Below the pieces are notes generated by a model. That model ran no database searches. It had not been told where the DNA came from and saw only the letters and a list, made by a program, of their open reading frames with translations. Positions 1-64,000 of a DNA stretch of 64,000 nt are shown here, one piece after another; the first letter of the stretch is position 1, and every line of letters begins with the position of its first letter. The position numbers and the translations under genes are program-made. The stretch comes from a virus (lineage: Duplodnaviria; Caudoviricetes). The DNA lies in the IMG/VR virus record IMGVR_UViG_3300008262_000001. The stretch is one strand, 5' to 3'.

Positions 1-367
1 ATTTCTTAGCTTCTTCGTTAGGGATATCAAAAGCATATACCGTTATTTTATTCATTACGTTAAAAACACGGGATCTATTCATTGTAAGATATTCTGGAAA
101 TTTATTTGAAATACATTTTTGGCAAACCTTAAGATAGTAAATTTTATCTTCTATTTTTTTAAAAGTCTTACAAGACGTCACTGTTTTATCATAATACAAA
201 TTACCTTCTTTAGAAACTCTTATTTTCGAATTGTAATAGAATATAGATTCGCCACAATCTTTGCAAAAATGTTTATCATCTATATGATCTTCTAGAAGCC
301 TCCAGTTATTAATATTTGGCTCCTTATTGTATCTTTTTACTAGTGATTTTAAAAATTCTATCCCCAT
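1..367 (-). CDS. Putative free-standing homing endonuclease inside the fractured PolB gene (3' end runs off the window; not in the ORF track)
   Basis: Manual translation from ATG at 367: MGIEFLKSLVKRYNKEPNINNWRLLEDHIDDKHFCKDCGESIF...KVCQKCISNKFPEY..., open to position 1. Two CxxC motifs, directly after the PolB IntN stop, preceded by GATATATAA. No catalytic domain is visible in the window. Confidence 0.6.
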   Translation of the reverse strand, partial: MGIEFLKSLVKRYNKEPNINNWRLLEDHIDDKHFCKDCGESIFYYNSKIRVSKEGNLYYDKTVTSCKTFKKIEDKIYYLKVCQKCISNKFPEYLTMNRSRVFNVMNKITVYAFDIPNEEAKK

Positions 368-385
368 ATAATATTTTTTTATATG

Positions 386-394
386 TTATATATC
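386..394 (-). promoter_or_regulatory. GATATATAA motif (putative late promoter) overlapping the IntN stop, upstream of the endonuclease ORF
   Basis: Plus strand TTATATATC at 386-394; the same motif recurs before many genes. Confidence 0.6.
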
Positions 395-1108
395 AATATC
401 TATAGATAAAATTTTATCAGTATCTAAATTTATTTCGGAAGGCTTAATGTGAATTTTTTTATCATCTCTAAAAACAGTTACTGAATGGTCATTAGTAACT
501 ATAACCTCCTTACCAGATTCCGTAGTTATTTTCCACTTAGGTTTTCTAACTTTATGACGTATTATTTTTTTAATTCCTGAATATTCTATTTTTTCGTTCT
601 TATAATTAGCAGATGAAAATCCTTTGGTTTCTATAATATGATTACCCTTATGATCTACGAAGATCTCCTCGTATTCTGCCAAATTATTAAAAAAATCCTC
701 TATCAAAATCTCCTTTTTTTCTCCTATGTCGTTCATTATCAATAATTTAGACCCAGAAAAAACCGAATCAGTGTCACCGTAGCAAACCATGTCTAGAGTT
801 ATTTTTCTTGCATTTCTGACCTCCATTTTTTCATGAAGCTCAGTGTCAAGATGCCATATCTCATTAAAGTACCTATTGACTATTTTCTCTGCAAATTTCC
901 AAATGTCCTGACCTTGCAAAGTAACACTTTCCGCCACATCTGGATTAAACAACGAGAAGTACTGGTTTCCTAATGCTCCATAGATACTATTGAGCGTAAG
1001 CTTAACTGCTTGTTCTTCGTTATAAAAATCAGATGACTGCTTTTGTAGGGCCTTCAGCTTGTCATTCAACTCTTCTAGCGAGAGTGATTCGTAGTCTTCC
1101 TCTTTCAT
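386..1108 (-). CDS. polB: Family B DNA polymerase middle fragment (fingers helix, motifs B and C) fused to the N-half of a split intein
   Basis: KLTLNSIYG (motif B) and YGDTD (motif C), then SVFSGS... with TNDH (intein block B). The ORF stops after about 126 intein residues with no block F/G. Confidence 0.92.
   Translation of the reverse strand: MKEEDYESLSLEELNDKLKALQKQSSDFYNEEQAVKLTLNSIYGALGNQYFSLFNPDVAESVTLQGQDIWKFAEKIVNRYFNEIWHLDTELHEKMEVRNARKITLDMVCYGDTDSVFSGSKLLIMNDIGEKKEILIEDFFNNLAEYEEIFVDHKGNHIIETKGFSSANYKNEKIEYSGIKKIIRHKVRKPKWKITTESGKEVIVTNDHSVTVFRDDKKIHIKPSEINLDTDKILSIDIDI
389..766 (-). mobile_element. Split intein N-fragment (Ser1) at the PolB YGDTD|S site
   Basis: Starts at Ser115 (TCG 764-766). 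Block A SVFSGSKLL, block B VIVTNDHSV, no C-terminal HN. Confidence 0.85.
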
Positions 1109-1109
1109 T

Positions 1110-1877
1110 TTAAACTTCTACTAAACCTATTGCTATTACTGAATCTGACTGGGTTGATTTAACAAGAATTCTATTTTCGTGAAAATGTATTTCTGACGAT
1201 TCTTGATCAATATAAGAAAACTGGTTCTTGTAAATGGTATAAACACTTGGATTACTAAATCCATTAGGAGTAGATCCTTTGATAATCTGATATTGGAAAG
1301 AATTACCTCTGACAGTTACTCCTGATTCGTGTACATCAAAATGCAAAAGTTCCTCTGAATTTGATTCTATTCCTGTTAAGGATGAGAGTTTTTGGAATGA
1401 CTCGCTTGTGATGGCAAAGTTAATTTCAGATCCCTCTGTAGAGTGTATTTGCCTTTGAATGTTATCATCTATGTAAGCTAAAAGACTTATGTCTGCACAT
1501 TTGATAAAGATATTCAAAGACGAAGAAGAAAACTTTAAGCTCGTAGCAATTAAATCCTTTTCATAAGGTTGGGATTCAATGATTAGGTTGAGTTCTTCTT
1601 CTGGTCCAAAATATTTGAATACGTCAATGAGTTTTCCTATTTCAAGAATTCCTATTTTTAATCTATTAGGAGGTAAATCACCTTCCAATATTTCATTCAG
1701 ATCAACACTGACATATTTAATAACAGATTTATCAGGAGTTCTTACCTTTGCAAAAACATTGCTTCCTTCAATTTCAAGAGGTACACTTTTGTCTACCAAT
1801 TTAAGCTTTTTAAGGAAAGAGATAAAATTAGTAGAGTTTACTATTCTAAAATTCCAGGTTTGTGTTTTTTTACTCAT
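1110..1877 (-). CDS. Probable sliding clamp (gp45/PCNA-like)
   Basis: 255 aa alternating beta/alpha pattern with a PCNA-like N-terminus (FISFLKKLKLVD...IEG..VFAKVRTPD.SVIKY). Lies immediately upstream of the polymerase fragment. Confidence 0.65.
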   Translation of the reverse strand: MSKKTQTWNFRIVNSTNFISFLKKLKLVDKSVPLEIEGSNVFAKVRTPDKSVIKYVSVDLNEILEGDLPPNRLKIGILEIGKLIDVFKYFGPEEELNLIIESQPYEKDLIATSLKFSSSSLNIFIKCADISLLAYIDDNIQRQIHSTEGSEINFAITSESFQKLSSLTGIESNSEELLHFDVHESGVTVRGNSFQYQIIKGSTPNGFSNPSVYTIYKNQFSYIDQESSEIHFHENRILVKSTQSDSVIAIGLVEV

Positions 1878-3189
1878 TTTCTATATTTGTTTCTAATTCT
1901 TGATCCATTTGTGGGTCAATTTCATTTTCAGGATCCCAAATTCTTATTCCGTTATGGAATTCCTCTTTTGTTTCACTCATGAGTGATGTTGTTCTAGAGG
2001 ATTTTTTGGATATTCTCTTGTGTTCTTTCTCTATGTTCAAAACCTTCGATTTTTGAGTTTTGATTTCGAGATTCTTGTTCTTTATATCGGATTTACAAGA
2101 ATTAATTTCCTGCTTTGTTTTTTCTATTTCATCTTTTGTCAATTTAGTCAATGAAATAGATTCAAGCCTTCTTGATATCTCTTTCTTGAAAGGAGCTAAG
2201 AAATCCAGTACTTCTTGTGCTGCTCTCTTTTTTTCCGACATAAAAAGTAGGAATTTTAATTTAGCTTCCAAGAAATCTAATTCGTCCTGAAGATAGACTA
2301 AATCTCTTTCAAACCTTTTTAAAACAGTTTGCTCCTTGTGAACTATAAAGTCTTCCAAATAGTCTTCAATTGAATCATATTCAAGGACGTTTCCGTCCTT
2401 TACAAAAACTATATTTTCAGTTACTATCTGTTTAGTTTCTTTAAGTAGAACTTCACAAACATTTTTAAATTCCTGGTCTGTACATCTAAACTTGATACTG
2501 ATCTTAACTTCCTCTGTTGAAAAATTATCTATTTTGTAATTTAAACCAGTCTTTTCTAAAGCTAAATTCAATCTAGTAAAGAAAGATTCATATCTCTGCA
2601 ATGGTGAAATAGAATCTATTTTAAATGTCCTAGAATTTAAGTCAATTTCTGTCTCTCCTTCAATAAGCCAAGCAGACTTCAGTGAATCAACCCTTGTGAT
2701 TTTACCCTTAAAACCTCTGAAGTATGGCTTGAGTTTTTTGGTCTTATTTCCATCTAAATAGGTAATTAGTTCATCTGGCTTTCTTGGAAGAATATTCGAT
2801 TTGTATCCCACTGCAATTCCCACAATATGTGTGGACAATCCTATAGGATAATCAACATGAATCCAATCAAATCCACCTTCTTCGTTTGGTTGATTTAGAT
2901 CTTTGTATTTTTCAATTATGTCTTTGTACTTGGATGATATTTTAACTTGAGTATACCTTGGGGCTGATGGGGAAGGATTAACTGGGGTTCCAAAAAATCC
3001 ATCACCTAAAAGAATCTGATCAGAACAACCAAAAGGTCTAGCTAATTTGCAAATTGCCTGTGAAAGAGAAGAATTATGACAAACTATTTTGGAATCACCA
3101 ATAATAAAATTATGATAATTTTCAACGGTAATATCATAGAACTTTTCTGGTGAATCTAATTTGATTCTGTTTATTTTTTTAATTTTCAT
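1870..3189 (-). CDS. Split intein C-fragment fused to the C-terminal part of a type II topoisomerase GyrA/ParC/gp52-like subunit
   Basis: First 39 aa are MKIKKINRIKLDSPEKFYDITVENYHNFIIGDSKIVCHN (blocks F/G), followed by +1 Ser. The extein holds GFFG...SAPRYT with the catalytic Tyr. Confidence 0.93.
   Translation of the reverse strand: MKIKKINRIKLDSPEKFYDITVENYHNFIIGDSKIVCHNSSLSQAICKLARPFGCSDQILLGDGFFGTPVNPSPSAPRYTQVKISSKYKDIIEKYKDLNQPNEEGGFDWIHVDYPIGLSTHIVGIAVGYKSNILPRKPDELITYLDGNKTKKLKPYFRGFKGKITRVDSLKSAWLIEGETEIDLNSRTFKIDSISPLQRYESFFTRLNLALEKTGLNYKIDNFSTEEVKISIKFRCTDQEFKNVCEVLLKETKQIVTENIVFVKDGNVLEYDSIEDYLEDFIVHKEQTVLKRFERDLVYLQDELDFLEAKLKFLLFMSEKKRAAQEVLDFLAPFKKEISRRLESISLTKLTKDEIEKTKQEINSCKSDIKNKNLEIKTQKSKVLNIEKEHKRISKKSSRTTSLMSETKEEFHNGIRIWDPENEIDPQMDQELETNIENE
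3073..3189 (-). mobile_element. Split intein C-fragment (39 aa, basic)
   Basis: YDITVENYHNF (block F) and VCHN|S (block G); Lys-rich N-terminus. Confidence 0.92.
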
Positions 3190-4055
3190 TTTTTATAAAC
3201 TATTCTATCAAATTCCTGTATTTCTTTTATTAATTCGCTTATTTCTACTGAACAACTACTATTCTTCTTTGCATTATCGCTGAAATTAATAATCTCTAAA
3301 TTACAGATGTGCCCTATAATTTCTGGAGAGATGTTGTGTTTGAATCCAAAACATCTCGAATACCTGTGATCAATGGTTAACCATTCAGACTGTTGGAGTT
3401 TTCTGGATTCGGTAATTTTTTCCCAAATATCATCACCAAATTTTATTTTAGCATATCTTCTCATTTGACTCCATGTGATGTTGTGAACATTCTCATCATA
3501 AATACTTTTTAAGTCCATCATTTCTTTAGGTGCCCAAAATCCATTCTTTTCCGCAGTAGCCCTTTTTTTGTTTTTAATTTGGTCAACCTTCGAAGGATTA
3601 GTATATCCATATTTTTGTATCCATGTTTCTTTTAATTTATACAAAACATCATTTCTAGCAAAAACATTATCAACGCCATATTTTTGATTCAAAGATTCTA
3701 CCATATTTTTTCTAGCAATCGAGTCTCTTGATAGATTATGATTTGATCCTGTCGATAAAAATGTGCTTTGTTTTTTCATGATTAATGAGCAAGATTCAGA
3801 GCAGCACATACTAAATTTTTCATATTCCTTTTCACATATAAAGCATTTATTTTTATACCTATCTTTATAGCTTTTGAGTGAATTATAAAATTCAGGATAT
3901 TTCTCATAATTTTTTTTCCAAACTTTAAATGGTTTTCCTGTACTTTGTATTTCAAAAAATTTATCCTGTGACTTACACTTTGTGTTGCAATACTTATTAA
4001 GATTTAGCTCGGATTCAAAATCTTTCCCGCAATTCTTACATTTTTTTATCATCAT
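3186..4055 (-). CDS. Free-standing homing endonuclease (HNH/His-Me-like) between the two intein halves
   Basis: Two Cys-rich zinc-finger-like units, KYGVDN/KYGYTN repeats and C-terminal TIDHRYS...NLEII...N.KKN. Its stop overlaps the IntC start as ATGA. Confidence 0.8.
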   Translation of the reverse strand: MMIKKCKNCGKDFESELNLNKYCNTKCKSQDKFFEIQSTGKPFKVWKKNYEKYPEFYNSLKSYKDRYKNKCFICEKEYEKFSMCCSESCSLIMKKQSTFLSTGSNHNLSRDSIARKNMVESLNQKYGVDNVFARNDVLYKLKETWIQKYGYTNPSKVDQIKNKKRATAEKNGFWAPKEMMDLKSIYDENVHNITWSQMRRYAKIKFGDDIWEKITESRKLQQSEWLTIDHRYSRCFGFKHNISPEIIGHICNLEIINFSDNAKKNSSCSVEISELIKEIQEFDRIVYKK

Positions 4056-4602
4056 GGATTTTTACTTTTATATATCCAACGTGATGGTAGAAATCTTTTA
4101 TATCCATTCCTTCCTCAAGATCTTCAGCCTTAATCCATTTTGAATCAACATAAAAGGGATGATTTTTAGTACACTTAATAACCTCACCGGTTTCTAATTC
4201 AATCTCAATTAATTCGTTGGTAATTTGACCGATCCTTGGAGAATGTCCAATCCCGAAAGTTTTTTCACCAGTTTCAGTATCGATACAAGAAACCAATAAA
4301 TCACATTCTGGATTTTTATTATACCAGTCTTCTATTGTAATTTGGTTACCATCTGCTAATTCTATTTTTGTATCCCCTGCAACGCAGTCTCCGTGGTGGT
4401 ATAGCCCTGTCCCAAAAACTTCCCCTATGACGCCAACAGTCTTTTTAAAAGCACCTGGAGAATTTTGTAAAATCAATCTTTGGACTGGAGTTAAGCAATC
4501 GTAGAAATTAGGGATTCCTCTGCTTTGGATAACATAAAGAGCATATTTTCTATAGTCATTATCAATCTGTTCAGAGATAGTTAATGTTTTTTTTGTTTCC
4601 AT
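4036..4602 (-). CDS. Type II topoisomerase GyrA/gp52-like N-terminal 72 aa fused to a split intein N-fragment
   Basis: YALYVIQSRGIP..YDCLTPVQR...YHHGD, then CVAGDTKI (block A) and CTKNHPF (block B); the ORF then ends. Confidence 0.93.
   Translation of the reverse strand: METKKTLTISEQIDNDYRKYALYVIQSRGIPNFYDCLTPVQRLILQNSPGAFKKTVGVIGEVFGTGLYHHGDCVAGDTKIELADGNQITIEDWYNKNPECDLLVSCIDTETGEKTFGIGHSPRIGQITNELIEIELETGEVIKCTKNHPFYVDSKWIKAEDLEEGMDIKDFYHHVGYIKVKIHDDKKM
4039..4386 (-). mobile_element. Split intein N-fragment (Cys1, acidic) at the HHGD|S site
   Basis: Cys73 = TGC at 4384-4386; acidic composition complements the basic IntC. Confidence 0.9.
4068..4076 (-). promoter_or_regulatory. GATATATAA motif 12 nt upstream of the endonuclease ATG, embedded in the IntN coding 3' end
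   Basis: Plus strand TTATATATC at 4068-4076; ATG at 4055. Confidence 0.6.
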
Positions 4603-4653
4603 ATAAAGGGATCAATTTAAACATCTTACCCTCCGAAACCGATTTAATTTCAT

Positions 4654-4677
4654 AAAAAAAGCCCCTTTGGGCTTTTT
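4654..4677 (-). terminator. Rho-independent terminator after the 526-aa gene
   Basis: AAAAAGCCC-AAAG-GGGCTTTTTTT hairpin with T tract on the minus strand. Confidence 0.8.
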
Positions 4678-4683
4678 AAGTTT

Positions 4684-6264
4684 TTATTCTAAGGCTTTAG
4701 TGTTCCTAAATTTGAGTTGTTCTAATTCATCCGAATCGAGAAAAGAATCTAAATCTGACCAAATATTTGATCCGTATTTTTTCTCTAATTTTTTCCAATC
4801 GTCATCAGACTTAATAACACTATTGTACCTTTTGATTGTTTCTTCTTCGTCCGAGTTGTATTTGTCCTTTTCCTCTTGTATGAATTTAGCTAATCCAGCA
4901 ATTTGTCCAGAATTATCTACAATTTCTGAATCTTCGTCACCAGTAGTATCAGTTGTAGTTTCTGTTGATTCTGCCCCAGTTACTCCTTCCTCTCCTGTTG
5001 TTGCAGCAAGAGCAACTTGTTCGGGGCTAATTCCGTTCATAGCGTCTTGTAATACCTTTTCATCGATATCATCAAGTTGAATAAGAGCATAAATGAATTT
5101 ACCTGCATTCATTTGTTCCCTCTCAGCTTTAGAGATAAAGTCTTTGTATTCATCATAGTCTGCAAAAACTTGACATCCAGCAGAGTAAGGGCCAACACAT
5201 ACACCAACACCTTTTGTGGAAGATCTATGGATTTGCATTCCACAGTCCTCAACAAAAACCTCTGCAGGTTTGTATGTTTCGTATCTAGTGACTCCTACTG
5301 GATATCTACCGACTTTGATTTTTTCCCCCTCCACCATCATCTTATATTTCTCATCACCTATTGACGAATCTTTTAAATAGTAGATGGTGTCTCCTGGGAT
5401 TTTGATTCCTGTACCCTTCGGATTTAATGGCTTTTTACCGTAAAATGCTAAACTTGGTACTGTTGTTATTTGGTAAGGAACAAATTTATCACCTAAGTTG
5501 ACATTAGTTGCAGTTGATCCTGCACCCAAAAAAGTAGCACCAGTTGTGCCAGTAGCAGCTGCTGTGGCTGCTCCTGTTACACCTTCAGTTTCACTTATGG
5601 AAAGTTTAGGCAGTGATAGATCCTTAGTGTTGTTAAAAGGATCTTTGTCACTCTCGTTCATTTTGGAAAATAGTTCGAAAGAAAGTACTTTTGATTCTTT
5701 CGGTCCTGTAGATGCAGTAGTATTTAGAGCAACTGGTGCACCAGTTGCTCCTGTTGCTCCAGCCGTAATATCACCTCCATCATCTGCATTTCCAGAAATG
5801 AAATACAAAGCATCAGTAAATCTGTCCTGATTAGCAGAATCTTTTTTGACATTTAATCTGTTTCTGATACCAATAATAACAGCTCTTTTTTCATCAAGCT
5901 CCTTTATTGCTCTAGAATACTCTCCAGCATTTTTATCCTCTAAATGTTTTAAAAGGATCTTAAAGGTTTTAACCGAAATTGGGGTTCTTTCCAATTTGAA
6001 CGGCTCACTGGCGCCACATCCTTTATAAGGTCTTGACTCCTTAACCTCCGGTGTTATTTCAATTGATGAATCAACTGAACCTGTTAATCCTTGGACTCCA
6101 CCAAATAGACCTTTTACTAAATCAGCTGCAATTCTTGATTTTGTTTCTCTTTCAGTTTCTGGTCTTCCTGTTCCACTATCATCAGTTGTGGTGGTAGATC
6201 CAGTTACACCAAAGGTGTCTTCATTTAAGAAATATTCATTGAAGGACAGTACAGATTTCTTCAT
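4684..6264 (-). CDS. Putative peptidoglycan-acting enzyme (YkuD/L,D-transpeptidase-like motif) with GAT repeats and a capsid-targeting-like N-terminus
   Basis: IH-X14-SAGCQVF resembles the YkuD H-X14-17-S/T-x-G-C motif. GATGATGA repeats; N-terminus MKKSVLSFNEYFLNE; GATATATA at 6270-6277. Confidence 0.55.
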   Translation of the reverse strand: MKKSVLSFNEYFLNEDTFGVTGSTTTTDDSGTGRPETERETKSRIAADLVKGLFGGVQGLTGSVDSSIEITPEVKESRPYKGCGASEPFKLERTPISVKTFKILLKHLEDKNAGEYSRAIKELDEKRAVIIGIRNRLNVKKDSANQDRFTDALYFISGNADDGGDITAGATGATGAPVALNTTASTGPKESKVLSFELFSKMNESDKDPFNNTKDLSLPKLSISETEGVTGAATAAATGTTGATFLGAGSTATNVNLGDKFVPYQITTVPSLAFYGKKPLNPKGTGIKIPGDTIYYLKDSSIGDEKYKMMVEGEKIKVGRYPVGVTRYETYKPAEVFVEDCGMQIHRSSTKGVGVCVGPYSAGCQVFADYDEYKDFISKAEREQMNAGKFIYALIQLDDIDEKVLQDAMNGISPEQVALAATTGEEGVTGAESTETTTDTTGDEDSEIVDNSGQIAGLAKFIQEEKDKYNSDEEETIKRYNSVIKSDDDWKKLEKKYGSNIWSDLDSFLDSDELEQLKFRNTKALE

Positions 6265-6277
6265 AAATCTATATATC

Positions 6278-6604
6278 CTATTTGCTTTTCTTAATAATCA
6301 GGGATAAAAACGCAGCTAAAAAAGAAACAAGACCTGATCCGATGAATGAATATAATATTGGGTCTAATGATAATTGAAAATTATGCAAGGAGATTCTGGG
6401 ACTAAGTTCCTGTAATCCAGGCAATGCAAAATATAAAATCATAGATGTCCAAAAAGAAAAGCATTGGTAGCAATCCAAAAGATATCCAAAAAACTCGGAT
6501 TTAATTGTGACCCAATCTCTGAAATTTTGAAGGATTTTAGAAGCAACAACTATGTGAGTAAAACCCCAAACACTAAGTAGATAAAAAAAGAAAATGGATG
6601 TCAT
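6278..6604 (-). CDS. Small multi-pass membrane protein (DUF1360-like)
   Basis: Three hydrophobic segments and a CxxC..FW motif ([11 protein letters not shown]). Confidence 0.55.
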
Positions 6605-7632
6605 TGGAATATTTCGTTGTCTTTAAGTTCTAGTAAAAATTGTTTTTGCTCTTCAGTTAAGTTTTCAGGGATTTTCACATTAAGTTCAATCAAGAAATCT
6701 CCAATATTTCCAAATCCCATATTTGGGATTCCCTTTTGACTGAATCTAAGTACTGTTCCAGGAATTGTTCCAGGATCAACTACTGCCTTTAACTTTTCCC
6801 CGTTAGGCATTTCAACATCAATATTAGTTCCCAATGAAGCGTCAATAAAGCTGATGGTTCTTGAACTAATTAAATCTATTCCTCTACGAACAAAAGAATG
6901 GTCTTGAATCTCCTTCACTTTAATAAAAAGATCCCCGTTTCTTCCATTACCTTTACACTCGTTACCTTTACCTTCAACTACAAATTGCATCCCATCAGAA
7001 GCACCTGCAGGAATTTTTATGTCAACAATATCTTCAGTATCCTTTAGTCCAGACCCAAAGCACGTGTGGCAATTTTCTAAAACTACCCTTCCCGATCCTG
7101 AGCACGATGGACATGTTTGAACTGAATTTACCTGAACAAAACCATTAGTCTTATTAATGGTAATGAATCCAGATCCTGAGCATTGACCACAAGATATAAA
7201 AGAGGTAGAGTCATAAGCCCCAGTTCCTTGACAAGGTGAACATTTTTTACTTCTTTTTATTTTGATTTTCTTTTCAATTCCATTGAGGATTTCATTTAAT
7301 CCTATTTGAAGATTGATATTAAGAGAAGTTCCTTTTGTAAAATTCTGAGGGTTACCTCCAAATGGACCACTAGTAAATGGATTTCCCCAGTTGAATCCAT
7401 TGAACATATCCTGCAATGGATTTCCACCTTTTCTTGAAAAGTCGTACCTTTTTCTTCTCTCAGGGTCACTTAGATTCTCGTATGCTTCAGATATCTTTTT
7501 GAAATTCTCCTCAGCACCCTGTTCCTTGTTTCTATCTGGGTGGAATTTTTTAGCTAAATCTCGGTAAGCTTTTTTGATTTGATCATTGTCAGCTGTTTCA
7601 GGAACTCCTAATATTTGATAATAATCACTCAT
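6601..7632 (-). CDS. dnaJ: DnaJ/Hsp40 co-chaperone
   Basis: J domain with HPD, G/F region, four CxxCxGxG repeats and a C-terminal DnaJ domain. Confidence 0.97.
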
Positions 7633-7766
7633 TTTTTAGATTTGAAAAAAGAAGAAATTTTTCCTAGGATCCGGTTAATCTCCAATAAGAGGACTACGAA
7701 ACAAAGAAAGATAAAAGCTAGAATGCCTCCAACTACAAAGAAAACATAAGAAAATAATTTTCTCAT
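7629..7766 (-). CDS. 45-aa single-TM protein (not in the ORF track)
   Basis: [45 protein letters not shown]; fills the gap exactly and overlaps the dnaJ start as ATGA. Confidence 0.5.
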
Positions 7767-7767
7767 G

Positions 7768-7980
7768 TTAGGCTTCAGGATATTTCTGCATTAAGTAGTT
7801 AAGAAAACTTTGAAGTTTCTCTTTATCCAGTAAATCCTCAAAAACTAAATTCAAATTACCAAGATCCTCCTTGATCTTACAATTAGGAAAATTTTCCTCA
7901 ATTGATTCCTGAATTGAGACTAAGTAAATTTCGTTCTCTGGGATTATTCTAGAGTTGGTTAAATCGAGTTCGTCTGACAT
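7768..7980 (-). CDS. Hypothetical protein
   Basis: 70-aa ORF in the operon context. Confidence 0.55.
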   Translation of the reverse strand: MSDELDLTNSRIIPENEIYLVSIQESIEENFPNCKIKEDLGNLNLVFEDLLDKEKLQSFLNYLMQKYPEA

Positions 7981-8002
7981 TATTAATTTTCTTTATATTA
8001 TT

Positions 8003-8803
8003 TTATATTCCGATATATGTAAAAATTTCTCCGTCAACCAAGCATATTTTTATTGGCTTGATGTTTTTGGAGATATGTTTTAGTTTTTGTAATTGCTTAG
8101 GATTGGATTTTTCATTCTTGCTGTAACTGGATTTTCCCATTAAAACATCATAGGTGAAGGTAGATTTTACTTCAACGTAGAAATCTTCAAATTCAAAATC
8201 TGGTGTATATGTACCATATTTTGTTTTAATTGAAGATGTAGGTTTTTTTGGAAGATCTAAATTATTTTCGATAAGAATCTCTATATATTTTTTCTCCGCT
8301 GTTCCGTAACATTTTAATCCACCAACTAGAAATTCTTTACATCTTCCTGGGCCATTATGGTAGCTCCCGTTATTTTTCTCTATCCTTGAATTAACCTGTT
8401 TTTGTTTAATCTCTTTTGCATCTTCCCTTTTTGACCAATTTTTATCTGATAATTTTTTCCTTAACTCATCTTTAAATATTGAATCCTTCCATCTTTCCCT
8501 AGTTGTCTCAGAGCATAATTTTTTCCACTGCTCTTTTTCATCATCAGATTTTCTTTCATATAGCTTCTTATTAGTATTTGATATTTTTTCGTTTATTATA
8601 TTTTTTTCAGCATCGGACAATTCCGAAAGATATTTCTTCCTAGAATTTGAGGCTTTAATTCTAAGTTCGTCGTTTTCCCAAATTTTTGATACAGCGCATT
8701 TTTTACACAATGAACCTTTTCTTTCAGCTCTTTTCAAAAAATACAAACCCGAATAAGTTATTTCACTGTTACAAGAGGGACAATTTCTTCTGATTTTTTC
8801 CAT
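8003..8803 (-). CDS. Free-standing homing endonuclease, PD-(D/E)xK type, with an N-terminal zinc finger
   Basis: CPSC...CKKC, basic helical repeats and C-terminal YTPDFEFEDFYVEVKS. Confidence 0.75.
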   Translation of the reverse strand: MEKIRRNCPSCNSEITYSGLYFLKRAERKGSLCKKCAVSKIWENDELRIKASNSRKKYLSELSDAEKNIINEKISNTNKKLYERKSDDEKEQWKKLCSETTRERWKDSIFKDELRKKLSDKNWSKREDAKEIKQKQVNSRIEKNNGSYHNGPGRCKEFLVGGLKCYGTAEKKYIEILIENNLDLPKKPTSSIKTKYGTYTPDFEFEDFYVEVKSTFTYDVLMGKSSYSKNEKSNPKQLQKLKHISKNIKPIKICLVDGEIFTYIGI

Positions 8804-8844
8804 ATGGTATCTATCAGAAATTATCTTTTAATTTACCATCAAAT

Positions 8845-9759
8845 TCAATTGAATTCTTTTAGATATTTAAGTAGAGCCAAATCCTTCATTTTTACCTCCA
8901 ATTCAATTGACAATTCAAATCCATGTGTCTCTATTTTCTGATGTATCCAATCGGAATGTGCAACCTCTTTAGAACTTGAATCCTCAAATAATTTTCTGGA
9001 ATCCGAATAATGGACTAATGGAGTAAAATCTTTCCACGTAGAAACACATATTGATAGCGAATCGTATTCTGTTAGTCCTGAAGGGGGATTGCAAATATTA
9101 TGTAAATAATCAAATGTGATTGGTATTCCTATTTTTGAATGCACAAGATTCATAAGATCTACTGATGTAAATTGTGATTTTTTATCATCAATCTCTACAA
9201 CCAATCTGCTTTTTACATTGTGTGGTAAATCGAGATATATTTTACAAAACCTTTTTGCAGATTCTTGTTTAGTTGGTTTTGTTGTATTAATATGAATATT
9301 GATTGGGTATTCGTAACTTTGATCCAGACCCATTAAATCCATAATCTGAGCATGCTGATTGAGCTCCTTTATTGATTTTGTAACTACATCAGCTCTTTCT
9401 GAAGCTATAACACAATAAGGTGAAGGATGAAAACTTAAACGTTGGTCTAAGGACTTAGATAAATCCCCAGCTTTTTTCAGTGTTATCATTATTTCTTTGA
9501 AATCTGGAAGATCCTCTAATTCATATTCCGAACACCAAGGGAACATATCAGAGCTCATTCTGTACATTCTAATCCCAGATTGTCCATTAAACTCGATAAT
9601 TTTTATGAGATCCCTAACATTTCTAAGAGCAAGTTCTGAAACATAGACCAAACCCCTTTCTAAGAATGTTCTTTTAACCATTCCTCTATTTGTGGTTACG
9701 CCTTGATCTTCTAATGATAAACAGAGACAACAATATCCCATTCTTGGTTTATAATCCAT
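8845..9759 (-). CDS. uvsE: UV damage endonuclease
   Basis: MGYCCL, YRMSSDMFPW, RLSFHP and HYSDS...HSDWI motifs of the UvsE/UVDE family. Confidence 0.93.
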   Translation of the reverse strand: MDYKPRMGYCCLCLSLEDQGVTTNRGMVKRTFLERGLVYVSELALRNVRDLIKIIEFNGQSGIRMYRMSSDMFPWCSEYELEDLPDFKEIMITLKKAGDLSKSLDQRLSFHPSPYCVIASERADVVTKSIKELNQHAQIMDLMGLDQSYEYPINIHINTTKPTKQESAKRFCKIYLDLPHNVKSRLVVEIDDKKSQFTSVDLMNLVHSKIGIPITFDYLHNICNPPSGLTEYDSLSICVSTWKDFTPLVHYSDSRKLFEDSSSKEVAHSDWIHQKIETHGFELSIELEVKMKDLALLKYLKEFN

Positions 9760-9772
9760 AGTACAAAAATAA

Positions 9773-10522
9773 TCAAAAATTCTTAAGAGATTGGATGATT
9801 TTGAATCTTTCTCTTGCGTTGAGATTGTCTAAGTTGTCTTTCCCAGTGGATCTACGCAAAAGCTTTTTAAACTTAGCAGGATCAGAAGTTGCTCCTGCTT
9901 GGGCTGCAAATTCTCTAACATCTCTTCTTGAAGGAACTAAATCAACAACCCAAACTTTAATTGGAATGTTATATTGCAAAGCCAAGTTTATTCTTCTATT
10001 TCCAGAAAACAAATAATAGCTTGATTCAGAGGATGTTCTTGTTTCACCAAAGTTGATAAATCTAATGACTATCGGAGCAGGAAGATTTAAAGATCCATCA
10101 TTTTTAAGATCCTCCGCAATTTTAATTAAAACATCTCCATATGATTTACCGTAAGCTCCTGTGGTTATGTTATCAAATTCAAATGCCATCAAGTTCTGAA
10201 TTTTGTTGACATTAAATTCATCATCTGATATAATAGGAAGATTCTCATAATGACCCTTCTTAAAAGGCTCAGAGATGTATTTATAGAACTTTGTTGCTCT
10301 TGGGCTAACCTTACCTATATCTTTGTTACCGATCGTGATGTTATGCTGATAGAATTCAAGTTTTGCTTTATCATCATAATGATCTATTTCTTCAGCAAGA
10401 TCTGGTTTTTCCCAATTAATAACAAGGTTACCTTGTCCCTTTTGACCACTGAAAACCTTAGGAGATTCTCCTGTGTTTTTTTCTTCTTGTTCGACAACAA
10501 ATTGGTTTAGACGTAAGATCAT
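9773..10522 (-). CDS. ParB/Srx-like domain protein with a tag-like N-terminus
   Basis: LPAPIVI...YLFSGNRRINLA...IPIKVWVV; N-terminus MILRLNQFVVE; GATATATA at 10528-10535. Confidence 0.55.
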   Translation of the reverse strand: MILRLNQFVVEQEEKNTGESPKVFSGQKGQGNLVINWEKPDLAEEIDHYDDKAKLEFYQHNITIGNKDIGKVSPRATKFYKYISEPFKKGHYENLPIISDDEFNVNKIQNLMAFEFDNITTGAYGKSYGDVLIKIAEDLKNDGSLNLPAPIVIRFINFGETRTSSESSYYLFSGNRRINLALQYNIPIKVWVVDLVPSRRDVREFAAQAGATSDPAKFKKLLRRSTGKDNLDNLNARERFKIIQSLKNF

Positions 10523-10547
10523 TTAACTATATATCTTTTTTTCAAAT

Positions 10548-12329
10548 CTAATTTGATAGCCATTTTTTTCTAGCATCAGAGGAATCCCCAAATGCCATTT
10601 CAAGCTTCTCTTTGCTATCAGAACTTTCTTCTATAATCCATAAGGATTTGTCCTTCATAACCCATTCCCAGTCATCCAAAGCTAACGATCCTAATCCTTT
10701 AAGGTATCTTGCCGTTCCGGATGGCTTAGATCTTTTAAACTCGTCTAAATCCCAAAAGTATTTTCTTTTCTTTCCATCACCTATTGACACCAAAGGAATT
10801 CTTAATGAACCTAACCTTTTATTTTTAACGACCATAGGAAACCACTTGTAAAAAAGATTGATCAAAAGAGCTGTTATGTGTGAACCATCTGGGTCGGGGT
10901 CAGTAGCAATTACTATTTTTTTATAGCCAATTATTTCAGAGTTTCTGGAAGTGGGGTCTAATCCCAAAATGTGCATGAGCTCAAGAATCTCCTTGTTGTC
11001 TGATAAATCCCCTATGTTTTTACAATTTTTTATTTTCCCTTTCAGGGCATAGACACCATCTTCCTTAGGATTTCTCTTCTGTAAAATACTTCCCATAGCT
11101 GAAAGTCCTTCAACTATAAATAGATTTTCGGCAACCGATCTTTGAGCAGGAAAATATTTATGAGAATTTTTGATGTTGACCTTTCTTTTCTCTGCTCTAA
11201 GTTTTTTTACGTAGCCATCATTTTTCCTTTCCTCAACTTTCTTTGAAATTCTATCATAAAGAGGGGTTTTAAAAAATGTTTGTAACTTAGAACCAAACTT
11301 CGACATTAAAAGGGATTCAATTTCTTCCCTTGTAGTAACAAATCTTGTTTTATTCTGGTCACCGAACTTAACATATTTAGGTGGCAAGTTTAAGACTATT
11401 AAACAATCATAGAAATGATGCCCTAGAGTGTCTTCCAATCTTTCATTTACAAAATCATTGACTATTTTTTGGTGTATTCCTGAACAAAGGGCAGAATTCA
11501 CAAAACTTAAAGAACCCGATCCTTCATACTTTTCCCAAATTGAAATCTGTCCAATTTCTGTGTTTATTTTAAAAGACTCTTCTGGTAAGAAATCAAGATC
11601 TAGATCTACCTTTTCTTCATCCCAAAAAAGATCGATTGAGAGCTTATCCAATATGGGATCTCTTTTTATTAAATCATATTTTAGAATCAATATTGAGGAA
11701 AGAACTTCCCTATCCCATTTAGATCCGCCAAATACATCAGAAATAGGAATGAACTTCACAGTTGTTCCTGTCTTGGTAGATTCTTTTTTCTTTTCAATAA
11801 CAGGATCATTTGATTCGTAGTTTTTCCATTCTTGATAATAGGAAAATTTGTCATTTGTTGTTGATATGCTAAAATGTTTGGAAAGTACATTGACCAAGGC
11901 TACACCCATTCCATTTGTACCCACTAAAGATTCTTCTACATCATCGTTTTCAAAATTCGATCCAGCTCTTAATTGAGAAACTGCAGTTTCAATATTGCTT
12001 TTACCACTTGTTGAATTAATTTCTGTTCCTTTATAAAAGCCATTTCCTGTATCCTCTACAGAAACTGAATTAGATTTAGTGTCAATCTTGATAAGGATCT
12101 TTTTCATCTTACCTCCCATCCTTTTGGCTTCATCTAATGAATTAGAAAAAACTTCATCGAAAAGTTTATACATTCCAACAGAGATTGACCTTTGTTCTAC
12201 AAAAACCTTATTCTGTTTGATTATGGGAACTTTTTCATCTGTTGGTTTAACACTTCCAACATAGACAGTTGGCCTTAATAAAATGTGATCCCTTTCAGAT
12301 AAAACTCGAATTTCCTTTTTCGAAGACAT
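10548..12329 (-). CDS. Type II topoisomerase ATPase/TOPRIM subunit (GyrB/ParE/gp39+60-like); likely start MSSKK at 12329
   Basis: HILLRPTVYVGS, EVFSNSLDE, GTNGMG (GHKL), LFIVEGLSA, PDPDGSHI, YLKGLGS. Confidence 0.95.
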   Translation of the reverse strand: MSSKKEIRVLSERDHILLRPTVYVGSVKPTDEKVPIIKQNKVFVEQRSISVGMYKLFDEVFSNSLDEAKRMGGKMKKILIKIDTKSNSVSVEDTGNGFYKGTEINSTSGKSNIETAVSQLRAGSNFENDDVEESLVGTNGMGVALVNVLSKHFSISTTNDKFSYYQEWKNYESNDPVIEKKKESTKTGTTVKFIPISDVFGGSKWDREVLSSILILKYDLIKRDPILDKLSIDLFWDEEKVDLDLDFLPEESFKINTEIGQISIWEKYEGSGSLSFVNSALCSGIHQKIVNDFVNERLEDTLGHHFYDCLIVLNLPPKYVKFGDQNKTRFVTTREEIESLLMSKFGSKLQTFFKTPLYDRISKKVEERKNDGYVKKLRAEKRKVNIKNSHKYFPAQRSVAENLFIVEGLSAMGSILQKRNPKEDGVYALKGKIKNCKNIGDLSDNKEILELMHILGLDPTSRNSEIIGYKKIVIATDPDPDGSHITALLINLFYKWFPMVVKNKRLGSLRIPLVSIGDGKKRKYFWDLDEFKRSKPSGTARYLKGLGSLALDDWEWVMKDKSLWIIEESSDSKEKLEMAFGDSSDARKKWLSN

Positions 12330-12518
12330 TAATTGATTCTTTAAGTATTGAAATAAAAATACCTCTGTACCATCCGCACACCTCGTTGTCATCTTCTTTT
12401 TGGAAATGGAAATGATCTAAGTCTATCTCCCTATCGCTCCAATCGGATTCAAACAATGACATTTTTGATCTGCACTGATATACCATAAGATTTTAATACT
12501 TAAAGAAGGAAAAGTTTC

Positions 12519-12899
12519 TTAAAAGTGCCTGTAAATCAAGCCTTCATTGATATTATTCCTTTTGCAAGTTCCTCCCAAAAGTTCCACCACAGTATCAGCA
12601 GAATCACAACTGTATTTTAAACAATCATCAGATAAGCAGGGCTCACAGTTGTGATAAATTTTTTTGACTTTACCCTTTTCTATAAAAAGAATATCTAATG
12701 GAATTTCACAATCTTTCATGTGAAATGATCTATTTGCATTGGCCCCAAAATTAAAAAGCATCCCCTCATTATCGAGGAGATGCTTTCTGTTGGATAGGCC
12801 TTGGGGAAAGTCTTTACATTCTTCTAAAACAAAAGTGTGTTCCCCTATTTTTACTAAATGGAAATCTAAAACTTTATTATCTTCTTGAGAATTTATCAT
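12519..12899 (-). CDS. DUF192-family protein
   Basis: GLSNR..L...EGMLF.F...FHMKDCEIPLDILFI...VVEL.GG. Confidence 0.8.
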   Translation of the reverse strand: MINSQEDNKVLDFHLVKIGEHTFVLEECKDFPQGLSNRKHLLDNEGMLFNFGANANRSFHMKDCEIPLDILFIEKGKVKKIYHNCEPCLSDDCLKYSCDSADTVVELLGGTCKRNNINEGLIYRHF

Positions 12900-13378
12900 T
12901 TGATAAAAACTTCATCAACATTATCAGGATCGATTTCTATTACTACGTTTTTATTCTTCATTGAGTATGGAATTCCAAGAATTACTCCCTTTACCATATC
13001 AACTTCTTTGACTATAAATTCAGAATCTACAAAAATGTTTGATTCCATATCTTCGTCTTCATCTTCAAATCTATCTGCAAATTCATCACCTTCTTCAGGC
13101 TCTACTTCAGTTGGCTTAGCTCTCATGCCCATTTCTGCATAAAGATCTTTTATGTATTGTGGTGCATTTTTACCTTGAGAAGGAATTTCTGCAATGAGAG
13201 TAACTTCTTCTAAGTCCCCAGTCATTACTTGCCCTAATAGATCCTGAAGTTCTGGAAGAAGTCTATTTCTTTTTATAGTTCTTTCTGAATTGAAATCTGT
13301 ACCTCTATATAAAGGAATTCCTGACTCATTGATTGAGTTTGATTCATTTACAAATTGTATAAATCTTAAGATTTGCAT
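12896..13378 (-). CDS. Hypothetical acidic protein with a capsid-targeting-like N-terminus (start revised to MQILRFIQFVNES)
   Basis: GATATATAA at 13395-13403 lies between the track start and the ATG at 13378. Confidence 0.7.
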   Translation of the reverse strand: MQILRFIQFVNESNSINESGIPLYRGTDFNSERTIKRNRLLPELQDLLGQVMTGDLEEVTLIAEIPSQGKNAPQYIKDLYAEMGMRAKPTEVEPEEGDEFADRFEDEDEDMESNIFVDSEFIVKEVDMVKGVILGIPYSMKNKNVVIEIDPDNVDEVFIK

Positions 13379-13403
13379 TTTATAACTTTTTGAGTTATAT
13401 ATC

Positions 13404-14618
13404 TCAAGATTCAACTGGTTCTGCTACTTCTGCTGGTTGAGGGGTTAAAGACTTCGAATAGAACTCCATATTTTTAGCAATTCTATCCTTCTCGTTTTGA
13501 GGAAGAGCAGCATAAATAGGACTGTTCATAATGACAGCTGTTGTTTTGTATGCCTCTTCAGCGTTTCCATTATAAAATGCTAAAACAGAATATTCATCGG
13601 GCATTCTCCATCTCCAAATGTCATCTTCTACAAATAGGATGTCAGAGCAAGGTCCAGTTTTCATACCAATTGAAGAGAGAGCAAAAGCAAGAGCATATCT
13701 CTTCTTAACACCTAAGAATTTGATCAAGTGATATAAGGCTTCAAGTCTATTAGGACGGTATTCCCAAGCTGAAAGGTAGGCGTCGATGACTTCTGCATCC
13801 GGTGCTTCGATACCTTGCTTTTGTCTTGCTATCCAATATTTAGAAATATAAACTTCTTCGTTCCAGCCACCTAGATCAACTCTTCTTTGGTATGCCTCAA
13901 TGGATCTGTCTGCCATTCCTGCATCTCTATAACTTTGAGCCATGTAGAAAACATATCTTCTCTCAAGGTCCATAGGCATGTTTTCTTTTGGTGTGGTTAC
14001 CAAGGCCTTTTCAAAAATCAAAGCATCATTATAATATTTGTCTTTGCCCTTGATATCTCTGTTGTGTCCAGAAACTGAAGCGTGCATTTCAACACCTTCC
14101 AAAAAGTCCTCTTCAAGTTGTACACCCTCTGGACCTGAAATGTATTCGTGTAGAACTCCGACGTATTTCCAATCTTGATCTCCTCTTACTATTTGAGTTC
14201 TGTAATAGGCTAAAGAGTTAAGTCTGATTTTAACCTTGTAGCAATCCTTTGTAAGATTTTCAAAAGGTGATTTAGTATCATCAACCACTAAAACATCATC
14301 AGCATCAATTACCAAACGATAATCGGCTTTTCCTTTTGAATAGGCAAGACTTTCTGTTCTATTGTGACCATAATCTACCCAAGGTCTTTCATGAAGTTCC
14401 CCAGGAATCCCACATTCTTTCATGTAGTCTTTGATGATGTCCTGAGTTCCATCTGTAGATCCAGTGTCTACTATTACCCAATGATTGATGTGGGCTTTAA
14501 CTGAATCTATACATCTTTTAATAACTTGTGATTCATTTTTTACTATCATCACAAGACAAACTGAGGGCTTCTTTTTAGGTTCCTCCATTACTCCATCTTC
14601 TGTTTTTTTACGGCTCAT
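13404..14618 (-). CDS. Family 2 glycosyltransferase with a C-terminal TPR region
   Basis: CLVMIVKNE, VDTGSTDGT, IDAD, HE motif and helical TPR-like repeats. Confidence 0.88.
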   Translation of the reverse strand: MSRKKTEDGVMEEPKKKPSVCLVMIVKNESQVIKRCIDSVKAHINHWVIVDTGSTDGTQDIIKDYMKECGIPGELHERPWVDYGHNRTESLAYSKGKADYRLVIDADDVLVVDDTKSPFENLTKDCYKVKIRLNSLAYYRTQIVRGDQDWKYVGVLHEYISGPEGVQLEEDFLEGVEMHASVSGHNRDIKGKDKYYNDALIFEKALVTTPKENMPMDLERRYVFYMAQSYRDAGMADRSIEAYQRRVDLGGWNEEVYISKYWIARQKQGIEAPDAEVIDAYLSAWEYRPNRLEALYHLIKFLGVKKRYALAFALSSIGMKTGPCSDILFVEDDIWRWRMPDEYSVLAFYNGNAEEAYKTTAVIMNSPIYAALPQNEKDRIAKNMEFYSKSLTPQPAEVAEPVES

Positions 14619-14666
14619 AATTTTTTATTTTAATTTTGATCTTAGACTTTATACGGGGAAAGCTAA

Positions 14667-15260
14667 TTAAATTTCATTCAAACGATCAAAAATATCATCT
14701 GTTATGTGTTCCAATTCTTGTGTTCCGTCTATTTTATAGAAGGATTTAGATTTTCTCATGGATTTTATCATAGGAGATGTTTTTTCTTGATACTCATCCA
14801 TTCTTTTTTGGAAAGCTTTAGGATCAGCATCATCTGCTCTGCCTGAAGTTTTAGATCTTTCTTTGATTCTAGCTTGTAAAGTCTCCTCAGGAACTTCTAA
14901 ATAGAATATATTTACTATTTCCAGTCCATGATCCTCACAGATTTTTTCAAAGAATTTCTTCTGATCCAAGTTTCTTGGATAGCCATCGAAAATGAATCCA
15001 CTTGAATCTTGATTAGAACTTATAAATTTGCTAAGCTCTTCTGCAACAATATCATCTGGAAGTAATTCCCCGGTCTTCATCATGCTTTTAATTTTGGAAC
15101 TTTGAGAATCTCTCAATATTTCACCAGTTGAAACATGTAAGTATCCGGTTTTATTTGATAAAATTTCGGACTGAGTTCCTTTACCACACCCAGGAGGTCC
15201 AACAAACAAAATGCACGGTTTAGACTTCCCGGAAAATTCACCGAATTTTTTAATCTTCAT
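14667..15260 (-). CDS. adk: Adenylate kinase (short LID)
   Basis: GPPGCGKGTQS, HVSTG, FDGYPR, SGRADD. Confidence 0.93.
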   Translation of the reverse strand: MKIKKFGEFSGKSKPCILFVGPPGCGKGTQSEILSNKTGYLHVSTGEILRDSQSSKIKSMMKTGELLPDDIVAEELSKFISSNQDSSGFIFDGYPRNLDQKKFFEKICEDHGLEIVNIFYLEVPEETLQARIKERSKTSGRADDADPKAFQKRMDEYQEKTSPMIKSMRKSKSFYKIDGTQELEHITDDIFDRLNEI

Positions 15261-15275
15261 ACCAATAATTATTTC

Positions 15276-17648
15276 TTAAGATCCACAAGCAATACAATCA
15301 TCAGGATTATCAATACTGCAAGTTAAATCACTTAAATTTTCTTCTTCAGTTTTGATCTGAACTTCTTGTACTTTAGACATATCAATTCCTAAACCTTTAA
15401 TAGCTGTGGTAGCTGCTTTAGTCCTGATATAATAACTTCCAGTTTTTAAACCTGCACTCCAAGAATAAAAATGTGCTGAAGATAGCTTAGCGAAATTAGC
15501 ATCTTGTACAAACAAGTTCATGCTCTGACTTTGACAAATAAATGGTGCTCTAGCTGCAGCATGGTCGATTATAATTTTTTGACTCATCTCCCAAGCTGTT
15601 TTATAAATAGCTTTGATATCACTTGGTATTTCATCTATGTCCTGAACAGATCCGTTGTTAATGATAATTTTGTCCCTAAGGTTATCATTCCAAAGACCAA
15701 GCTTAACAAGATCCTTCACTAAGTGTTTATTAACTACTGGAAATTCTCCCGACAGGGTTTTTCTTATATAAATGTTAGAAGTGAATGGTTCAAAACATTC
15801 GGTATTGCCTAAGATTTGACTTGTTGATGCTGTTGGCATTGGAGCAAGAAGTAAAGAATTTCTAGCTCCGCTCTTTAGGATTTTAGATCTAAGAGTTTCC
15901 CAATCCCAACGATCTGATGGTGTTTGACCCCAAAGATCGAATTGGAAATTACCTTCTGACAATGGTGATCCTGGGAAAGATTCGTATGCACCTTCTGTTT
16001 GGGCAAGGTCAGCAGAAGCTTCCATTGCTCCATAATAAATTGTTTCGAAAATTTCTCTATCTAATTGTTTGGCTTCTTCAGAGTCAAAGGCTATTTTCAT
16101 AATAGCAAAAGTGTCTGCTAATCCTTGAACTCCTATTCCTATGGGTCTATGTCTTAAATTAGATTTCTTAGTCTCTCTGGTAGGATAATAATTTACATCT
16201 ATAACCCTATTTAAATTAAATGTAACAGTGTAGGCTATATCTTTAAGAGCGTTAAAATCATACTTTGGTTTTTTGCCAGGAATAATAAATTTAGGAAGAG
16301 CTATCGATGCAAGATTACAAACTGCTGTTTCTTCAGAATTAGAATATTCAATAATTTCAGTACATAAATTCGAGGATTTAATGGTACCTAAATTCTTTTG
16401 ATTTGATTTCTGGTTAGCAGCATCCTTATAAAGCATATATGGAACTCCAGTTTCTATCTGAGCTTCTATAATCTTATACCAAAGATCCTGAGCTTTAAAA
16501 GTTTTTCTTCCCTTGCCTTCTGATTCATATCTAGTATAAAGCTTTTTGAAATCGTCACCATAAACATCAGATAAGCCAGGAGCTTCATCTGGAGAAAATA
16601 ACGTCCAATCACTGTTTTCTTTAACCCTCTCCATGAATAAGTCTGGAATCCATAAAGCTAAAAATAAATCTCTTGCTCTTAATTCCTCTTTACCGTGATT
16701 TTTTCTCAAATTCAAAAAATCTTCAACATCACAGTGCCATGGTTCTAGGTACACTGCGAAAGACCCCTTTCTACGCCCGCCTCCTTGGTCAACATACCTA
16801 GCAGTTTCATTAAAGACTTTAAGCATTGGGATTATCCCATTAGAATTTCCGTTTGTTCCTTTGATATAAGAACCTGTTCCTCTAATGTCATGAATATGAA
16901 GTCCAATTCCTCCAGCATTTTTAGATATCTGAGCAACATCTGAAAGTGTTTTATAAATTCCCTGAATTGAATCCTCGTGCATGGAGATTAAAAAACAAGA
17001 AGATAATTGGGGTCTTCTAGTTCCAGAATTGAAAAGAGTAGGGGTAGCGTGTGTGAAAAATCCTTGACTCATTAAGTCATAAGTTTTGAATGCTGATGCT
17101 AAATCTTCTTTGTGGATTCCGATAGCAACTCTCATTATCATTTGTTGAGGTCTTTCAGCTGGAAGTCCGTCTATTTTTAAAAGATAAGATTTCTCAAGAG
17201 TTTTAAAACCAAAATAATCATAGTCCAAATCTCTATCAGTTATAATCTGTGAGTCAATAGCTTGTGAGTTGTCCATAATTATTTTATAGACATCATCCGC
17301 TATCATAGGAGCTTTATTTCCTGTTTTTGGATCCACATAACTATAAAGCTGCTCTATAACCTGAGAAAAACTTTTAGGCGTTCTTTTATGAAGGGAAGTA
17401 ATGGAAATTCTTGCAGCTAAAATGGAATAATCAGGATGTGTAGGAGTTAAAGCTGCAGCTGTTTCTGCTGCTAAGACGTCTAATTCAACGGAAGATATTC
17501 CATCATATAAACCGTGTATTACTTTTTTTGCAATCTCCATTGGCTCGATATAGTCCATATTCAAACCATAGCATTGCTTTTTAACACGATTTAAGATCTT
17601 ATCTAATTTTACTTTTTCCTTAGATCCATTTCTTTTAATTACTTCCAT
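15276..17648 (-). CDS. nrdA: Class Ia ribonucleotide reductase alpha subunit
   Basis: ATP cone, [24 protein letters not shown] and C-terminal CIACGS; uninterrupted. Confidence 0.98.
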
Positions 17649-17720
17649 TCTTTATACTTTATTTTTGTTTTATCGACTTTTTTCCTACAGTTTCTAAATT
17701 CATTAAAAAATAAATCAGAA

Positions 17721-18335
17721 TTACTGGATTTGTAAAACGTTCACGAAGAAAGATCCAGTACTAATGTTGATTGTTCCGGAAGATCTGTTGGTAAATCTCA
17801 CTTCGACTAAATCGCCTGCAGTAAAACCACAGAAGCAAGTCCAGGAAGCTTTTTCATAAGAGACATCAAAGATAAGTTTTGGAACAACGCTCGAGTTAAC
17901 AATCAGAGAGATCCTGACTGGATCATAGGCATTTCCTGGACTATTGATTGTCATCACAAAATTGGCAGAAACTGTAATCATATACATACCAGTATTACCA
18001 ATAGTAAGCGAAGCATTGGTCGCTCCAAAAACACCATTAACACCCGTGATACCATTTACATTTCCAACCCTACCGGTTGTCCAAGTTTGATTAGCACCGG
18101 GTGTCAAAGAAGAGCTGAATGCACCAGTGGAAGCATTGGAGAATAATTCTCCGTAGTTCCCGCCAAGAAAAGGGCCAGTTGCTCCGGTAGCTCCAGTTGC
18201 ACCTGTAGCTCCTTCGACTGATCCATTATCGGAAAGATTCCAAAAACTGTCTATAAGATCGGAAAAATCATCCTGGGAAACAATATTTCCTTGCGCAAAT
18301 AATTGTTTTAGCTGGGTTCTGGTTTTCTGAGACAC
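17721..18335 (-). CDS. Short collagen-repeat fibre/decoration-like protein
   Basis: N-terminal LKQLFAQG...QDDFSDLIDSFW, GATGATGATGATGP repeat and a beta-rich C-terminal domain; GATATATA at 18351-18358; GTG start. Confidence 0.6.
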   Translation of the reverse strand: MSQKTRTQLKQLFAQGNIVSQDDFSDLIDSFWNLSDNGSVEGATGATGATGATGPFLGGNYGELFSNASTGAFSSSLTPGANQTWTTGRVGNVNGITGVNGVFGATNASLTIGNTGMYMITVSANFVMTINSPGNAYDPVRISLIVNSSVVPKLIFDVSYEKASWTCFCGFTAGDLVEVRFTNRSSGTINISTGSFFVNVLQIQ

Positions 18336-18381
18336 TCGTTTGCTTTTATTTATATATCGAAAGAGGTCTCAGATTGACAAA

Positions 18382-19362
18382 TTAGAAATCAGCATTCATT
18401 GTGAATTCCTTCGTGCTTTGTGTGCCTTCTTTTGTACTATCCATTACTCCATTTTTCTGATATGATCCCACTCTACCTTCAAAGAAATTGCCTTTGTTTT
18501 CTAAAGCAATGTTGGTCATGAAATCAAATGGACATTTGGTATTCCAAATCTTAGAAAGACCCAAAGAAACAAGCAATCTATCAGCTACAAATTCAATATA
18601 TTGGCTCATCAAATCTGAATTCATTCCTATCAGTCTAACAGGAAGAGAAGATGTGATGAATTCCTTTTCAATTTCAACAGCCTCAGAGATAATTTGTTTT
18701 ACTTTGTCTTCTGAAAGTTTATTTTGAACATGGTCTGTGTACAATAGACATGCAAAATCACAATGAAGACCCTCGTCCCTAGAGATTAACTCGTTTGAGA
18801 AACAAAGTCCCGGCATTAGTCCTCTTTTCTTAAGCCAGAATATAGAACAGAATGAACCGGAAAAGAATATTCCTTCTACTGCAGCAAAAGCAATTAGCTT
18901 TTCTACAAAAGAACCTTTCTCTATCCATTTAAAAGCCCAATCTGCTTTTTTCTTAACTGAAGGTACTGTTTCAATAGCATTAAAGAGATGTTCTTTTTCT
19001 TGCTTGTCAGTGATATAAGTGTCAATCAACAGAGAATAGGTTTCTCCGTGTATATTTTCCATCATCAACTGAAAACCATAAAAACATCTTGCTTCAGGGT
19101 ATTGAACCTGGTTGAAGAAATTAGCTGCTAAGTTTTCATTTACGATTCCATCTGAATTATTAAAGAATGCTAGAACGTGCTTGATAAAGTATCTCTCATT
19201 ATCATTTAGTTTATCTCTCCAATGAGCAACATCTTGAGCAAGGTCAATCTCTTCTGCTGTCCAGAAACTAGCTTCAGCAGTTTTGTACATTTTCCATAAA
19301 TCATGATGTTGAACAGGTAATAATGAGAATCTTTGAGGATTCAATTCTAGTATTTTTTCCAT
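18382..19362 (-). CDS. nrdB: Class Ia ribonucleotide reductase beta subunit
   Basis: [30 protein letters not shown]. Confidence 0.98.
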
Positions 19363-19449
19363 GAAATCTTATTTAGTTTATATATTGAAATGTGTTGATA
19401 ATGCCCCCCGGTTAGTAGAAAAATTTCACATCAAAAGGCAAAATAATTT

Positions 19450-19926
19450 TTAGTAACCTCTTTGCTGTCTATCTCTATTTTCTTTGTTCTTACTCATGTA
19501 CATATTGTACATTTCTTGAGGAGTCATACCAACAGAAATAGCATAGTTCATGAAGAAATGGAGCATATCTATGATCTCGAATTTGCACTCCAATTGATCT
19601 TCCGGAGATAAATCAGAGAATTTTTTATCAGAATAGCTTGTGTATGCTTTTTTCCACTTTTTCCATATTGCGCTTCCTCCAGAACTGATTCCTCCTAGAG
19701 CATCAGTTGCTTCATGAATTTCATCGATCATTGCGTGTGTGTTCATAGACCAGAACTCCATAACTTCCCGAAGGGACATTTTTTCAAAGTCATATCCGTA
19801 CACATTTTTTTGTGTGTCTGCCTGTAAATTCAAGATATCACCAAGAGTGTCTTGGTTAACACCAGATCTTTCAGCCCATAGGTTTTCAATTTCTAATTTA
19901 GCGCAAGTATTATCTGTGTTTGCCAT
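19450..19926 (-). CDS. Dimeric all-alpha dCTPase/dUTPase (T4 gp56-like)
   Basis: DEIHEA, FEIIDMLHF and C-terminal Y..KNKEN..RQ.RGY. Confidence 0.8.
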   Translation of the reverse strand: MANTDNTCAKLEIENLWAERSGVNQDTLGDILNLQADTQKNVYGYDFEKMSLREVMEFWSMNTHAMIDEIHEATDALGGISSGGSAIWKKWKKAYTSYSDKKFSDLSPEDQLECKFEIIDMLHFFMNYAISVGMTPQEMYNMYMSKNKENRDRQQRGY

Positions 19927-19927
19927 T

Positions 19928-21334
19928 TTATGATTTTTGTTTAATTAATTTTTTAATTTTTTCTATTTCTTTTTCGCACTCGAAATATTTCTTCTTTGTT
20001 GATTTCCTTTGGTTGTAGAGTCCTTGGAGAATTTCTCTTAGAACTGGTTCTTTACCCTCTTTAGAAAAGAAAACTGCTCCTGATGAGGTTTTGATAGCTC
20101 CCTCCGGGATATTTTGTAGATTCTTTCCCAAATAAATTTCAGGAGATATTCCCCATTGAATCATAGTGTTGGGATAAAGAGAAGCAAAGTCAAAGCATGC
20201 AATCCATTCGTATAAACCCTTGTCTGGCTTTTTAACATATGCACCTTCAAACTTTACGTGTGATTCTTCCTTCTTTTCCGATACAATTACCTTTTTCCTT
20301 TCCAGAAATTTTCTCAACATGAGTACTTCGGTAGTCCAAACGGGAGAAAGGGCTCGACTTATTTCCACTCTACTTACTCCAGCTATTTTAAAAAATGTTG
20401 AAAGAGTATCAAGTCTTTGATCGATATAGTGGACAAGAGCACAGTCAACTGCGTTGTAAAAAATAAACGTTTCAAAATCTGATTCATAAAGATCTTTTAA
20501 TGAACCCTGGTAGTGAATCTTTTTAATTCCAATTGCTTGGGTTGCAACGTAATCCAAAGAGTTTGATTCTCTGATCTTAATGACCCTGTCCCACTTTTTA
20601 TAGATCTCAAGGTAGTCGACCATTAGAATGTGCTGAGGAACTTGGTTTTTACCAAGCAAAACAGAACTAGGTGAACAGATTTTTGGATCAATACCTAACC
20701 TTTTACATCGATTGATTATGTAAGGCCAGTCATATCCAAACCAGTTCCATCCAGTAATCAAAGGCATTTTTGGGACTAGCTTTGACAGGAAAGTGTAAAG
20801 CATGTCAAATTCAGATTCGAATTTCCTGTAGTTGAAAGTCCAATCCCCTTTTTGACCGTTAAAGTGGTCTTTGATTCTTTTTTCGATAGTAAGGATCCTG
20901 TCTGGGCTCATGTCCTCAAGTCCCATGACCAAAATTTTTCCATGCGACGAAGCCATACCAACTGATAGGATTCTATTTTTAGCATTCTCTGTGTCTAATG
21001 AATCCGCCCGATTATCTGTGATTTCAACCTCAATATCCACAAAGTACTTCTTGGGAGTTTGGTAATCCCAAAAAGGTTTTGTGACCTGGGGGTCAAAAGA
21101 TTCCAGGATCTCCATTATTCTAAGTCGATCCAATTTATATGTTCCGTGTTTCTTAACTGGATATCCGTCCCATGATTCCCATTCTTTATCTCTGTTTTTA
21201 TCTGATGCAGAAGTTTTTTGCCAAACGAACTGCTGGGATTTTGGAATTGGTATTTTAATGATGTTAACTTCTCCTTCTTCTGTGTAGTGCGAAACGGAAA
21301 GGGAAGATCCTGAACTTTCAATATCAATGATCAT
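19928..21334 (-). CDS. polB: Family B DNA polymerase N-terminal subunit (3'-5' exonuclease, motif A, first fingers helix)
   Basis: FVDIE (ExoI), GWNWFGYDWPY (ExoII), YNAVD (ExoIII), FDFASLYP (motif A). Ends after RKSTKKKY without motifs B/C. Confidence 0.93.
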   Translation of the reverse strand: MIIDIESSGSSLSVSHYTEEGEVNIIKIPIPKSQQFVWQKTSASDKNRDKEWESWDGYPVKKHGTYKLDRLRIMEILESFDPQVTKPFWDYQTPKKYFVDIEVEITDNRADSLDTENAKNRILSVGMASSHGKILVMGLEDMSPDRILTIEKRIKDHFNGQKGDWTFNYRKFESEFDMLYTFLSKLVPKMPLITGWNWFGYDWPYIINRCKRLGIDPKICSPSSVLLGKNQVPQHILMVDYLEIYKKWDRVIKIRESNSLDYVATQAIGIKKIHYQGSLKDLYESDFETFIFYNAVDCALVHYIDQRLDTLSTFFKIAGVSRVEISRALSPVWTTEVLMLRKFLERKKVIVSEKKEESHVKFEGAYVKKPDKGLYEWIACFDFASLYPNTMIQWGISPEIYLGKNLQNIPEGAIKTSSGAVFFSKEGKEPVLREILQGLYNQRKSTKKKYFECEKEIEKIKKLIKQKS

Positions 21335-21397
21335 GTCTTTTTTACATTCTATGCTAACAAGGTTTCAAATTTTCGAAAAGAAAGGAATATATAATTG

Positions 21398-21706
21398 GTG
21401 AAAAACCTCATTAGCTTTAAATTATTCGAACAAGTTTACCTGAATGATGTTAATCCTTTCGCAAAGGAAAATAGTCATCCTAAGGGACTTAGATTTGTCA
21501 ATAAGGAGGAAGCTTTGAAATCTATTAGAAGGTTACAAGACATGATAACCAAAGGTCAAATCAAAATCAAAGATGCAATCATAGCTTGCTATATCATGTC
21601 ACAAAGAGCAGAATTCCACAAGTTCCAAAATAAAGGAATTAAAGAGGGTGGAGAAATCTGGAAGAATTATTTATCGGAACTTAAAAATAAAGAGGATCTA
21701 TCATAA
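21398..21706 (+). CDS. Hypothetical protein with a tag-like N-terminus (MKNLISFKLFEQ)
   Basis: GTG start just after GAATATATAA (21385-21394). Confidence 0.65.
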   Translation: MKNLISFKLFEQVYLNDVNPFAKENSHPKGLRFVNKEEALKSIRRLQDMITKGQIKIKDAIIACYIMSQRAEFHKFQNKGIKEGGEIWKNYLSELKNKEDLS

Positions 21707-21722
21707 TTAAACTTCCTCTAGA

Positions 21723-22061
21723 TTGGATCTACATAAAAAGGTAATACGGGCTTGGAAAAACGAATTTGGAGATTTGAAAAATTCATCAAGTGTTTTAAGC
21801 AATTTATTGTCTTCAAAATTTAACGGAAATGAACCTCCATCAGATGAAGAAATCAATAAAGCATTAAAAGATCTTTCAGATATTCCTAAAATAGCCCCTC
21901 TGGTAGCAATCATTTTAGCTGCACCTATTCCTGGAAGTTCTATTGGTTACTTGGTAATAATGAATTCATTAAAGAAGTTGACCAAAGACAAAATAGATCT
22001 TGTACCTAAAAGATTTGGAGAGATATTCAATAACGAAGAAAAGAAAGATGAAGAGTCTTAA
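21723..22061 (+). CDS. Hypothetical protein with a hydrophobic segment
   Basis: 112-aa ORF downstream of the previous plus-strand gene; TTG start uncertain. Confidence 0.45.
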   Translation: MDLHKKVIRAWKNEFGDLKNSSSVLSNLLSSKFNGNEPPSDEEINKALKDLSDIPKIAPLVAIILAAPIPGSSIGYLVIMNSLKKLTKDKIDLVPKRFGEIFNNEEKKDEES

Positions 22062-22654
22062 TTCTTTTTAAAATATTGGATAAATGACTTCAGTAGCTCT
22101 TCCAATTTATTACTTTGTTCGTCAGATCCTAAATCGAAATTCGGAGAATTGCTCACAGTATTTTTAAGTAATTTAGAAAGAGCTTTATAAGAAGAAGGCA
22201 CTTCATCAGATTTATCGCTCTTACTAATTTGTTTGATTCCTTTGGAAAATCCCATTAGGAATCTATCCACCTCTGTTTTATCTACTTTTTCTAGATCCGA
22301 GTAATCGAAAAACAGTGAAATAATATCCCAAATATTATTGGAAGTTATTTCATTAAAACCCTTTTCTGTTCTGCTTTTTCCGTCTTTGCCAACAATTTTA
22401 ACTACACAGACAGATTTTTTATCAGGGGCTGATTCTGCTGAAGGATAAAAATCTATTCTTGATTCCTCTTCTTCAACCTTTTCTAATTTTGAATAGCTAA
22501 TCGAAAAATTTCCATTTTGATTAAAAATGAAAAAACCATATCCTGGCTTTTTATCAAAAGATCCCTCATCATAAACAAGAGACCAATTTGCAGTAACCAT
22601 TTCTATCTTTTCAAATAGATTTTGGTATTTTTTAAATTCCAGTATATGCTTCAT
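22058..22654 (-). CDS. Hypothetical protein with a tag-like N-terminus (MKHILEFKKYQNLFE)
   Basis: AATATATAG at 22658-22666 directly upstream. Confidence 0.7.
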   Translation of the reverse strand: MKHILEFKKYQNLFEKIEMVTANWSLVYDEGSFDKKPGYGFFIFNQNGNFSISYSKLEKVEEEESRIDFYPSAESAPDKKSVCVVKIVGKDGKSRTEKGFNEITSNNIWDIISLFFDYSDLEKVDKTEVDRFLMGFSKGIKQISKSDKSDEVPSSYKALSKLLKNTVSNSPNFDLGSDEQSNKLEELLKSFIQYFKKN

Positions 22655-22665
22655 ACTCTATATAT

Positions 22666-23046
22666 TTATAGAGCATCCAAATACATTTTAAGCTTCTTAT
22701 CTGATGGTATAAAATCTAGATCATTTTGAACAAATATTCTCCATGCCTCTTTACCATATTTACCAACTCCTGTGAAGAGCTTGGGATCTCTCAGTCCATC
22801 GGACCACTCAAGAGAAAATGACTTTAATCTTTTGGCTTTAACATTTTGGAATCCAGTTGCTTTAATAAAGTCGCTTATGACTTCTGCGTCCTCTTTCATA
22901 AGTTCAAAAGAATTAGGCCACTTAAGAAAGAAACTTTCTATTAGTGGCCTAACCTGCTTGTTGTTTGTTTGATTTAAAAGGATGCAACAAACTAAAACTT
23001 TCCAAGGATCGTTTTTATACTCCTCCTGAATGATTGAAATAGCCAT
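22666..23046 (-). CDS. MBD4-like HhH-GPD DNA glycosylase
   Basis: DPWKVLVCCILLNQT, GVGKYG.EAWRIF and DKKLKMY match the MBD4 catalytic domain pattern including the catalytic Asp. Confidence 0.8.
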   Translation of the reverse strand: MAISIIQEEYKNDPWKVLVCCILLNQTNNKQVRPLIESFFLKWPNSFELMKEDAEVISDFIKATGFQNVKAKRLKSFSLEWSDGLRDPKLFTGVGKYGKEAWRIFVQNDLDFIPSDKKLKMYLDAL

Positions 23047-23055
23047 AAGGCTAAA

Positions 23056-23385
23056 TTACAAAATCTCTATCTCTTTTTTCTTTTCTTTTTTATTTTTATT
23101 GAGATTGAGGAATAATAAGCCGTTTTCAATCTTTGCTGTAATAGGTTCTTCCGAATTAAGGCTTTCATTCGGTAAAACGAACTTCTTGTCAATTTCATAA
23201 TTAGTACCTAAAATTTCTTTTTTTCCTTCCACATGAACTACTCGATTTTCTAAGGAAATTCTAAGATCCTCTTTTGAAAATCCAGGAACTTCTAAAACAA
23301 TCACTCCCGATTTGTGAGTGTAGGTGCCGTAGGAACTTTTAAAGTTCTTCATAAAGAAAGGCAATTCAAATTCTGTTGTTATCAT
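23056..23385 (-). CDS. Small heat shock protein (Hsp20)
   Basis: LEVPGFSKEDLRISLE...F.LP...ITAKIENGLL. Confidence 0.9.
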   Translation of the reverse strand: MITTEFELPFFMKNFKSSYGTYTHKSGVIVLEVPGFSKEDLRISLENRVVHVEGKKEILGTNYEIDKKFVLPNESLNSEEPITAKIENGLLFLNLNKNKKEKKKEIEIL

Positions 23386-23441
23386 AGTTTGTTATTTTTT
23401 CACCATAATATCAAAATGAATTCCGTTCCAAGAAAAACAAA

Positions 23442-23470
23442 AAATCCAAGTGATTTTGTCACTTGGATTT
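23442..23470 (-). terminator. 12-bp perfect hairpin with T tract (intrinsic terminator) upstream of hsp20
   Basis: AAATCCAAGTGA-CAAAA-TCACTTGGATTT followed by TTTGTTTTTC on the minus strand. Confidence 0.75.
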
Positions 23471-23491
23471 AAAAAAATATGTCAAAATTTC

Positions 23492-24010
23492 TTATTGGTT
23501 CTTCTTTGATCTTTTAACAAAGGCATCGAAATTTAAAAGGGAAGTATCTAAGGGATCTTTTTCTCTTTTAGTTGTGTCCTCTGTATCAGATCCAAGCATG
23601 ATGTTTTTGTACTTTTTCTTTTTGCCTTTTCCTGCTGCAGGGGTTCCTGCTGTTAATGTCGGAAATTGATCACCAGATCCTTCTTTGCCTGGAGTTGGAG
23701 GCACTACATTGCCCATACCAGGCGTTGCAGCCAATGAAGCAAAAGCACCACCACTTTCATCAATAACTCCTGATATTTTGTTTTTGAAAACTCTATAAGA
23801 TCCTCTGTCCCCTTCGATAACGTATCCAATAACCTCACCAACATTGTTTCTAATAGAATCATCAACTAGACCGGATCTACCATCAACAAGATTAACACGT
23901 TTGCCAACGAGCGGATCGGAACTGTATCTTGAGACTTGAGGAGCTGAGAAACTTCTAATATTATCTGCAGTGGATGAGCATCCACAGTCTTCGTTTAATT
24001 CTTCTTCCAT
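23492..24010 (-). CDS. Hypothetical protein (SH3/KOW-like beta segment, low-complexity tail)
   Basis: 172-aa ORF; VGKRVNLVDGRSGLV...GYVIE. Confidence 0.6.
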   Translation of the reverse strand: MEEELNEDCGCSSTADNIRSFSAPQVSRYSSDPLVGKRVNLVDGRSGLVDDSIRNNVGEVIGYVIEGDRGSYRVFKNKISGVIDESGGAFASLAATPGMGNVVPPTPGKEGSGDQFPTLTAGTPAAGKGKKKKYKNIMLGSDTEDTTKREKDPLDTSLLNFDAFVKRSKKNQ

Positions 24011-24017
24011 AACTAAG

Positions 24018-24380
24018 TTATTTTTTCTTGCTAATAAATTCTCTGTAATCCGAAAGATTTTGAAGCTTAGATAAGCCAGATTGTTTTTTTGGCTTGTTAG
24101 ATTCAGGCTTCAAGTAAGGATATAGGGTTGGAACTTCTCCAGGATTTCCTTCCTCTGTAGAAGATGACATTTCCTCTTCTTTTAATCCCTTATGTTTGGT
24201 TGAAGCAAAATCTTTAAGAGATTTTTTGGACATATTTTTTGCAATGTCCATGATTTCTTTTCTGTATTCGGATTCAATAGTATTTGGATCAATACCAGTT
24301 TTTCCGTCTGAGTCCATCCACTTACGTACTCCGTAAGCCTGTCCCATTAATCTTTGTTGACTTTTTGTTACGCTTGGCAT
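24018..24380 (-). CDS. DUF3008-like protein
   Basis: MPSVTKSQQRLMG.A and L.DFASTKHKGL. Confidence 0.6.
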   Translation of the reverse strand: MPSVTKSQQRLMGQAYGVRKWMDSDGKTGIDPNTIESEYRKEIMDIAKNMSKKSLKDFASTKHKGLKEEEMSSSTEEGNPGEVPTLYPYLKPESNKPKKQSGLSKLQNLSDYREFISKKK

Positions 24381-24381
24381 A

Positions 24382-24573
24382 TTAACTATCAGTGAATTTA
24401 GGTTTCTTACCTATATATTCTTTGAAAGTCCAAATAAACCTACGGTACTTGTCTTTTGTCAAATTAAAACCCGTATCTCCTTTCTGAATCTTTACTGGTG
24501 AAACTGGTGGCTTATAAGCTCCTGTTTCTGGGTATTGATTATCAGAAGAAGATACGGGTTTTTTCTTAGACAT
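24382..24573 (-). CDS. Hypothetical basic protein
   Basis: 63-aa ORF tightly packed in the operon. Confidence 0.5.
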   Translation of the reverse strand: MSKKKPVSSSDNQYPETGAYKPPVSPVKIQKGDTGFNLTKDKYRRFIWTFKEYIGKKPKFTDS

Positions 24574-24578
24574 TTTTT

Positions 24579-24806
24579 TTAGTTAATTCCCACTACAGAC
24601 TCAATTTTAGATTGAGCTACTGAAGTAACTTCAAAATCTAAATGGGCAGTAGTGCTTTCGCCTGCAAGGTGTTTATGCAGATTAGCTTCTGCTTCGGTCA
24701 CACTTTCGGCTTCTACCAAGATTTCAGATTTTGAAGCCTTGGCTTTTCCGGTGCTCTTTGAAACCTCACCGGTAAAAAAACTCACTTTACAAATGTAATA
24801 ACTCAT
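24579..24806 (-). CDS. DUF4494-like protein
   Basis: E.LVEAESVTEAEA...FEVTSV..SKI..V pattern, typical of Bacteroidota. Confidence 0.7.
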   Translation of the reverse strand: MSYYICKVSFFTGEVSKSTGKAKASKSEILVEAESVTEAEANLHKHLAGESTTAHLDFEVTSVAQSKIESVVGIN

Positions 24807-24811
24807 TGAAA

Positions 24812-24991
24812 TTAGGCTTGAGTGTTTTTAACTGACTGAACATCAATTCTCAAATCTTGAGCTAATTTTTTAAGGTCTTGACAAGCAGAACGAACTCGTG
24901 TTCCTGCTGACTTGTTACCCTTTACGTAGAAAGCATCAACATCCTTGCTCATGCTTTCAATCAAATCTTTCATCTTGGTGTAATTTTCCAT
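24812..24991 (-). CDS. Histone H1-like Hc1-family DNA-binding protein (59 aa; not in the ORF track)
   Basis: MENYTKMKDLIESMSKDVDAFYVKGNKSAGTRVRSACQDLKKLAQDLRIDVQSVKNTQA; the GNK.AGTR.R signature. Confidence 0.75.
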   Translation of the reverse strand: MENYTKMKDLIESMSKDVDAFYVKGNKSAGTRVRSACQDLKKLAQDLRIDVQSVKNTQA

Positions 24992-24995
24992 TTTT

Positions 24996-25349
24996 TTATG
25001 ATTTTATATCCTTTTTAGTTGAATTTTTACCAGATGTTTCATTTATCCTTACAGATCTTAATATTCTTTTTCCTAATGTAGTCAAACAAAAATAATTGGC
25101 TTCTTCCTCTTGGATTTTGTATTGGATATACTTCTTATGATTCCTAACCCAAGACATTGTTGGTTTTTTACCAGATGAATCCTCCTCCATAGATTCTAAG
25201 AATTCTAAAAGTTCTTTTTTAGACACTCTTTGTTTTTCCTCTATAAAAGACAAAATAGTGGTCGTTACTTGAGAAGGTTTTGCCCAAGCAATAGCTATTC
25301 TTGATTCGTTGACAAAATCATCGTATTTAAGAATAAAACTATTATTCAT
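24996..25349 (-). CDS. Hypothetical winged-helix-like protein with a tag-like N-terminus (MNNSFILKYDDFVNES)
   Basis: Start revised to the ATG at 25349, which overlaps the upstream stop. Confidence 0.55.
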   Translation of the reverse strand: MNNSFILKYDDFVNESRIAIAWAKPSQVTTTILSFIEEKQRVSKKELLEFLESMEEDSSGKKPTMSWVRNHKKYIQYKIQEEEANYFCLTTLGKRILRSVRINETSGKNSTKKDIKS

Positions 25350-25875
25350 GATCTCTTCTCTTATAGATAACAATTTTTGAAGATGGTCCTTCTTGAATAC
25401 TCCATTTGTTATAGCTCCAAGAATCCATTAAATTTTTAACAAAAGACATGTAAACTTTAAAATCCCCTTTTAAATTCAAAGGCATCTCATCATAAATAGT
25501 GGAAACCTTTGGATTATTTTGCAAGTAGTCCTTTATAGCTTCACCAACTATTTTATAGAACCTCATAAACTCAGACTTAGTTAATGAGAAAGAATCGTTT
25601 TCTCTTGATCTGTAATCAGAATCACTTACCAAGTAATCATCCATAATATTTGGAGACATTGGTTGAACTGAAATAACTGCGTAGCTATTCTCAGCAGCTT
25701 CTATTGTTATATTTCTAGATAATTTACCTAAACTAACTATGAATCCGAGTTCATCCTCTTCACCGTCTACTTTGAAGAAATAATTATAAACTTTTCCCTC
25801 TTTTTTTCTTATGAAGTAATCTCTTCCATATCCATCCTCATTGAGGAAATTCTCGTACAATGTTAAGTGTTTCAT
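25342..25875 (-). CDS. Hypothetical protein with a tag-like N-terminus (MKHLTLYENFLNED)
   Basis: 177-aa ORF. Confidence 0.7.
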   Translation of the reverse strand: MKHLTLYENFLNEDGYGRDYFIRKKEGKVYNYFFKVDGEEDELGFIVSLGKLSRNITIEAAENSYAVISVQPMSPNIMDDYLVSDSDYRSRENDSFSLTKSEFMRFYKIVGEAIKDYLQNNPKVSTIYDEMPLNLKGDFKVYMSFVKNLMDSWSYNKWSIQEGPSSKIVIYKRRDHE

Positions 25876-25878
25876 AAT

Positions 25879-26148
25879 TTAGTTACCTTTTTTTGGAAAA
25901 GTTGCAGAGATATTTGGAATATACTTATTGTTTTTCCTTTTGAATATTTCTCCTCTAACAACGTTTCCGTAGTATTTATCTATCAAATTCCATCCCTCTT
26001 GTAAATCAGTAATATCAGCATCTTCAAGCTTAGAATACTCGTCAATAACTTGTTTAAGTTTTGACATGGCTTCTTCTAATACCTTTTTACTAGGAGAAAG
26101 GTCATACTTGAATGTATGACCTTCCTTTATATTACTGAATTTTTGCAT
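25879..26148 (-). CDS. Hypothetical protein
   Basis: 89-aa ORF in the operon. Confidence 0.55.
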   Translation of the reverse strand: MQKFSNIKEGHTFKYDLSPSKKVLEEAMSKLKQVIDEYSKLEDADITDLQEGWNLIDKYYGNVVRGEIFKRKNNKYIPNISATFPKKGN

Positions 26149-26150
26149 TC

Positions 26151-27719
26151 TTAAAGTTCAGTTCCAAGAGTAACGTTCCATTTTCTTACCAAAGGACCAA
26201 GACATGTTACTATCTTAGTTGCTCTTTCTGGATCGTAATCTCTTTGGTTTTTATCGAATAAGTAAGGGTGATTAGCAGTTAAATTACTTAAAGCTGCTCC
26301 TCCCCATTCAGGTGAACCTACTCTTTGAAGATATGTTGCAAAGTTGCAAACCTCTGTTGGAGTAAGGATCTTTTCTCTACTCATTCTGATGATTCCTGAA
26401 AGGAGAGCGTGAGCATAGTCTGCTCTAGTTTTTCCTTTAGAATCTGTTTTGTCAGGAAGAGGAGCTTTTTCAGGATCGCTGAAAGGAAGAAGTAAATCCT
26501 TAACAGGAATTTCTTTAGCAACTTTATAGAAATCAACAAAAGCAGCTGCTGCTTCATAACCAACTTCAATTTGGAAAGCATTGAGAAGATCCTTATCAGA
26601 AATCTCTTTTACACCTTCACTTTCTAATTCTCTCATTGTTCTTTCCAATCCCACAGCAGCATCAGTCCAAGCTCTTGGCGTTGGGTATTTGATCATCTGT
26701 TTAGAAGGATCTAAGTTGTGGAAATAATCCTGTTGGAAATCCAAGAAATCTAAAAGTTCAGGTAATACAATATCTTTCAATCTGCTACCTTCAATGAATT
26801 TTCTATAAGAAGCAGGAGAAGTAACAAAGTTAACAACAGAGAATCTATCTCTTAAAGCTGTACCCATTGGTTTAACTTCTCTTGGATCATCTTCTGGTCT
26901 GTTACCTGCTGCAACAATATACCATTTCAAAGGAATCTCGTAATTCTGACCAAGTCTTCTAGATTGAGCAAGCTTCATGAAAACTTTGATTACTTCTTGA
27001 GGCATACGATTTAATTCGTCAATAAAGAGTATACCACCCATATTGTCTCTACCATTATCATTCGGAAGAAGGTTTACAGAAACGTTTGCTCTAGTAATAC
27101 CTTTTCCATAAGGATCAGTTTCTGAAGGTTGTGCAATATCTACAACAGAAGGCACACCAGCAAAGTCAACAGGCTCTGCAAATTCACCATCTACAAAAGC
27201 AAGGTTTAATGGTTTACCGTATAATTCTTTTCCAAGTTCGTCACAAACTTGTGCAACGATTTGGGTTTTACCAATACCAGGTGCTCCAAAGATGAAGATT
27301 GGTTTAACATCTCTTGCTCCTTGAGCAGCTGCTTCTGGACTAATATCACCAGCATCGAATTTTTCACCATTTTTCAAGATGTCCTTAAGACGGGTTTTAA
27401 TCATCTTTTTCAATTCCTGTTCTTTAACATCAAGAATATCTTGTGATCTTGGAAATTCCAAAGGAACTTTTGCTTCGTTACTTGCTTCAGCATACGGAGT
27501 GCCTGAGAAAAAATCTAAAAGCTGTGATTCAATTGAACCTTTATCTGGATCAAAAGCCATAGCCATTGGTTTTCCAGCCTTTGGACCGGAAGGAATCATT
27601 TTCATAATTCCAGATTTCAACGCACTCTTTATGGAATCGATCCAACCAGAGATTTTAGATCCGAGTTCCGAAAAATATCCCTCGTTTACGAATTCATTAA
27701 AATTGTAGATCCTTTTCAT
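26151..27719 (-). CDS. MoxR-type AAA+ ATPase with a tag-like N-terminus
   Basis: GAPGIGKT (Walker A), LFIDELNR (Walker B), AAGN (sensor 1), ALRDRF (Arg finger), PTPRAW; N-terminus MKRIYNFNEFVNEG; GATATATA at 27740-27747. Confidence 0.9.
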   Translation of the reverse strand: MKRIYNFNEFVNEGYFSELGSKISGWIDSIKSALKSGIMKMIPSGPKAGKPMAMAFDPDKGSIESQLLDFFSGTPYAEASNEAKVPLEFPRSQDILDVKEQELKKMIKTRLKDILKNGEKFDAGDISPEAAAQGARDVKPIFIFGAPGIGKTQIVAQVCDELGKELYGKPLNLAFVDGEFAEPVDFAGVPSVVDIAQPSETDPYGKGITRANVSVNLLPNDNGRDNMGGILFIDELNRMPQEVIKVFMKLAQSRRLGQNYEIPLKWYIVAAGNRPEDDPREVKPMGTALRDRFSVVNFVTSPASYRKFIEGSRLKDIVLPELLDFLDFQQDYFHNLDPSKQMIKYPTPRAWTDAAVGLERTMRELESEGVKEISDKDLLNAFQIEVGYEAAAAFVDFYKVAKEIPVKDLLLPFSDPEKAPLPDKTDSKGKTRADYAHALLSGIIRMSREKILTPTEVCNFATYLQRVGSPEWGGAALSNLTANHPYLFDKNQRDYDPERATKIVTCLGPLVRKWNVTLGTEL

Positions 27720-27750
27720 CTATTGTTTTTTATTTATTGTATATATCTTT

Positions 27751-28860
27751 TTAGATAGTATTTACGTCCTTATTAGGTAATGTAATATCAATTCTTCCAC
27801 CAAAAGGAATTTCGTCTGGGAATGGTCTTCCGTTCCAGGTAAGAAGTACCCAAAGACATCGATCTTCGTATTCTCCTATACCATATTCAGAAGCTTTTGG
27901 GAAAGTTGCTTCACCATCTGTGAAATAAATGAAACAAGAAGGATTGATTCCTTTATCTAAAAGATTTTCTTGAGTCCATTTAAATGGAGGATAAAACTCG
28001 GTACCCCCCGATTGTAATTTACCAACTTCTATAGGATCTCCGGGTTGGATATGATCTACTCTATAAATGCTAGTGTGACAGAAAATAACATAAAGATCCT
28101 GTGGAGAATAAGCATCAACTATTGCTTTTGCTTCAGCAAGGAATTGAGCTACCATTTTATCAGATATAGAACCTGATGTGTCAATTGCAATAACAACACA
28201 TTCAAAATCTTCCTTGTATCTTTTGTAACCATATTGTGCTTTACCTTGTGCTAAGAATCTTCTAGCGGGTAAAGCGTATCTTGTTTTAGAGATAGCATTA
28301 TCAATAAAGGTTTCGAGTTCTCTTTTCCAATCAATAACAGGAGCTCTCATTCTATCAAGAGCTGCTCTGATTCCTCCTGGAATTTTTCCTTGTGATTGGG
28401 ACTCTGCAGCAGTTGTGATTTGCTTCCATTCCTCTTTCATCTTCTCATTATCAGTTGGTCCTTCACCTAAAGTTCCAGCAGGCAATACTTCACCTATGAC
28501 TGTTTTTCCTGCTGGCTTTTGCCAAGGTGTAACCTCATAACTGGCCCCAGGAACTTCTGGATCGACTTCTTCCCATCCCTGTCCTTTATCTGTTCCTGAA
28601 CCTGATCCTGATCCCTTAGAAGGTTTTCCTTGGTCGTCTTGACCCTGCTCACCTTTCTTTCCCTTCCCAGATTTTTTATCTTGCTTTTTGTCATCACCTG
28701 GTTTTTCTGGTCCTTCTTGTCCAGGCTGATCTTCTGTTCCTGGTTCGTCAGGTCCTTCACCAAATTGTTCAATATTTTTTGGAGGTTCTCCGCCTTGGCC
28801 ACCGCCTTGGCCACCTTGCTTAGGAACTATTTTTTTAACCTCTGTTATTTTTGCTTTCAT
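27751..28860 (-). CDS. vWA-domain protein (DUF2201 C-terminal type) with a low-complexity N-terminus
   Basis: IDWKRELE, MIDAS AIDTSGS...GGTEF...FTDG. Confidence 0.85.
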   Translation of the reverse strand: MKAKITEVKKIVPKQGGQGGGQGGEPPKNIEQFGEGPDEPGTEDQPGQEGPEKPGDDKKQDKKSGKGKKGEQGQDDQGKPSKGSGSGSGTDKGQGWEEVDPEVPGASYEVTPWQKPAGKTVIGEVLPAGTLGEGPTDNEKMKEEWKQITTAAESQSQGKIPGGIRAALDRMRAPVIDWKRELETFIDNAISKTRYALPARRFLAQGKAQYGYKRYKEDFECVVIAIDTSGSISDKMVAQFLAEAKAIVDAYSPQDLYVIFCHTSIYRVDHIQPGDPIEVGKLQSGGTEFYPPFKWTQENLLDKGINPSCFIYFTDGEATFPKASEYGIGEYEDRCLWVLLTWNGRPFPDEIPFGGRIDITLPNKDVNTI

Positions 28861-28866
28861 CTTTTA

Positions 28867-29559
28867 TTACAAATATTTAGAAACTTCAGATTCTGGAATT
28901 GGGTCATATTCTATCTCACCAGATGCTGGATCTATTGATTTAACAACACCATAAGATCCAGACTTAGTATCTCTAATCACATCACCAATTCCAATTTCAG
29001 CATCAGGAGCTTGTCCTGATTGTGGAGGAGTTGGAGGGGGTGGTGTTTTAGCTGATTTTTCAAGCCATTCGTATATTTGCTCTGCTGAAAGATTAACAAA
29101 CTTAGCATCATCAGGATGATATTTACATCCTGGATAAAGTGCCTCTTCAGGCATCTTTCCAACTCCATCGAGTAATTGATTCAAAGCATAGTCAGCAGCA
29201 ACATTCCAAAGATCTGGATCTGGCATTTTTCTAGCAAAGTGAAATAAAACGTTGTGCATTATTTCATGACAAATCACGAATATAATTTCATCTTCAGATT
29301 TTTCAAGAACAAACCCTGGATCATAGTGAATACTAGATCCATCAGTTGCCATGGTTCTAAATCTTAGGTTTCTATTTTCCCTTATTGTTAATTCTGAAAG
29401 AAGCTTTCTAAAGAATGGATATTTAGTGACAATATCAAAACAACAAAGCCTCATCTTTTTAAAGGCATCCTCTGAAATTTGTTTGCCTTTTGGGTCGTCT
29501 ATATCAGCGTAGTTTTGCTCAAAGAGTTGAAATTCTTGCCATCCGAGGAGTCTTTTCAT
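28867..29559 (-). CDS. HExxH metallopeptidase (DUF2201 N-terminal type) with a tag-like N-terminus
   Basis: TMATDG, CHEIMH, WNVAADYALN, SAEQIY; N-terminus MKRLLGWQEFQLFEQ; GATATATAA at 29572-29580. Confidence 0.85.
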   Translation of the reverse strand: MKRLLGWQEFQLFEQNYADIDDPKGKQISEDAFKKMRLCCFDIVTKYPFFRKLLSELTIRENRNLRFRTMATDGSSIHYDPGFVLEKSEDEIIFVICHEIMHNVLFHFARKMPDPDLWNVAADYALNQLLDGVGKMPEEALYPGCKYHPDDAKFVNLSAEQIYEWLEKSAKTPPPPTPPQSGQAPDAEIGIGDVIRDTKSGSYGVVKSIDPASGEIEYDPIPESEVSKYL

Positions 29560-29581
29560 CAGATTTTTATTTTATATATCC

Positions 29582-31585
29582 TTAATCGTTTAACTCTCTT
29601 ACGAATTCGTTGAAAAGAACTGCTATAGGTTTAGGCACACTTGATTTGAATTTTTGGAAATCTGAATTCTGAATATGTGATCTCACTTGACTGTTTTCTG
29701 ACCATCTTGGGGTTTTAAAGATTTCCAATTCCTGACCTCCAAAGTCGTATTTTTTTCTCATCCATTCTCTCTGGAGAATTGTGTTTTCGAAATCTTGTTC
29801 TCCAACACAAACAGATACCGGATTAACCTCATCAATAATAGAATTGATTGCTAACTCTAGAAGTGACTCAGGGATGATTTTATAACCAACAAACAAATCG
29901 TTGTTTTCTGAGATCAGAGATCCAATAGATTTTTTAATTAAATCTTTAGAGAATGGAAATTTAAGCAGTTTTTCATCTGGATGAACAACACACAGGAAAA
30001 TTGGATTTCCGTTTTCCTTCTTAAGTCTTGTACACATCTTTAGGTGTCCATTATTAAATGGCTGAAACTTACCAATTACTAAATTGACTTTTTGCTTCTC
30101 TTCGTTAATGATCTTAATCTTTTTCTTCTCCTTGTTTGTAGAGATAACTTTTTTGAAGTCCTTAAACGAGAAGAATTCAGAAGTGTCCTCTTTTTTCTCC
30201 TCTTCTTTTTCACTTGGTTGTTCTTGTGTATCGACAGAGCTTTCATTAATTTGTTCTTCTACTGGAATATTGTTGTTTTCTACTGCTTCTTCAATCACTT
30301 CTACCACTTCTATTTCTTCATCAGCTTCTTGGGAAACTTTAAATGTGGTTGCTACTTTTTTAAACCACATGAAAGAAGGTACTCCAAGTGATTCCTGAAG
30401 TCTCTCTTTTCTCTTAGCATTAATATAAGCAGCAATCTCTTCCACAACTTTATTGAATTGTTGAATTAATCCTTCAGTAAAGAATCCATGAGGTTTTCTC
30501 TTTAACTTTCTAAATGAATTCAAAATCATTTGCAGAATTTCAGGATAAGCATCATCCTGTTCTATAAGTAAGAGAACATCAGGATCTTGGATAAACTCTT
30601 TGTTTATCGCAAAATTTTCAGATTTAAGGTATTCTGGTTTGTTAAAATCCGTCCCAATGTATTTCTGTCCATTCTTTTCAATGAATCTTTTAAAAACAGA
30701 AAAAACAAAGTTAATATATCTTTCTTCTGGCTCTTCCCCTGTAGCAGGGAAACTCTCCATATTTTCCTCAAGGATAAAATTCATAATGTCTATCAAACAC
30801 AACGAATAGACATCACTAGGAAAATATGTTGAAGCAGCAACCTTTCTATCTTTATTTAGCTCAGAAATTATTGGATCAACAACTTTAGCTAAAACTTCCT
30901 GTTCTCCTTCTTTACCAACAAATCTAAATACTATCGAATCGACTGTCCCTTGTAAATCTTCCCCTAAAGCACTTTTAGAGGCTTTAGGATCGATTAATGA
31001 TATAATGTATTTGGTAAAGCTTTGCGTTCTGAATTTGTCCTTTAAATCCATTATTGGAGTGGAAATAAACTCCAATATTGAAATCTTTTGATCCTGGTCT
31101 AATTTACCTTGAAAAAGAATCGGTGCTTTTTCAACACCAAGTTTATCAGCCCAAGAATCTAACTCCTCCTTATCTTGTATAGATCTAATATTCTCACCAA
31201 ACTCGTCCCTAACTGTGATATGAGTCAGAATAAGGTGATTTCTAGGAATTCTATCGTATTGAATTCTGACTGGTTTCGAATTTGGAAAATAAACCATACC
31301 AAATCTCCAGCCTTGAGGAATTTCTTGTTTTATACTTTCAGGAAGGGATTCTATATAAGTAATAGGTTTTTCATAATAGGTCATTAAAATCCTGTCCACT
31401 CTTGTGATAGGATTGTCTTGATCTTTTTTATAGAAAGAAATGTTATCACCTATGAAATCCTTTTCAAACGAAAAAGCAGAACCATCAAGATTTTCTGTGA
31501 TAGTCACATCATCCTTGAAAAGCTTTTCCACAAAGTCCTTGCCCTGTTTTTCGTAAATATCTGCTAGATTTTTTATTCCTGACAT
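29582..31585 (-). CDS. Degenerate RNA-ligase-like domain fused to a degenerate HIGH nucleotidyltransferase-like domain
   Basis: ITENLDGS (motif I K to N), LGVEKAPILFQG, DSIVFR (motif IV), AKVVDP; C-terminal IGKFQPFNNGH. Confidence 0.65.
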   Translation of the reverse strand: MSGIKNLADIYEKQGKDFVEKLFKDDVTITENLDGSAFSFEKDFIGDNISFYKKDQDNPITRVDRILMTYYEKPITYIESLPESIKQEIPQGWRFGMVYFPNSKPVRIQYDRIPRNHLILTHITVRDEFGENIRSIQDKEELDSWADKLGVEKAPILFQGKLDQDQKISILEFISTPIMDLKDKFRTQSFTKYIISLIDPKASKSALGEDLQGTVDSIVFRFVGKEGEQEVLAKVVDPIISELNKDRKVAASTYFPSDVYSLCLIDIMNFILEENMESFPATGEEPEERYINFVFSVFKRFIEKNGQKYIGTDFNKPEYLKSENFAINKEFIQDPDVLLLIEQDDAYPEILQMILNSFRKLKRKPHGFFTEGLIQQFNKVVEEIAAYINAKRKERLQESLGVPSFMWFKKVATTFKVSQEADEEIEVVEVIEEAVENNNIPVEEQINESSVDTQEQPSEKEEEKKEDTSEFFSFKDFKKVISTNKEKKKIKIINEEKQKVNLVIGKFQPFNNGHLKMCTRLKKENGNPIFLCVVHPDEKLLKFPFSKDLIKKSIGSLISENNDLFVGYKIIPESLLELAINSIIDEVNPVSVCVGEQDFENTILQREWMRKKYDFGGQELEIFKTPRWSENSQVRSHIQNSDFQKFKSSVPKPIAVLFNEFVRELND

Positions 31586-31589
31586 CTCT

Positions 31590-32036
31590 TTAATTTAATG
31601 AATAAACGAATTTATCTTTTTTATATCTGAAAATTGTAAAAGATCCAACTTTCAAACTTTTTTCAGGAACAAAATCTGATAAAATAGCATATGATTCTAA
31701 AATCTTAAGAATTTGCTTCACTAAAATAGCAGATCTATATCTCAAATTTGTATCTGAAACCAGAGAGTATAAAATACCTAGATAATCTTCTAAGTTGTTT
31801 TTACTTTCCGGTGTAATCAAGGCTTTGAAAACTTCGTTTTCAATCTTTTCAATTTCCTGATTATCTATAACAATGCTCCAATCTCCCTGCTCGTTCTTAT
31901 AAAATTCCCCTTTTTGTCCTAATAGTGTGTTGAATTTAACGGAATCTCCTATCGGAAAAATTGAAGTGATTTGTCCTCCGATATAATGTTGCAACACATG
32001 ATGCAGTGCAGTATTTTGAGATTGGTTTAAAAGCAT
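31590..32036 (-). CDS. Hypothetical protein
   Basis: 148-aa ORF in the operon. Confidence 0.6.
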   Translation of the reverse strand: MLLNQSQNTALHHVLQHYIGGQITSIFPIGDSVKFNTLLGQKGEFYKNEQGDWSIVIDNQEIEKIENEVFKALITPESKNNLEDYLGILYSLVSDTNLRYRSAILVKQILKILESYAILSDFVPEKSLKVGSFTIFRYKKDKFVYSLN

Positions 32037-32039
32037 TTT

Positions 32040-32762
32040 TTATTCCTCGTCTTCGTCTTCTATTTCGTCACCGTAGGTGTATTCAGAATTTGGATCTTCA
32101 TATTCATCTTCGTCCTCAAAATCATCAGATTCTTCAGTATCCTCATAGTGCTCGTCCCAAACTGGCTGTAGTTTACAAGAAAGATACTTTACAAAAACTT
32201 CACCCTCTTTTCTATCCTCAATCTTAGCCATTCTAGGACCATTGATCTCATCCAATTCTATACTCTCAATGAATAGTTTTGATTCCTCAAGGTTCATAAA
32301 AGGACCGAAAGTGTAAGAACCTAAATCTGGTGTGGTTTTAATCTTCAAAGGGGCAGAAGCCATATCTGTAGAATATTTCACCATTTGGCCATCCTTCTCG
32401 AAGAAGTAGTCATCGCACATACTAACAAAGAAGTAATTAGGCTCACCACCATCACCAACCATCTGCTTGGCAAGTTCTAATGCTTTAGACTCATTAACCT
32501 TCTTTTTGAAATCAAACTTCTTATCTTGCTTGATTTTAATTCCCTTCTTTTCTTTGTGCTCTTCCCAAGCCTTAGAAAGACCTTCCATATAATCTTGTTG
32601 AGCTTTCTTGTCTCCTTTAAACTTCTTATCAAAAGGACCAGAAACACCATGCTCTTTGTGATACTTCTTAGAAAAATCTAAATAAAGATTTCTTTCACTA
32701 ACCAACTGGCTTTCTGCTAGCTCTTGTTTTTTCTTTTCTACAATAGAAGAAAACTTTTTCAT
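32040..32762 (-). CDS. Hypothetical protein with a basic N-half and an acidic tail
   Basis: 240-aa ORF. Confidence 0.65.
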   Translation of the reverse strand: MKKFSSIVEKKKQELAESQLVSERNLYLDFSKKYHKEHGVSGPFDKKFKGDKKAQQDYMEGLSKAWEEHKEKKGIKIKQDKKFDFKKKVNESKALELAKQMVGDGGEPNYFFVSMCDDYFFEKDGQMVKYSTDMASAPLKIKTTPDLGSYTFGPFMNLEESKLFIESIELDEINGPRMAKIEDRKEGEVFVKYLSCKLQPVWDEHYEDTEESDDFEDEDEYEDPNSEYTYGDEIEDEDEE

Positions 32763-32776
32763 TTTATTAATTTATT

Positions 32777-33355
32777 TTATTTAAAAATCGGTTGATTAGG
32801 ATTCTTTTCTCTGGTATAGTAAAGATTAGCACGGTTTCTAGCTATATCATCTAAAACCGGACTTTGTCCTCTTTTAACTCCACCTTTTTGATAAAGATCT
32901 GCTACGTTATCTTCCAATTGCTTTTCACTTCTAATATTAGGAAGATCTTTTTTGGCGAACTCCTCATTAGTGTGTCTCATAAACTCCAAATCAACAGAAT
33001 CGTCCTTTGGAGTACTTTTAGAAAAGGAGTAATTTGTTGGACCGAATACCCTTTTAAGAACATTTGGAACAACAGAGAAAACTCCAAAGAGTGTTTCTAC
33101 ACCAGTGTCTGGACCTCCACCTCTTGAAGCTCTGTTTGATTTAACCAAGCTTGATCCCTCTCTTGCCATGTTGTTGATTCTAGTTTCAACTTTTTGGAAG
33201 AAGTCACGGGTTTTTTGGAGAATTGTTGGATCATCTGAAAGTCCGTAGCTTTCTTTAGATCTTTTTTTGTACGTATCTCCCTGATTGTGTCTTTTAAAAA
33301 ACAATTTTTCACTCTCGTTAATACAAAAAGATTCGTATACTTGAAGATTTTTCAT
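32777..33355 (-). CDS. Hypothetical protein with a tag-like N-terminus (MKNLQVYESFCINES)
   Basis: GATATATAA at 33376-33384. Confidence 0.7.
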   Translation of the reverse strand: MKNLQVYESFCINESEKLFFKRHNQGDTYKKRSKESYGLSDDPTILQKTRDFFQKVETRINNMAREGSSLVKSNRASRGGGPDTGVETLFGVFSVVPNVLKRVFGPTNYSFSKSTPKDDSVDLEFMRHTNEEFAKKDLPNIRSEKQLEDNVADLYQKGGVKRGQSPVLDDIARNRANLYYTREKNPNQPIFK

Positions 33356-33390
33356 TACCTTTCCTTTCTTTCTTTTTATATATCCAAAAT

Positions 33391-34917
33391 CTAAAATTTG
33401 ATCTCATAGACCTTGTAATCGAAGTGTTCTCTTTTGTAGATTTCTATTCTTTCTTTGGAGTGTTTCATAAGATAATTGTCTTTGCTATTGCAACTGAAAT
33501 CATCAACAAAGTCTATTATGTTAACTTTCTCCTTACCTTCAAAAAGTCTCATTCCTCTCCCAAGACTTTGTTTGATCAAAACCTCGGATTTATAGGACTC
33601 GGTTAAAAAGATATTATGAATATTTTTTATGCTTACTCCTGTTGAAAGAGTACCGAAAGAAGCTACTAAAATCTTATTGGTTCCCTCTTCCATTCTCTTA
33701 GTGAAAATATCTCGCTTCTCAGGATCAGTATCACCGTCTATATAGTATACCTCGTGTTCAGAACTCTTTTCTCTGATTCCATCGTAGATTCTTTTTCCGT
33801 ATCCCTCTCCTACTGACTGGAATAGTACCAACGAATTTTTAGAAGTTTTCAGAATGAAATTAATCACATAATCAAGTCTTTTATCTGAGTTAATTACAAG
33901 CTTCCTTTCTATATTGAAAATCTCATTTCCTTCTATCTCTTTCTTGTTCTCTTTTAGATTTGAAAGTTTTTCTTTGACCTCCTCATCAAGCCAATCCATT
34001 TTGACTATCTTAATAGAAACCGGTGTAGCATATTTGTTATCAAACAAAAACTTAGGAGATATCTCCATTATCAAAGGTCCAAGAAATTGCTGGATAGTAA
34101 GATATTCAGCGCTGCTTTTGTTTGTCAATGTTCCAGAAAGTCCGAACCTCCATCTAGAATCCCGACACAAAGAGACAACCTTTTTGATGGAAGCACTTGA
34201 TCCTTGATGGCATTCATCAACAAAAACCGCTTCTACCCCATCAAAAAATTCAGGCTCCATCTTCACTAAAGATTGGTATGTCCCTATCATTAGCCCACTA
34301 GAAATTTTCTTCTTATTAGATCCATGGATTTGCTGAAGCTCACAGTTTTCTAATTCTTCTAAACCATACTCCTCGAAATCCTCAGATCCTTGAAGAACTA
34401 GATTACTATTAGGAACAACCATCAAGAATTTCTGGACGTTGTGAACTTTCTTCAGATATGCTAAGACTATGAAAGCAATAAGGGTTTTACCAGAACTTGT
34501 AGCAACTTCAGAAACTGAAAGTTTAAACCTGATGATTTTCCATGCAGTTTCTATTTGGTAATCCCTCGGCTTAAAAGATTTGTTTTCAAAAAAATCATCA
34601 CACCATTTTGTAAATTCTTCAAGAGTAAAGCCAGAATCTATTATTCTTTCAAGTCCCTCTATTCTGACCTCAATTTTGTATTTTTGCCCTATTTGATAAA
34701 GCTCAGACCAAAGACCAATTGGGACTCTCCAAATTGGAAGTCTTTTATCTATAAAACATATAGATCCATCCCACACTTTTTTCTTGACTAAGGGATGGAA
34801 GAAGTGATTATGAATTTTTTTAGTTAATGATATTTCAATTTGCTTTTTTTCAAACTCCTCATCATGATCCACTAAAGTCAGCCAATTATTATCATCACTT
34901 ACTACGAACTTTATCAT
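33391..34917 (-). CDS. uvsW: UvsW-like SF2 DNA helicase
   Basis: PRDYQ, ATSSGKT, VDECH, GLSGT, QSLGRGMR. Confidence 0.92.
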   Translation of the reverse strand: MIKFVVSDDNNWLTLVDHDEEFEKKQIEISLTKKIHNHFFHPLVKKKVWDGSICFIDKRLPIWRVPIGLWSELYQIGQKYKIEVRIEGLERIIDSGFTLEEFTKWCDDFFENKSFKPRDYQIETAWKIIRFKLSVSEVATSSGKTLIAFIVLAYLKKVHNVQKFLMVVPNSNLVLQGSEDFEEYGLEELENCELQQIHGSNKKKISSGLMIGTYQSLVKMEPEFFDGVEAVFVDECHQGSSASIKKVVSLCRDSRWRFGLSGTLTNKSSAEYLTIQQFLGPLIMEISPKFLFDNKYATPVSIKIVKMDWLDEEVKEKLSNLKENKKEIEGNEIFNIERKLVINSDKRLDYVINFILKTSKNSLVLFQSVGEGYGKRIYDGIREKSSEHEVYYIDGDTDPEKRDIFTKRMEEGTNKILVASFGTLSTGVSIKNIHNIFLTESYKSEVLIKQSLGRGMRLFEGKEKVNIIDFVDDFSCNSKDNYLMKHSKERIEIYKREHFDYKVYEIKF

Positions 34918-34920
34918 CCA

Positions 34921-35391
34921 TTAATAGTTATTTTTAACAGCTCCTGATCTTAAATACTCCTCCAAAGCTATGCGGCTCTTTATACCATAAAGGCAGTGGT
35001 CAACAGTTTTAATTGTCTCATTTACAAATGAAATCTGATTTTCAACTATATCCATTCTTTCTTTGAGGTCAGAAAGGTCTCCTTCAATAAGTGGGGTTTT
35101 TTCATTAGCACCATATTTTATCTGGCTGTTTTCAGAATAAAATTTTAACCTATCGCCTCTATCTTTTCTGTGCTTAGAATTCAACTTCGTCATTACTTGT
35201 CCAAGTTTAGCAGAATATTCCAACAGAATTTGTCTACTAGAATAAAGCTCAACCTGAACCTCACTCAGTTCCCTGATATTTTTCATTCGGATAGAAAGCG
35301 TTCTTATTTTTTCAGTCCACTCAGATCGCTCTTCACTGAATTTTTTGTCGAAATCTATTTTGCTTTCTATATTAGTTTGTTGCTCTGACAT
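34921..35391 (-). CDS. uvsY: UvsY-like recombination mediator
   Basis: Helical 156 aa with a UvsY-like C-terminus (IEGD...IK.VD...YGIKSRI..E.Y..G); adjacent to uvsW as in T4-like phages. Confidence 0.65.
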   Translation of the reverse strand: MSEQQTNIESKIDFDKKFSEERSEWTEKIRTLSIRMKNIRELSEVQVELYSSRQILLEYSAKLGQVMTKLNSKHRKDRGDRLKFYSENSQIKYGANEKTPLIEGDLSDLKERMDIVENQISFVNETIKTVDHCLYGIKSRIALEEYLRSGAVKNNY

Positions 35392-35558
35392 TTTTGTTTT
35401 TTTCTTTTAATTGATTCTACCTCTTTCACTTCGGAGCTAATCTTAGCTTTCAGAGGCGGACTTTGGTAATTCATAGAAAGATCTAGATCTGGGAAATCCG
35501 TATCGCCTTTGATGTCCAATGGAAATTTAACCTTTCCATCATTAGTTTTAGCTTTCAT
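35367..35558 (-). CDS. Small hypothetical protein (start MKAKTND)
   Basis: ATGA overlap with the primase stop. Confidence 0.4.
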   Translation of the reverse strand: MKAKTNDGKVKFPLDIKGDTDFPDLDLSMNYQSPPLKAKISSEVKEVESIKRKKQKCQSNKLI

Positions 35559-36625
35559 ATTTCTATAATATCCCATTTGTCAGCTGAAAAATAGTTATCC
35601 AATCTTTTAATTTTATTACCAGTAGATCTAAGATAATTCACCACGTCATTTAAGTCCCATTTGTCCCTTTCTGGAAAAGAGTTTTCTTTAAGAAATTTTC
35701 CCCAAAGAAAAACCTGTTCACCCTTATCTAAGAGTTCTCTAGATTTTCTTCTACCTGCCTCATCTCCATCTAAAAACCATCTCTTGTTAGTAACATCAAA
35801 AGGAAACTGGTTGTTGATAGAACAAAGTGCAATAGAGTTAGGACAAAGCCAAGCATCCATTGGTCCTTCAAAAGTGGTGATCATAGCATCCAAGTCAACA
35901 GTTGAAAATCCGAACACACTGGATATCGGGTCTACTTCCTCTGCCTTAGAAATTATATCTGGATTTTTTTCATTGAACAGATTTTTGTAAATACCACTAA
36001 GTTTGTATGTGAAGTATTTACTGCTGCTTTTTTTTACAATAGGTCTTATCTGAATTCCAAGAATGAAATTGTCATCACCAGTTAAATTTAAAAGATATAG
36101 ATTTTTTCTTTTTGGATCCCACAAGAATTTAGAATCTGGAGAGTGATTTCTGTTTAGAATCCATTTCTCTGCAAAAGTTCCCTTAACTTCTTGTAGCTCA
36201 AGTCTTTCTTTGAAAAGATCTCTTGGAATGAGTACATCTTTATAGTTTTCGGTAAAGAAGAAATCAATTGAATTTCTGATTTTTTTTCTTGCAACAGATG
36301 ATCTGGAGATCTCAGCTATTTCAGAAACCTCTTCCATCGACAACAAACTATGAGTATCAAAATCTCTTAGGAATTGGTTTAGATTTCTGAAAACACCACA
36401 ACCTCCATTGTAACACTTATAAGTGAGAGTGTCTAGATATAGGTTACCTCTCTTTTTTCTGGCGTCTTTGGAATCTCCACAAAACGGGCAGCAGAAATTT
36501 AATCTACTGCCCGCTTGGTATATTTTTAACCTTTGTGGATCGTTTCCAAAAAACTTTTGAAGAGATGCTTGTACGACAGCTTTTACTCTGTCAACAGACA
36601 AACCACTGACTTCTCTTGTTTCCAT
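35555..36625 (-). CDS. DNA primase (gp61-like)
   Basis: CPFCGDS...YKCYNGGC zinc finger; TOPRIM FEGPMDA and DGDEAG. Confidence 0.9.
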   Translation of the reverse strand: METREVSGLSVDRVKAVVQASLQKFFGNDPQRLKIYQAGSRLNFCCPFCGDSKDARKKRGNLYLDTLTYKCYNGGCGVFRNLNQFLRDFDTHSLLSMEEVSEIAEISRSSVARKKIRNSIDFFFTENYKDVLIPRDLFKERLELQEVKGTFAEKWILNRNHSPDSKFLWDPKRKNLYLLNLTGDDNFILGIQIRPIVKKSSSKYFTYKLSGIYKNLFNEKNPDIISKAEEVDPISSVFGFSTVDLDAMITTFEGPMDAWLCPNSIALCSINNQFPFDVTNKRWFLDGDEAGRRKSRELLDKGEQVFLWGKFLKENSFPERDKWDLNDVVNYLRSTGNKIKRLDNYFSADKWDIIEI

Positions 36626-36643
36626 TCCGATCCATTATTAAGG

Positions 36644-37615
36644 TTATAGATCGTTATAAAGATCGTCTAGAGATGGTGAAGATTTCTTACCTGCTGGTTT
36701 TGAAGCTTTTGCCTTTTCTTCTTCATCACCAAAGAATTCTGAGTCTGCAGAAGATTGTTTAGTAGGAACTTGATCAAAGAAATTATCTGAAGACGATGAA
36801 GGTGCAGATGAACTTTTAGAATCCGAACCACCTCCAATAATTTCAGAAACCATTCTTCCGTCAGGAATAGTGTTTCTTACAATTCTCATTATCTTTTCAT
36901 TCTCCTCTTCTGACCAATCTTTGAAATCGTATTTTTCGAGATCTAATGGACCAGATTGGAGATATTTTGTGATGATGTCTCTGCTCTTTTCAGTTTTTTC
37001 AACTGCATTGCCTTCGACTAAGAGTGGAGTTTTATCTCCAACAAATTGACAAAGATCATAGTTGTTCCATTCTCCAACCTTTCTAACATGTAAACCGAAG
37101 TTTTTACCTTCAAAAAGATCGTATGGATTTGAAGGATTTCCAAATTCAGGCTTAATTTGTTGCTCGATTAGATCATTTACTTTTCTACCGAACTTCAATA
37201 CCATGATTTTACCCTCGAGATCAGGTCTGTTTGGATCCTTAACTATTTGAATAAGAGAATAGAAATCTTCTTTTCTTGAGAAAGATTTAGAAATCTCTTG
37301 GTCTTTAGCTGATGGTGAATTCTTAAGCTTCCAGAAGATGTCTTTGAGAATAGATTTTTTACCAACTGTAGAAGGACAAAGTGCCTTCATGTTTGTTCCA
37401 TCAACTGGGTCTTTCAACCACACATAGTACTGATGAATTTTAGATTTCTTTGGGTTGGTAACATTGGGAAGAAATCTAATAAGAGATTTGTAAACCCCGT
37501 CTTTTCCAAGTTCTGGATAAGGTTTGTAAAGGGACTCGTCCTCGTCTCTTTTAACTTCCTGTTTTACGAAAGCCTCATTGTCTAAATTAAAAATGTCAAA
37601 ATCCTGATTTTCCAT
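36644..37615 (-). CDS. Single-stranded DNA-binding protein (gp32-like)
   Basis: IRFLP, EGKI...FG.KV, PYDLFEG.NF...WNNYD and an acidic/Ser-rich tail. Confidence 0.85.
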   Translation of the reverse strand: MENQDFDIFNLDNEAFVKQEVKRDEDESLYKPYPELGKDGVYKSLIRFLPNVTNPKKSKIHQYYVWLKDPVDGTNMKALCPSTVGKKSILKDIFWKLKNSPSAKDQEISKSFSRKEDFYSLIQIVKDPNRPDLEGKIMVLKFGRKVNDLIEQQIKPEFGNPSNPYDLFEGKNFGLHVRKVGEWNNYDLCQFVGDKTPLLVEGNAVEKTEKSRDIITKYLQSGPLDLEKYDFKDWSEEENEKIMRIVRNTIPDGRMVSEIIGGGSDSKSSSAPSSSSDNFFDQVPTKQSSADSEFFGDEEEKAKASKPAGKKSSPSLDDLYNDL

Positions 37616-37650
37616 AATTCTTTAAATTTTTTAAAATTGTTTTATTCAAA

Positions 37651-38355
37651 TTATACCGCTTGCTCTTTCGAAAGTTTCTCTTTGTTTTCCTCAATAAATA
37701 ATGCTATCCAAGTGGCATCCACAAGATCAGAACACGGGTTCTCAACTTTGTTTGCTCCCTTTACCCACTGTGACTTGTACTCTTTTAGTAAATCAATGAA
37801 AGGTTTAAGTCTAAGATCATCTTTTCTTTTTTCGATCAATGCTTCGTAGAGTTCATCTTTTTTCGAATTTCCCTTAAGTGCAAATTTTTTAATAGTTGTT
37901 GGTGAAAAGACAAAGAAGTTATCTGGATTAATCTTTTTGACAATAGCTGATCTGATAAGAGCAGTGGTCATAGAAATATCAATAAGCGAGTTACCAGAAG
38001 AGCCAAATGAAAGTCCCTCCATTGCAACCACAGTATTTTCGTCCAAATAGGGAGTTAAAAGGTCAATTGCAAGATCAGAAAAGTAAATTGCATTTAAAAT
38101 TTTTTGTCTTTCTTTTAAATGATAATCGTCACTAAATTCTTTTCTTGCTATGATATTCACATCTACAAAACTGCTATCATTGAGAATCTTAAAAGGAGAT
38201 CCCTCCTTCTTATACATTTTGTCGATGATATTAGATGTACGATGAAGACTGATCCAACTACATCCAGAAGATGTCAAAATACAGAATCCAGGACTATTTA
38301 AAGAAAAGTCCACACCTACATATTTGGTCTCATTATTCATATTAGCCAATTTCAA
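37651..38355 (-). CDS. RuvC-like (RNase H fold) Holliday junction resolvase
   Basis: VGVDFSLNSPG, AMEGLSFG, DLVDA. Confidence 0.8.
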   Translation of the reverse strand: MKLANMNNETKYVGVDFSLNSPGFCILTSSGCSWISLHRTSNIIDKMYKKEGSPFKILNDSSFVDVNIIARKEFSDDYHLKERQKILNAIYFSDLAIDLLTPYLDENTVVAMEGLSFGSSGNSLIDISMTTALIRSAIVKKINPDNFFVFSPTTIKKFALKGNSKKDELYEALIEKRKDDLRLKPFIDLLKEYKSQWVKGANKVENPCSDLVDATWIALFIEENKEKLSKEQAV

Positions 38356-38893
38356 GTTTAACGTTTACATAGTTACACCTGAAACCGATACTAAAAGTGG
38401 AAAATTGTGGAGTGGTACTAGCATAGTTAAGCTGAAGATCTGAAATACTAGTTACTATCGGCTGCTGTAAAATAACAGAAGCCATAATAATACCCTCATT
38501 ATCTAAAAGAAGTAGCCTGAAATCTGGAAGATATTGTTCAGGATTTTGGAAGTCTAAGAATCTAACTATATTTTCATAGAGAACCCAATAATTGATGAAT
38601 CCCTCACCTAGTTTAAAACTAACTGTGAAATCCCTTTGGATTAGATTCTGTAGCGTTGTTGAGCTTTTGTAATTCTGCTTGTAACCACCGGGTCTTATCT
38701 GTTCAACATTATCTATGCTTCTAATTGTTGGAAAATTAACAGATTGTATAGTTGCATTAATAAAATCATTAACCGTGTCATAAGGAATAGGCATTCTTTT
38801 AATGTACCCCTCATACTTCTCTACAACTTCCGGGTATATAAATCCTTTTGGAAAATTAAAAATAAACCCGTTTTGCCTTGCGTTCAGGATCAT
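38342..38893 (-). CDS. Tail-tube-fold protein (T4 gp3 tail terminator-like)
   Basis: QSVNFP...FTVSFKL...LLLLDN.G...TSISDL.L.Y...F.TF...F pattern. Confidence 0.6.
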   Translation of the reverse strand: MILNARQNGFIFNFPKGFIYPEVVEKYEGYIKRMPIPYDTVNDFINATIQSVNFPTIRSIDNVEQIRPGGYKQNYKSSTTLQNLIQRDFTVSFKLGEGFINYWVLYENIVRFLDFQNPEQYLPDFRLLLLDNEGIIMASVILQQPIVTSISDLQLNYASTTPQFSTFSIGFRCNYVNVKLEIG

Positions 38894-48800: not shown

Positions 48801-51428
48801 GTTGGAACCTGTAATTCCACTTGTAACGTTTCCTCTTGAGGAAATCGTGGGATAAATGTTGGCCTCTGCACCAGTAGAAGATGTTACCAGTGTGTAAGCT
48901 GTTTCGTCTACGACCCCCTCAAAGAAATCTGGTCCTGTAATGTTGTTTCCGTCATACGTGATAACTGCTCCAGACGATACAAAATAAGTCTTACCATTAA
49001 CTATTTGTGTTTCTCCTTCCGGTTGCACATCTAAATACTTGTAGTACTCCTTAGTTGGTGTATATCCATATTGACTTTGCCAGAAGTCCATATCAAGTTC
49101 TCTAAGACCGTAGAATGAAAAGATTCCAAGTGGAATTCTATATGGGTTAAAAGTGGAAATTCTGTTAATAGATCCAAGAGATACTTTTGAAGTAAAATCT
49201 TCAACTTCAATAGTAGCATGTGTTTCAAAATCTTTTAAACCTAAAATTTCACCTCCAGAATCTTTAGCATACTGGTCAACAAATCTGAACTTGCCGACAA
49301 CTACTGAAGCTCCCTTGTTTGAATATTCTGGAAATCCTTTATACGTATCAGTTGAAGTGTTCTTAACTGTATCTAGGAAAGTTGTTCCTACCTCTATTTT
49401 GTTGGCATCTTCAAGCAGTACTTTAACCCTTGTATTTGAATAGTTAGATCCTCCTACAAAAGATTGCTTTTGATTTATATCGCAAGCATCAATATCATTA
49501 ATGAATAATATTCCTCTTCTAGAATCCGGCATTCTAGTTTGTGTGGAAAAATTCTGGAAGAAATCCAGATAATACTTATTATTTTCTTGAGCACCTGTTG
49601 CTCTTGTCCTGATTACGAGTTCGTCACCAGATTGGAAAGCTTCAAATGAATTGTAGGTGAAAGAATTAAAAATTCCGGTTAAGGCACTAATAATATCTTC
49701 TGGCGTTCCGAATGGATGAAAATAATAAGCGTTGTCCTGTGCATAATAGCTTCCTGGTCCCCATTCATCAATAACAGAGGACATATCAGAAGCACTAATA
49801 ATGTCGTATTTTGCACCAGGGGTTCCATAAAATCCTAAAGGATTATAGAATATAAAACTATCTTGATTAGTGTTGGTAAGCTCATCGGTTAATCTAATTA
49901 CCTGATAAGCTCTTCCCTTCTCACCAGTCGAAGTTGCTCCGTATTGCTTTTTTGTCGTGACATCACTTCCGGTCAGAACTGAAAGGTCCAATGAGATATT
50001 CTGAAGAACTAATTGATTTTCAGATCCCGAAAGACCGTATCTATATTTTTCTAATCCAGGTGAAGTATCATAGGTATCAGATCTCTTTAGAGATAAGAAA
50101 TCTCCATTTTTGTCCTGAATCCAGAAAACCTTATTAAATTCATTGACATTAACATCCGTTGAATCTGGAATTATTCCCTCTATTTTTTCTGAATCAATGA
50201 AAATTCTAACACCATCATTATTGTATTGGTAATAAGGAAAATCTTGGTAATAATACCCTTTGTCATTTCTTTGAGGAACAGGAGTGTTTCCAGATTGTCC
50301 TTGATCAAGATATAGAGCATTTCCGTCCAACTGGAATGAAGCCATTTCTGCTGCATTCACATAAAGTCCAAAATATCTATTAATTGTGTAGTTTTCAGAA
50401 TCTTTGTCATCGAATAAAAATTCAAGATTAAGCAGTTTATAACTAATAATCCCATTTCTTCTGAATCCATCTGTCATAGATTCTTCGAATCCTATCTGTG
50501 AACTGGGATCTGAAAAGAAATCTAATAAATAATCCCCTTTCTTATCAAAGACACCAACTGAATAGTTAACACCATTATAGGTTGTAAGCTGATTCTCTTC
50601 AAATCTAACGTCTATAAGGGAATCAGTAAAACCTGGCGTTTGTTTAATTTTTCTAAGATATTTTCCTATCTTAGAAGATTCTCCCATATCATAAGTTGCA
50701 ACAACTGTGGATTTAGGAAGAATTTTTTCTGTAAAGTGTGATGCAGTGTTCTCAACATTATTAAGATTGTACAAGGGATCAAGAAGAATAACACTTCCTT
50801 GTCCTTGCAGTACAGTAAAAAATGGACTAATCTGTCCAGTTAAAATGTTTCCATCAGTATAATTCTGTCCAAGATATTGAACAATGAAAGGCAAGTAACC
50901 TGGAGAGTCCACATCTACTGATGGATCTTCAAGAATTTTATAATTTTTACCAGCTTCTAAAGCAGAAACTGGAACCTGATATGGATAATCAATAGGATCA
51001 TTAACTTTGAAAATAACAAAGTAATCGGGAATATCTTCGCCAAGCCAAAAAGGAGCTAAATATGAGAAATCCTCAGGATAACGATCAGAAACTAATGGAG
51101 TAACACCTGCACTGTATGTGAAATTATATTGGCCAGAAAGGTTTTCGATCTGGTTTTGTACAGGGGTTCCTTCACCGGAAAGTCCAAAAACAAATTGCGA
51201 AGGCGTTTGTCCGTTATCAAAGAATGTGTAAAGATCACGATCAAACGATGACTCGGGAGAAATTCTAAAAGCTTTATATGCTCGATTAGACATTTCCGCA
51301 TTAGAATCTATAGAATTAAGCCAAATATCATCTTTTGAATCAACAGTGATTTTAACATTACCACTGATTCTTGGGTTAGCTCTTAAAACTCCAAAAGAAG
51401 CCGTCTGTTTGATTATTTTCCTTGCCAC
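45807..51428 (-). CDS. Very large putative virion (baseplate/tail) protein
   Basis: 1873 aa, beta-rich, in the structural cluster. Confidence 0.6.
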   Translation of the reverse strand: MARKIIKQTASFGVLRANPRISGNVKITVDSKDDIWLNSIDSNAEMSNRAYKAFRISPESSFDRDLYTFFDNGQTPSQFVFGLSGEGTPVQNQIENLSGQYNFTYSAGVTPLVSDRYPEDFSYLAPFWLGEDIPDYFVIFKVNDPIDYPYQVPVSALEAGKNYKILEDPSVDVDSPGYLPFIVQYLGQNYTDGNILTGQISPFFTVLQGQGSVILLDPLYNLNNVENTASHFTEKILPKSTVVATYDMGESSKIGKYLRKIKQTPGFTDSLIDVRFEENQLTTYNGVNYSVGVFDKKGDYLLDFFSDPSSQIGFEESMTDGFRRNGIISYKLLNLEFLFDDKDSENYTINRYFGLYVNAAEMASFQLDGNALYLDQGQSGNTPVPQRNDKGYYYQDFPYYQYNNDGVRIFIDSEKIEGIIPDSTDVNVNEFNKVFWIQDKNGDFLSLKRSDTYDTSPGLEKYRYGLSGSENQLVLQNISLDLSVLTGSDVTTKKQYGATSTGEKGRAYQVIRLTDELTNTNQDSFIFYNPLGFYGTPGAKYDIISASDMSSVIDEWGPGSYYAQDNAYYFHPFGTPEDIISALTGIFNSFTYNSFEAFQSGDELVIRTRATGAQENNKYYLDFFQNFSTQTRMPDSRRGILFINDIDACDINQKQSFVGGSNYSNTRVKVLLEDANKIEVGTTFLDTVKNTSTDTYKGFPEYSNKGASVVVGKFRFVDQYAKDSGGEILGLKDFETHATIEVEDFTSKVSLGSINRISTFNPYRIPLGIFSFYGLRELDMDFWQSQYGYTPTKEYYKYLDVQPEGETQIVNGKTYFVSSGAVITYDGNNITGPDFFEGVVDETAYTLVTSSTGAEANIYPTISSRGNVTSGITGSNFDTAYYPDLDAFPGFYGVQALKFVNDEVGSQTKLAQLNFGKLSSEYDYTQDNYNPDFATISRVSPYITKWSYKRGTDVRGNPYSLNANIAFSPLNFSPSFFRNSQDPQYFTHEWYQLQKPPYSIPEETLKEDKNYLADELDQAKLINANPSLRDYFLDYFSIEGEDLLQYYVDSTTIENINLSERYSVFDFNSANGFSETLFRGAKVRIKRTFTNFGQQESIKYLTDDRFYDEYKFSCVIVPVENIEDEIQPPIKIKVIENRTFKNITFVIELLIDDVRVYDFEPTIVSPPQQYLDLDYFLLYSLKDKLERQEGPVSSPPTWLPGGTIELPAVGDIKLSSALNVTSTANAAGVVSVVNSGTPGDDGTVYIIPNPEYESDLREEINFTYPISTVPGPTSSTGPGSFYGVIGTTAGGPSGQYTLPFPTGVGEGFINFTNTQTDYIFDFADVGAPGPTDIPSIVSYDQALAIPIYQREGGIGYWENILAKISFANISLLVNTESPYIEYKTYIWNSTTKATEVLNNQFVVEFLKPSAFEQNSIVVATEDLDKPQELDVFNVGYVLNEIPGESELYRYSGEYIPTFREVLGFENVKFDLPYWTIPSVYTFDVKVVTKPESSSNYELGSTLCYSIDGIIENKITLIKGVTYQFDLSDPSNTGYQIYFSTSNRGNGLTTDALTQGYTLVGTPGSSGSYVELEVPYDFPSSVYYVAQGGKYMGQKINLVDAIEYSYCSFGPNKNNFGVSKNVNYYKYATEWIFRISIDSPYDPVYNLIGETPIDKRNLSIFESSWDPGFYRQYTDPTTFESLPGTKSMLEEKSFFGSKVMQTPDSINSQKQLVYPSSLTNVLELNYDNYPDYEILWEETSTEIRGILLMDRMLIRYFLNDGAKQTFQEFIVPEFGFGTESDINDDFIEYMELNIVPIFQSQNNGTYLKKIPLADPLDLVSVVGDYADYQKLSNGYLPSQEVKYTKVNELRYEFRLPKDPSFDYSIAFSIQIAKI

Positions 51429-51444
51429 AATCTGTAACTAGTTA

Positions 51445-54400
51445 TTATTTATTTGTGATAACATTTTGTGAGTAAGCTGGAGAAACCAAGGATGTCTTAG
51501 TGTAGCTTCCAGAAACTAAAACGTCAAAGGAAAAAAGATCCTCGTTCTTTACTTGAATATCTATACCTATCTTTTTGGTATAAGTGATATTCTTAAGGTT
51601 ACCAGCAGATCTCCAACCTCCAATATATCCTAATTTGTCCTGTGCTCTAAGTTGGAATATAATTGGAACTGTAATCGCGTTTTCTTGTCCAAATTCGAGT
51701 GTCTTTTTTGCTAACTGTGTTGAACCTTCAACTTGTACTGCCGTGTGATCTGTAGGAGCTAAAAATAAATAAGCTCCACATGAGAACTTACCACATAAGT
51801 ATTCATCAAATTCTACAAATCCTAGCTTATTAGGATAAGAATTATCATCGGTTCCGAATGTTGATCCCGAGTTAGCTCCATAAAATTCCAATTGCTGAAT
51901 TGAAAGATTTTGAGGATTTGCAGTGTCGTATCCAACTGGTTCAGAAGTGATGTTTGTATCAACTTCAAATCCTAAAGCATGTCTAAATGCTGGATATATC
52001 ATTGGACCAGAAGAAGTAACAGAGGGTCTTTCTAAATCAGTAAAACTTAGGGCAGATCCATCATTGATTTGAGGGTGAGAAATATGAATACAGAATTCAT
52101 TTAAGTTTCCTCCCCCTACTGGTGTTGTTCCAGAATAGGTTCCGCTCCAAACTCCTGAGTTTGCTCCCGCACCACCGACTGCTGTTGTATCAGGATCAAA
52201 AGGCATTAGTATACCATAGTTGTTGATCGGATAATTCGCACCTCCAGAAGATGACCCGTTTGAAATAGTCCAGCCTAAAGTTGTACTAGGGGTAAAATAA
52301 AGATTCTGGTCTAGGCCTACACTCTTATACCTTGGATAAATGAATTGCGAATAAGCATTTCCACTTTGGTATCCAAGAGCTTGAATGAAATCACCGGGTG
52401 TTGTGGTATCAACTTGTGAAGCAACCACACCGGATAATTGTACAGGGGTTTCTCCATATTTTCTATTAGTATCATAATCACTACTAACTGCAAATGGGGG
52501 TGGTGAGATAGCAGAGTTAGGCGCTTTAACACCCTGACCTCCAGGAATTAATGAAGTTAGTTCAAGAGGAGTAGCTGCTTCATTTCTTAATTCAACATAA
52601 TAAGTAACAGTGGCTATCTTACCCTTATTATTCGGATTAGAAAGGTCTATAAGCTCATTATAATAACCTGCGAAGAAGTTAACAGTGCTTCCTGGTTTAA
52701 TCTTCGTAGAAGTGTTCCCATTTGTGATATAAACTCCAAGAGTTCCTTTTGCTTTAGCAATTAACGATCTTAAGTTCTGGAGTTCATTGTCTATTTGAGT
52801 AAGCTTCTGGAATAAATCTATTGCCACTCCATTTGGATCGAAAAATCCAGAAGAAATTACTGTTGAATTGTGAGCATAGTACTTATCACCGGATGTAAAT
52901 GAAGTAGACAAGTGTTGGTCTAAACCTTTTGCTTGTAAATCAGCTTGAACCTGAACCAAAGTTTGGTCACTTACATTCTGCTCAATAAATGGAGAGTTAT
53001 CAATCTGTACAGCAAGATCTGGTGGAAACTCAACCACTATTGAGGTTGACCAATCAGACGTTAAAGGATTAGTTGGCCAGCCTGCTTCAGAAATTGCTTG
53101 AACCTGTATTTCTACTTTTTCGCCTTTTGAGATTGCAACGTCCAATTGGTTGATGTTTACTGTGTTGGCATCGCTAACATCTTCAAGCTTCCACACATAT
53201 GTACCTCTTTTTTGGTCATAAACTTTCTTTCTAAGATCGCTCTTAGTTTGTGTCCAGTTCGAGAATTGACCAGGTTTGCTTACTCCATCATTGTCAACAA
53301 AGTCAATTTGAGTTGTACCGTTACTGTTTCCTGTAAGAGAAAGATATCGATATCTGATATTGAATTGAACTATGTTTTGTTCTCCTGTTTTAGGATCAGA
53401 AAGGGGTTCTGGAATTGGCCAAAAACCTCTAACTCTATATTTAGGAGCTTCCTTAAGCTCCGGAGTTGTAGTGGTTAAATTATTTAAGTCAGTTATTGTT
53501 GTGGCTAAGAGATCAGTTTTTGTTGCCTTTTCTTTAGTTAAAGTTGATATTTTGTCGCTCAACTTTTTGAATTCAGCAGTTGGTGCTTTCTTAGTGGCAG
53601 TTGTTGTAAGATCTGAAATCTGTTTTCTTGTTTGATCTATTGCTTTGTCAATAGAAGAGATTTCATTTTTTAAAGAGGTTTTTACCTGTACTTTCTCTTT
53701 GAAAAGTTTATTTTCTTTAGAGTCTGTGATCTGTGTATTAACCTGTACAACTTTGAAATTTTCCTGTGCAACAACAGGTGCAGCAGGAGATAATCCAAAA
53801 ACTGCAGGAATCGTTTTTTCTTTTGCAGCTGCTATGAATGTTTGTCCAAAATCAGAAACTTGGGAATTGTAAAATTCTGCTAAAGTCTTCACACCATCGC
53901 TGGTATTGATCTGAAGCTCATTTGACCAAAATGTGATACCAGGACTGTAAGTGCTTGAAGCTACATTGAAGTCACCATCAATCGATTTGAGAAAAATAGC
54001 CTGTCTTTCATCAAATCCAACATTTACTTCCACTCTTCTGTTTGATAAGACATTCGATGAAATAGCAAGTGAATCATTTCCAATTCTAATCGGTTCAAAT
54101 CCAAATAGTCTTCTTAATACAACTGTCGAATCTGAGTTATCAATCGAGGTAATCTCGTATTTGGTACCACCTGTTGTGATAAGTTGATCACCTTTTGTAA
54201 GGGTTCTCGAATCTGTAGTTGTTGAAAGAGTATCTGTATATCTTAAAGTGGTAAGTTTATATTTCCTTACAGTATTAGTTGAAGTGACTCCGTTTTGTGT
54301 TGTTTGAGTTTCTTCATCAAATATTCTAAGTACACCGAATGAACCTTTGTATCTTAGCGTTCTTAATTCTAAGTCATTAACTTGTTCATCAACAAAATAT

Positions 54401-54978
54401 TGTATGCCTTGACCTTCTAGAGCTGCAATAAAATCTGCATCAGTAAGATCATTTCTGCCTTTAATGTTTGTGTCGAAGTATTGTCTTTGTATGTCAGTCT
54501 GAGTGTTTGCAATTATTCTTTTTAGCTGAACGCTTTCAGAATTGTCAGGAATTTGATTTTCAACATCAACTGTAATATAGAGTAAAGGATTTAAGAAAGA
54601 TTCAAAAAACCAATTATTTCTTGCTCTGAATGTTGCTGGAACTTGAAGACTAGTTGGTGAAGAAGGATCTTTTAAAACAGAAGCTTGATAAATTTTAGAA
54701 ACAGTACCATCAGATTTTCTAATATTTGCAGTGTTATCCTCAAGTCCTGAAAGAGCTAAAATATTCTGATCCAGTCTATTAATCTCAGATTTCAAAAATC
54801 CATAAGATGGAATTTGAATATTTTCTGAAGTGTTATCATCCTTCAGAAATTCAATCTCTACTGAGTCATTAGGAGAAGTTGCAACATCGTTAAGCTTATT
54901 AATAATTTCCAGAGAATTTTTCTGTAATCTTAGAAATTGAGCTATTAAAGATGCAAACGAATTTTTGGTACTCGACAT
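51445..54978 (-). CDS. Large putative baseplate/tail protein with a central coiled coil
   Basis: 1177 aa; heptad region around residues 430-500; structural cluster. Confidence 0.6.
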   Translation of the reverse strand: MSSTKNSFASLIAQFLRLQKNSLEIINKLNDVATSPNDSVEIEFLKDDNTSENIQIPSYGFLKSEINRLDQNILALSGLEDNTANIRKSDGTVSKIYQASVLKDPSSPTSLQVPATFRARNNWFFESFLNPLLYITVDVENQIPDNSESVQLKRIIANTQTDIQRQYFDTNIKGRNDLTDADFIAALEGQGIQYFVDEQVNDLELRTLRYKGSFGVLRIFDEETQTTQNGVTSTNTVRKYKLTTLRYTDTLSTTTDSRTLTKGDQLITTGGTKYEITSIDNSDSTVVLRRLFGFEPIRIGNDSLAISSNVLSNRRVEVNVGFDERQAIFLKSIDGDFNVASSTYSPGITFWSNELQINTSDGVKTLAEFYNSQVSDFGQTFIAAAKEKTIPAVFGLSPAAPVVAQENFKVVQVNTQITDSKENKLFKEKVQVKTSLKNEISSIDKAIDQTRKQISDLTTTATKKAPTAEFKKLSDKISTLTKEKATKTDLLATTITDLNNLTTTTPELKEAPKYRVRGFWPIPEPLSDPKTGEQNIVQFNIRYRYLSLTGNSNGTTQIDFVDNDGVSKPGQFSNWTQTKSDLRKKVYDQKRGTYVWKLEDVSDANTVNINQLDVAISKGEKVEIQVQAISEAGWPTNPLTSDWSTSIVVEFPPDLAVQIDNSPFIEQNVSDQTLVQVQADLQAKGLDQHLSTSFTSGDKYYAHNSTVISSGFFDPNGVAIDLFQKLTQIDNELQNLRSLIAKAKGTLGVYITNGNTSTKIKPGSTVNFFAGYYNELIDLSNPNNKGKIATVTYYVELRNEAATPLELTSLIPGGQGVKAPNSAISPPPFAVSSDYDTNRKYGETPVQLSGVVASQVDTTTPGDFIQALGYQSGNAYSQFIYPRYKSVGLDQNLYFTPSTTLGWTISNGSSSGGANYPINNYGILMPFDPDTTAVGGAGANSGVWSGTYSGTTPVGGGNLNEFCIHISHPQINDGSALSFTDLERPSVTSSGPMIYPAFRHALGFEVDTNITSEPVGYDTANPQNLSIQQLEFYGANSGSTFGTDDNSYPNKLGFVEFDEYLCGKFSCGAYLFLAPTDHTAVQVEGSTQLAKKTLEFGQENAITVPIIFQLRAQDKLGYIGGWRSAGNLKNITYTKKIGIDIQVKNEDLFSFDVLVSGSYTKTSLVSPAYSQNVITNK

Positions 54979-54983
54979 TTAAA

Positions 54984-57167
54984 TTATTTTATTTGATCAA
55001 CTTCGAATGTTAAATTCACATCGTCAGTACAAACTATATCAAAGATAGGCTTATAAGAAGAAGTACTGAATTGTGTATTTAAGAATCCTGCTACTACTAC
55101 AGAATAAGGAACTCCAGAAGGTGCATTTTTAGGATATTCTCCAAGAGCATCTGTTAATACTACTAAGGAATAATTTCCTAAATCAATCTCATCACTTATC
55201 ACCAATCTCATAACCTGTCCTTTTTTCCATTTGGTAATTGAGTCATCGATTTTGATAACTATATCATTGGTTGCAGTTATTGAAATTCCGTTATTCTTAT
55301 GCTTAAGATAATTTGTATAGATTTCTAATCCTACTGTGTTACCAGCTACAGGATTGATTGTAAATATGGAATTAGGTCCTATATTATAATCCTGTTGTGT
55401 GACATCAACTCTTAAGATATTAGGAATTGTTCTATCTACTTGCGTTCCCTTTCCATCTTTCAATAGATCCAAATTATAGGACATATTAATTGATGTTTGA
55501 TTTTGCAAAATGTCCTGAATATCATCGCTATTTTTCTCAATGAGGAATAAGATATCTTGAGTGTTCTCAAACAGTGCCTGATTTGCCTGTAATGAATTCT
55601 CAACAATAGTTAGTCTATTTTTTATTTCATTACTGTCATCAGTATTGATGATAAGGTCCTTTAAGGCAGCAACTTCATCTTGGAGATTCATGATCTCCAA
55701 AGTTCTGTCGTTCAAATTCTTGGCAGCATCCTGTAACACAGTTGCAGCATCCATGAATATAGAAAGAGAGAAAGAAGAGTAATCGTTAATTGCTTGTTCT
55801 ACACCAGTACTTTCAACATCAGTGTCAAACTTTAAATTGATCTTGAAACCATAGGAATTTCCATTGAGTTTGGTTATTGGATCAGGCTTGAACTTATTGA
55901 AACTTGGAAGTTTAGCAGCATTTCCAGAAACTGGCTCAGGATCATTAAAGAATAAGATTCCGTAAAGATTTGTTTCTGAATCGGTAGGATTATTAGGATC
56001 ATACACATCATAATAAATCAGTGCTGCATTAAATTCAAAAGAAACTGTACTTGGTGTTGAATTCCATTCTTCAATAGTTGTAATTCCAACGTAGTTTTGT
56101 ACTGCCTTGTAAGATGATGGTTCAAAATCAATTTGTACACCATCTAAGTTGCTTCTTTTGTAACTAACTGTAAATCCGCCTAAACCTGTAGCTGCTACAT
56201 ATTTTTCAAGTTCATAGTTTGAGGCATCGAAGAAAGAAGGATCACTGAAATAAGAATTAGCCTCATCTCTTGGAGAGTACCAATTCGAACTGAATGTACC
56301 TGTTGCTGATGTGCCACTTACTCCAGGTTCTCCTAAAACGTCCTGGTCGAAAATAGCTAATTTTGGTAGCCCGTTTGGACCATAAACTCCAGAAGCAGAA
56401 TCTCTTCCTTGAATATACTCTGTATCTAAAGGGTCAGAAGGATTGTGAGTCCATGTTCTATCCGGATAGTAATTTTCATCAGCTACGGTTTTGAAAAGAA
56501 CATAAGGAGTTGCACCATCACTAGTTGGAACGTGAATATAAACCTCAGAATATGCGTTTTCTGAATTTTGTACAGAATTTACAACGTCAATTTCTCCGAT
56601 ATATTGGACTAATCTTTCATATCTTGGAGTAGGAGTTCCATTACCAGTTAAATATGTGTCTTCTTCTACCCATCTTTTGTCTGAGTATGGAAAACCATTA
56701 ACTGTACTTGTTGTTACTTGGTCAAGAGTGGAAACCACTTCGTTTGAATTAGCTGCTCTATAACGGATTCCTCCTAATTCTTTTACCCATTTCCAAAAAA
56801 CTCTTTCCGAAACGTTTCTTTTTAACTCCGCATTATAATTTGCATCAGAAATAACAGTGCTTTCTAAATTCAAACAATAGTTTTGGAAAGAAATTTCTGC
56901 AGACGGACTTAAATTATTCGGGTTTGACAGAATAAAATCTCCATAAGCAGCATCTAAGAATGTCGTATCAATAGCATCGAACTGAAACGAGTTTTCCCCA
57001 TAAGTTGGACTTCCGAATTCAGGAAGTTTAAGAAGAGCATATTTTGAGAACTTAAATTTCTTTAATGAATTATTAAAGGTAAGTGATAAATCCTCTGCAG
57101 CAGAAGAGAAGGTATAAAATGTACCTCCCTGAACTGATATGGGTCTTATAAAAGGGGTTTTTGCCAT
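54984..57167 (-). CDS. Putative virion structural protein
   Basis: 727 aa with a coiled-coil segment near the C-terminus. Confidence 0.6.
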   Translation of the reverse strand: MAKTPFIRPISVQGGTFYTFSSAAEDLSLTFNNSLKKFKFSKYALLKLPEFGSPTYGENSFQFDAIDTTFLDAAYGDFILSNPNNLSPSAEISFQNYCLNLESTVISDANYNAELKRNVSERVFWKWVKELGGIRYRAANSNEVVSTLDQVTTSTVNGFPYSDKRWVEEDTYLTGNGTPTPRYERLVQYIGEIDVVNSVQNSENAYSEVYIHVPTSDGATPYVLFKTVADENYYPDRTWTHNPSDPLDTEYIQGRDSASGVYGPNGLPKLAIFDQDVLGEPGVSGTSATGTFSSNWYSPRDEANSYFSDPSFFDASNYELEKYVAATGLGGFTVSYKRSNLDGVQIDFEPSSYKAVQNYVGITTIEEWNSTPSTVSFEFNAALIYYDVYDPNNPTDSETNLYGILFFNDPEPVSGNAAKLPSFNKFKPDPITKLNGNSYGFKINLKFDTDVESTGVEQAINDYSSFSLSIFMDAATVLQDAAKNLNDRTLEIMNLQDEVAALKDLIINTDDSNEIKNRLTIVENSLQANQALFENTQDILFLIEKNSDDIQDILQNQTSINMSYNLDLLKDGKGTQVDRTIPNILRVDVTQQDYNIGPNSIFTINPVAGNTVGLEIYTNYLKHKNNGISITATNDIVIKIDDSITKWKKGQVMRLVISDEIDLGNYSLVVLTDALGEYPKNAPSGVPYSVVVAGFLNTQFSTSSYKPIFDIVCTDDVNLTFEVDQIK

Positions 57168-57180
57168 TAAATGCTATTAA

Positions 57181-58098
57181 TTAGAAGTTCCAGTTTGATG
57201 TGGCTGATAGAACGACCCATGATCCCTTTTCAGAGGCATCAGATTGAGCTATTCTAGGTTCCCACATGAGGGTAAGTGCAGATTTGTACTGATTTGCAGT
57301 GGTTGTGAATTCTGGCGATGTATATTGTCCATCAGCAGTATTGAATCCAGTATAGTATTGTAAACCTGGTCCAGTAACTCCAGTTGCTATTGAGCCACTT
57401 GAGGTTGCTGTGTCTATTAAAGTAACAGTAAATCCTGCAGGAATATCGGAAGCTGTAGCTCCTGATCCTGTTGTTGCATAAAAGAAAAATCCAGTGGTAA
57501 ATCCTGCATCACCCGGTGCAGATGAAACATAATCGGATTGAATATAAATCACATTTTCAGTCAATGTTAACTGATAAGGATTTGAGTATGTTCCTGTTAC
57601 GCCTGCTCCGGGAGCAGCTGGGAATACTGTTGTAGATCCAACTGAAGCTTTTCTGTTTGTGTTTACTACGCTACCAGAAGCTCCGAAAGTTAGTGCTCCG
57701 TCCATAATTGCTTTTGCCTGGAAGGTAGCAGTTGCACCAAACGTAGCAGAACCTGTTGCTGAAAAGGCATTCGATTGAAGCACATTTGAGAAAATACCAG
57801 TGGCACCAGCAATCGTATTAGAAGCTACCATAAAACCAGCACTTGCTCCAGTTCCATAAATTTGAATAGTTGGAGATCCTGCTGAAGGCATGACCATACT
57901 ATTGGAAAGGAAGGACTTAGCCTTGATTTGACCGCTGGAAGCTGAAGAAACGTCTATCGATCCAGTTAAAACATTAATGTTAAAAGTGTCTTCTAAATCA
58001 TTATAAGCGTTCTCTAATAGTAAAAAATTAGCATTAATTGTAAGTCTTGAACCCGAAATAGAATCGGTTCCAAGGATTTCATTGATTGTTACTGCCAT
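57181..58098 (-). CDS. Short fibre/baseplate-associated protein
   Basis: N-terminus I.EILGTD...TINANF resembles that of the 976-aa fibre; Gly/Ala/Thr-rich. Confidence 0.6.
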   Translation of the reverse strand: MAVTINEILGTDSISGSRLTINANFLLLENAYNDLEDTFNINVLTGSIDVSSASSGQIKAKSFLSNSMVMPSAGSPTIQIYGTGASAGFMVASNTIAGATGIFSNVLQSNAFSATGSATFGATATFQAKAIMDGALTFGASGSVVNTNRKASVGSTTVFPAAPGAGVTGTYSNPYQLTLTENVIYIQSDYVSSAPGDAGFTTGFFFYATTGSGATASDIPAGFTVTLIDTATSSGSIATGVTGPGLQYYTGFNTADGQYTSPEFTTTANQYKSALTLMWEPRIAQSDASEKGSWVVLSATSNWNF

Positions 58099-58115
58099 TT
58101 GGGATTTCTTTTTTT

Positions 58116-58125
58116 GATATATATC
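58116..58125. promoter_or_regulatory. Palindromic GATATATATC between divergent genes
   Basis: Perfect palindrome carrying the GATATATA motif on both strands. Confidence 0.5.
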
Positions 58126-58173
58126 CTGTACTAATCAAGATAGGAAAAGACAGGCATTTTATTAAACAGCAAA

Positions 58174-58884
58174 ATGCTAAGTAGTTTCTTAGAAAAAAAG
58201 AGTTTCTTTATGACAACTGAAAACAACTGGACCCAGAAAAGAAAACCTAAAAATCCTATTAAATTCAAGATCACTCTAAACGACGAACAGAAAGAAGCAA
58301 AAAGAATTATTCTAGAAAATCCTGTAAATGTTCTTAAGGGAGCAGCAGGATCTGGTAAGACACTTTTGGCTGTTCAGATAGCTTTAGACTTGTTATTTAC
58401 TAGAGAGGTAGAAAGAATTGTAATCACCAGACCAACTGTAGCCAAGGAGGATATAGGTTTTTTGCCCGGCGATTTAAAGGAAAAAATGGATCCGTGGTTG
58501 GCTCCAATTTATTCAAATTTAGAGATGCTATACGAAAAGGAGAAAATCCAAAAACTCCTAGCTGAAGGGATAATTGAAATATTGCCATTTCCTTTCATGA
58601 GAGGTAGAACCCTTGTTAATTCATGTGTGGTAGTTGATGAAGCACAAAACGTCACAATGAACCAGATGGAAATGGTTCTAGGTAGATTAGGAGTCGGTTC
58701 TAAGATCATGATTTGTGGGGACACTTCTCAGATAGATCTTAAAAACAAGAAGGAATCGGGATTAGATTTCATGAACACCATCTCTGCAAGAGTAGAAGGA
58801 GTTAAGGTTATTTCACTCAAGCAAAACCATAGACATCCAATCGTTCCTTCTATCTTAGACGTTTACAGGGAGTATACAGTTTAA
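58174..58884 (+). CDS. phoH: PhoH-family ATPase (likely start MTTENN at 58210)
   Basis: GAAGSGKT, ITRP, GFLPG, MRGRT, VDEAQN, GD.SQID, RHP. Confidence 0.95.
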   Translation: MLSSFLEKKSFFMTTENNWTQKRKPKNPIKFKITLNDEQKEAKRIILENPVNVLKGAAGSGKTLLAVQIALDLLFTREVERIVITRPTVAKEDIGFLPGDLKEKMDPWLAPIYSNLEMLYEKEKIQKLLAEGIIEILPFPFMRGRTLVNSCVVVDEAQNVTMNQMEMVLGRLGVGSKIMICGDTSQIDLKNKKESGLDFMNTISARVEGVKVISLKQNHRHPIVPSILDVYREYTV

Positions 58885-61800
58885 ACCTCTAATTCCTGAG
58901 ATTCTTGTTCAAGATCGAACTTTGATAAAGGTGGAAATCCTAATGTCTTTCTGTTGTCGTAGATTGTACGAATTAGATAGTCGTCTGGATTTACAACTTC
59001 AGGAATTAAGTCTCCCGCAAAAGCTTCTTTGTGGTCTATAACACGAACTTTTCCTTTGTGTTGTGTTTCATAAGTGTTTCCGTTTGCGTCTTGTAATTGA
59101 CAAGAAATGGAATAAAAACCAGGAGTTGTGAATGTCCAAATGAAATATGGAGTTCTTCTAACCTTTACTATTTCTTCACCAGTGTCAGTGTCAGTTAAAA
59201 CCCATGTGTGGTTTTTCTTTCCAGGAATTAAAGAATCAATTGGATTTATGAAAATGGTTGAAGCCAAAGGGATTTCGAATTCTTCTTGATAGAATCTTTC
59301 CTCTTTCCAAGACCAAGAATGTGAACCTAACCAGCTTTGTACAGATCCTATGCTAAGACCTGGATCAAACCTTTCTTTAGGTATTTTCCCAATGAAAGCA
59401 TCGTTAAGTGTTCCTGGAGGAGTTGCGAGGTAGGGGGAGAAATCCGCATTGCCTCTAAATAGTCCAGTGATGTAAACATTTTCTTCGTCGTCAAGAATAA
59501 GATCTGCTCCAGAATCACTATTGACCCCACCTGCAGTTACAATGTCTATCAATAATCCATCCTTGTTGAATTTGGTCAAGTAAATATCAGATCCACCCCT
59601 AGAAACAACAGTATCTGGTGAAAAATATGCTGTAGTTGTGAAGGATCCAGTAATATAAACATTCTCTTGGGAATCACTTTCTATGTCAAAAGCAAAATCC
59701 CCAGAAGCTCCTCCACACATTTTCATCCAAATCAATTTACCAGTTGATAGAAGCTTAATGACAAAAATATCTGATGAAGAAGAGAAAGAAGAAATAGATT
59801 GACCTTCCAATTCAAGTGTTCCTGTAAATGCTCCAGTTACCAAAAGATGTCCATTTGGATCTAATGTGATTGAATTTGTAGAAATCGATGTGGTTGGTGT
59901 TGCAGCCAAAGACTCGGCCCAAAGACACGTTCCACTTCCTGCATCAAATTTTGCAAGGAACATATCAGTAGATCCAACATTTGTAAGTTCGATTCCACCT
60001 AAGTCTATAATTCCTGAAAATATTCCTGAGCAATAAACGTATTCTTCGTTAAGTACTGCGATTTCAAAAACTCTTGATATACTTGATGACTCAATTTGCT
60101 TGACCCAGACATAATCAAAATTGAAGTCAAGTTTAGCGATGAATCCATTAGAATTGGTTGCAGTTAATGTGAATGGCCCAAAGTTAACTGTACCTCTAAA
60201 GCTACCACATATATAAACGTTCTCATATTTGTCAGTTTTAACATCGAAAATAAATCTTGTGCTAGGAACTGATATTGTTAAAGAATTAAGCTGTACACCA
60301 TCCGGACTTATCTTAACTAATTCTAAGGTTGATGATAGTTGATCCTCATATACAACATACAAATTGTTGTAAGCATCTGTTGTTACAGATCTAGAGGTTA
60401 TTAAGTTTCCTGGGCTATTAAGAGAAATTGCCCATTGTAAAACCCCTACCTTATTATACTTAGTGACGTAAACACTTTGCGAGGATTCAGTAAGAGTGAC
60501 TGTGGAAATATTGCTTTTTTCTCCCAAAGTTATTGTTCCTCTGAAATCTCCTATGCCTATAATAAAGCCTTCAGAATCAACTGTAAGTTTAACTCCCTGG
60601 TCATTAAAATTACTTCCAAGTGTTACTACCCATTCGAAATTTTGGAATAAATCATTTGATTTTTTCTGCAGAATTCTTTCTATTTGAGCGTTTCTCCAGT
60701 AACTTTCCTTAGTCGCTTTTCCGCTAATAATATCTCTAAGTGGTGCATATAAGAAGGTATCATTTAAATTTAGAGAAGGGAATTGGTTTTTCAAACTTTC
60801 TAATGAATACCTCTGCCAAGTTGGTTTATACCAAGAATATCTGTCAACAGAAGGAATTTCTGGTCTAACTATATTGGAATCTAAAGTGATGTTGTCATAG
60901 AACGGACCAACTAAGAAATTGAATCCTATTTGGTTGTTTCCTATAGCAGAATTGTAAACATATTTTATTTTAGGAAGGGGCGTCGATGTTTCGTGATAAA
61001 CAAAATCCCAACCATTTGTTCCACTAAACTTAGATGTAGCGTGAATGTGAGGAATAATATAATCTAACTTACCTATTTCTCCAGCTAAAGTTGTAAATAT
61101 TAAATTTCTAGGGAAAGTTGTTTCTCCATTCTTAATAGTTTTCCAGGGTGCTGAAAGAGCAGATTTTCCGTAAACATTTGGACAAGGATCAATAGGAGTT
61201 GATCCATCGTTTCTATATAGAACCTGAGTGAAGAAGTAACCATCAAAGAAATAAAGCTCAGATGAAGAAGGTGCTGTTTCAATAGCAAACCAGATATTTC
61301 CGTTGCCTGTTTCAACTATGTTTGTAAAGTTACCAACAGAAATCTCAGGATTAGTTGAATTGTTCCAAACTGCCCATCTTTCCTCGTCCCAATAAGCTAA
61401 TCCGTTATCAGTTCCTATCCATTTATGATTTAGTGAATCGAGTTCAATTGAATAAACATCATTAGAAGGAATACCAGAACTGGATGTATTGAAGTTTCTG
61501 AAGTTAACCCCATCAAATCTAATAAGTCCAGCATTTTCAGTAGCTATCCATAAATACCATTTAGTGAATGAATAATATTCCAGTCGTAAATCTCTAATAA
61601 TATCATCACCAAGATCTGAATTGGAAGGAGTAAAGAGTTTCCAAGATTTTCCAAATCCATCATAGTAAAGAAGTCCATTATAGGAAGGTGATGTATTTGA
61701 AATAAAAGCTGCAAAAATATCCCCTGATTGTGGATTAATCTCAATAACTTTAATACTTGAGTTAGCATCTGGACAAACCATATTCCCCTGATTGTCTATG

Positions 61801-64000
61801 AATTCTGTTAAATCATAAGCATAATTTTCTTCTGGAGCATTGTCATTTATTTTAACCAGAGGTTTGTCAGTGTTCTCAACACCTATCCATTTAACATCAT
61901 TGCTATCGATTTTGATGCAATTAGTTTGTACCGCTATTCCAGGAATAGGACTGTTAGTACTATTGTATGTTTCGAAATTGGCACCATCAAATCTGATTAA
62001 ATCCTCTCCCGTAACCCAAATATCCCCATCACCGTCCCAAGCAATTCCTGTTGGTTCAATTATAACTGGTGAATATGAAGGAATAGCCCAGAAGTTCGAT
62101 GTCACATTTCTTGGCCCTGGAGTTGTAGTGATATCAGGAGAAATGAGGTTTCCTTCAGGATCTTCTGGTAATTCAGAATATCCTCTTACCACATAATCAA
62201 ATCTTTGTATGTTTTCGTCTTCTGACAAATTCAATTGATTAGCAGCTTCGAAAAGATCTAGGTATGAATTTCCGGGCGAATCAGTCTCAGTAAAGACAAT
62301 ACCATTGGTTTGTTCAGAAACTCTTACTCTATCTCCATATTGCAGAGAATAGAGATCGAATCCGCCCAACCAGTCGTTGTGATAATCATACATGTCCCAA
62401 GTGTGGGCATATGCTTTTGCAAACTCGAAATCTTCGAAGGTGTCCCAGCAAAGTTTTTTCGTTCCCCAATATTTCATTTCTGCTTTCGGAAGTGCCCCGA
62501 AATCATATTCAACATACTCTTCAGTTTGATTAGAACCTCCAGAGAATGTTGTTGATAATGGAGATGCATGGATTGATCCAGAGACCTGCACTACTAAGCT
62601 CTTACCATTCCATAGTGATCCTGAGTCATTAGGAGCTTGTATAACGAATGTTTTATCACCTGAAGTGATTATTGAATCAGTTAAGCTAATGATCTTGTAT
62701 TTGGGCTGTAATACAGAATTATTAATGGCACTGTATATTACACTGGATGTTGATTCAATATCTCCTTGAAAATTACAATCAGCAATCTTAATTGAATCAG
62801 CAAATATTTTTATATTTCCTGGACCAAAAGCAGAGCCACCACTAATGGGAGTTATTACAATTTCTGGAATCTGGAAAGTTGTTGATGAAAGAACATTGAT
62901 TACAAACTGTCCATAGGGATCATCTGAAGAATCTAAAATCCAAACAGTGTCACCTGTTGTGTATCCATGAGCAGATGTTGTTGTAACAACTGCAAGGGAG
63001 TAACCTCCATCAACTAATGTGCTTTCGATTGTTGAAACAGCAACTGAATCCACTCCCATCTCAAAAGTTGTTGTGGCTTTAACTTCTGCTATTTTAGAAA
63101 GTACCTCACAACTTTGACCCTCATTGAAGTTATTTGAATATTCAGGGAAATTTTGGATAAAGTCAGAAATAAGACTTGTTTCGTCCGTGTTTTCAACAGG
63201 CCAGATCCATTGTGATGGATAACTTTCCCATTTCAAAGGCATATTTTCCCAATCGTACTTTTCAGATTGTCTAAACCTAGTTATGGTGTTCAATTCAATC
63301 TCTCTTTTTCCGACAGTGATTACGCTTCTTTTAATGCCTAACGAAATGGAATTTAAAGTGTCCCAAACTCTACACTTGACATTATAATCTCCAGTATAAG
63401 GAAGAAAGTGAACTATTGTTTCTAATTCAGGAAGACCCCCTCTAATTTGGAAATAATAAGGTCTATCATCTTCTTTGTAAATTGTCCACTCAATTTCATA
63501 AAAATCTAAGTAAGGTAACCTTGACCAAGAGTAAAATCCTCCCGAATTTACATAGTTTTGGAAGTAAGTAAAACTATAGGAAGAGAAAGTCAAATTGGTA
63601 GGACTAACATTCCAGCTCGAATAGCTTCCTGATCCTCTGGTGCTTATTACCTGAATAGTTATTAAACCAGTAGCGGTGTCATACCCACCAGGAATAACAT
63701 ATCCCAAACAAAGATTACCAGGGGAAGTATCAGATTCAACTCTAACAAACACATTATCTGAAGAAGCAGAAAACCAATCGTTTCCAGAACCGATATTAAG
63801 TAAAAGAGTTTGTGGAAAGGTATAGCTTAATTCAAAACTTGTGGCTGATGTTACTGTTTGAAAAGGAGTACCAGGATTGCTTTGAATGGTTCCAGTGTAA
63901 CTTGCTATGTCAAATAAATCTGTTGTGATAGTTGGATCTAAAGTTTCCCAAGTAGCACTTATTTCGTCCCAGGCCAGATCAAAAGTTGAATCAGTTATAA
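58881..64000 (-). CDS. Giant (>1700 aa) putative virion protein with Reg_prop-like and SBBP-like beta-propeller repeats; starts outside the window
   Basis: The frame stays open from 63752 to the window end. Repeats such as FNTSSSGIPSNDVYSI..D....WIGTDNGL and G.SDI(F/Y)..K.D..G...W. Confidence 0.8.
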   Translation of the reverse strand, partial: ITDSTFDLAWDEISATWETLDPTITTDLFDIASYTGTIQSNPGTPFQTVTSATSFELSYTFPQTLLLNIGSGNDWFSASSDNVFVRVESDTSPGNLCLGYVIPGGYDTATGLITIQVISTRGSGSYSSWNVSPTNLTFSSYSFTYFQNYVNSGGFYSWSRLPYLDFYEIEWTIYKEDDRPYYFQIRGGLPELETIVHFLPYTGDYNVKCRVWDTLNSISLGIKRSVITVGKREIELNTITRFRQSEKYDWENMPLKWESYPSQWIWPVENTDETSLISDFIQNFPEYSNNFNEGQSCEVLSKIAEVKATTTFEMGVDSVAVSTIESTLVDGGYSLAVVTTTSAHGYTTGDTVWILDSSDDPYGQFVINVLSSTTFQIPEIVITPISGGSAFGPGNIKIFADSIKIADCNFQGDIESTSSVIYSAINNSVLQPKYKIISLTDSIITSGDKTFVIQAPNDSGSLWNGKSLVVQVSGSIHASPLSTTFSGGSNQTEEYVEYDFGALPKAEMKYWGTKKLCWDTFEDFEFAKAYAHTWDMYDYHNDWLGGFDLYSLQYGDRVRVSEQTNGIVFTETDSPGNSYLDLFEAANQLNLSEDENIQRFDYVVRGYSELPEDPEGNLISPDITTTPGPRNVTSNFWAIPSYSPVIIEPTGIAWDGDGDIWVTGEDLIRFDGANFETYNSTNSPIPGIAVQTNCIKIDSNDVKWIGVENTDKPLVKINDNAPEENYAYDLTEFIDNQGNMVCPDANSSIKVIEINPQSGDIFAAFISNTSPSYNGLLYYDGFGKSWKLFTPSNSDLGDDIIRDLRLEYYSFTKWYLWIATENAGLIRFDGVNFRNFNTSSSGIPSNDVYSIELDSLNHKWIGTDNGLAYWDEERWAVWNNSTNPEISVGNFTNIVETGNGNIWFAIETAPSSSELYFFDGYFFTQVLYRNDGSTPIDPCPNVYGKSALSAPWKTIKNGETTFPRNLIFTTLAGEIGKLDYIIPHIHATSKFSGTNGWDFVYHETSTPLPKIKYVYNSAIGNNQIGFNFLVGPFYDNITLDSNIVRPEIPSVDRYSWYKPTWQRYSLESLKNQFPSLNLNDTFLYAPLRDIISGKATKESYWRNAQIERILQKKSNDLFQNFEWVVTLGSNFNDQGVKLTVDSEGFIIGIGDFRGTITLGEKSNISTVTLTESSQSVYVTKYNKVGVLQWAISLNSPGNLITSRSVTTDAYNNLYVVYEDQLSSTLELVKISPDGVQLNSLTISVPSTRFIFDVKTDKYENVYICGSFRGTVNFGPFTLTATNSNGFIAKLDFNFDYVWVKQIESSSISRVFEIAVLNEEYVYCSGIFSGIIDLGGIELTNVGSTDMFLAKFDAGSGTCLWAESLAATPTTSISTNSITLDPNGHLLVTGAFTGTLELEGQSISSFSSSSDIFVIKLLSTGKLIWMKMCGGASGDFAFDIESDSQENVYITGSFTTTAYFSPDTVVSRGGSDIYLTKFNKDGLLIDIVTAGGVNSDSGADLILDDEENVYITGLFRGNADFSPYLATPPGTLNDAFIGKIPKERFDPGLSIGSVQSWLGSHSWSWKEERFYQEEFEIPLASTIFINPIDSLIPGKKNHTWVLTDTDTGEEIVKVRRTPYFIWTFTTPGFYSISCQLQDANGNTYETQHKGKVRVIDHKEAFAGDLIPEVVNPDDYLIRTIYDNRKTLGFPPLSKFDLEQESQELEV

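Follow-up and report, generated by a model that had tools for sequence, protein, structure and literature searches.

What becomes of a family-B DNA polymerase (PolB) whose gene ends, shortly after motif C, in half an intein? The question is raised by a 64,000-nt stretch of phage DNA (the window, meaning the whole stretch analysed), at one edge of which an ORF passes from a polymerase sequence into an intein sequence and stops, with a second ORF starting just behind it and running off the edge. We consider it very probable that this is a fractured PolB gene, in which a class-1 mini-intein at the site YGDTD/S has been split by the gene of a Vsr-like endonuclease, and that the two intein halves would trans-splice to yield a 389-aa polymerase C-half.

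The polymerase piece and the N-intein

The ORF at positions 386..1108 (minus strand) encodes 240 aa, comprising a 114-aa piece of a family-B polymerase palm, a 126-aa N-intein (IntN) and a TAA stop codon. Pfam searches identified DNA_pol_B (PF00136; profile positions 142-257 of 453, E 2.8e-14) and Intein_splicing (PF14890; profile positions 14-87 of 155, E 3.7e-9) in it. The N-extein (767..1108, minus strand), the equivalent of gp43B1 of the Aeromonas phage, was defined from PF00136, from an alignment with RB69 gp43 and from the identity of the joined exteins to the gene of an intein-less relative (L002), and it carries motif B (K-x3-NSxYG) and motif C (YGDTD). Residues 528-640 of RB69 gp43, from motif B through motif C, align to residues 4-132 of the ORF, which begins at about RB69 gp43 residue 525. 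The ORF thus starts only about 35 aa ahead of motif B, directly after the gene of a sliding clamp, and therefore represents a middle piece of the polymerase.

A preliminary description, made from the letters alone, had reported YGDTD followed by about 126 aa starting SVFSGS and then by a stop. This is exactly what is found: YGDTD occupies residues 110-114, and 126 residues follow, opening S-V-F-S-G-S. IntN (389..766, minus strand), recognised from PF14890, from its match to 9hth_A and from invariant residues, contains Ser1, an NX motif (R184-H185) and block B (T205-x-D207-H208), with no cysteine at all. The same description had placed the end of the half at TNDH; the motif is present (residues 205-208), but it is block B, and another 32 residues precede the TAA (386..388). 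The next ORF had been said to start 19 nt later. Its ATG does begin at the 19th nucleotide, the spacer itself, as read from the sequence, being the 18 A/T-only nucleotides at 368..385 (minus strand). This ORF starts at 367, contains C35xxC38 and C82xxC85 and is still open at the window edge, as had been noted.

The sequence past the window edge

A 60-nt sequence at the window edge had no exact match among viral contigs; an exact-protein look-up found the 240-aa protein in 41 blocks of a public collection. The flank beyond position 1 was read from contigs identical to the window over positions 1-1200, not from the window itself. This interval is 100% identical to three contigs from separate assemblies (one from NCBI and two from JGI), and contigs from the runs of four studies of lake and freshwater metagenomes (2017-2024) showed zero differences over it, two of them bridging the junction between stop and start codon. 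Because identical contigs occur in separate assemblies and studies and the junction is bridged, the locus is not misassembled, and an assembly or frameshift error is excluded as far as contigs show, this being a comparison of contigs rather than raw reads, which minor variants could escape. The preliminary description had raised the concern of a frameshift error joining the ORFs; no contig among those compared shows one.

Contig L012 carries three consecutive genes on the same strand, at 10001-10723 (240 aa), 10742-11884 (380 aa) and 11869-12852 (327 aa). The third of these (P0002), which starts 761 nt past window position 1, encodes the C-intein (IntC) fused to polymerase. Its start is overlapped by the last 16 nt of the endonuclease gene (P0001), in a different frame. 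The P0002 protein consists of a 52-aa C-intein ending L-V-H-N, followed by S-N-Y-I-N-L-G-A-V-M-D-S, the thumb and a C-terminal tail. An IntC fused to the polymerase C-terminus had been expected just outside the window, and the contigs identical to the window contain it. It had been pictured as short and basic, ending HN before a Ser or Thr and the polymerase sequence downstream of DTDS: the ending (VHN), Ser+1 and the continuation SNYINLG agree with this picture, but the half is 52 aa long and acidic (pI 4.1). The absence of an IntC-Pol fragment downstream, which was to count against a fractured gene, was looked for, and the fragment exists.

A polymerase encoded by three genes

A PolB N-half of 468 aa, with the 3'-5' exonuclease domain and motif A, is encoded at 19928..21334 (minus strand), about 19 kb upstream of the middle piece. 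It was identified with PF03104, with PF00136 (positions 16-147) and by tblastn with the N-half of Tenacibaculum phage PTm1; it aligns to residues 185-501 of T4 gp43 and is the equivalent of gp43A. The break between this protein and the 240-aa piece falls in the fingers region, as it does in all the relatives examined, in PTm1 and in the Aeromonas phage Aes123. The division is that of the split gp43 (43A/43B) of T4-like phages, with an exonuclease/motif A half and a motif B/C/thumb half in separate genes. The preliminary description was thus right that PolB is fractured, but the pieces amount to three genes rather than two.

The gene directly upstream of the middle piece (1110..1877, minus strand) encodes 255 aa and has no match in Pfam or PHROG. 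Its AlphaFold model (pLDDT 87.7) matches PCNA and beta-clamps in Foldseek (E ~1e-11, TM ~0.7), and the protein is predicted to fold as a sliding clamp of the PCNA/gp45 type. The closest database relatives of the PolB N-half are in 'uncultured phage' genomes of 462-735 kb (LR756500-4) and Lak megaphages, and the 240-aa query matches LR756500.1 and Lak genomes over most of its length, the intein part included. The window comes from a large, uncultured jumbo phage of freshwater (a lake) that is T4-like and has its relatives in the Lak and 'huge phage' group.

Exact insertion and allelic states in related phages

Ten related IMG/VR contigs lack the intein and have, at the corresponding place, a single gene of 389-391 aa reading YGDTD/SNYINLGAVMDS (SNYINLG after the junction). 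A common gene order is found in these ten: membrane protein, lysin-like protein, topoisomerase subunit, 255-aa protein and PolB C-half. Together, the two exteins flanking the split intein come to 389 aa (114 + 275), with 87% identity to the L002 gene, which has the same length and no intein. Because the intein-less relatives read YGDTD/SNYINLG and the exteins add up to this length, the insertion is exact, and it follows that the intein begins with Ser115 and that Ser53 of P0002 occupies position +1.

Several of the proteins matching IntC are 549-568 aa long and contain a contiguous mini-intein of 175-178 aa at the same site. Three of these mini-inteins (P0251, P0262 and P0267) were extracted and compared; the two halves from the window locus placed end to end (126 + 52 = 178 aa) align to them almost without gaps, with 57-62% identity. 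This colinearity indicates that the break sits in the loop where endonucleases are usually inserted. Among the relatives the YGDTD/S site is thus found vacant, occupied by a contiguous mini-intein, or occupied by a split intein accompanied by the endonuclease. These three states form a clean natural series of the kind proposed in the gene-breaking model of Dassa et al. (PMC2677866), with the intein arriving first and the endonuclease later. Under this model, a class-1 mini-intein would have invaded the polymerase C-half at YGDTD/S, and a free-standing Vsr-like endonuclease gene would later have split the intein loop. Lake phages commonly carry the element: the IntN region is matched by at least 226 metagenomic protein clusters (90% identity), most of the 120 listed having both PolB and intein Pfam domains and a few the intein domain alone, and IntC by 58 protein clusters.

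Intein class, chemistry and predicted assembly

Ser115, R184, H185, T205, D207 and H208 are invariant in an alignment of 36 IntN homologues, as are the V-Y-D of block F and L49, V50, H51, N52 and S53 in an alignment of 31 IntC homologues. The nucleophile of a class 1 intein (Ser1) lies directly after YGDTD, block B has the T-x-x-H form (T205-N-D-H208), and blocks F and G provide the penultimate His, the terminal Asn and Ser+1. An NX motif in which His is preceded by Arg or Lys has been reported as specific to Ser1 inteins (PMC10189870), and R184-H185 conforms to it. Separate ORFs, colinearity and a model of the complex all agree with two halves on distinct polypeptides forming one HINT fold. 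Complex prediction for IntN (residues 110-240) and IntC (residues 1-60) gave a score of 0.83, against 0.00 for the best control, and so passed a mark that 58 of 80 solved complexes and two of 110 mismatched pairs reach; the alignments were our own, and such a pass may only reflect likeness to split inteins already solved. The runs had at least 91% of contacts in common, with a partner pLDDT of at least 73. To judge from its sequence, the element is a canonical class 1 (HINT) naturally split intein, broken at the endonuclease loop; the layout is real, and the split intein probably works.

The proposed reaction would begin with the association of IntN and IntC, in which IntN is predicted to pack a basic stretch onto the acidic IntC. 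Ser1 would then undergo an N-O acyl shift with the help of the His in block B and of the NX motif (R-H), a branched ester would form through attack by Ser+1, and Asn52 would cyclise. The spliced product would be the polymerase C-half of 389 aa, in which the YGDTDS motif is intact and which may then work non-covalently with the separate N-half, in the manner of gp43A and gp43B in Aeromonas phages.

The intein halves might instead have lost splicing and have been kept only as a non-covalent dimerisation module holding the two polymerase pieces together, like the interaction domains of mobile-element origin in the NrdA fragments of phage Aeh1. Phage replication enzymes made in fragments are documented to assemble without covalent joining (PMC3045599), the present polymerase already relies on such assembly for its separate N-half, and the Aes123 PolB1 intein, which does trans-splice in vitro, does so with an efficiency of only about 30% in its natural form (PMC11923092). 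A role in binding alone would not, however, be expected to preserve the residues of the splicing chemistry, and Ser1, the block B His, the NX His, the penultimate His, the terminal Asn and Ser+1 are invariant in dozens of homologues; moreover, an unspliced polymerase would have about 178 intein residues inside motif C, beside the catalytic aspartates. We therefore regard loss of splicing as unlikely and retain trans-splicing as the preferred reading.

The endonuclease gene between the halves

The window contains the first 122 codons (2..367, minus strand) of the 380-aa P0001 protein, the full length of which was taken from the identical contig L012. This part includes a zinc-ribbon-like CxxC...CxxC module; the protein's helical repeats and nuclease domain are encoded beyond the window edge. 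P0001 has no meaningful match in Pfam or in PDB sequence searches, and its whole AlphaFold model (pLDDT 89) has no Foldseek match at E ≤ 0.001; the family was assigned from BLASTP comparisons with annotated phage genes and from VIA-align. P0001 is 33% identical to the 'putative VSR endonuclease' of Aes123 (E 3e-37) and 28% identical to the 'VSR endonuclease' of PTm1 (E 9e-25). Some of its 203 homologues bear the JGI name very-short-patch-repair endonuclease or have DUF559/MTES_1575 domains. Residues 243-380 of the model superimpose on Vsr (1cw0_A) with a Z of 11.9 and an rmsd of 3.0 over 118 aligned residues, and the model aligns to 95 of the 97 residues of the I-Bth0305I catalytic domain (3r3p_A) with a Z of 9.7.

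Among 50 P0001 homologues, D291, E302, G305 and H309 are invariant and E357 and D359 nearly so; a fourth, acidic catalytic residue would correspond to Vsr Asp97. C35, C38, C82 and C85 are near-invariant in P0001 homologues. The C-terminal 138 residues thus have a fold in common with I-Bth0305I (3R3P; PMC3239194) and Escherichia coli Vsr (1CW0), and the invariant Asp, Glu and His stand in the D..E..G...H pattern of these enzymes. I-Bth0305I differs in being intron-encoded, in recA, and in its N-terminal DNA-binding parts, and phmmer detected no sequence similarity between it and the window endonuclease.

As in other fractured genes, the free-standing endonuclease ORF lies on the same strand as the IntN and IntC gene pieces, between them. 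The preliminary description had called this ORF endonuclease-like, and homology to the Aes123 and PTm1 proteins, together with the match to the Vsr fold, bears it out: it is a putative homing endonuclease of the Vsr-like (EDxHD-type) family, with DNA cleavage as its predicted activity. The enzyme would cut intein-less alleles in co-infecting relatives, and the whole cassette would thereby spread by homing.

Relationship to known systems

In the T4-like Aeromonas salmonicida phages, the Aes123 PolB1 locus (GenBank JN377899) consists of gp43A, gp43B1 with the N-intein, a putative VSR endonuclease and gp43B2 with the C-intein. It has in common with the window locus the host gene, the DTD/S site, Ser1 and Ser+1, the gene order and the separate N-half. 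The inteins are 35% (IntN) and 54% (IntC) identical; those of Aes123 are 120 and 39 aa long, whereas those of the window locus have 126 and 52 aa. The window endonuclease also has an additional N-terminal CxxC...CxxC module, and the N-half gene, adjacent in Aes123, lies 19 kb away in the window. The phages themselves are different: the one here comes from freshwater and is related to Lak and huge phages, and Aes123 is a Tequatrovirus. The Aes123 PolB1 intein (9hth_A) is the best PDB match of the 240-aa protein (E 1.5e-9), and the two loci agree in motif C site and have homologous inteins and homologous endonucleases, as expected of members of one family.

The closest cultured example is the phage PTm1/PTm5 (AP019524), with genes annotated 'intein-containing split DNA polymerase precursor', 'VSR endonuclease' and 'DNA polymerase'. 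Its IntN and IntC are 50% and 60% identical to those of the window locus, and its polymerase is also in three pieces, with the N-half a few genes off. It differs in the gap before the endonuclease gene (247 nt, against 18 nt in the window) and in the endonuclease, which at 261 aa is without the zinc-ribbon N-terminus present here. A jumbo-phage review that names PTm1 says nothing of its split polymerase.

The fractured genes reported in 2009 by Dassa et al. (PMC2677866) from phage-like environmental DNA have the same layout, with the halves of a split intein and a free-standing Vsr-like endonuclease between them, in gp41 helicase, IMPDH, DnaE, NrdA, NrdJ, DNA ligase and terminase, a set of host proteins from which PolB is absent; the same paper refers to a PolB split by an intein in Nanoarchaeum equitans. 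PolB16 OarG, from a sheep gut metagenome (8CPN/8CPO; PMC10189870), is the best PDB sequence match of the window IntC (E 4e-5). Like the present intein it has a PolB host, an N-extein ending GDTD, Ser1 and Ser+1, and an NX His after Arg or Lys, but its split is atypical (IntN of 15 aa, IntC of 168 aa), whereas that of the window intein lies at the classical endonuclease loop (126 + 52 aa).

The novelty of the locus had been overstated in the preliminary description, since the Aes123 PolB1 intein family has been published, solved as a crystal structure (9HTH) and engineered, as the CL and CLm inteins (PMC11923092, PMC10189870). The window locus belongs to this already described family, with Aes123 and PTm1, which is in use as a protein-ligation tool, and holds little new biology. 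For groups that screen inteins of this kind, it does provide a further split intein from a mesophilic source, cysteine-free in IntN and with Ser in place of Cys at each of the splice junctions.

Selection, reading frame and a promoter-like motif

Selection on the cassette was estimated from the contig L012 and two related loci (L022 and L023), in which the endonucleases are 60-79% identical. The dN/dS was 0.14-0.24 for the endonuclease, 0.16-0.32 for IntN and 0.006-0.03 for IntC, values that are rough, with dS near or beyond saturation; for the exteins dS was saturated and the ratio not computable. The intein halves and the endonuclease look to be under purifying selection rather than decaying. 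These estimates bear on the reading of the locus as a decaying pseudogene, a polymerase C-half killed by a selfish insertion in a phage replicated by another polymerase. The gene is in pieces, and a second polymerase could sit elsewhere in the genome, beyond the 64-kb window; within it, the only other PolB match is the complementary N-half. Against decay, the ORFs are intact and tightly packed (18-nt spacer, 16-nt overlap), the exteins match those of relatives at 87-93% identity, every dN/dS that could be computed is well below 1, and the layout persists both in lineages as distant as these endonucleases and in the cultured, viable phages Aes123 and PTm1. A pseudogene is accordingly still less likely than loss of splicing, and a functional fractured gene is preferred.

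The IntN and endonuclease ORFs lie in one frame in the window, with a single TAA between them, which could suggest that sequencing or assembly errors have broken up an intein that is really contiguous and has its endonuclease domain inside. The chance of this is negligible: three assemblies and the contigs from four studies (2017-2024) have the identical sequence, the TAA is retained in L022 and L023, whose 17-nt spacer puts the two ORFs in different frames, the endonuclease and IntC genes overlap by 16 nt in different frames, and Aes123 and PTm1 have the same separate genes. The 17-nt spacer of L022 and L023 also shows that the shared frame is due to chance, and rules out read-through or a freshly broken IntN-endonuclease fusion.

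At the 3' end of IntN lies the promoter-like 9-mer GATATATAA (386..394, minus strand), picked out by its conservation and by the position of such motifs near ORF starts; it ends in the three bases of the IntN stop codon (386..388). Ten of the eleven minus-strand copies of GATATATA in the window are at most 60 nt upstream of an ORF start. GATATATAA is kept at the IntN stop in L012, L022 and L023, and the same motif precedes the endonuclease gene associated with the topoisomerase. From position and conservation we infer that it is probably a phage promoter-like element driving the endonuclease gene; that it also supplies the stop codon of IntN is a hint of how expression of the endonuclease comes about.

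The topoisomerase intein

A second split intein, in a topoisomerase gene 1-4 kb upstream of the polymerase intein, is of the Cys1/Ser+1 type. Its IntN has 116 aa and a pI of 4.75, and its IntC 39 aa and a pI of 8.9; in the polymerase intein, IntN (126 aa) has a pI of 6.5 and a basic stretch predicted to form the interface, and IntC (52 aa) has a pI of 4.1. Forced global alignment of the two inteins gave 29 identities over 100 positions for IntN and 12 over 39 for IntC. Cross-reaction between them appears unlikely because the nucleophiles differ, identity is low and the charge polarity is inverted. It can further be argued that two essential enzymes must assemble correctly in one cell, and on these grounds the inteins may be a pair that co-evolved naturally, opposite in charge polarity and orthogonal to each other; we put the chances of this at slightly short of even. 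If they do, two independent trans-splicing reactions would take place in each cell, and the pair might be of use in one-pot ligation of several segments. Orthogonal sets of split inteins already exist (PMC7090010), and the orthogonality of PolB16 and CL is known (PMC10189870).

The topoisomerase intein is also found among related phages in a split form without an endonuclease. Paralogy of the polymerase and topoisomerase endonucleases is ruled out, as they have no significant similarity. A single replication module carries two different fractured genes with endonucleases of unrelated families.

Topoisomerase split intein

Besides PolB, the window contains a second fractured gene, encoding a GyrA-like topoisomerase II subunit (1870..4602, minus strand). 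Within this interval and on the same strand, a 188-aa piece ending in HHGD is followed by a Cys1 IntN of 116 aa, then by a 289-aa endonuclease, and finally by a 39-aa IntC ending in CHN and continuing into SS (CHN|SS). The endonuclease matches DUF7487 and “homing endonuclease” PHROGs, and has an HNH-like D-H...N motif, as judged by eye. In the related phages L001 and L002, the topoisomerase subunit is encoded by a single unbroken gene of 471 aa reading YHHGD|SS.

Another relative, L023 (1-1505), has the topoisomerase split intein without an endonuclease gene, and retains the polymerase endonuclease. Its IntN ORF, ending in ...HHVGYKK, overlaps by 4 nt the next ORF, which starts with the IntC (MKIKKINRIKLD...). 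This locus is a split intein either retained after endonuclease loss or predating endonuclease gain. In L022 (186-1499), the IntC-bearing topoisomerase piece appears as two ORFs (274 and 141 aa) rather than one 439-aa ORF, which may reflect an additional break or an assembly error.

Variants of the PolB locus and its neighbors

In the related contig L017 (3346-6665), PolB has a contiguous (cis) mini-intein, with a 518-aa ORF nearby on the opposite strand. This ORF, located between the clamp and polymerase genes, matches DUF7487, with a faint Vsr match, and looks like a free-standing endonuclease adjoining the intein, not within it. L019 (2485-5323) comes from a freshwater phage that is more distantly related. 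Its polymerase piece with the IntN has just 165 aa and begins after motif B; the polymerase may therefore be broken at one more point in this phage. This piece is followed by an endonuclease of the polymerase-endonuclease family, with 40% identity, and by a 409-aa IntC-thumb gene.

In the window, the PolB middle-piece gene begins 2 nt past the stop of a gene (1110..1877, minus strand) for a predicted sliding clamp. This 255-aa protein had no match in Pfam or PHROG; its model (pLDDT 87.7) has a two-domain fold of the PCNA/gp45 type and matches PCNAs in Foldseek at E about 1e-11.

The nearest database relatives of the polymerase N-half (19928..21334, minus strand) are LR756500-LR756504, “uncultured phage” genomes of 462-735 kb, and Prevotella Lak megaphages (31-39% identity). 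This similarity points to a phage of this broad group, possibly with a Bacteroidota host.

Promoter-like motif and a repeat-containing protein

The motif GATATATA(A) is strongly enriched directly 5' of ORF starts in the window, 10 of its 11 minus-strand copies lying ≤60 nt from a start. Minus-strand examples occur at 386..394, near 4070, and 5' of the ORFs whose starts are at 6264, 10522, 18335, 19362, 29559, 33355 and 45778. Shine-Dalgarno-like sequences were not obvious 5' of genes in the window. As it precedes both replication and virion-type genes, the motif is likely to be a phage promoter element.

Downstream of an AAA+ ATPase gene, L002 (12732-13793) and L001 (12712-13650) encode an HExxH peptidase-like protein with a long tandem array of four-to-six-residue repeats (PGDQ, and in L001 also PGEEGD).

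Follow-up and report, generated by a model that had tools for sequence, protein, structure and literature searches.

The window (the whole stretch of 64,000 nucleotides that was analysed) carries two minus-strand ORFs which encode parts of a family-B DNA polymerase (PolB). Both lie where an earlier sequence-only reading had placed them, with the sequences it quoted. Piece A (P0001; 19928..21334, minus strand) is a protein of 468 amino acids in which an N-terminal domain and the 3'-5' exonuclease domain are followed by motif A and the first fingers helix. The exonuclease residues are D100/E102 (Exo I), N197/D202 (Exo II) and Y293/D297 (Exo III), and palm motif A, with D382, reads DFASLYPN, the residues D382-N389 being invariant. 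The protein ends with a 24-aa lysine-rich tail directly before the stop codon (last letters ...RKSTKKKYFECEKEIEKIKKLIKQKS). Besides PF00136 piece A matches PF03104, and it aligns to residues 188-433 of RB69 gp43 (E=1e-27) and to T4 gp43 as far as residue 501. Megablast with the piece A region against the phage collection gave no match; the region is therefore without a close cultured or deposited relative.

The second ORF, piece B1 (P0002; 386-1108, minus strand; 240 aa), consists of a 114-aa extein and a 126-aa N-terminal intein half. The extein (residues 1-114; 767..1108, minus strand) includes an acidic helical head, the second fingers helix, to which motif B belongs, and palm strands that carry motif C and extend to YGDTD. 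Its N-terminus, MKEEDYESLSLEELNDKLKALQKQ..., runs into KLTLNSIYG (motif B), it aligns to RB69 gp43 528-640, and the residues K36, N40, Y43, G44, D112, T113 and D114 are invariant. The matches of these pieces to PF00136 and PF03104 exceed the Pfam cut-offs, and as P0001 spans positions 16-147 of PF00136 and P0002 positions 142-257, the two products abut on the model. When tested as T4 gp43-like family-B enzymes (patterns DxxSLYPS for motif A, KxxxNSxYG for motif B and YGDTDS for motif C), they were found to have Exo I, II and III as well as motifs A, B and C all present and invariant. The arrangement of A and B1 is not due to chance, because in both pieces the catalytic residues stay the same throughout 18 genomes (56-87% identity).

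The N-half of the split intein (residues 115-240 and the stop codon; 386..766, minus strand; 126 aa) begins with Ser1 (SVFSGSKLL...), has the block B sequence VTNDH and matches PF14890. Its nearest solved structure is 9hth (E=1.5e-9), where the aligned sequence is the N-intein of Aeromonas phage Aes508; identity is 45% to that N-intein and 48% to the one of Tenacibaculum phage PTm1. Between the intein halves lies a free-standing endonuclease gene, of which the 5' part (122 of 380 codons; 2..367, minus strand) is in the window before the gene runs off the left edge. This ORF of 380 aa begins 18 nt past the B1 stop codon and overlaps the start of the third piece by 16 nt. Its homologues Aes508_035 (E=4e-40), PTm1 gp240 (E=6e-30, annotated as 'VSR endonuclease') and an ORF of Lak-B5 (E=1e-66) occupy the equivalent gene position. 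A Pfam scan assigned no significant family to it, including no Vsr or PD-(D/E)xK domain, and it matches only one PHROG family, the function of which is unknown. The Vsr label is owed to the depositors' annotation of PTm1 gp240 and Aes508_035.

The sequence-only reading had claimed a PolB in at least three polypeptides, and three primary products were indeed found. As a statement about the locus the claim holds for two pieces, A and B1, which are within the window, while the third lies outside, past coordinate 1. There, beyond the endonuclease gene, piece B2 (P0005; 327 aa) was located at L003:11869-12852, where L003 and the window show 100% identity along 11,108 nt; tblastn with the B2 pieces of PTm1 and Aes508 did not find a third piece within the window. 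Piece B2 starts with a 52-aa C-intein ending in HN (...ILVHN); Ser+1 comes next, and the palm end and thumb account for 275 aa. For the C-intein, matches were obtained to PF14890 (positions 119-155) and to the PolB16 intein (8cpn/8cpo). In a direct Pfam scan of P0005 only the intein was recognized, and PF00136 had no match to the B2 extein. However, the extein matches PTm1 gp241 (E=2e-35), cyanophage DNA polymerases (E=7e-26) and Aes508 43B-2 (E=1e-13), and the fused B frames of relatives reach PF00136 position 451. From this homology to annotated polymerases and the fused frames, the B2 extein is predicted to be the PolB palm end and thumb.

That the second half of the polymerase is further broken by a split intein was borne out, and the insertion site is YGDTD/S (the slash marking the site). 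Ser1 in SVFSGS, VTNDH in block B, the terminal HN and Ser+1 are all present, and PF14890 matches both halves. The element belongs by its sequence to the class 1 split, cysteine-less inteins resembling Aes123 PolB1, and splicing is predicted. The boundary between the B1 extein and the intein is fixed by the empty-site alleles of relatives: in 17 out of 20, B is encoded in a single frame of 380-391 aa that lacks the intein and reads YGDTDSNYINLGAVMDSCE, identical to the predicted spliced product, and at the junction the intein-free relatives have YGDTDSNYINLGAV, again an exact match. The sequence ...YGDTDSNY... is uninterrupted in these 17 relatives, five of which have the exact extein of the window on both sides. 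Trans-splicing has been shown for the homologous Aes123 PolB1 intein (PMC11923092, PMC10189870).

Intein and endonuclease together are probably a mobile cassette which has invaded some members of the clade. The arrangement is known from the 'fractured genes' of Dassa et al. 2009, in which the halves of a split intein reportedly flank a free-standing homing endonuclease gene; the order B1, endonuclease, B2 is a member of this group and shows no essential difference from it. A second example of a fractured gene is found 1 kb away, in a topoisomerase gene.

The genes of piece A and piece B1 are separated by 18,819 nt with 21 ORFs (60 aa or longer) on the minus strand, in agreement with the about 20 genes named by the sequence-only reading. 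According to Pfam labels on identical contigs and PHROG matches, the 21 co-directional ORFs of this block (1110..19926, minus strand) include MazG/dUTPase-like, adenylate-kinase-like, glycosyltransferase and DUF192 proteins, the small and large subunits of ribonucleotide reductase (RNR), a Toprim topoisomerase subunit, UvdE, DnaJ, the fractured large subunit of topoisomerase II and several unknowns. About 7 kb downstream of B1, just beyond the window, there is a Y-family polymerase gene (PF00817). Scans for sigma-70 promoters (72 found, 75.9 expected) and intrinsic terminators (9 found, 9.8 expected) stayed at chance level and are therefore uninformative on co-transcription of A and B.

Because the window is a metagenomic assembly, a chimeric or misjoined contig has to be considered, in which case the pieces would be adjacent in the real genome. 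The layout is repeated, however, on two further contigs, one of 75 kb from NCBI and one of 31 kb from JGI, the latter from a slightly different strain (3 mismatches, 2 indels), and contigs from four runs that are not marked as the source span all of 1000-20999 with no credible joint. A chimera between 1108 and 19928, which had been singled out as fatal to the proposal, is contradicted by this recurrence in separate assemblies and runs. Synteny extends further, as on 32 of 32 related contigs with both genes an equivalent block parts A from B by 13-22 kb on one strand, and these relatives are diverged. The chance that the layout is an artefact is in our judgement next to nil, and the distance between the pieces is a trait of the whole clade.

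The break between A and B lies opposite residues 505-516 of T4 gp43, in the loop between the two fingers helices, i.e. at the fingers tip. Piece A ends at about T4 residue 505, five other split lineages end at 507-516, and B1 resumes at RB69 528. A Pfam search for inteins at the C-terminus of A and the N-terminus of B1 gave no match, so that the proposed intein-free break stands. One could still imagine joining at the level of nucleic acids, by DNA excision or inversion or by RNA trans-splicing, which would yield one continuous polymerase. Some joints in the contigs skip 12-17 kb, which gives this idea no direct support: their sides measure only 21-24 letters and fall within (Gly-Ala-Thr)n repeats of two unrelated genes (204 aa and 526 aa), and they were rejected. 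In every relative a conserved stop codon ends A and a conserved ATG starts B, the genes in between serve replication and nucleotide metabolism and do not form a removable element, and in Lak-A and Lak-C the halves are on opposite strands and more than 220 kb apart. Such joining is therefore regarded as extremely improbable.

Two separate subunits would have to assemble instead. The structure of A and the B1 extein was predicted as a complex, as the sequence-only reading had proposed, and the model reached a score of 0.81, compared to 0.00 for the best of three controls. In a benchmark 58 of 80 solved complexes and 2 of 110 mismatched pairs attained that mark; own alignments were used here, so that these counts hold only roughly. 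The runs share at least 97% of contacts, with a partner pLDDT of at least 81, and in the modelled pairing the A tail (432-468) is antiparallel to the B head (4-46). A high score is expected for the halves of a known fold, and the result may derive from likeness to solved unsplit PolBs. The charges of A tail and B head (+3 to +5 versus -3 to -5) are clearly complementary only within the subclade of the window and weakly so in the group with 57-60% identity; as a general argument for the pairing they were dropped. Assembly of this kind has precedents. According to Petrov 2010 (reported in PMC2988022), gp43A and gp43B of phage 25 purify together and show activity, and when Pfu polymerase was divided at the fingers tip, the enzyme reassembled from the two fragments matched the wild type in behaviour (PMC3061061).

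Alternatively, the pieces might no longer form one polymerase, with A acting as a stand-alone 3'-5' exonuclease, or both being decaying remnants, in a phage using another replicase. The complete exonuclease domain of A could act alone, and the Y-family gene mentioned above would be in line with this. Against it, the invariance over 18 genomes goes beyond the exonuclease motifs and includes motifs A, B and C, and every contig long enough for both genes has both A and B. Apart from the two pieces, no PolB, PolA or PolIII alpha was found in nine near-complete relatives, and the complete genomes LR756500, Lak-B5 and LR756504 hold PolB pieces only. The second complete polB which the sequence-only reading had named as an objection is likewise missing from the complete and near-complete relatives; for the phage of the window itself a second polymerase is probably excluded, by proxy only, through relatives at 57-60% identity. 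We regard loss of polymerase function as very improbable, and the sole replicative PolB of this huge freshwater phage would be spread over three genes, with 19 kb between two of them.

A design of three pieces is already known, as it is annotated in Aes508 and PTm1. What is new is the wide and conserved dispersal, along with the tree, according to which the gene was split more than once at the fingers tip or else fused again there. The T4-related Aeromonas and Acinetobacter phages (25, 44RR, 31, 65, 133; Petrov et al. 2006, 2010) share the break site and make two separately translated subunits, gp43A and gp43B, with no intein at the break, like the window. The precedent cited by the sequence-only reading, including the proximity of the two genes, is found in the literature (PMC3061061, PMC2988022): the genes are 2 bp to 3 kb apart (PMC3061061), in contrast to 18.8 kb and 21 genes in the window. 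The three-piece gp43 of Aes508 and Aes123 is made up of 43A, 43B-1 with the N-intein, a VSR-like ORF, and the C-intein with 43B-2. The site YGDTD/S, Ser1 and Ser+1 are shared with the window, the intein halves (identities of 45% and 56%) and the endonuclease are homologous, and Aes123 PolB1 is a characterised cysteine-less split intein. Unlike in the window, all pieces of Aes508 are within about 5 kb, this phage also contains a group I intron as well as a gene for a GIY-YIG endonuclease, and the polymerase that hosts the intein is on a different PolB branch. The tree places Aes508 together with unsplit T4 and apart from the jumbo-phage PolB clade (support 100/100), to which the window, PTm1 and Sphingomonas phage PAU belong. 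The splits of the T4-like and of the jumbo phages therefore arose independently, the tree speaking against one common origin of the split in the jumbo phages and the T4-like Aeromonas phages.

Within the jumbo-phage clade, PTm1 (gp236, gp239, gp240, gp241) has the fingers split and the intein cassette of the window with the 'VSR endonuclease' gene, and PAU (gp105, gp110) has the same fingers split, with a dUTPase gene directly after piece A as in the window. The gaps are 2.0 kb in PTm1, 2.4 kb in PAU and about 3.4 kb in MA9V-2, versus 18.8 kb in the window; PTm1, PAU and MA9V are cultured phages. In the Lak phages and the uncultured phages of 460-735 kb (LR756500-504, LR745206) the break site is that of the window and the halves are dispersed, in Lak and the 630-735 kb megaphages by 10 to over 200 kb. 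LR756500 has the order of the window (A, B1, B2) and the Lak phages carry its intein cassette, but dispersal in this group goes further than in the window: Lak-B has the pieces in another order (B1, B2, A), Lak-A and Lak-C have them more than 220 kb apart on opposite strands, and LR756504 has a B without intein about 281 kb from A. Among the open-access papers and preprints searched we found no description of the dispersed PolB halves of these phages; on split polymerases of megaphages the literature found covers only adjacent endonuclease-interrupted genes (Jug phages) and a split PolIII (other jumbo phages).

Among archaeal cellular polymerases, the PolB of Methanothermobacter is also one enzyme from distant genes (85 kb apart), with the split in the palm and not in the fingers (PMC3061061), and that of Nanoarchaeum equitans has a naturally split cysteine-less intein as in the window (PMC10189870). 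A non-covalent break together with a spliced one is present in neither of them.

From the observed sequences, motifs, boundaries, conservation and synteny we consider it very likely that the replicative family-B polymerase is a two-subunit enzyme made from three genes, with B trans-spliced and the 19-kb gap having no mechanistic part. Pieces A and B would be translated separately, B first as two precursors, B1 with the N-intein and the C-intein with B2. The intein halves would bind each other and trans-splice ...YGDTD to SNYINLG..., giving a 389-aa subunit B with the second fingers helix, motifs B and C and the thumb. A and B would then associate non-covalently to the active polymerase. In this association the hairpin of two fingers helices would be restored by the basic A tail together with the acidic B head, and palm strands from the two pieces would pack against each other. 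Since every piece is provided with start and stop codons of its own, the gap does not matter to the mechanism; it would be the product of genome rearrangement in a lineage in which the halves have long been independent genes.

Whether split and dispersal are adaptive rather than neutral is a different matter. Separate regulation or stoichiometry could be favoured, or an open fingers tip tolerating modified nucleotides. The split is retained across a deep clade, although unsplit forms nested within it suggest that re-fusion can occur; the tree does not separate re-fusions from repeated splits. Glycosyltransferase and nucleotide-metabolism genes lie between the halves, and an engineered fingers-tip split of Pfu with a point mutation broadened substrate use (PMC3061061). 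On the other hand gap (2 kb to more than 200 kb), strand and order vary freely, which looks like neutral drift of independent genes, and we take an adaptive origin to be quite unlikely. A broader view holds the fingers-tip-split two-subunit PolB to be the standing state of a deep jumbo- and megaphage lineage (the freshwater clade of the window, Lak, the 460-735 kb phages, PAU, PTm1 and MA9V), in which the halves drift 2 to over 200 kb apart and change strand and order, and selection may keep them apart; the reasons may be separate dosage or timing, stand-alone proofreading by A or an open fingers tip accepting modified nucleotides. Taken as a whole we consider this view unlikely.

The two-subunit enzyme proposed here means that an essential replicase can stay conserved although its halves are dispersed over a genome, and therefore that assembly of a split family-B polymerase would be independent of linked or coupled translation. 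In practical terms, a gene called 'DNA polymerase' in these huge phages is half or a third of the enzyme, and marker-gene trees, completeness checks and polymerase gene counts will be wrong unless the pieces are joined. The phages compared here form a natural series, from unsplit genes to splits of 2 kb, 19 kb and more than 200 kb, with and without intein and including the cultured phages PAU, PTm1 and MA9V. This series lends itself to studies of split-subunit assembly, a point that the T4 literature did not settle.

The minus strand of positions 1-21334 is a single co-directional, densely packed gene block in our ORF list and harbours two pieces of a PolB. Piece A (P0001, 19928-21334, minus strand) translates into 468 aa with Exo I (FVDIEVE), Exo II, Exo III (YNAVD) and motif A (DFASLYPN), and its C-terminus is a lysine-rich helical tail, ...RKSTKKKYFECEKEIEKIKKLIKQKS. 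Piece B1 (P0002, 386-1108, minus strand) comprises 240 aa, in which an acidic helical head is followed by motif B (KLTLNSIYG), motif C (YGDTD) and then an intein. In the Pfam profile PF00136 piece A covers the model positions 16-147 and B1 the positions 142-257, so that the two pieces abut; B1 also matches Intein_splicing. Comparison with solved structures aligns residues 169-404 of A with residues 188-433 of RB69 gp43 and residues 4-132 of B1 with RB69 528-640, while the T4 gp43 match of A reaches residue 501. Aligned jointly with T4 gp43, piece A stops opposite residue 505, within the variable loop that forms the tip of the two-helix fingers. What the sequence-only reading had seen in these two genes is therefore right in every detail. 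Directly downstream of A, starting 1 nt past its stop codon, lies a gene for a MazG/dUTPase-like NTP pyrophosphohydrolase (19450-19926, minus strand). Sphingomonas phage PAU likewise has a dUTPase gene directly after piece A, and this adjacency may be conserved.

A single 75-kb NCBI contig carries both A and B1, and so does a 31-kb JGI contig from a slightly different strain, which differs from the window by three mismatches and two small indels. Four further sequencing runs, none of them flagged as a possible source, have contigs that span all of 1000-20999, and long pieces among the contigs listed for these runs match the window with almost no differences. An assembly artefact was rejected, because the same layout occurs on the NCBI and JGI contigs, in the four further runs and in related contigs; no chimera between 1108 and 19928 was found, as separate contigs and runs agree. 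The apparent 'joints' in run contigs were dismissed: their sides measure only 21-24 letters and fall within (Gly-Ala-Thr)n repeats that two unrelated genes contain. Such repeats (GATGATGATGATGP, GATGATGAP) are present in proteins of 204 aa (17721-18335, minus strand) and 526 aa (4684-6264, minus strand) and attract unrelated metagenomic contigs, which results in false joints and read-depth peaks. That the pieces are mere remnants was likewise rejected, because the catalytic residues of both A and B1 are invariant across 18 genomes.

IMG/VR contains at least 80 related loci, which are 57-88% identical to piece A. We scanned 34 long related contigs with PF00136; in all 32 that carry both genes, A and B (the product of B1 and the C-terminal part B2) are kept apart by 13-22 kb on the same strand, and no further PolB match was found in these 32. 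With a completeness rating of at least 90%, nine of them (250-435 kb) count as near-complete, and these show neither a PolA match above the cut-off nor a match to PolIII alpha. A second complete polB was not found in the relatives scanned and, judged from these, this phage probably has no second polymerase. A gene for a Y-family translesion polymerase (IMS, PF00817) is located about 7 kb past the window's left edge, at 17698-18888 of L003, a contig that shares 11,108 nt at 100% identity with the window; it is encoded on the opposite strand, close to where the replication block ends.

The sequence-only reading had proposed at least three polypeptides, with the second half broken by a split intein. 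The third piece exists, but it is encoded outside the window, past its left edge, and no further PolB segment was found within the window. The truncated ORF 2-367 belongs to a 380-aa gene, of which it is the first part. On the contigs that match the window at 100% identity for 11,108 nt, a gene for 327 aa (P0005) comes next and overlaps the end of the 380-aa gene. Residues 1-52 of P0005 are a C-intein ending ...NNILVHN, with the terminal HN and Ser at +1; it is matched by PF14890 and by the cysteine-less PolB16 intein (PDB 8cpn/8cpo), and the remaining 275 aa match PTm1 gp241, Aes508 gp43B-2 and cyanophage DNA polymerases. The N-intein occupies residues 115-240 of B1, with Ser1 and block B VTNDH. 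In 17 out of 20 related phages one frame of 380-391 aa encodes B without interruption. Across the insertion site the closest of these intein-free relatives read YGDTDSNYINLGAVMDSCE, the exact product of joining the window's N-extein ...YGDTD to the C-extein SNYINLGAVMDSCE... These natural empty-site alleles fix the intein boundaries and bear out the split intein. Only three of the 20 relatives examined in the window's clade carry the cassette, a patchy distribution that fits a mobile element.

Two GenBank records already carry annotations of this three-piece design. For Aeromonas phage Aes508 the record lists gp43A, a Seg-like endonuclease, gp43B-1 carrying an N-intein, a VSR-like ORF, and a C-intein together with gp43B-2; for Tenacibaculum phage PTm1 it lists gp236, gp239 ('intein-containing split DNA polymerase precursor'), gp240 ('VSR endonuclease') and gp241. 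The intein halves of the window share 45-60% identity with their counterparts in both phages, and its intein-associated endonuclease is a homologue of both phages' endonucleases and of a Lak-B5 ORF. The Aes123 PolB1 intein, of the same family as that of Aes508, is a characterised cysteine-less split intein (PMC11923092, PMC10189870), and the PDB 9hth chain, as aligned to B1, matches the Aes508 N-intein sequence. The order N-intein, free-standing endonuclease, C-intein corresponds to the 'fractured gene' of Dassa et al. 2009 (cited in PMC6892783).

A second fractured gene is located 1 kb from B1 (1870-4602, minus strand). It consists of ORFs of 188 aa (4036-4602; topoisomerase II large-subunit positions 5-92 and a Hint N-part), 289 aa (3186-4055; homing endonuclease, phrog_3339) and 439 aa (1870-3189; C-intein and topo II positions 80-467), all on the minus strand. 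L127, the contig of an unsplit relative, has a single 479-aa topo IV gene in its place. A co-occurring strain (JGI Ga0226807_1000584, L005) is without 77 nt at 2364-2440, giving a topo II C-piece of 413 instead of 439 aa, and without 54 nt at 9551-9604 in a UvdE-like gene; otherwise it shows three mismatches. The octamer GATATATA occurs 12 times in the window (2.5 expected; none of 100 shuffles reaches 12). Eleven of the 12 are on the coding strand, here the minus strand, at 387-394, 4069-4076, 6270-6277, 10528-10535, 13396-13403, 18351-18358, 27740-27747, 29573-29580, 33377-33384, 45783-45790 and 58118-58125. Most of these have a start codon within about 25 nt downstream, and both intein-associated endonuclease genes are preceded by the octamer; none lies ahead of A or B1. 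It resembles a promoter-like or translation-start motif that would serve a subset of genes.

We infer that A, B1 and B2 would be translated separately, that the intein halves would associate and splice B1 to B2 into a 389-aa subunit B, and that A and B would assemble non-covalently into an active polymerase. Modelled as a complex, as the sequence-only reading had suggested, A and the B1 extein score 0.81 versus 0.00 for the best of three controls. Among solved complexes 58 of 80 reach this mark, and among mismatched pairs 2 of 110 do; these counts are rough as own alignments were used. The runs agree in at least 97% of contacts with a partner pLDDT of at least 81. The tail of A (432-468) and the head of B (4-46) lie side by side in antiparallel orientation, and there is contact between the palm segments that surround motifs A and C. 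Because unsplit PolBs are already among the solved structures, this indicates likeness to them and is no proof of binding. The net charges in the window are +5 (A tail) and -5 (B head), a pattern which is weak in a more distant subclade. When Pfu polymerase is split at the fingers tip, the enzyme reassembled from its purified fragments is wild-type-like (PMC3061061), and for phage 25 co-purification and activity of the 43A and 43B products are reported (PMC2988022).

The unsplit relative P0006 is one frame of 877 aa in which the fingers tip is continuous, and it shares 41% identity with A along A's full length; P0007 and P0009 are likewise single proteins, P0006 being the one checked at the DNA level. 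Its contig has the order Toprim, topo IV, 247-aa gene, P0006, and the window has the homologues in the same order, followed by piece B only. Relative to this common gene order piece A is the displaced half. In a maximum-likelihood tree of the A region (32 rows; P0008 omitted for its large insert) 16 split and three unsplit sequences form one jumbo-phage clade with 100/100 support, and Aes508 pairs with unsplit T4 outside of it. The T4-like split therefore arose independently. The best tree has five changes between split and unsplit states, and at least three are forced by well-supported branches alone, which makes the fingers tip a recurrent point of breakage or re-fusion. The B of LR756504 is a single 409-aa frame without intein, so the fingers split is independent of the intein. 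In LR756500 (L012) a homologue of the intein endonuclease (11589-12572, E=2e-15) stands free between A and B1 and not between the intein halves; the B1-B2 spacer has other contents.

In T4-like gp43 the natural splits are placed in the fingers tip and the genes are separated by 2 bp to 3 kb, and the palm-split PolB of Methanothermobacter has its genes 85 kb apart (PMC3061061). The A-B gap is 2.0 kb in PTm1, 2.4 kb in PAU (gp105, gp110), about 3.4 kb in MA9V-2, 6-10 kb in Lak-B (permuted order B1, B2, A), about 10.5 kb in LR756500 and 13-22 kb in the window's clade; it amounts to 100-280 kb in LR756501, LR756502, LR756504 and LR745206 and to more than 220 kb, on opposite strands, in Lak-A and Lak-C. 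In the open-access papers and preprints searched, there was no description of a conserved wide A/B dispersal across a large jumbo/megaphage lineage, of evidence that piece A moved, or of repeated split or fusion at one PolB site. In total, the split PolB is confirmed as an observation and its interpretation is supported; the novelty is modest, as the composition of the polymerase is already known and the mechanism would require nothing new. What differs from the known cases is the distance, which is a trait of the lineage and not of this single phage.

Follow-up and report, generated by a model that had tools for sequence, protein, structure and literature searches.

A fractured gene for a GyrA-like topoisomerase II subunit, interrupted at HHGD|S, in a large freshwater phage

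Described fractured genes and the interrupted locus

Mycobacterial GyrA inteins (e.g. Mxe GyrA) are contiguous, cellular inteins located next to the catalytic Tyr, at the site RY|TE. The gp41-1, NrdJ-1 and IMPDH-1 inteins use Cys1/Ser+1 chemistry, the same residues that are presented by the intein considered here. Fractured genes have been known since 2009, when they were described by Dassa, London, Stoddard, Schueler-Furman and Pietrokovski in GOS metagenomes, at loci that include gp41-1 to -9, NrdA, NrdJ, IMPDH, DnaE, DNA ligase and terminase; one mark of these genes is a regulatory hairpin and/or a late-promoter element upstream of the endonuclease start (PMC2677866). A further case, mentioned in passing in a preprint, is the metagenomic MGS5 Topo2L (gp39-type), in which ORF1 is split and a VSR endonuclease is flanked by Hint/HintC (bioRxiv 10.1101/2022.08.31.505936).

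The locus that we analyzed lies in a 64-kb stretch of DNA, referred to below as the window, from a large uncultured freshwater phage. It is a fractured gene, that is, a conserved enzyme gene found in two same-strand ORFs that carry intein halves, with an endonuclease ORF between them (Table 1). The layout is known, while the example, in a GyrA-like topoisomerase II subunit at HHGD|S, is new. As in the 2009 loci, the 3' end of the endonuclease ORF overlaps the IntC ORF (here by 4 nt, the endonuclease stop codon and the IntC start codon sharing an ATGA at 3186-3189, and there by 6-69 bp) and an endonuclease-less allele exists (there, gp41-7); the promoter-like motif that precedes the endonuclease may be a further point in common. 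However, the gp52/GyrA-like host and the site YHHGD|S are outside the eight enzyme types listed in that study (PMC2677866), and here cis mini-intein, empty, split and endonuclease-less states all occur at one site. The MGS5 Topo2L and the present locus are both phage type II topoisomerase genes interrupted by an endonuclease between intein halves, but the former involves the large ATPase/TOPRIM subunit, another site and another endonuclease family. In LR756500.1, one of the relatives considered below, the gene of the B-type subunit likewise has an endonuclease inserted between intein halves.

Table 1 Features of the interrupted topoisomerase II locus, in window coordinates
Feature	Position	Strand	Length	Description
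N-extein + IntN ORF	4036-4602	-	188 aa	
N-extein	4387..4602	-	72 codons	Codons 1-72 of the gp52/GyrA-like topoisomerase II subunit; ends GLYHHGD
IntN	4039..4386	-	116 codons	Cys1 codon 4384-4386; block B T-K-N-H 4159-4170
Stop codon of the N-extein/IntN ORF	4036-4038	-		
Promoter-like motif GATATATAA	4068..4076	-		Within the 3' end of the region coding for IntN; endonuclease start codon 12 nt downstream
Free-standing homing-endonuclease gene	3186..4055	-	289 aa	
IntC + C-extein ORF	1870-3189	-	439 aa	400 aa are C-extein; APRYT with Tyr at residue 79
IntC	3073..3189	-	39 codons	Block F YDITV; block G ends His-Asn (Asn codon 3073-3075)
C-extein	1870..3072	-		Ser+1 (3070-3072), remaining 399 codons and stop; catalytic Tyr codon 2953-2955
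GyrB/gp39-like partner subunit, intact	10548..12392	-	614 aa	HATPase_c + Toprim

All three ORFs of the interrupted gene were confirmed on the minus strand at the positions listed in Table 1, and the anatomy proposed in the initial annotation holds, including Cys1, TxxH, His-Asn, Ser+1, the ATGA coupling, the HNH-like endonuclease and a restored YHHGD-SSLSQAI. The endonuclease ORF starts 20 nt inside the IntN ORF. The DNA_topoisoIV profile matches both gene halves (E 4e-5 and 1.2e-30, the latter for PF00521 on the C-extein), and PHROGs assigns both to topoisomerase II (phrog_551) and the middle ORF to homing endonuclease. The closest solved relatives of the subunit are the T4-type 'DNA topoisomerase medium subunit' structures 8yo3 and 8ylu (E 8e-20). 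When aligned with E. coli GyrA, SAPRYT of the C-extein corresponds to AAMRYT, and the insertion point YHHGD|S corresponds to HPHGD|S at the start of the DNA-gate helix, which we take to be the position of the quinolone-resistance residue Ser83 (E. coli numbering); the C-extein also aligns with T4 gp52, and the N-extein with residues 1-70 of intact alleles and, as far as HPHGD, with E. coli GyrA. On these sequence comparisons, the host protein is subunit A of a type IIA topoisomerase, of the T4 gp52 type, with a partner B subunit nearby. A megablast search of bases 1-9000 against GenBank phages returned no match.

Allelic states at the insertion site

Among relatives, HHGD|S is found in four states, namely empty, occupied by a cis mini-intein, split with an endonuclease and split without one. 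The empty state is found in seven IMG/VR relatives (L003-L008 and L010; 75-78% identity), which carry an uninterrupted gene of 469-471 aa. The predicted splice junction is exact, because this uninterrupted gene reads GLYHHGD-SSM(S/A)QAI. Removal of the element restores the host protein, as intact alleles read YHHGD-SSM and the in-silico spliced product aligns with an intact relative without gaps across the junction (79% identity, 370/469). The cis mini-intein is represented by P0313, a protein of 589 aa present on 17 contigs, whose homology to IntN and IntC of the window is clear (60% identity across the IntC region). The split form with an endonuclease is found in the window, L009, L012 and LR756500.1 (L001), and the split form lacking it is found in L011, where a gap of 21 nt contains three stops in frame and a new start codon, and in L013, where the gap is of 295 nt. 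Each step in the proposed conversion of a cis into a split intein is represented among natural sequences at this single site.

Contiguous inteins at HPHGD|S are also present in the metagenomic GyrA-like proteins P0275, P0240 and P0238, which, together with P0313, share the window's insertion site but are single polypeptides with no free-standing endonuclease inside the gene. The intein of P0275 has 401 aa, presumably including a nested endonuclease domain, while those of P0313 and P0240 are mini-inteins. Mycobacterial GyrA inteins and the element in the window both interrupt the A subunit of a type IIA topoisomerase at a functional motif that is highly conserved, yet the sites differ: HPHGD|S and RY|TE are distinct, because P0238 and P0240 carry inteins at both (HPHGD|C...HN|S and ...HN|TEARL), which agrees with what had been stated initially. 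In the initial annotation, neither the site nor the host gene was known to be described. In the literature, we found no report of a fractured GyrA-like subunit or of this site, with a preprint noting the large-subunit case (bioRxiv 10.1101/2022.08.31.505936), but split inteins are not the sole occupants of HPHGD|S. With this locus, the known hosts of naturally split inteins would come to include the GyrA-like subunit of topoisomerase II, with HHGD|S as the site.

The allelic comparison also bears on whether the interruption might instead be removed or skipped at the level of RNA or translation (by a group I intron carrying the endonuclease, ribosomal bypass or frameshifting), leaving a contiguous mini-intein to splice in cis. 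The IntN and IntC ORFs share one frame in the window, L009 and L011, and there are phage topoisomerase genes with intron-borne endonucleases or with translational bypass (bioRxiv 10.1101/2022.08.31.505936). Against this, the two ORFs are in different frames in L012, L013 and L001, the 21-nt gap of L011, with its stops and new start codon, is too short for an intron, and the endonuclease ORF overlaps both of its neighbours, as in published fractured genes (PMC2677866). A scan of bases 1-6000 with Rfam, at E up to 1, matched no intron family, the sole match being a chance-level CRISPR-DR. The intron alternative thus gained no support, and we consider this explanation highly improbable.

Signs of movement were sought in pairs of relatives. 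Across most 150-nt windows of the flanks, the fractured L009 and the empty L006 share 93-99% identity; 44 differences, mostly spaced at multiples of three, fall between -132 and +189 of the site, and further into the C-extein the difference drops to about 2%. Such clustered, mostly third-position changes at the site are as expected after homing and may be regarded as a sign of it. Similarly, in distant pairs the intein halves show higher similarity than the C-extein (window and L012: IntN 60%, IntC 74%, C-extein 46% identity), a pattern suggestive of mobility. With a near-isogenic pair that differs by the element alone (L009 and L006) and all stages available at one site, the gene-breaking model of Dassa and homing by a free-standing endonuclease become directly testable.

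Could the gene simply be a decaying pseudogene, with the phage relying on host gyrase or topoisomerase IV or on another copy? The search for such a copy spanned 64 kb of genome, in which these two gene pieces are the only ones and no second gp52-like copy is present, while the partner B subunit is intact. About 77 clusters, and contigs of up to 293 kb, have these split ORFs in intact form. Between the window and L009, dN/dS is 0.088 (IntN), 0.063 (endonuclease) and 0.060 (C-extein), this pair being the only usable one as dS approaches or exceeds saturation in most of the comparisons, including distant pairs. These values indicate purifying selection, and with exteins, intein halves and endonuclease all so constrained, there is very little chance that the gene is in decay.

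As the source is a metagenome assembly, a chimera of intein-bearing and endonuclease-bearing sequences should be considered as well. Every junction is nonetheless bridged, with 0 differences, by contigs of independent freshwater metagenome runs from different studies (spanning 3109-4918, 1500-3681, 3654-4388 and 3595-4817), and the same layout recurs in L009, L012 and L001. A chimera is extremely improbable, and the arrangement is neither a chance one nor an assembly artefact. The endonuclease-less form was not seen in the four sequencing runs checked against the locus.

Intein halves and their predicted splicing

The Intein_splicing family of Pfam matches both halves (E 2.8e-5 and 2.4e-5), each below the gathering score of the family, while the PT-HINT match on IntN exceeds its cut-off. 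Cys73, directly after YHHGD, is the first intein residue, and a Cys is found at this position in 77 of 78 IntN-bearing clusters. Block B corresponds to T145-K-N-H148 of the window's IntN ORF, and in an alignment of 44 sequences, C1, T73 and H76 of IntN are invariant. For IntC, the Y, the D and the His-Asn are invariant in 27 sequences, the window reading YDITV...VCHN|S, and the +1 residue is Ser in 25 of these and Thr in the other 2. The N-extein followed by a Cys1 IntN and then a stop is found in 77 clusters (at 90% identity). Given Cys1, TxxH, His-Asn and Ser+1, the classification of the element as a naturally split class 1 intein is supported, as judged from sequence.

The family is a diverse one of 77 clusters, with an IntN of about 99 aa, an IntC of 39 aa and Cys1/Ser+1; the final ~17 residues of the window's IntN form a tail that is absent from most relatives. 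Matches to solved inteins are weak (E 0.01-0.1), and NrdJ-1 and DnaE, at E 0.04-0.1, are only remotely similar. Being remote from gp41-1, NrdJ-1 and DnaE, the family may yield orthogonal split inteins for protein ligation.

The two halves differ in net charge, which is -11 for IntN and +2 for IntC, the latter with a basic N-terminus. The predicted complex of IntN (66-188) with IntC (1-46) scored 0.85, as compared to 0.00 for the best of three controls, a mark that 51 of 78 solved complexes and 2 of 108 mismatched pairs attain. Prediction runs agree in at least 95% of contacts, partner pLDDT is at least 80 and the interface comprises residues 71-174. This outcome should be read with some care, as it may reflect likeness to, or memory of, already solved split-intein complexes. 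Association of IntN and IntC into one HINT fold is thus supported by the modelling.

Such pairing could also hold the halves together without any chemistry, so that the subunit would assemble non-covalently and the intein halves would serve as a dimerisation handle, with no peptide bond formed. There are precedents for endonuclease-split genes that work without splicing, namely Aeh1 nrdA and T4 gp39/gp60 (PMC2677866; bioRxiv 10.1101/2022.08.31.505936), and in the endonuclease-split NrdA of phage Aeh1, added tails serve as such a handle. However, the residues that are needed only for splicing (Cys1, TxxH, His-Asn and Ser/Thr+1) show little or no variation among dozens of diverged clusters, and an unspliced HINT domain of ~155 aa would occupy the start of the DNA-gate helix by HHGD-S, where it would presumably be poorly tolerated. 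We consider assembly without splicing quite unlikely.

In our view, the locus is very probably the product of a mobile split intein and a free-standing endonuclease that together fracture the gene of the GyrA-like subunit. A mobile intein would have entered between Asp and Ser of YHHGD|S in a gp52-type subunit, and an HNH-like endonuclease gene, positioned where a nested endonuclease domain would sit, would have split both the intein and its host gene into two ORFs. The resulting polypeptides would associate through the acidic IntN and the IntC with its basic N-terminus, and the paired halves would fold into a HINT domain. Class 1 protein trans-splicing, relying on Cys1, TxxH, His-Asn and Ser+1, would then produce a subunit of 472 aa with the native YHHGD-SSL, which would partner the intact GyrB-like subunit encoded 6 kb away. 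Trans-splicing of the two halves is what we infer from their residues, and the reading of the locus as a split-intein fractured gene, first made in the initial annotation, is strengthened by the empty-site alleles, the homologous cis mini-intein, the endonuclease-less split alleles, the conserved residues and the predicted IntN-IntC complex.

The endonuclease ORF and the promoter-like motif

The middle ORF contains two Cys4 zinc-finger-like motifs, a DUF7487 helical module and a C-terminal HNH-like (His-Me finger) domain (about 3264-3377), in which D229, H230, N252, N261 and K264 are invariant and D229-H230 are placed at the end of a strand. The model of this domain has a pLDDT of 93.9 and a strand-strand-helix layout. 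Its best fold matches are weak but of the HNH type (4h9d, Z 4.3, rmsd 5.7 over 70 aligned residues; 7p9k, Z 4.2). With VIA-align, for the whole model and for the C-terminal domain, Z is at most 4.4, and Foldseek E values for the domain are above 1, while a Foldseek search of the PDB with the whole 289-aa model found no match with an E of 0.001 or less. When 28 endonuclease homologues were scanned with Pfam, DUF7487 was the only consistent match, and no HNH family was matched. The fold matches, weak though consistently HNH-type, fix no nuclease class, and from these and the motifs we refer to the nuclease domain as HNH-like. For the L001 endonuclease, a Vsr-like reading of the C-terminus was discarded, its sole basis being an EFNGCRWH motif, with no nuclease family given by Pfam. 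By cutting intein-less alleles in co-infecting phages, the endonuclease would allow the element to spread by homing.

The motif GATATATAA is found in 7 copies, where 1.2 would be expected. Each copy is on the gene strand, a short distance upstream of an ORF start, and the endonuclease would probably be expressed from its own copy (Table 1). The T4-type late-promoter consensus TATAAATA was rejected as a candidate, since its 6 copies are at chance level (6.2 expected) and none is at the locus. The RNA hairpin predicted upstream of the endonuclease start is weak (z -1.84).

A different view of why the element persists is that several jumbo-phage lineages kept the split intein after losing the endonuclease because it had been domesticated, acting as a post-translational timing switch. 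From the promoter-like motif inside IntN, the endonuclease and the IntC-C-extein would be transcribed separately and later, and topoisomerase II would become active only once both halves had been made and spliced, the unspliced halves being inert because the intein sits exactly at the DNA-gate helix. We regard such domestication as unlikely.

For annotation, it should be considered that ORFs of this kind now go by the name of 'hypothetical protein' or 'DNA gyrase subunit A', some of them in records that are labelled as bacterial MAGs. One further copy of the promoter-like motif, at 386-394, precedes a second endonuclease-like ORF in the window.

Anatomy, junction and integrity of the interrupted gene

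The window is AT-rich (GC 0.30-0.38), and nearly all long ORFs in its bases 1-58,000 lie on the minus strand. The initial annotation had assigned three ORFs to an N-extein with the intein N-half (IntN), an endonuclease, and the intein C-half (IntC) with the C-extein; all three are present and consecutive on that strand (see the table). The N-extein closes with GLYHHGD (residue 72) and is followed by Cys and a 116-aa HINT N-half, in which block B reads T-K-N-H. The endonuclease starts 20 nt ahead of the IntN stop in a different frame, and its 3' end overlaps the IntC ORF by ATGA, the coupling that had been proposed. After the Ser there are 399 more subunit residues, SAPRYT among them. Both outer ORFs match DNA_topoisoIV (Pfam) and topoisomerase II (PHROGs), Intein_splicing (Pfam) matches both intein halves, and PT-HINT (Pfam) exceeds its cut-off on IntN. 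Net charges of -11 for IntN and +2 for IntC, the latter with a basic N-terminus, agree with the description of an acidic and a basic half. No second gp52-like sequence was found elsewhere within the window.

Features of the window and contigs that bridge the junctions
Feature	Position	Strand	Remarks
N-extein + IntN ORF, 188 aa	4036-4602	-	start resembles type IIA topoisomerase A subunit (Pfam, PHROGs)
Endonuclease ORF, 289 aa	3186-4055	-	matches 'homing endonuclease' and DUF7487
IntC + C-extein ORF, 439 aa	1870-3189	-	39-aa HINT C-half YDITV...VCHN, then Ser
GyrB-like partner subunit, intact	10548-12392		HATPase_c and Toprim matches
Spans of bridging contigs	3109-4918; 1500-3681; 3654-4388; 3595-4817		zero differences
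GATATATAA copies	386-394; 4068-4076; 13395-13403; 18350-18358; 29572-29580; 33376-33384; 45782-45790	-
Family B DNA polymerase (PolB) piece, IntN, stop	386-1108	-	IntN: Pfam Intein_splicing, E 3.7e-9
CxxC-rich ORF after PolB IntN	2-367	-	runs off window edge
Exonuclease/N-terminal PolB part	19928-21334	-	19 kb away
CxxC-rich ORF, 266 aa	8003-8803	-	likely free-standing nuclease; no family match
ORF, 369 aa	27751-28860	-	likely free-standing nuclease; PHROG 1314 'HNH endonuclease', E 4.7e-40
Full DnaJ-like protein	6601-7632	-	CxxCxGxG zinc domain
ORF syntenic with Pfam UvdE gene of relatives	8845-9759	-

When the window exteins are joined in silico, a 472-aa protein with no gap across the junction is obtained, which upholds the claim that an intact subunit would be restored. 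Seven IMG/VR phage contigs (L003-L008 and L010) encode an uninterrupted protein of 469-471 aa that reads ...GLYHHGD-SSM(S/A)QAI(S/C)KLARPF... across the site; their identity to the C-extein is 75-78%, and the joined exteins align with the L003 protein at 79%. The predicted junction is exact. In the closest solved structures, of the T-even phage 'DNA topoisomerase medium subunit' (8yo3, 8ylu), the site is YHHGE-NS. In alignment with E. coli GyrA, its counterpart is HPHGD-SAVYD, and the catalytic tyrosine motif SAPRYT is aligned to AAMRYT. In the standard numbering of E. coli GyrA, the insertion point falls between Asp82 and Ser83, where the DNA-gate helix begins and within the quinolone-resistance region.

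Many metagenome runs from freshwater and lakes, spread over several studies, contain near-verbatim copies of the stretch, and every junction is bridged by contigs from runs of three different studies. An assembly chimera is contradicted by this prevalence and by the independent contigs, and a pseudogene by prevalence and by the selection described below.

Predicted splicing competence of the intein halves

In IntN, C1 and the T and H of block B are invariant among 44 sequences; in IntC, Y, D and the His-Asn pair are invariant among 27, with Ser (25) or Thr (2) as the +1 residue. Assembly of the halves without splicing, by non-covalent contacts, would leave unexplained why residues that serve no purpose but the splicing chemistry are so strictly conserved, and we consider it improbable. 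Between the window and L009, a relative with the fractured locus, dN/dS (Nei-Gojobori) is 0.088 in IntN, 0.063 in the endonuclease and 0.060 in the C-extein, synonymous sites being saturated in more distant comparisons.

Complex prediction for IntN (66-188) with IntC (1-46) gave a score of 0.85, whereas the best of three controls scored 0.00. Among solved complexes 51 of 78 reach the 0.85 mark, and among mismatched pairs 2 of 108; as split-intein complexes have already been solved, the result should be taken as likeness to known split inteins and not as proof of binding. Contact agreement between runs was at least 95%, and partner pLDDT at least 80. On IntN the predicted interface reaches residue 174. 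The final ~14 residues lie outside it and are part of a tail that extends over the endonuclease start and is missing from most relatives.

Removal of the interruption as an intron, or its bypass in translation, can be given almost no credence: no intron family matched in bases 1-6000, the IntN and IntC ORFs are mutually in frame in only 3 of 6 alleles, and the 21-nt gap of one allele (L011) is too small for an intron. Trans-splicing of the window halves is, as far as sequence can tell, very likely, and the initial interpretation as a split-intein fractured gene is correct in view of anatomy, junction, conservation and allele states.

Allele states, signs of mobility and relation to known fractured genes

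A query with the N-ORF found 97 proteins. Among these, 77 clusters (90% identity) are 149-190 aa long and consist of N-extein-HHGD-Cys1-IntN (98-116 aa) followed by a stop; the remainder are fragments of intein-less alleles with HHGD-SS(L/M). Genomic contexts revealed four states at the one site. It is empty in the seven contigs with the uninterrupted protein. A cis mini-intein occupies it in P0313 (589 aa, 17 contigs, phage-like context), homologous to the window IntN and IntC with a short linker between them. Split forms with an endonuclease are found in the window, L009 and L012, with orthologous 289-aa endonucleases, and in LR756500.1, a 462-kb uncultured phage, whose 300-aa endonuclease has the DUF7487 module in common with that of the window but a different C-terminus. 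Split forms without an endonuclease are found in L011 (a 293-kb contig; 21 nt between the ORFs, three in-frame stops) and L013 (295-nt gap). Using the IntN profile, we also found P0158, P0192, P0210, P0204 and P0233, which are split at this motif and have other gene architectures, as well as contiguous inteins at HPHGD-C...HN-S in the GyrA-like P0275 (401-aa intein), P0240 and P0238. P0238 and P0240 each have an additional intein at the classical RY-TE site. As inteins share this site in many alleles and architectures, it is an intein 'hot spot' and not this phage's alone. The nearest non-topoisomerase relatives of the window IntN are metagenomic phage proteins (P0142, of 3009 aa, P0143, P0146 and P0148), each of which has between three and six intein matches, namely family A DNA polymerases and a T4-like portal protein, some with nested HNH_3 domains.

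Most 150-nt flanking windows are 93-99% identical between L009 (fractured) and L006 (empty). From -132 to +189 nt of the insertion point, the two contigs present 44 differences, most of them at third positions, with divergence of ~14% around the site versus ~2% deeper into the C-extein and five silent changes in the final 15 nt before the site. Such a cluster would be expected if the site was co-converted during homing, or if selection favored a site that cannot be cleaved. Among distant pairs, the C-extein is less similar than the intein halves (window and L012: IntN 60%, IntC 74%, C-extein 46%).

The feature is real and is a fractured gene of a known kind, with the layout described by Dassa et al. 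(2009) for gp41, NrdA, NrdJ, IMPDH, DnaE, ligase, terminase and an unknown protein, in which the endonucleases are GIY-YIG or Vsr-like. That host list includes no topoisomerase, whereas the window host is a gp52/GyrA-like subunit. A 2022 preprint (bioRxiv 10.1101/2022.08.31.505936) mentions briefly one metagenomic sequence whose large topoisomerase subunit contains a VSR endonuclease with Hint/HintC on its flanks. Our full-text literature search, of incomplete coverage, turned up no paper describing a split intein within a gp52/GyrA-like subunit, and the public records carry the names 'hypothetical protein' or 'DNA gyrase subunit A'. New with respect to known fractured genes are the host protein, the site and the probably different (HNH-like) endonuclease class. 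Judging by the sequences compared, the states together with the putative homing footprint form an unusually complete natural series.

The endonuclease, a promoter-like motif and neighboring genes

Orthologues of the window endonuclease form about 34 clusters. Invariant among them are two pairs of Cys residues, portions of the helical DUF7487 module and, at the C-terminus, the motif T-x-D-H...S...G-F...N-L...N-x-x-K. The C-terminal domain is modeled (pLDDT 93.9) as helix-strand-strand-helix. The structures that match it best are without exception His-Me/HNH nucleases (Gme HNH 4h9d, Z 4.3, rmsd 5.7, 70 aligned residues; BrxU, Z 4.2; SspE C-terminal domain, Z 3.5), but as they are weak, with Foldseek giving E > 1, the domain should be labelled only 'HNH-like'.

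The 9-nt GATATATAA lies 12 nt ahead of the endonuclease start codon. The window has 7 copies where 1.2 would be expected; each is on the gene strand with an ORF start a few bases downstream, and one precedes a second endonuclease-like ORF (2-367). This enrichment and placement make it a candidate phage promoter element, and it may function as such.

That ORF belongs to a second fractured gene, in which the PolB piece tracks its relatives up to YGDTD(S) before IntN begins; the same part is an intact 389-aa ORF in the seven contigs with the empty topoisomerase site. As the N-terminal part is separate and this piece is split by an intein, the coding sequence of the polymerase is spread over three or more pieces. 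With two further likely nucleases, the phage genome seems rich in selfish nucleases.

LR756500.1, a record without annotation, carries two fractured topoisomerase genes in tandem (L001, 3-2502 and 2511-5233). The first is a B-type subunit gene whose TOPRIM part is interrupted by IntN (...GLCLEENT...), an endonuclease of 373 aa with a C-terminus similar to the HNH-like motif of the window, and IntC (...ISHN-SALSAV); the gp52-like gene follows directly, split at the same YHHGD-C site. In L011, gene calling gives the B-type subunit region (14-2084) two overlapping genes, one for 459 aa and one for 235 aa (Toprim), unlike the single 614-aa ORF of the window. The DnaJ-like and UvdE-syntenic genes adjoin the topoisomerase genes, a gene order kept in L011 and L012.
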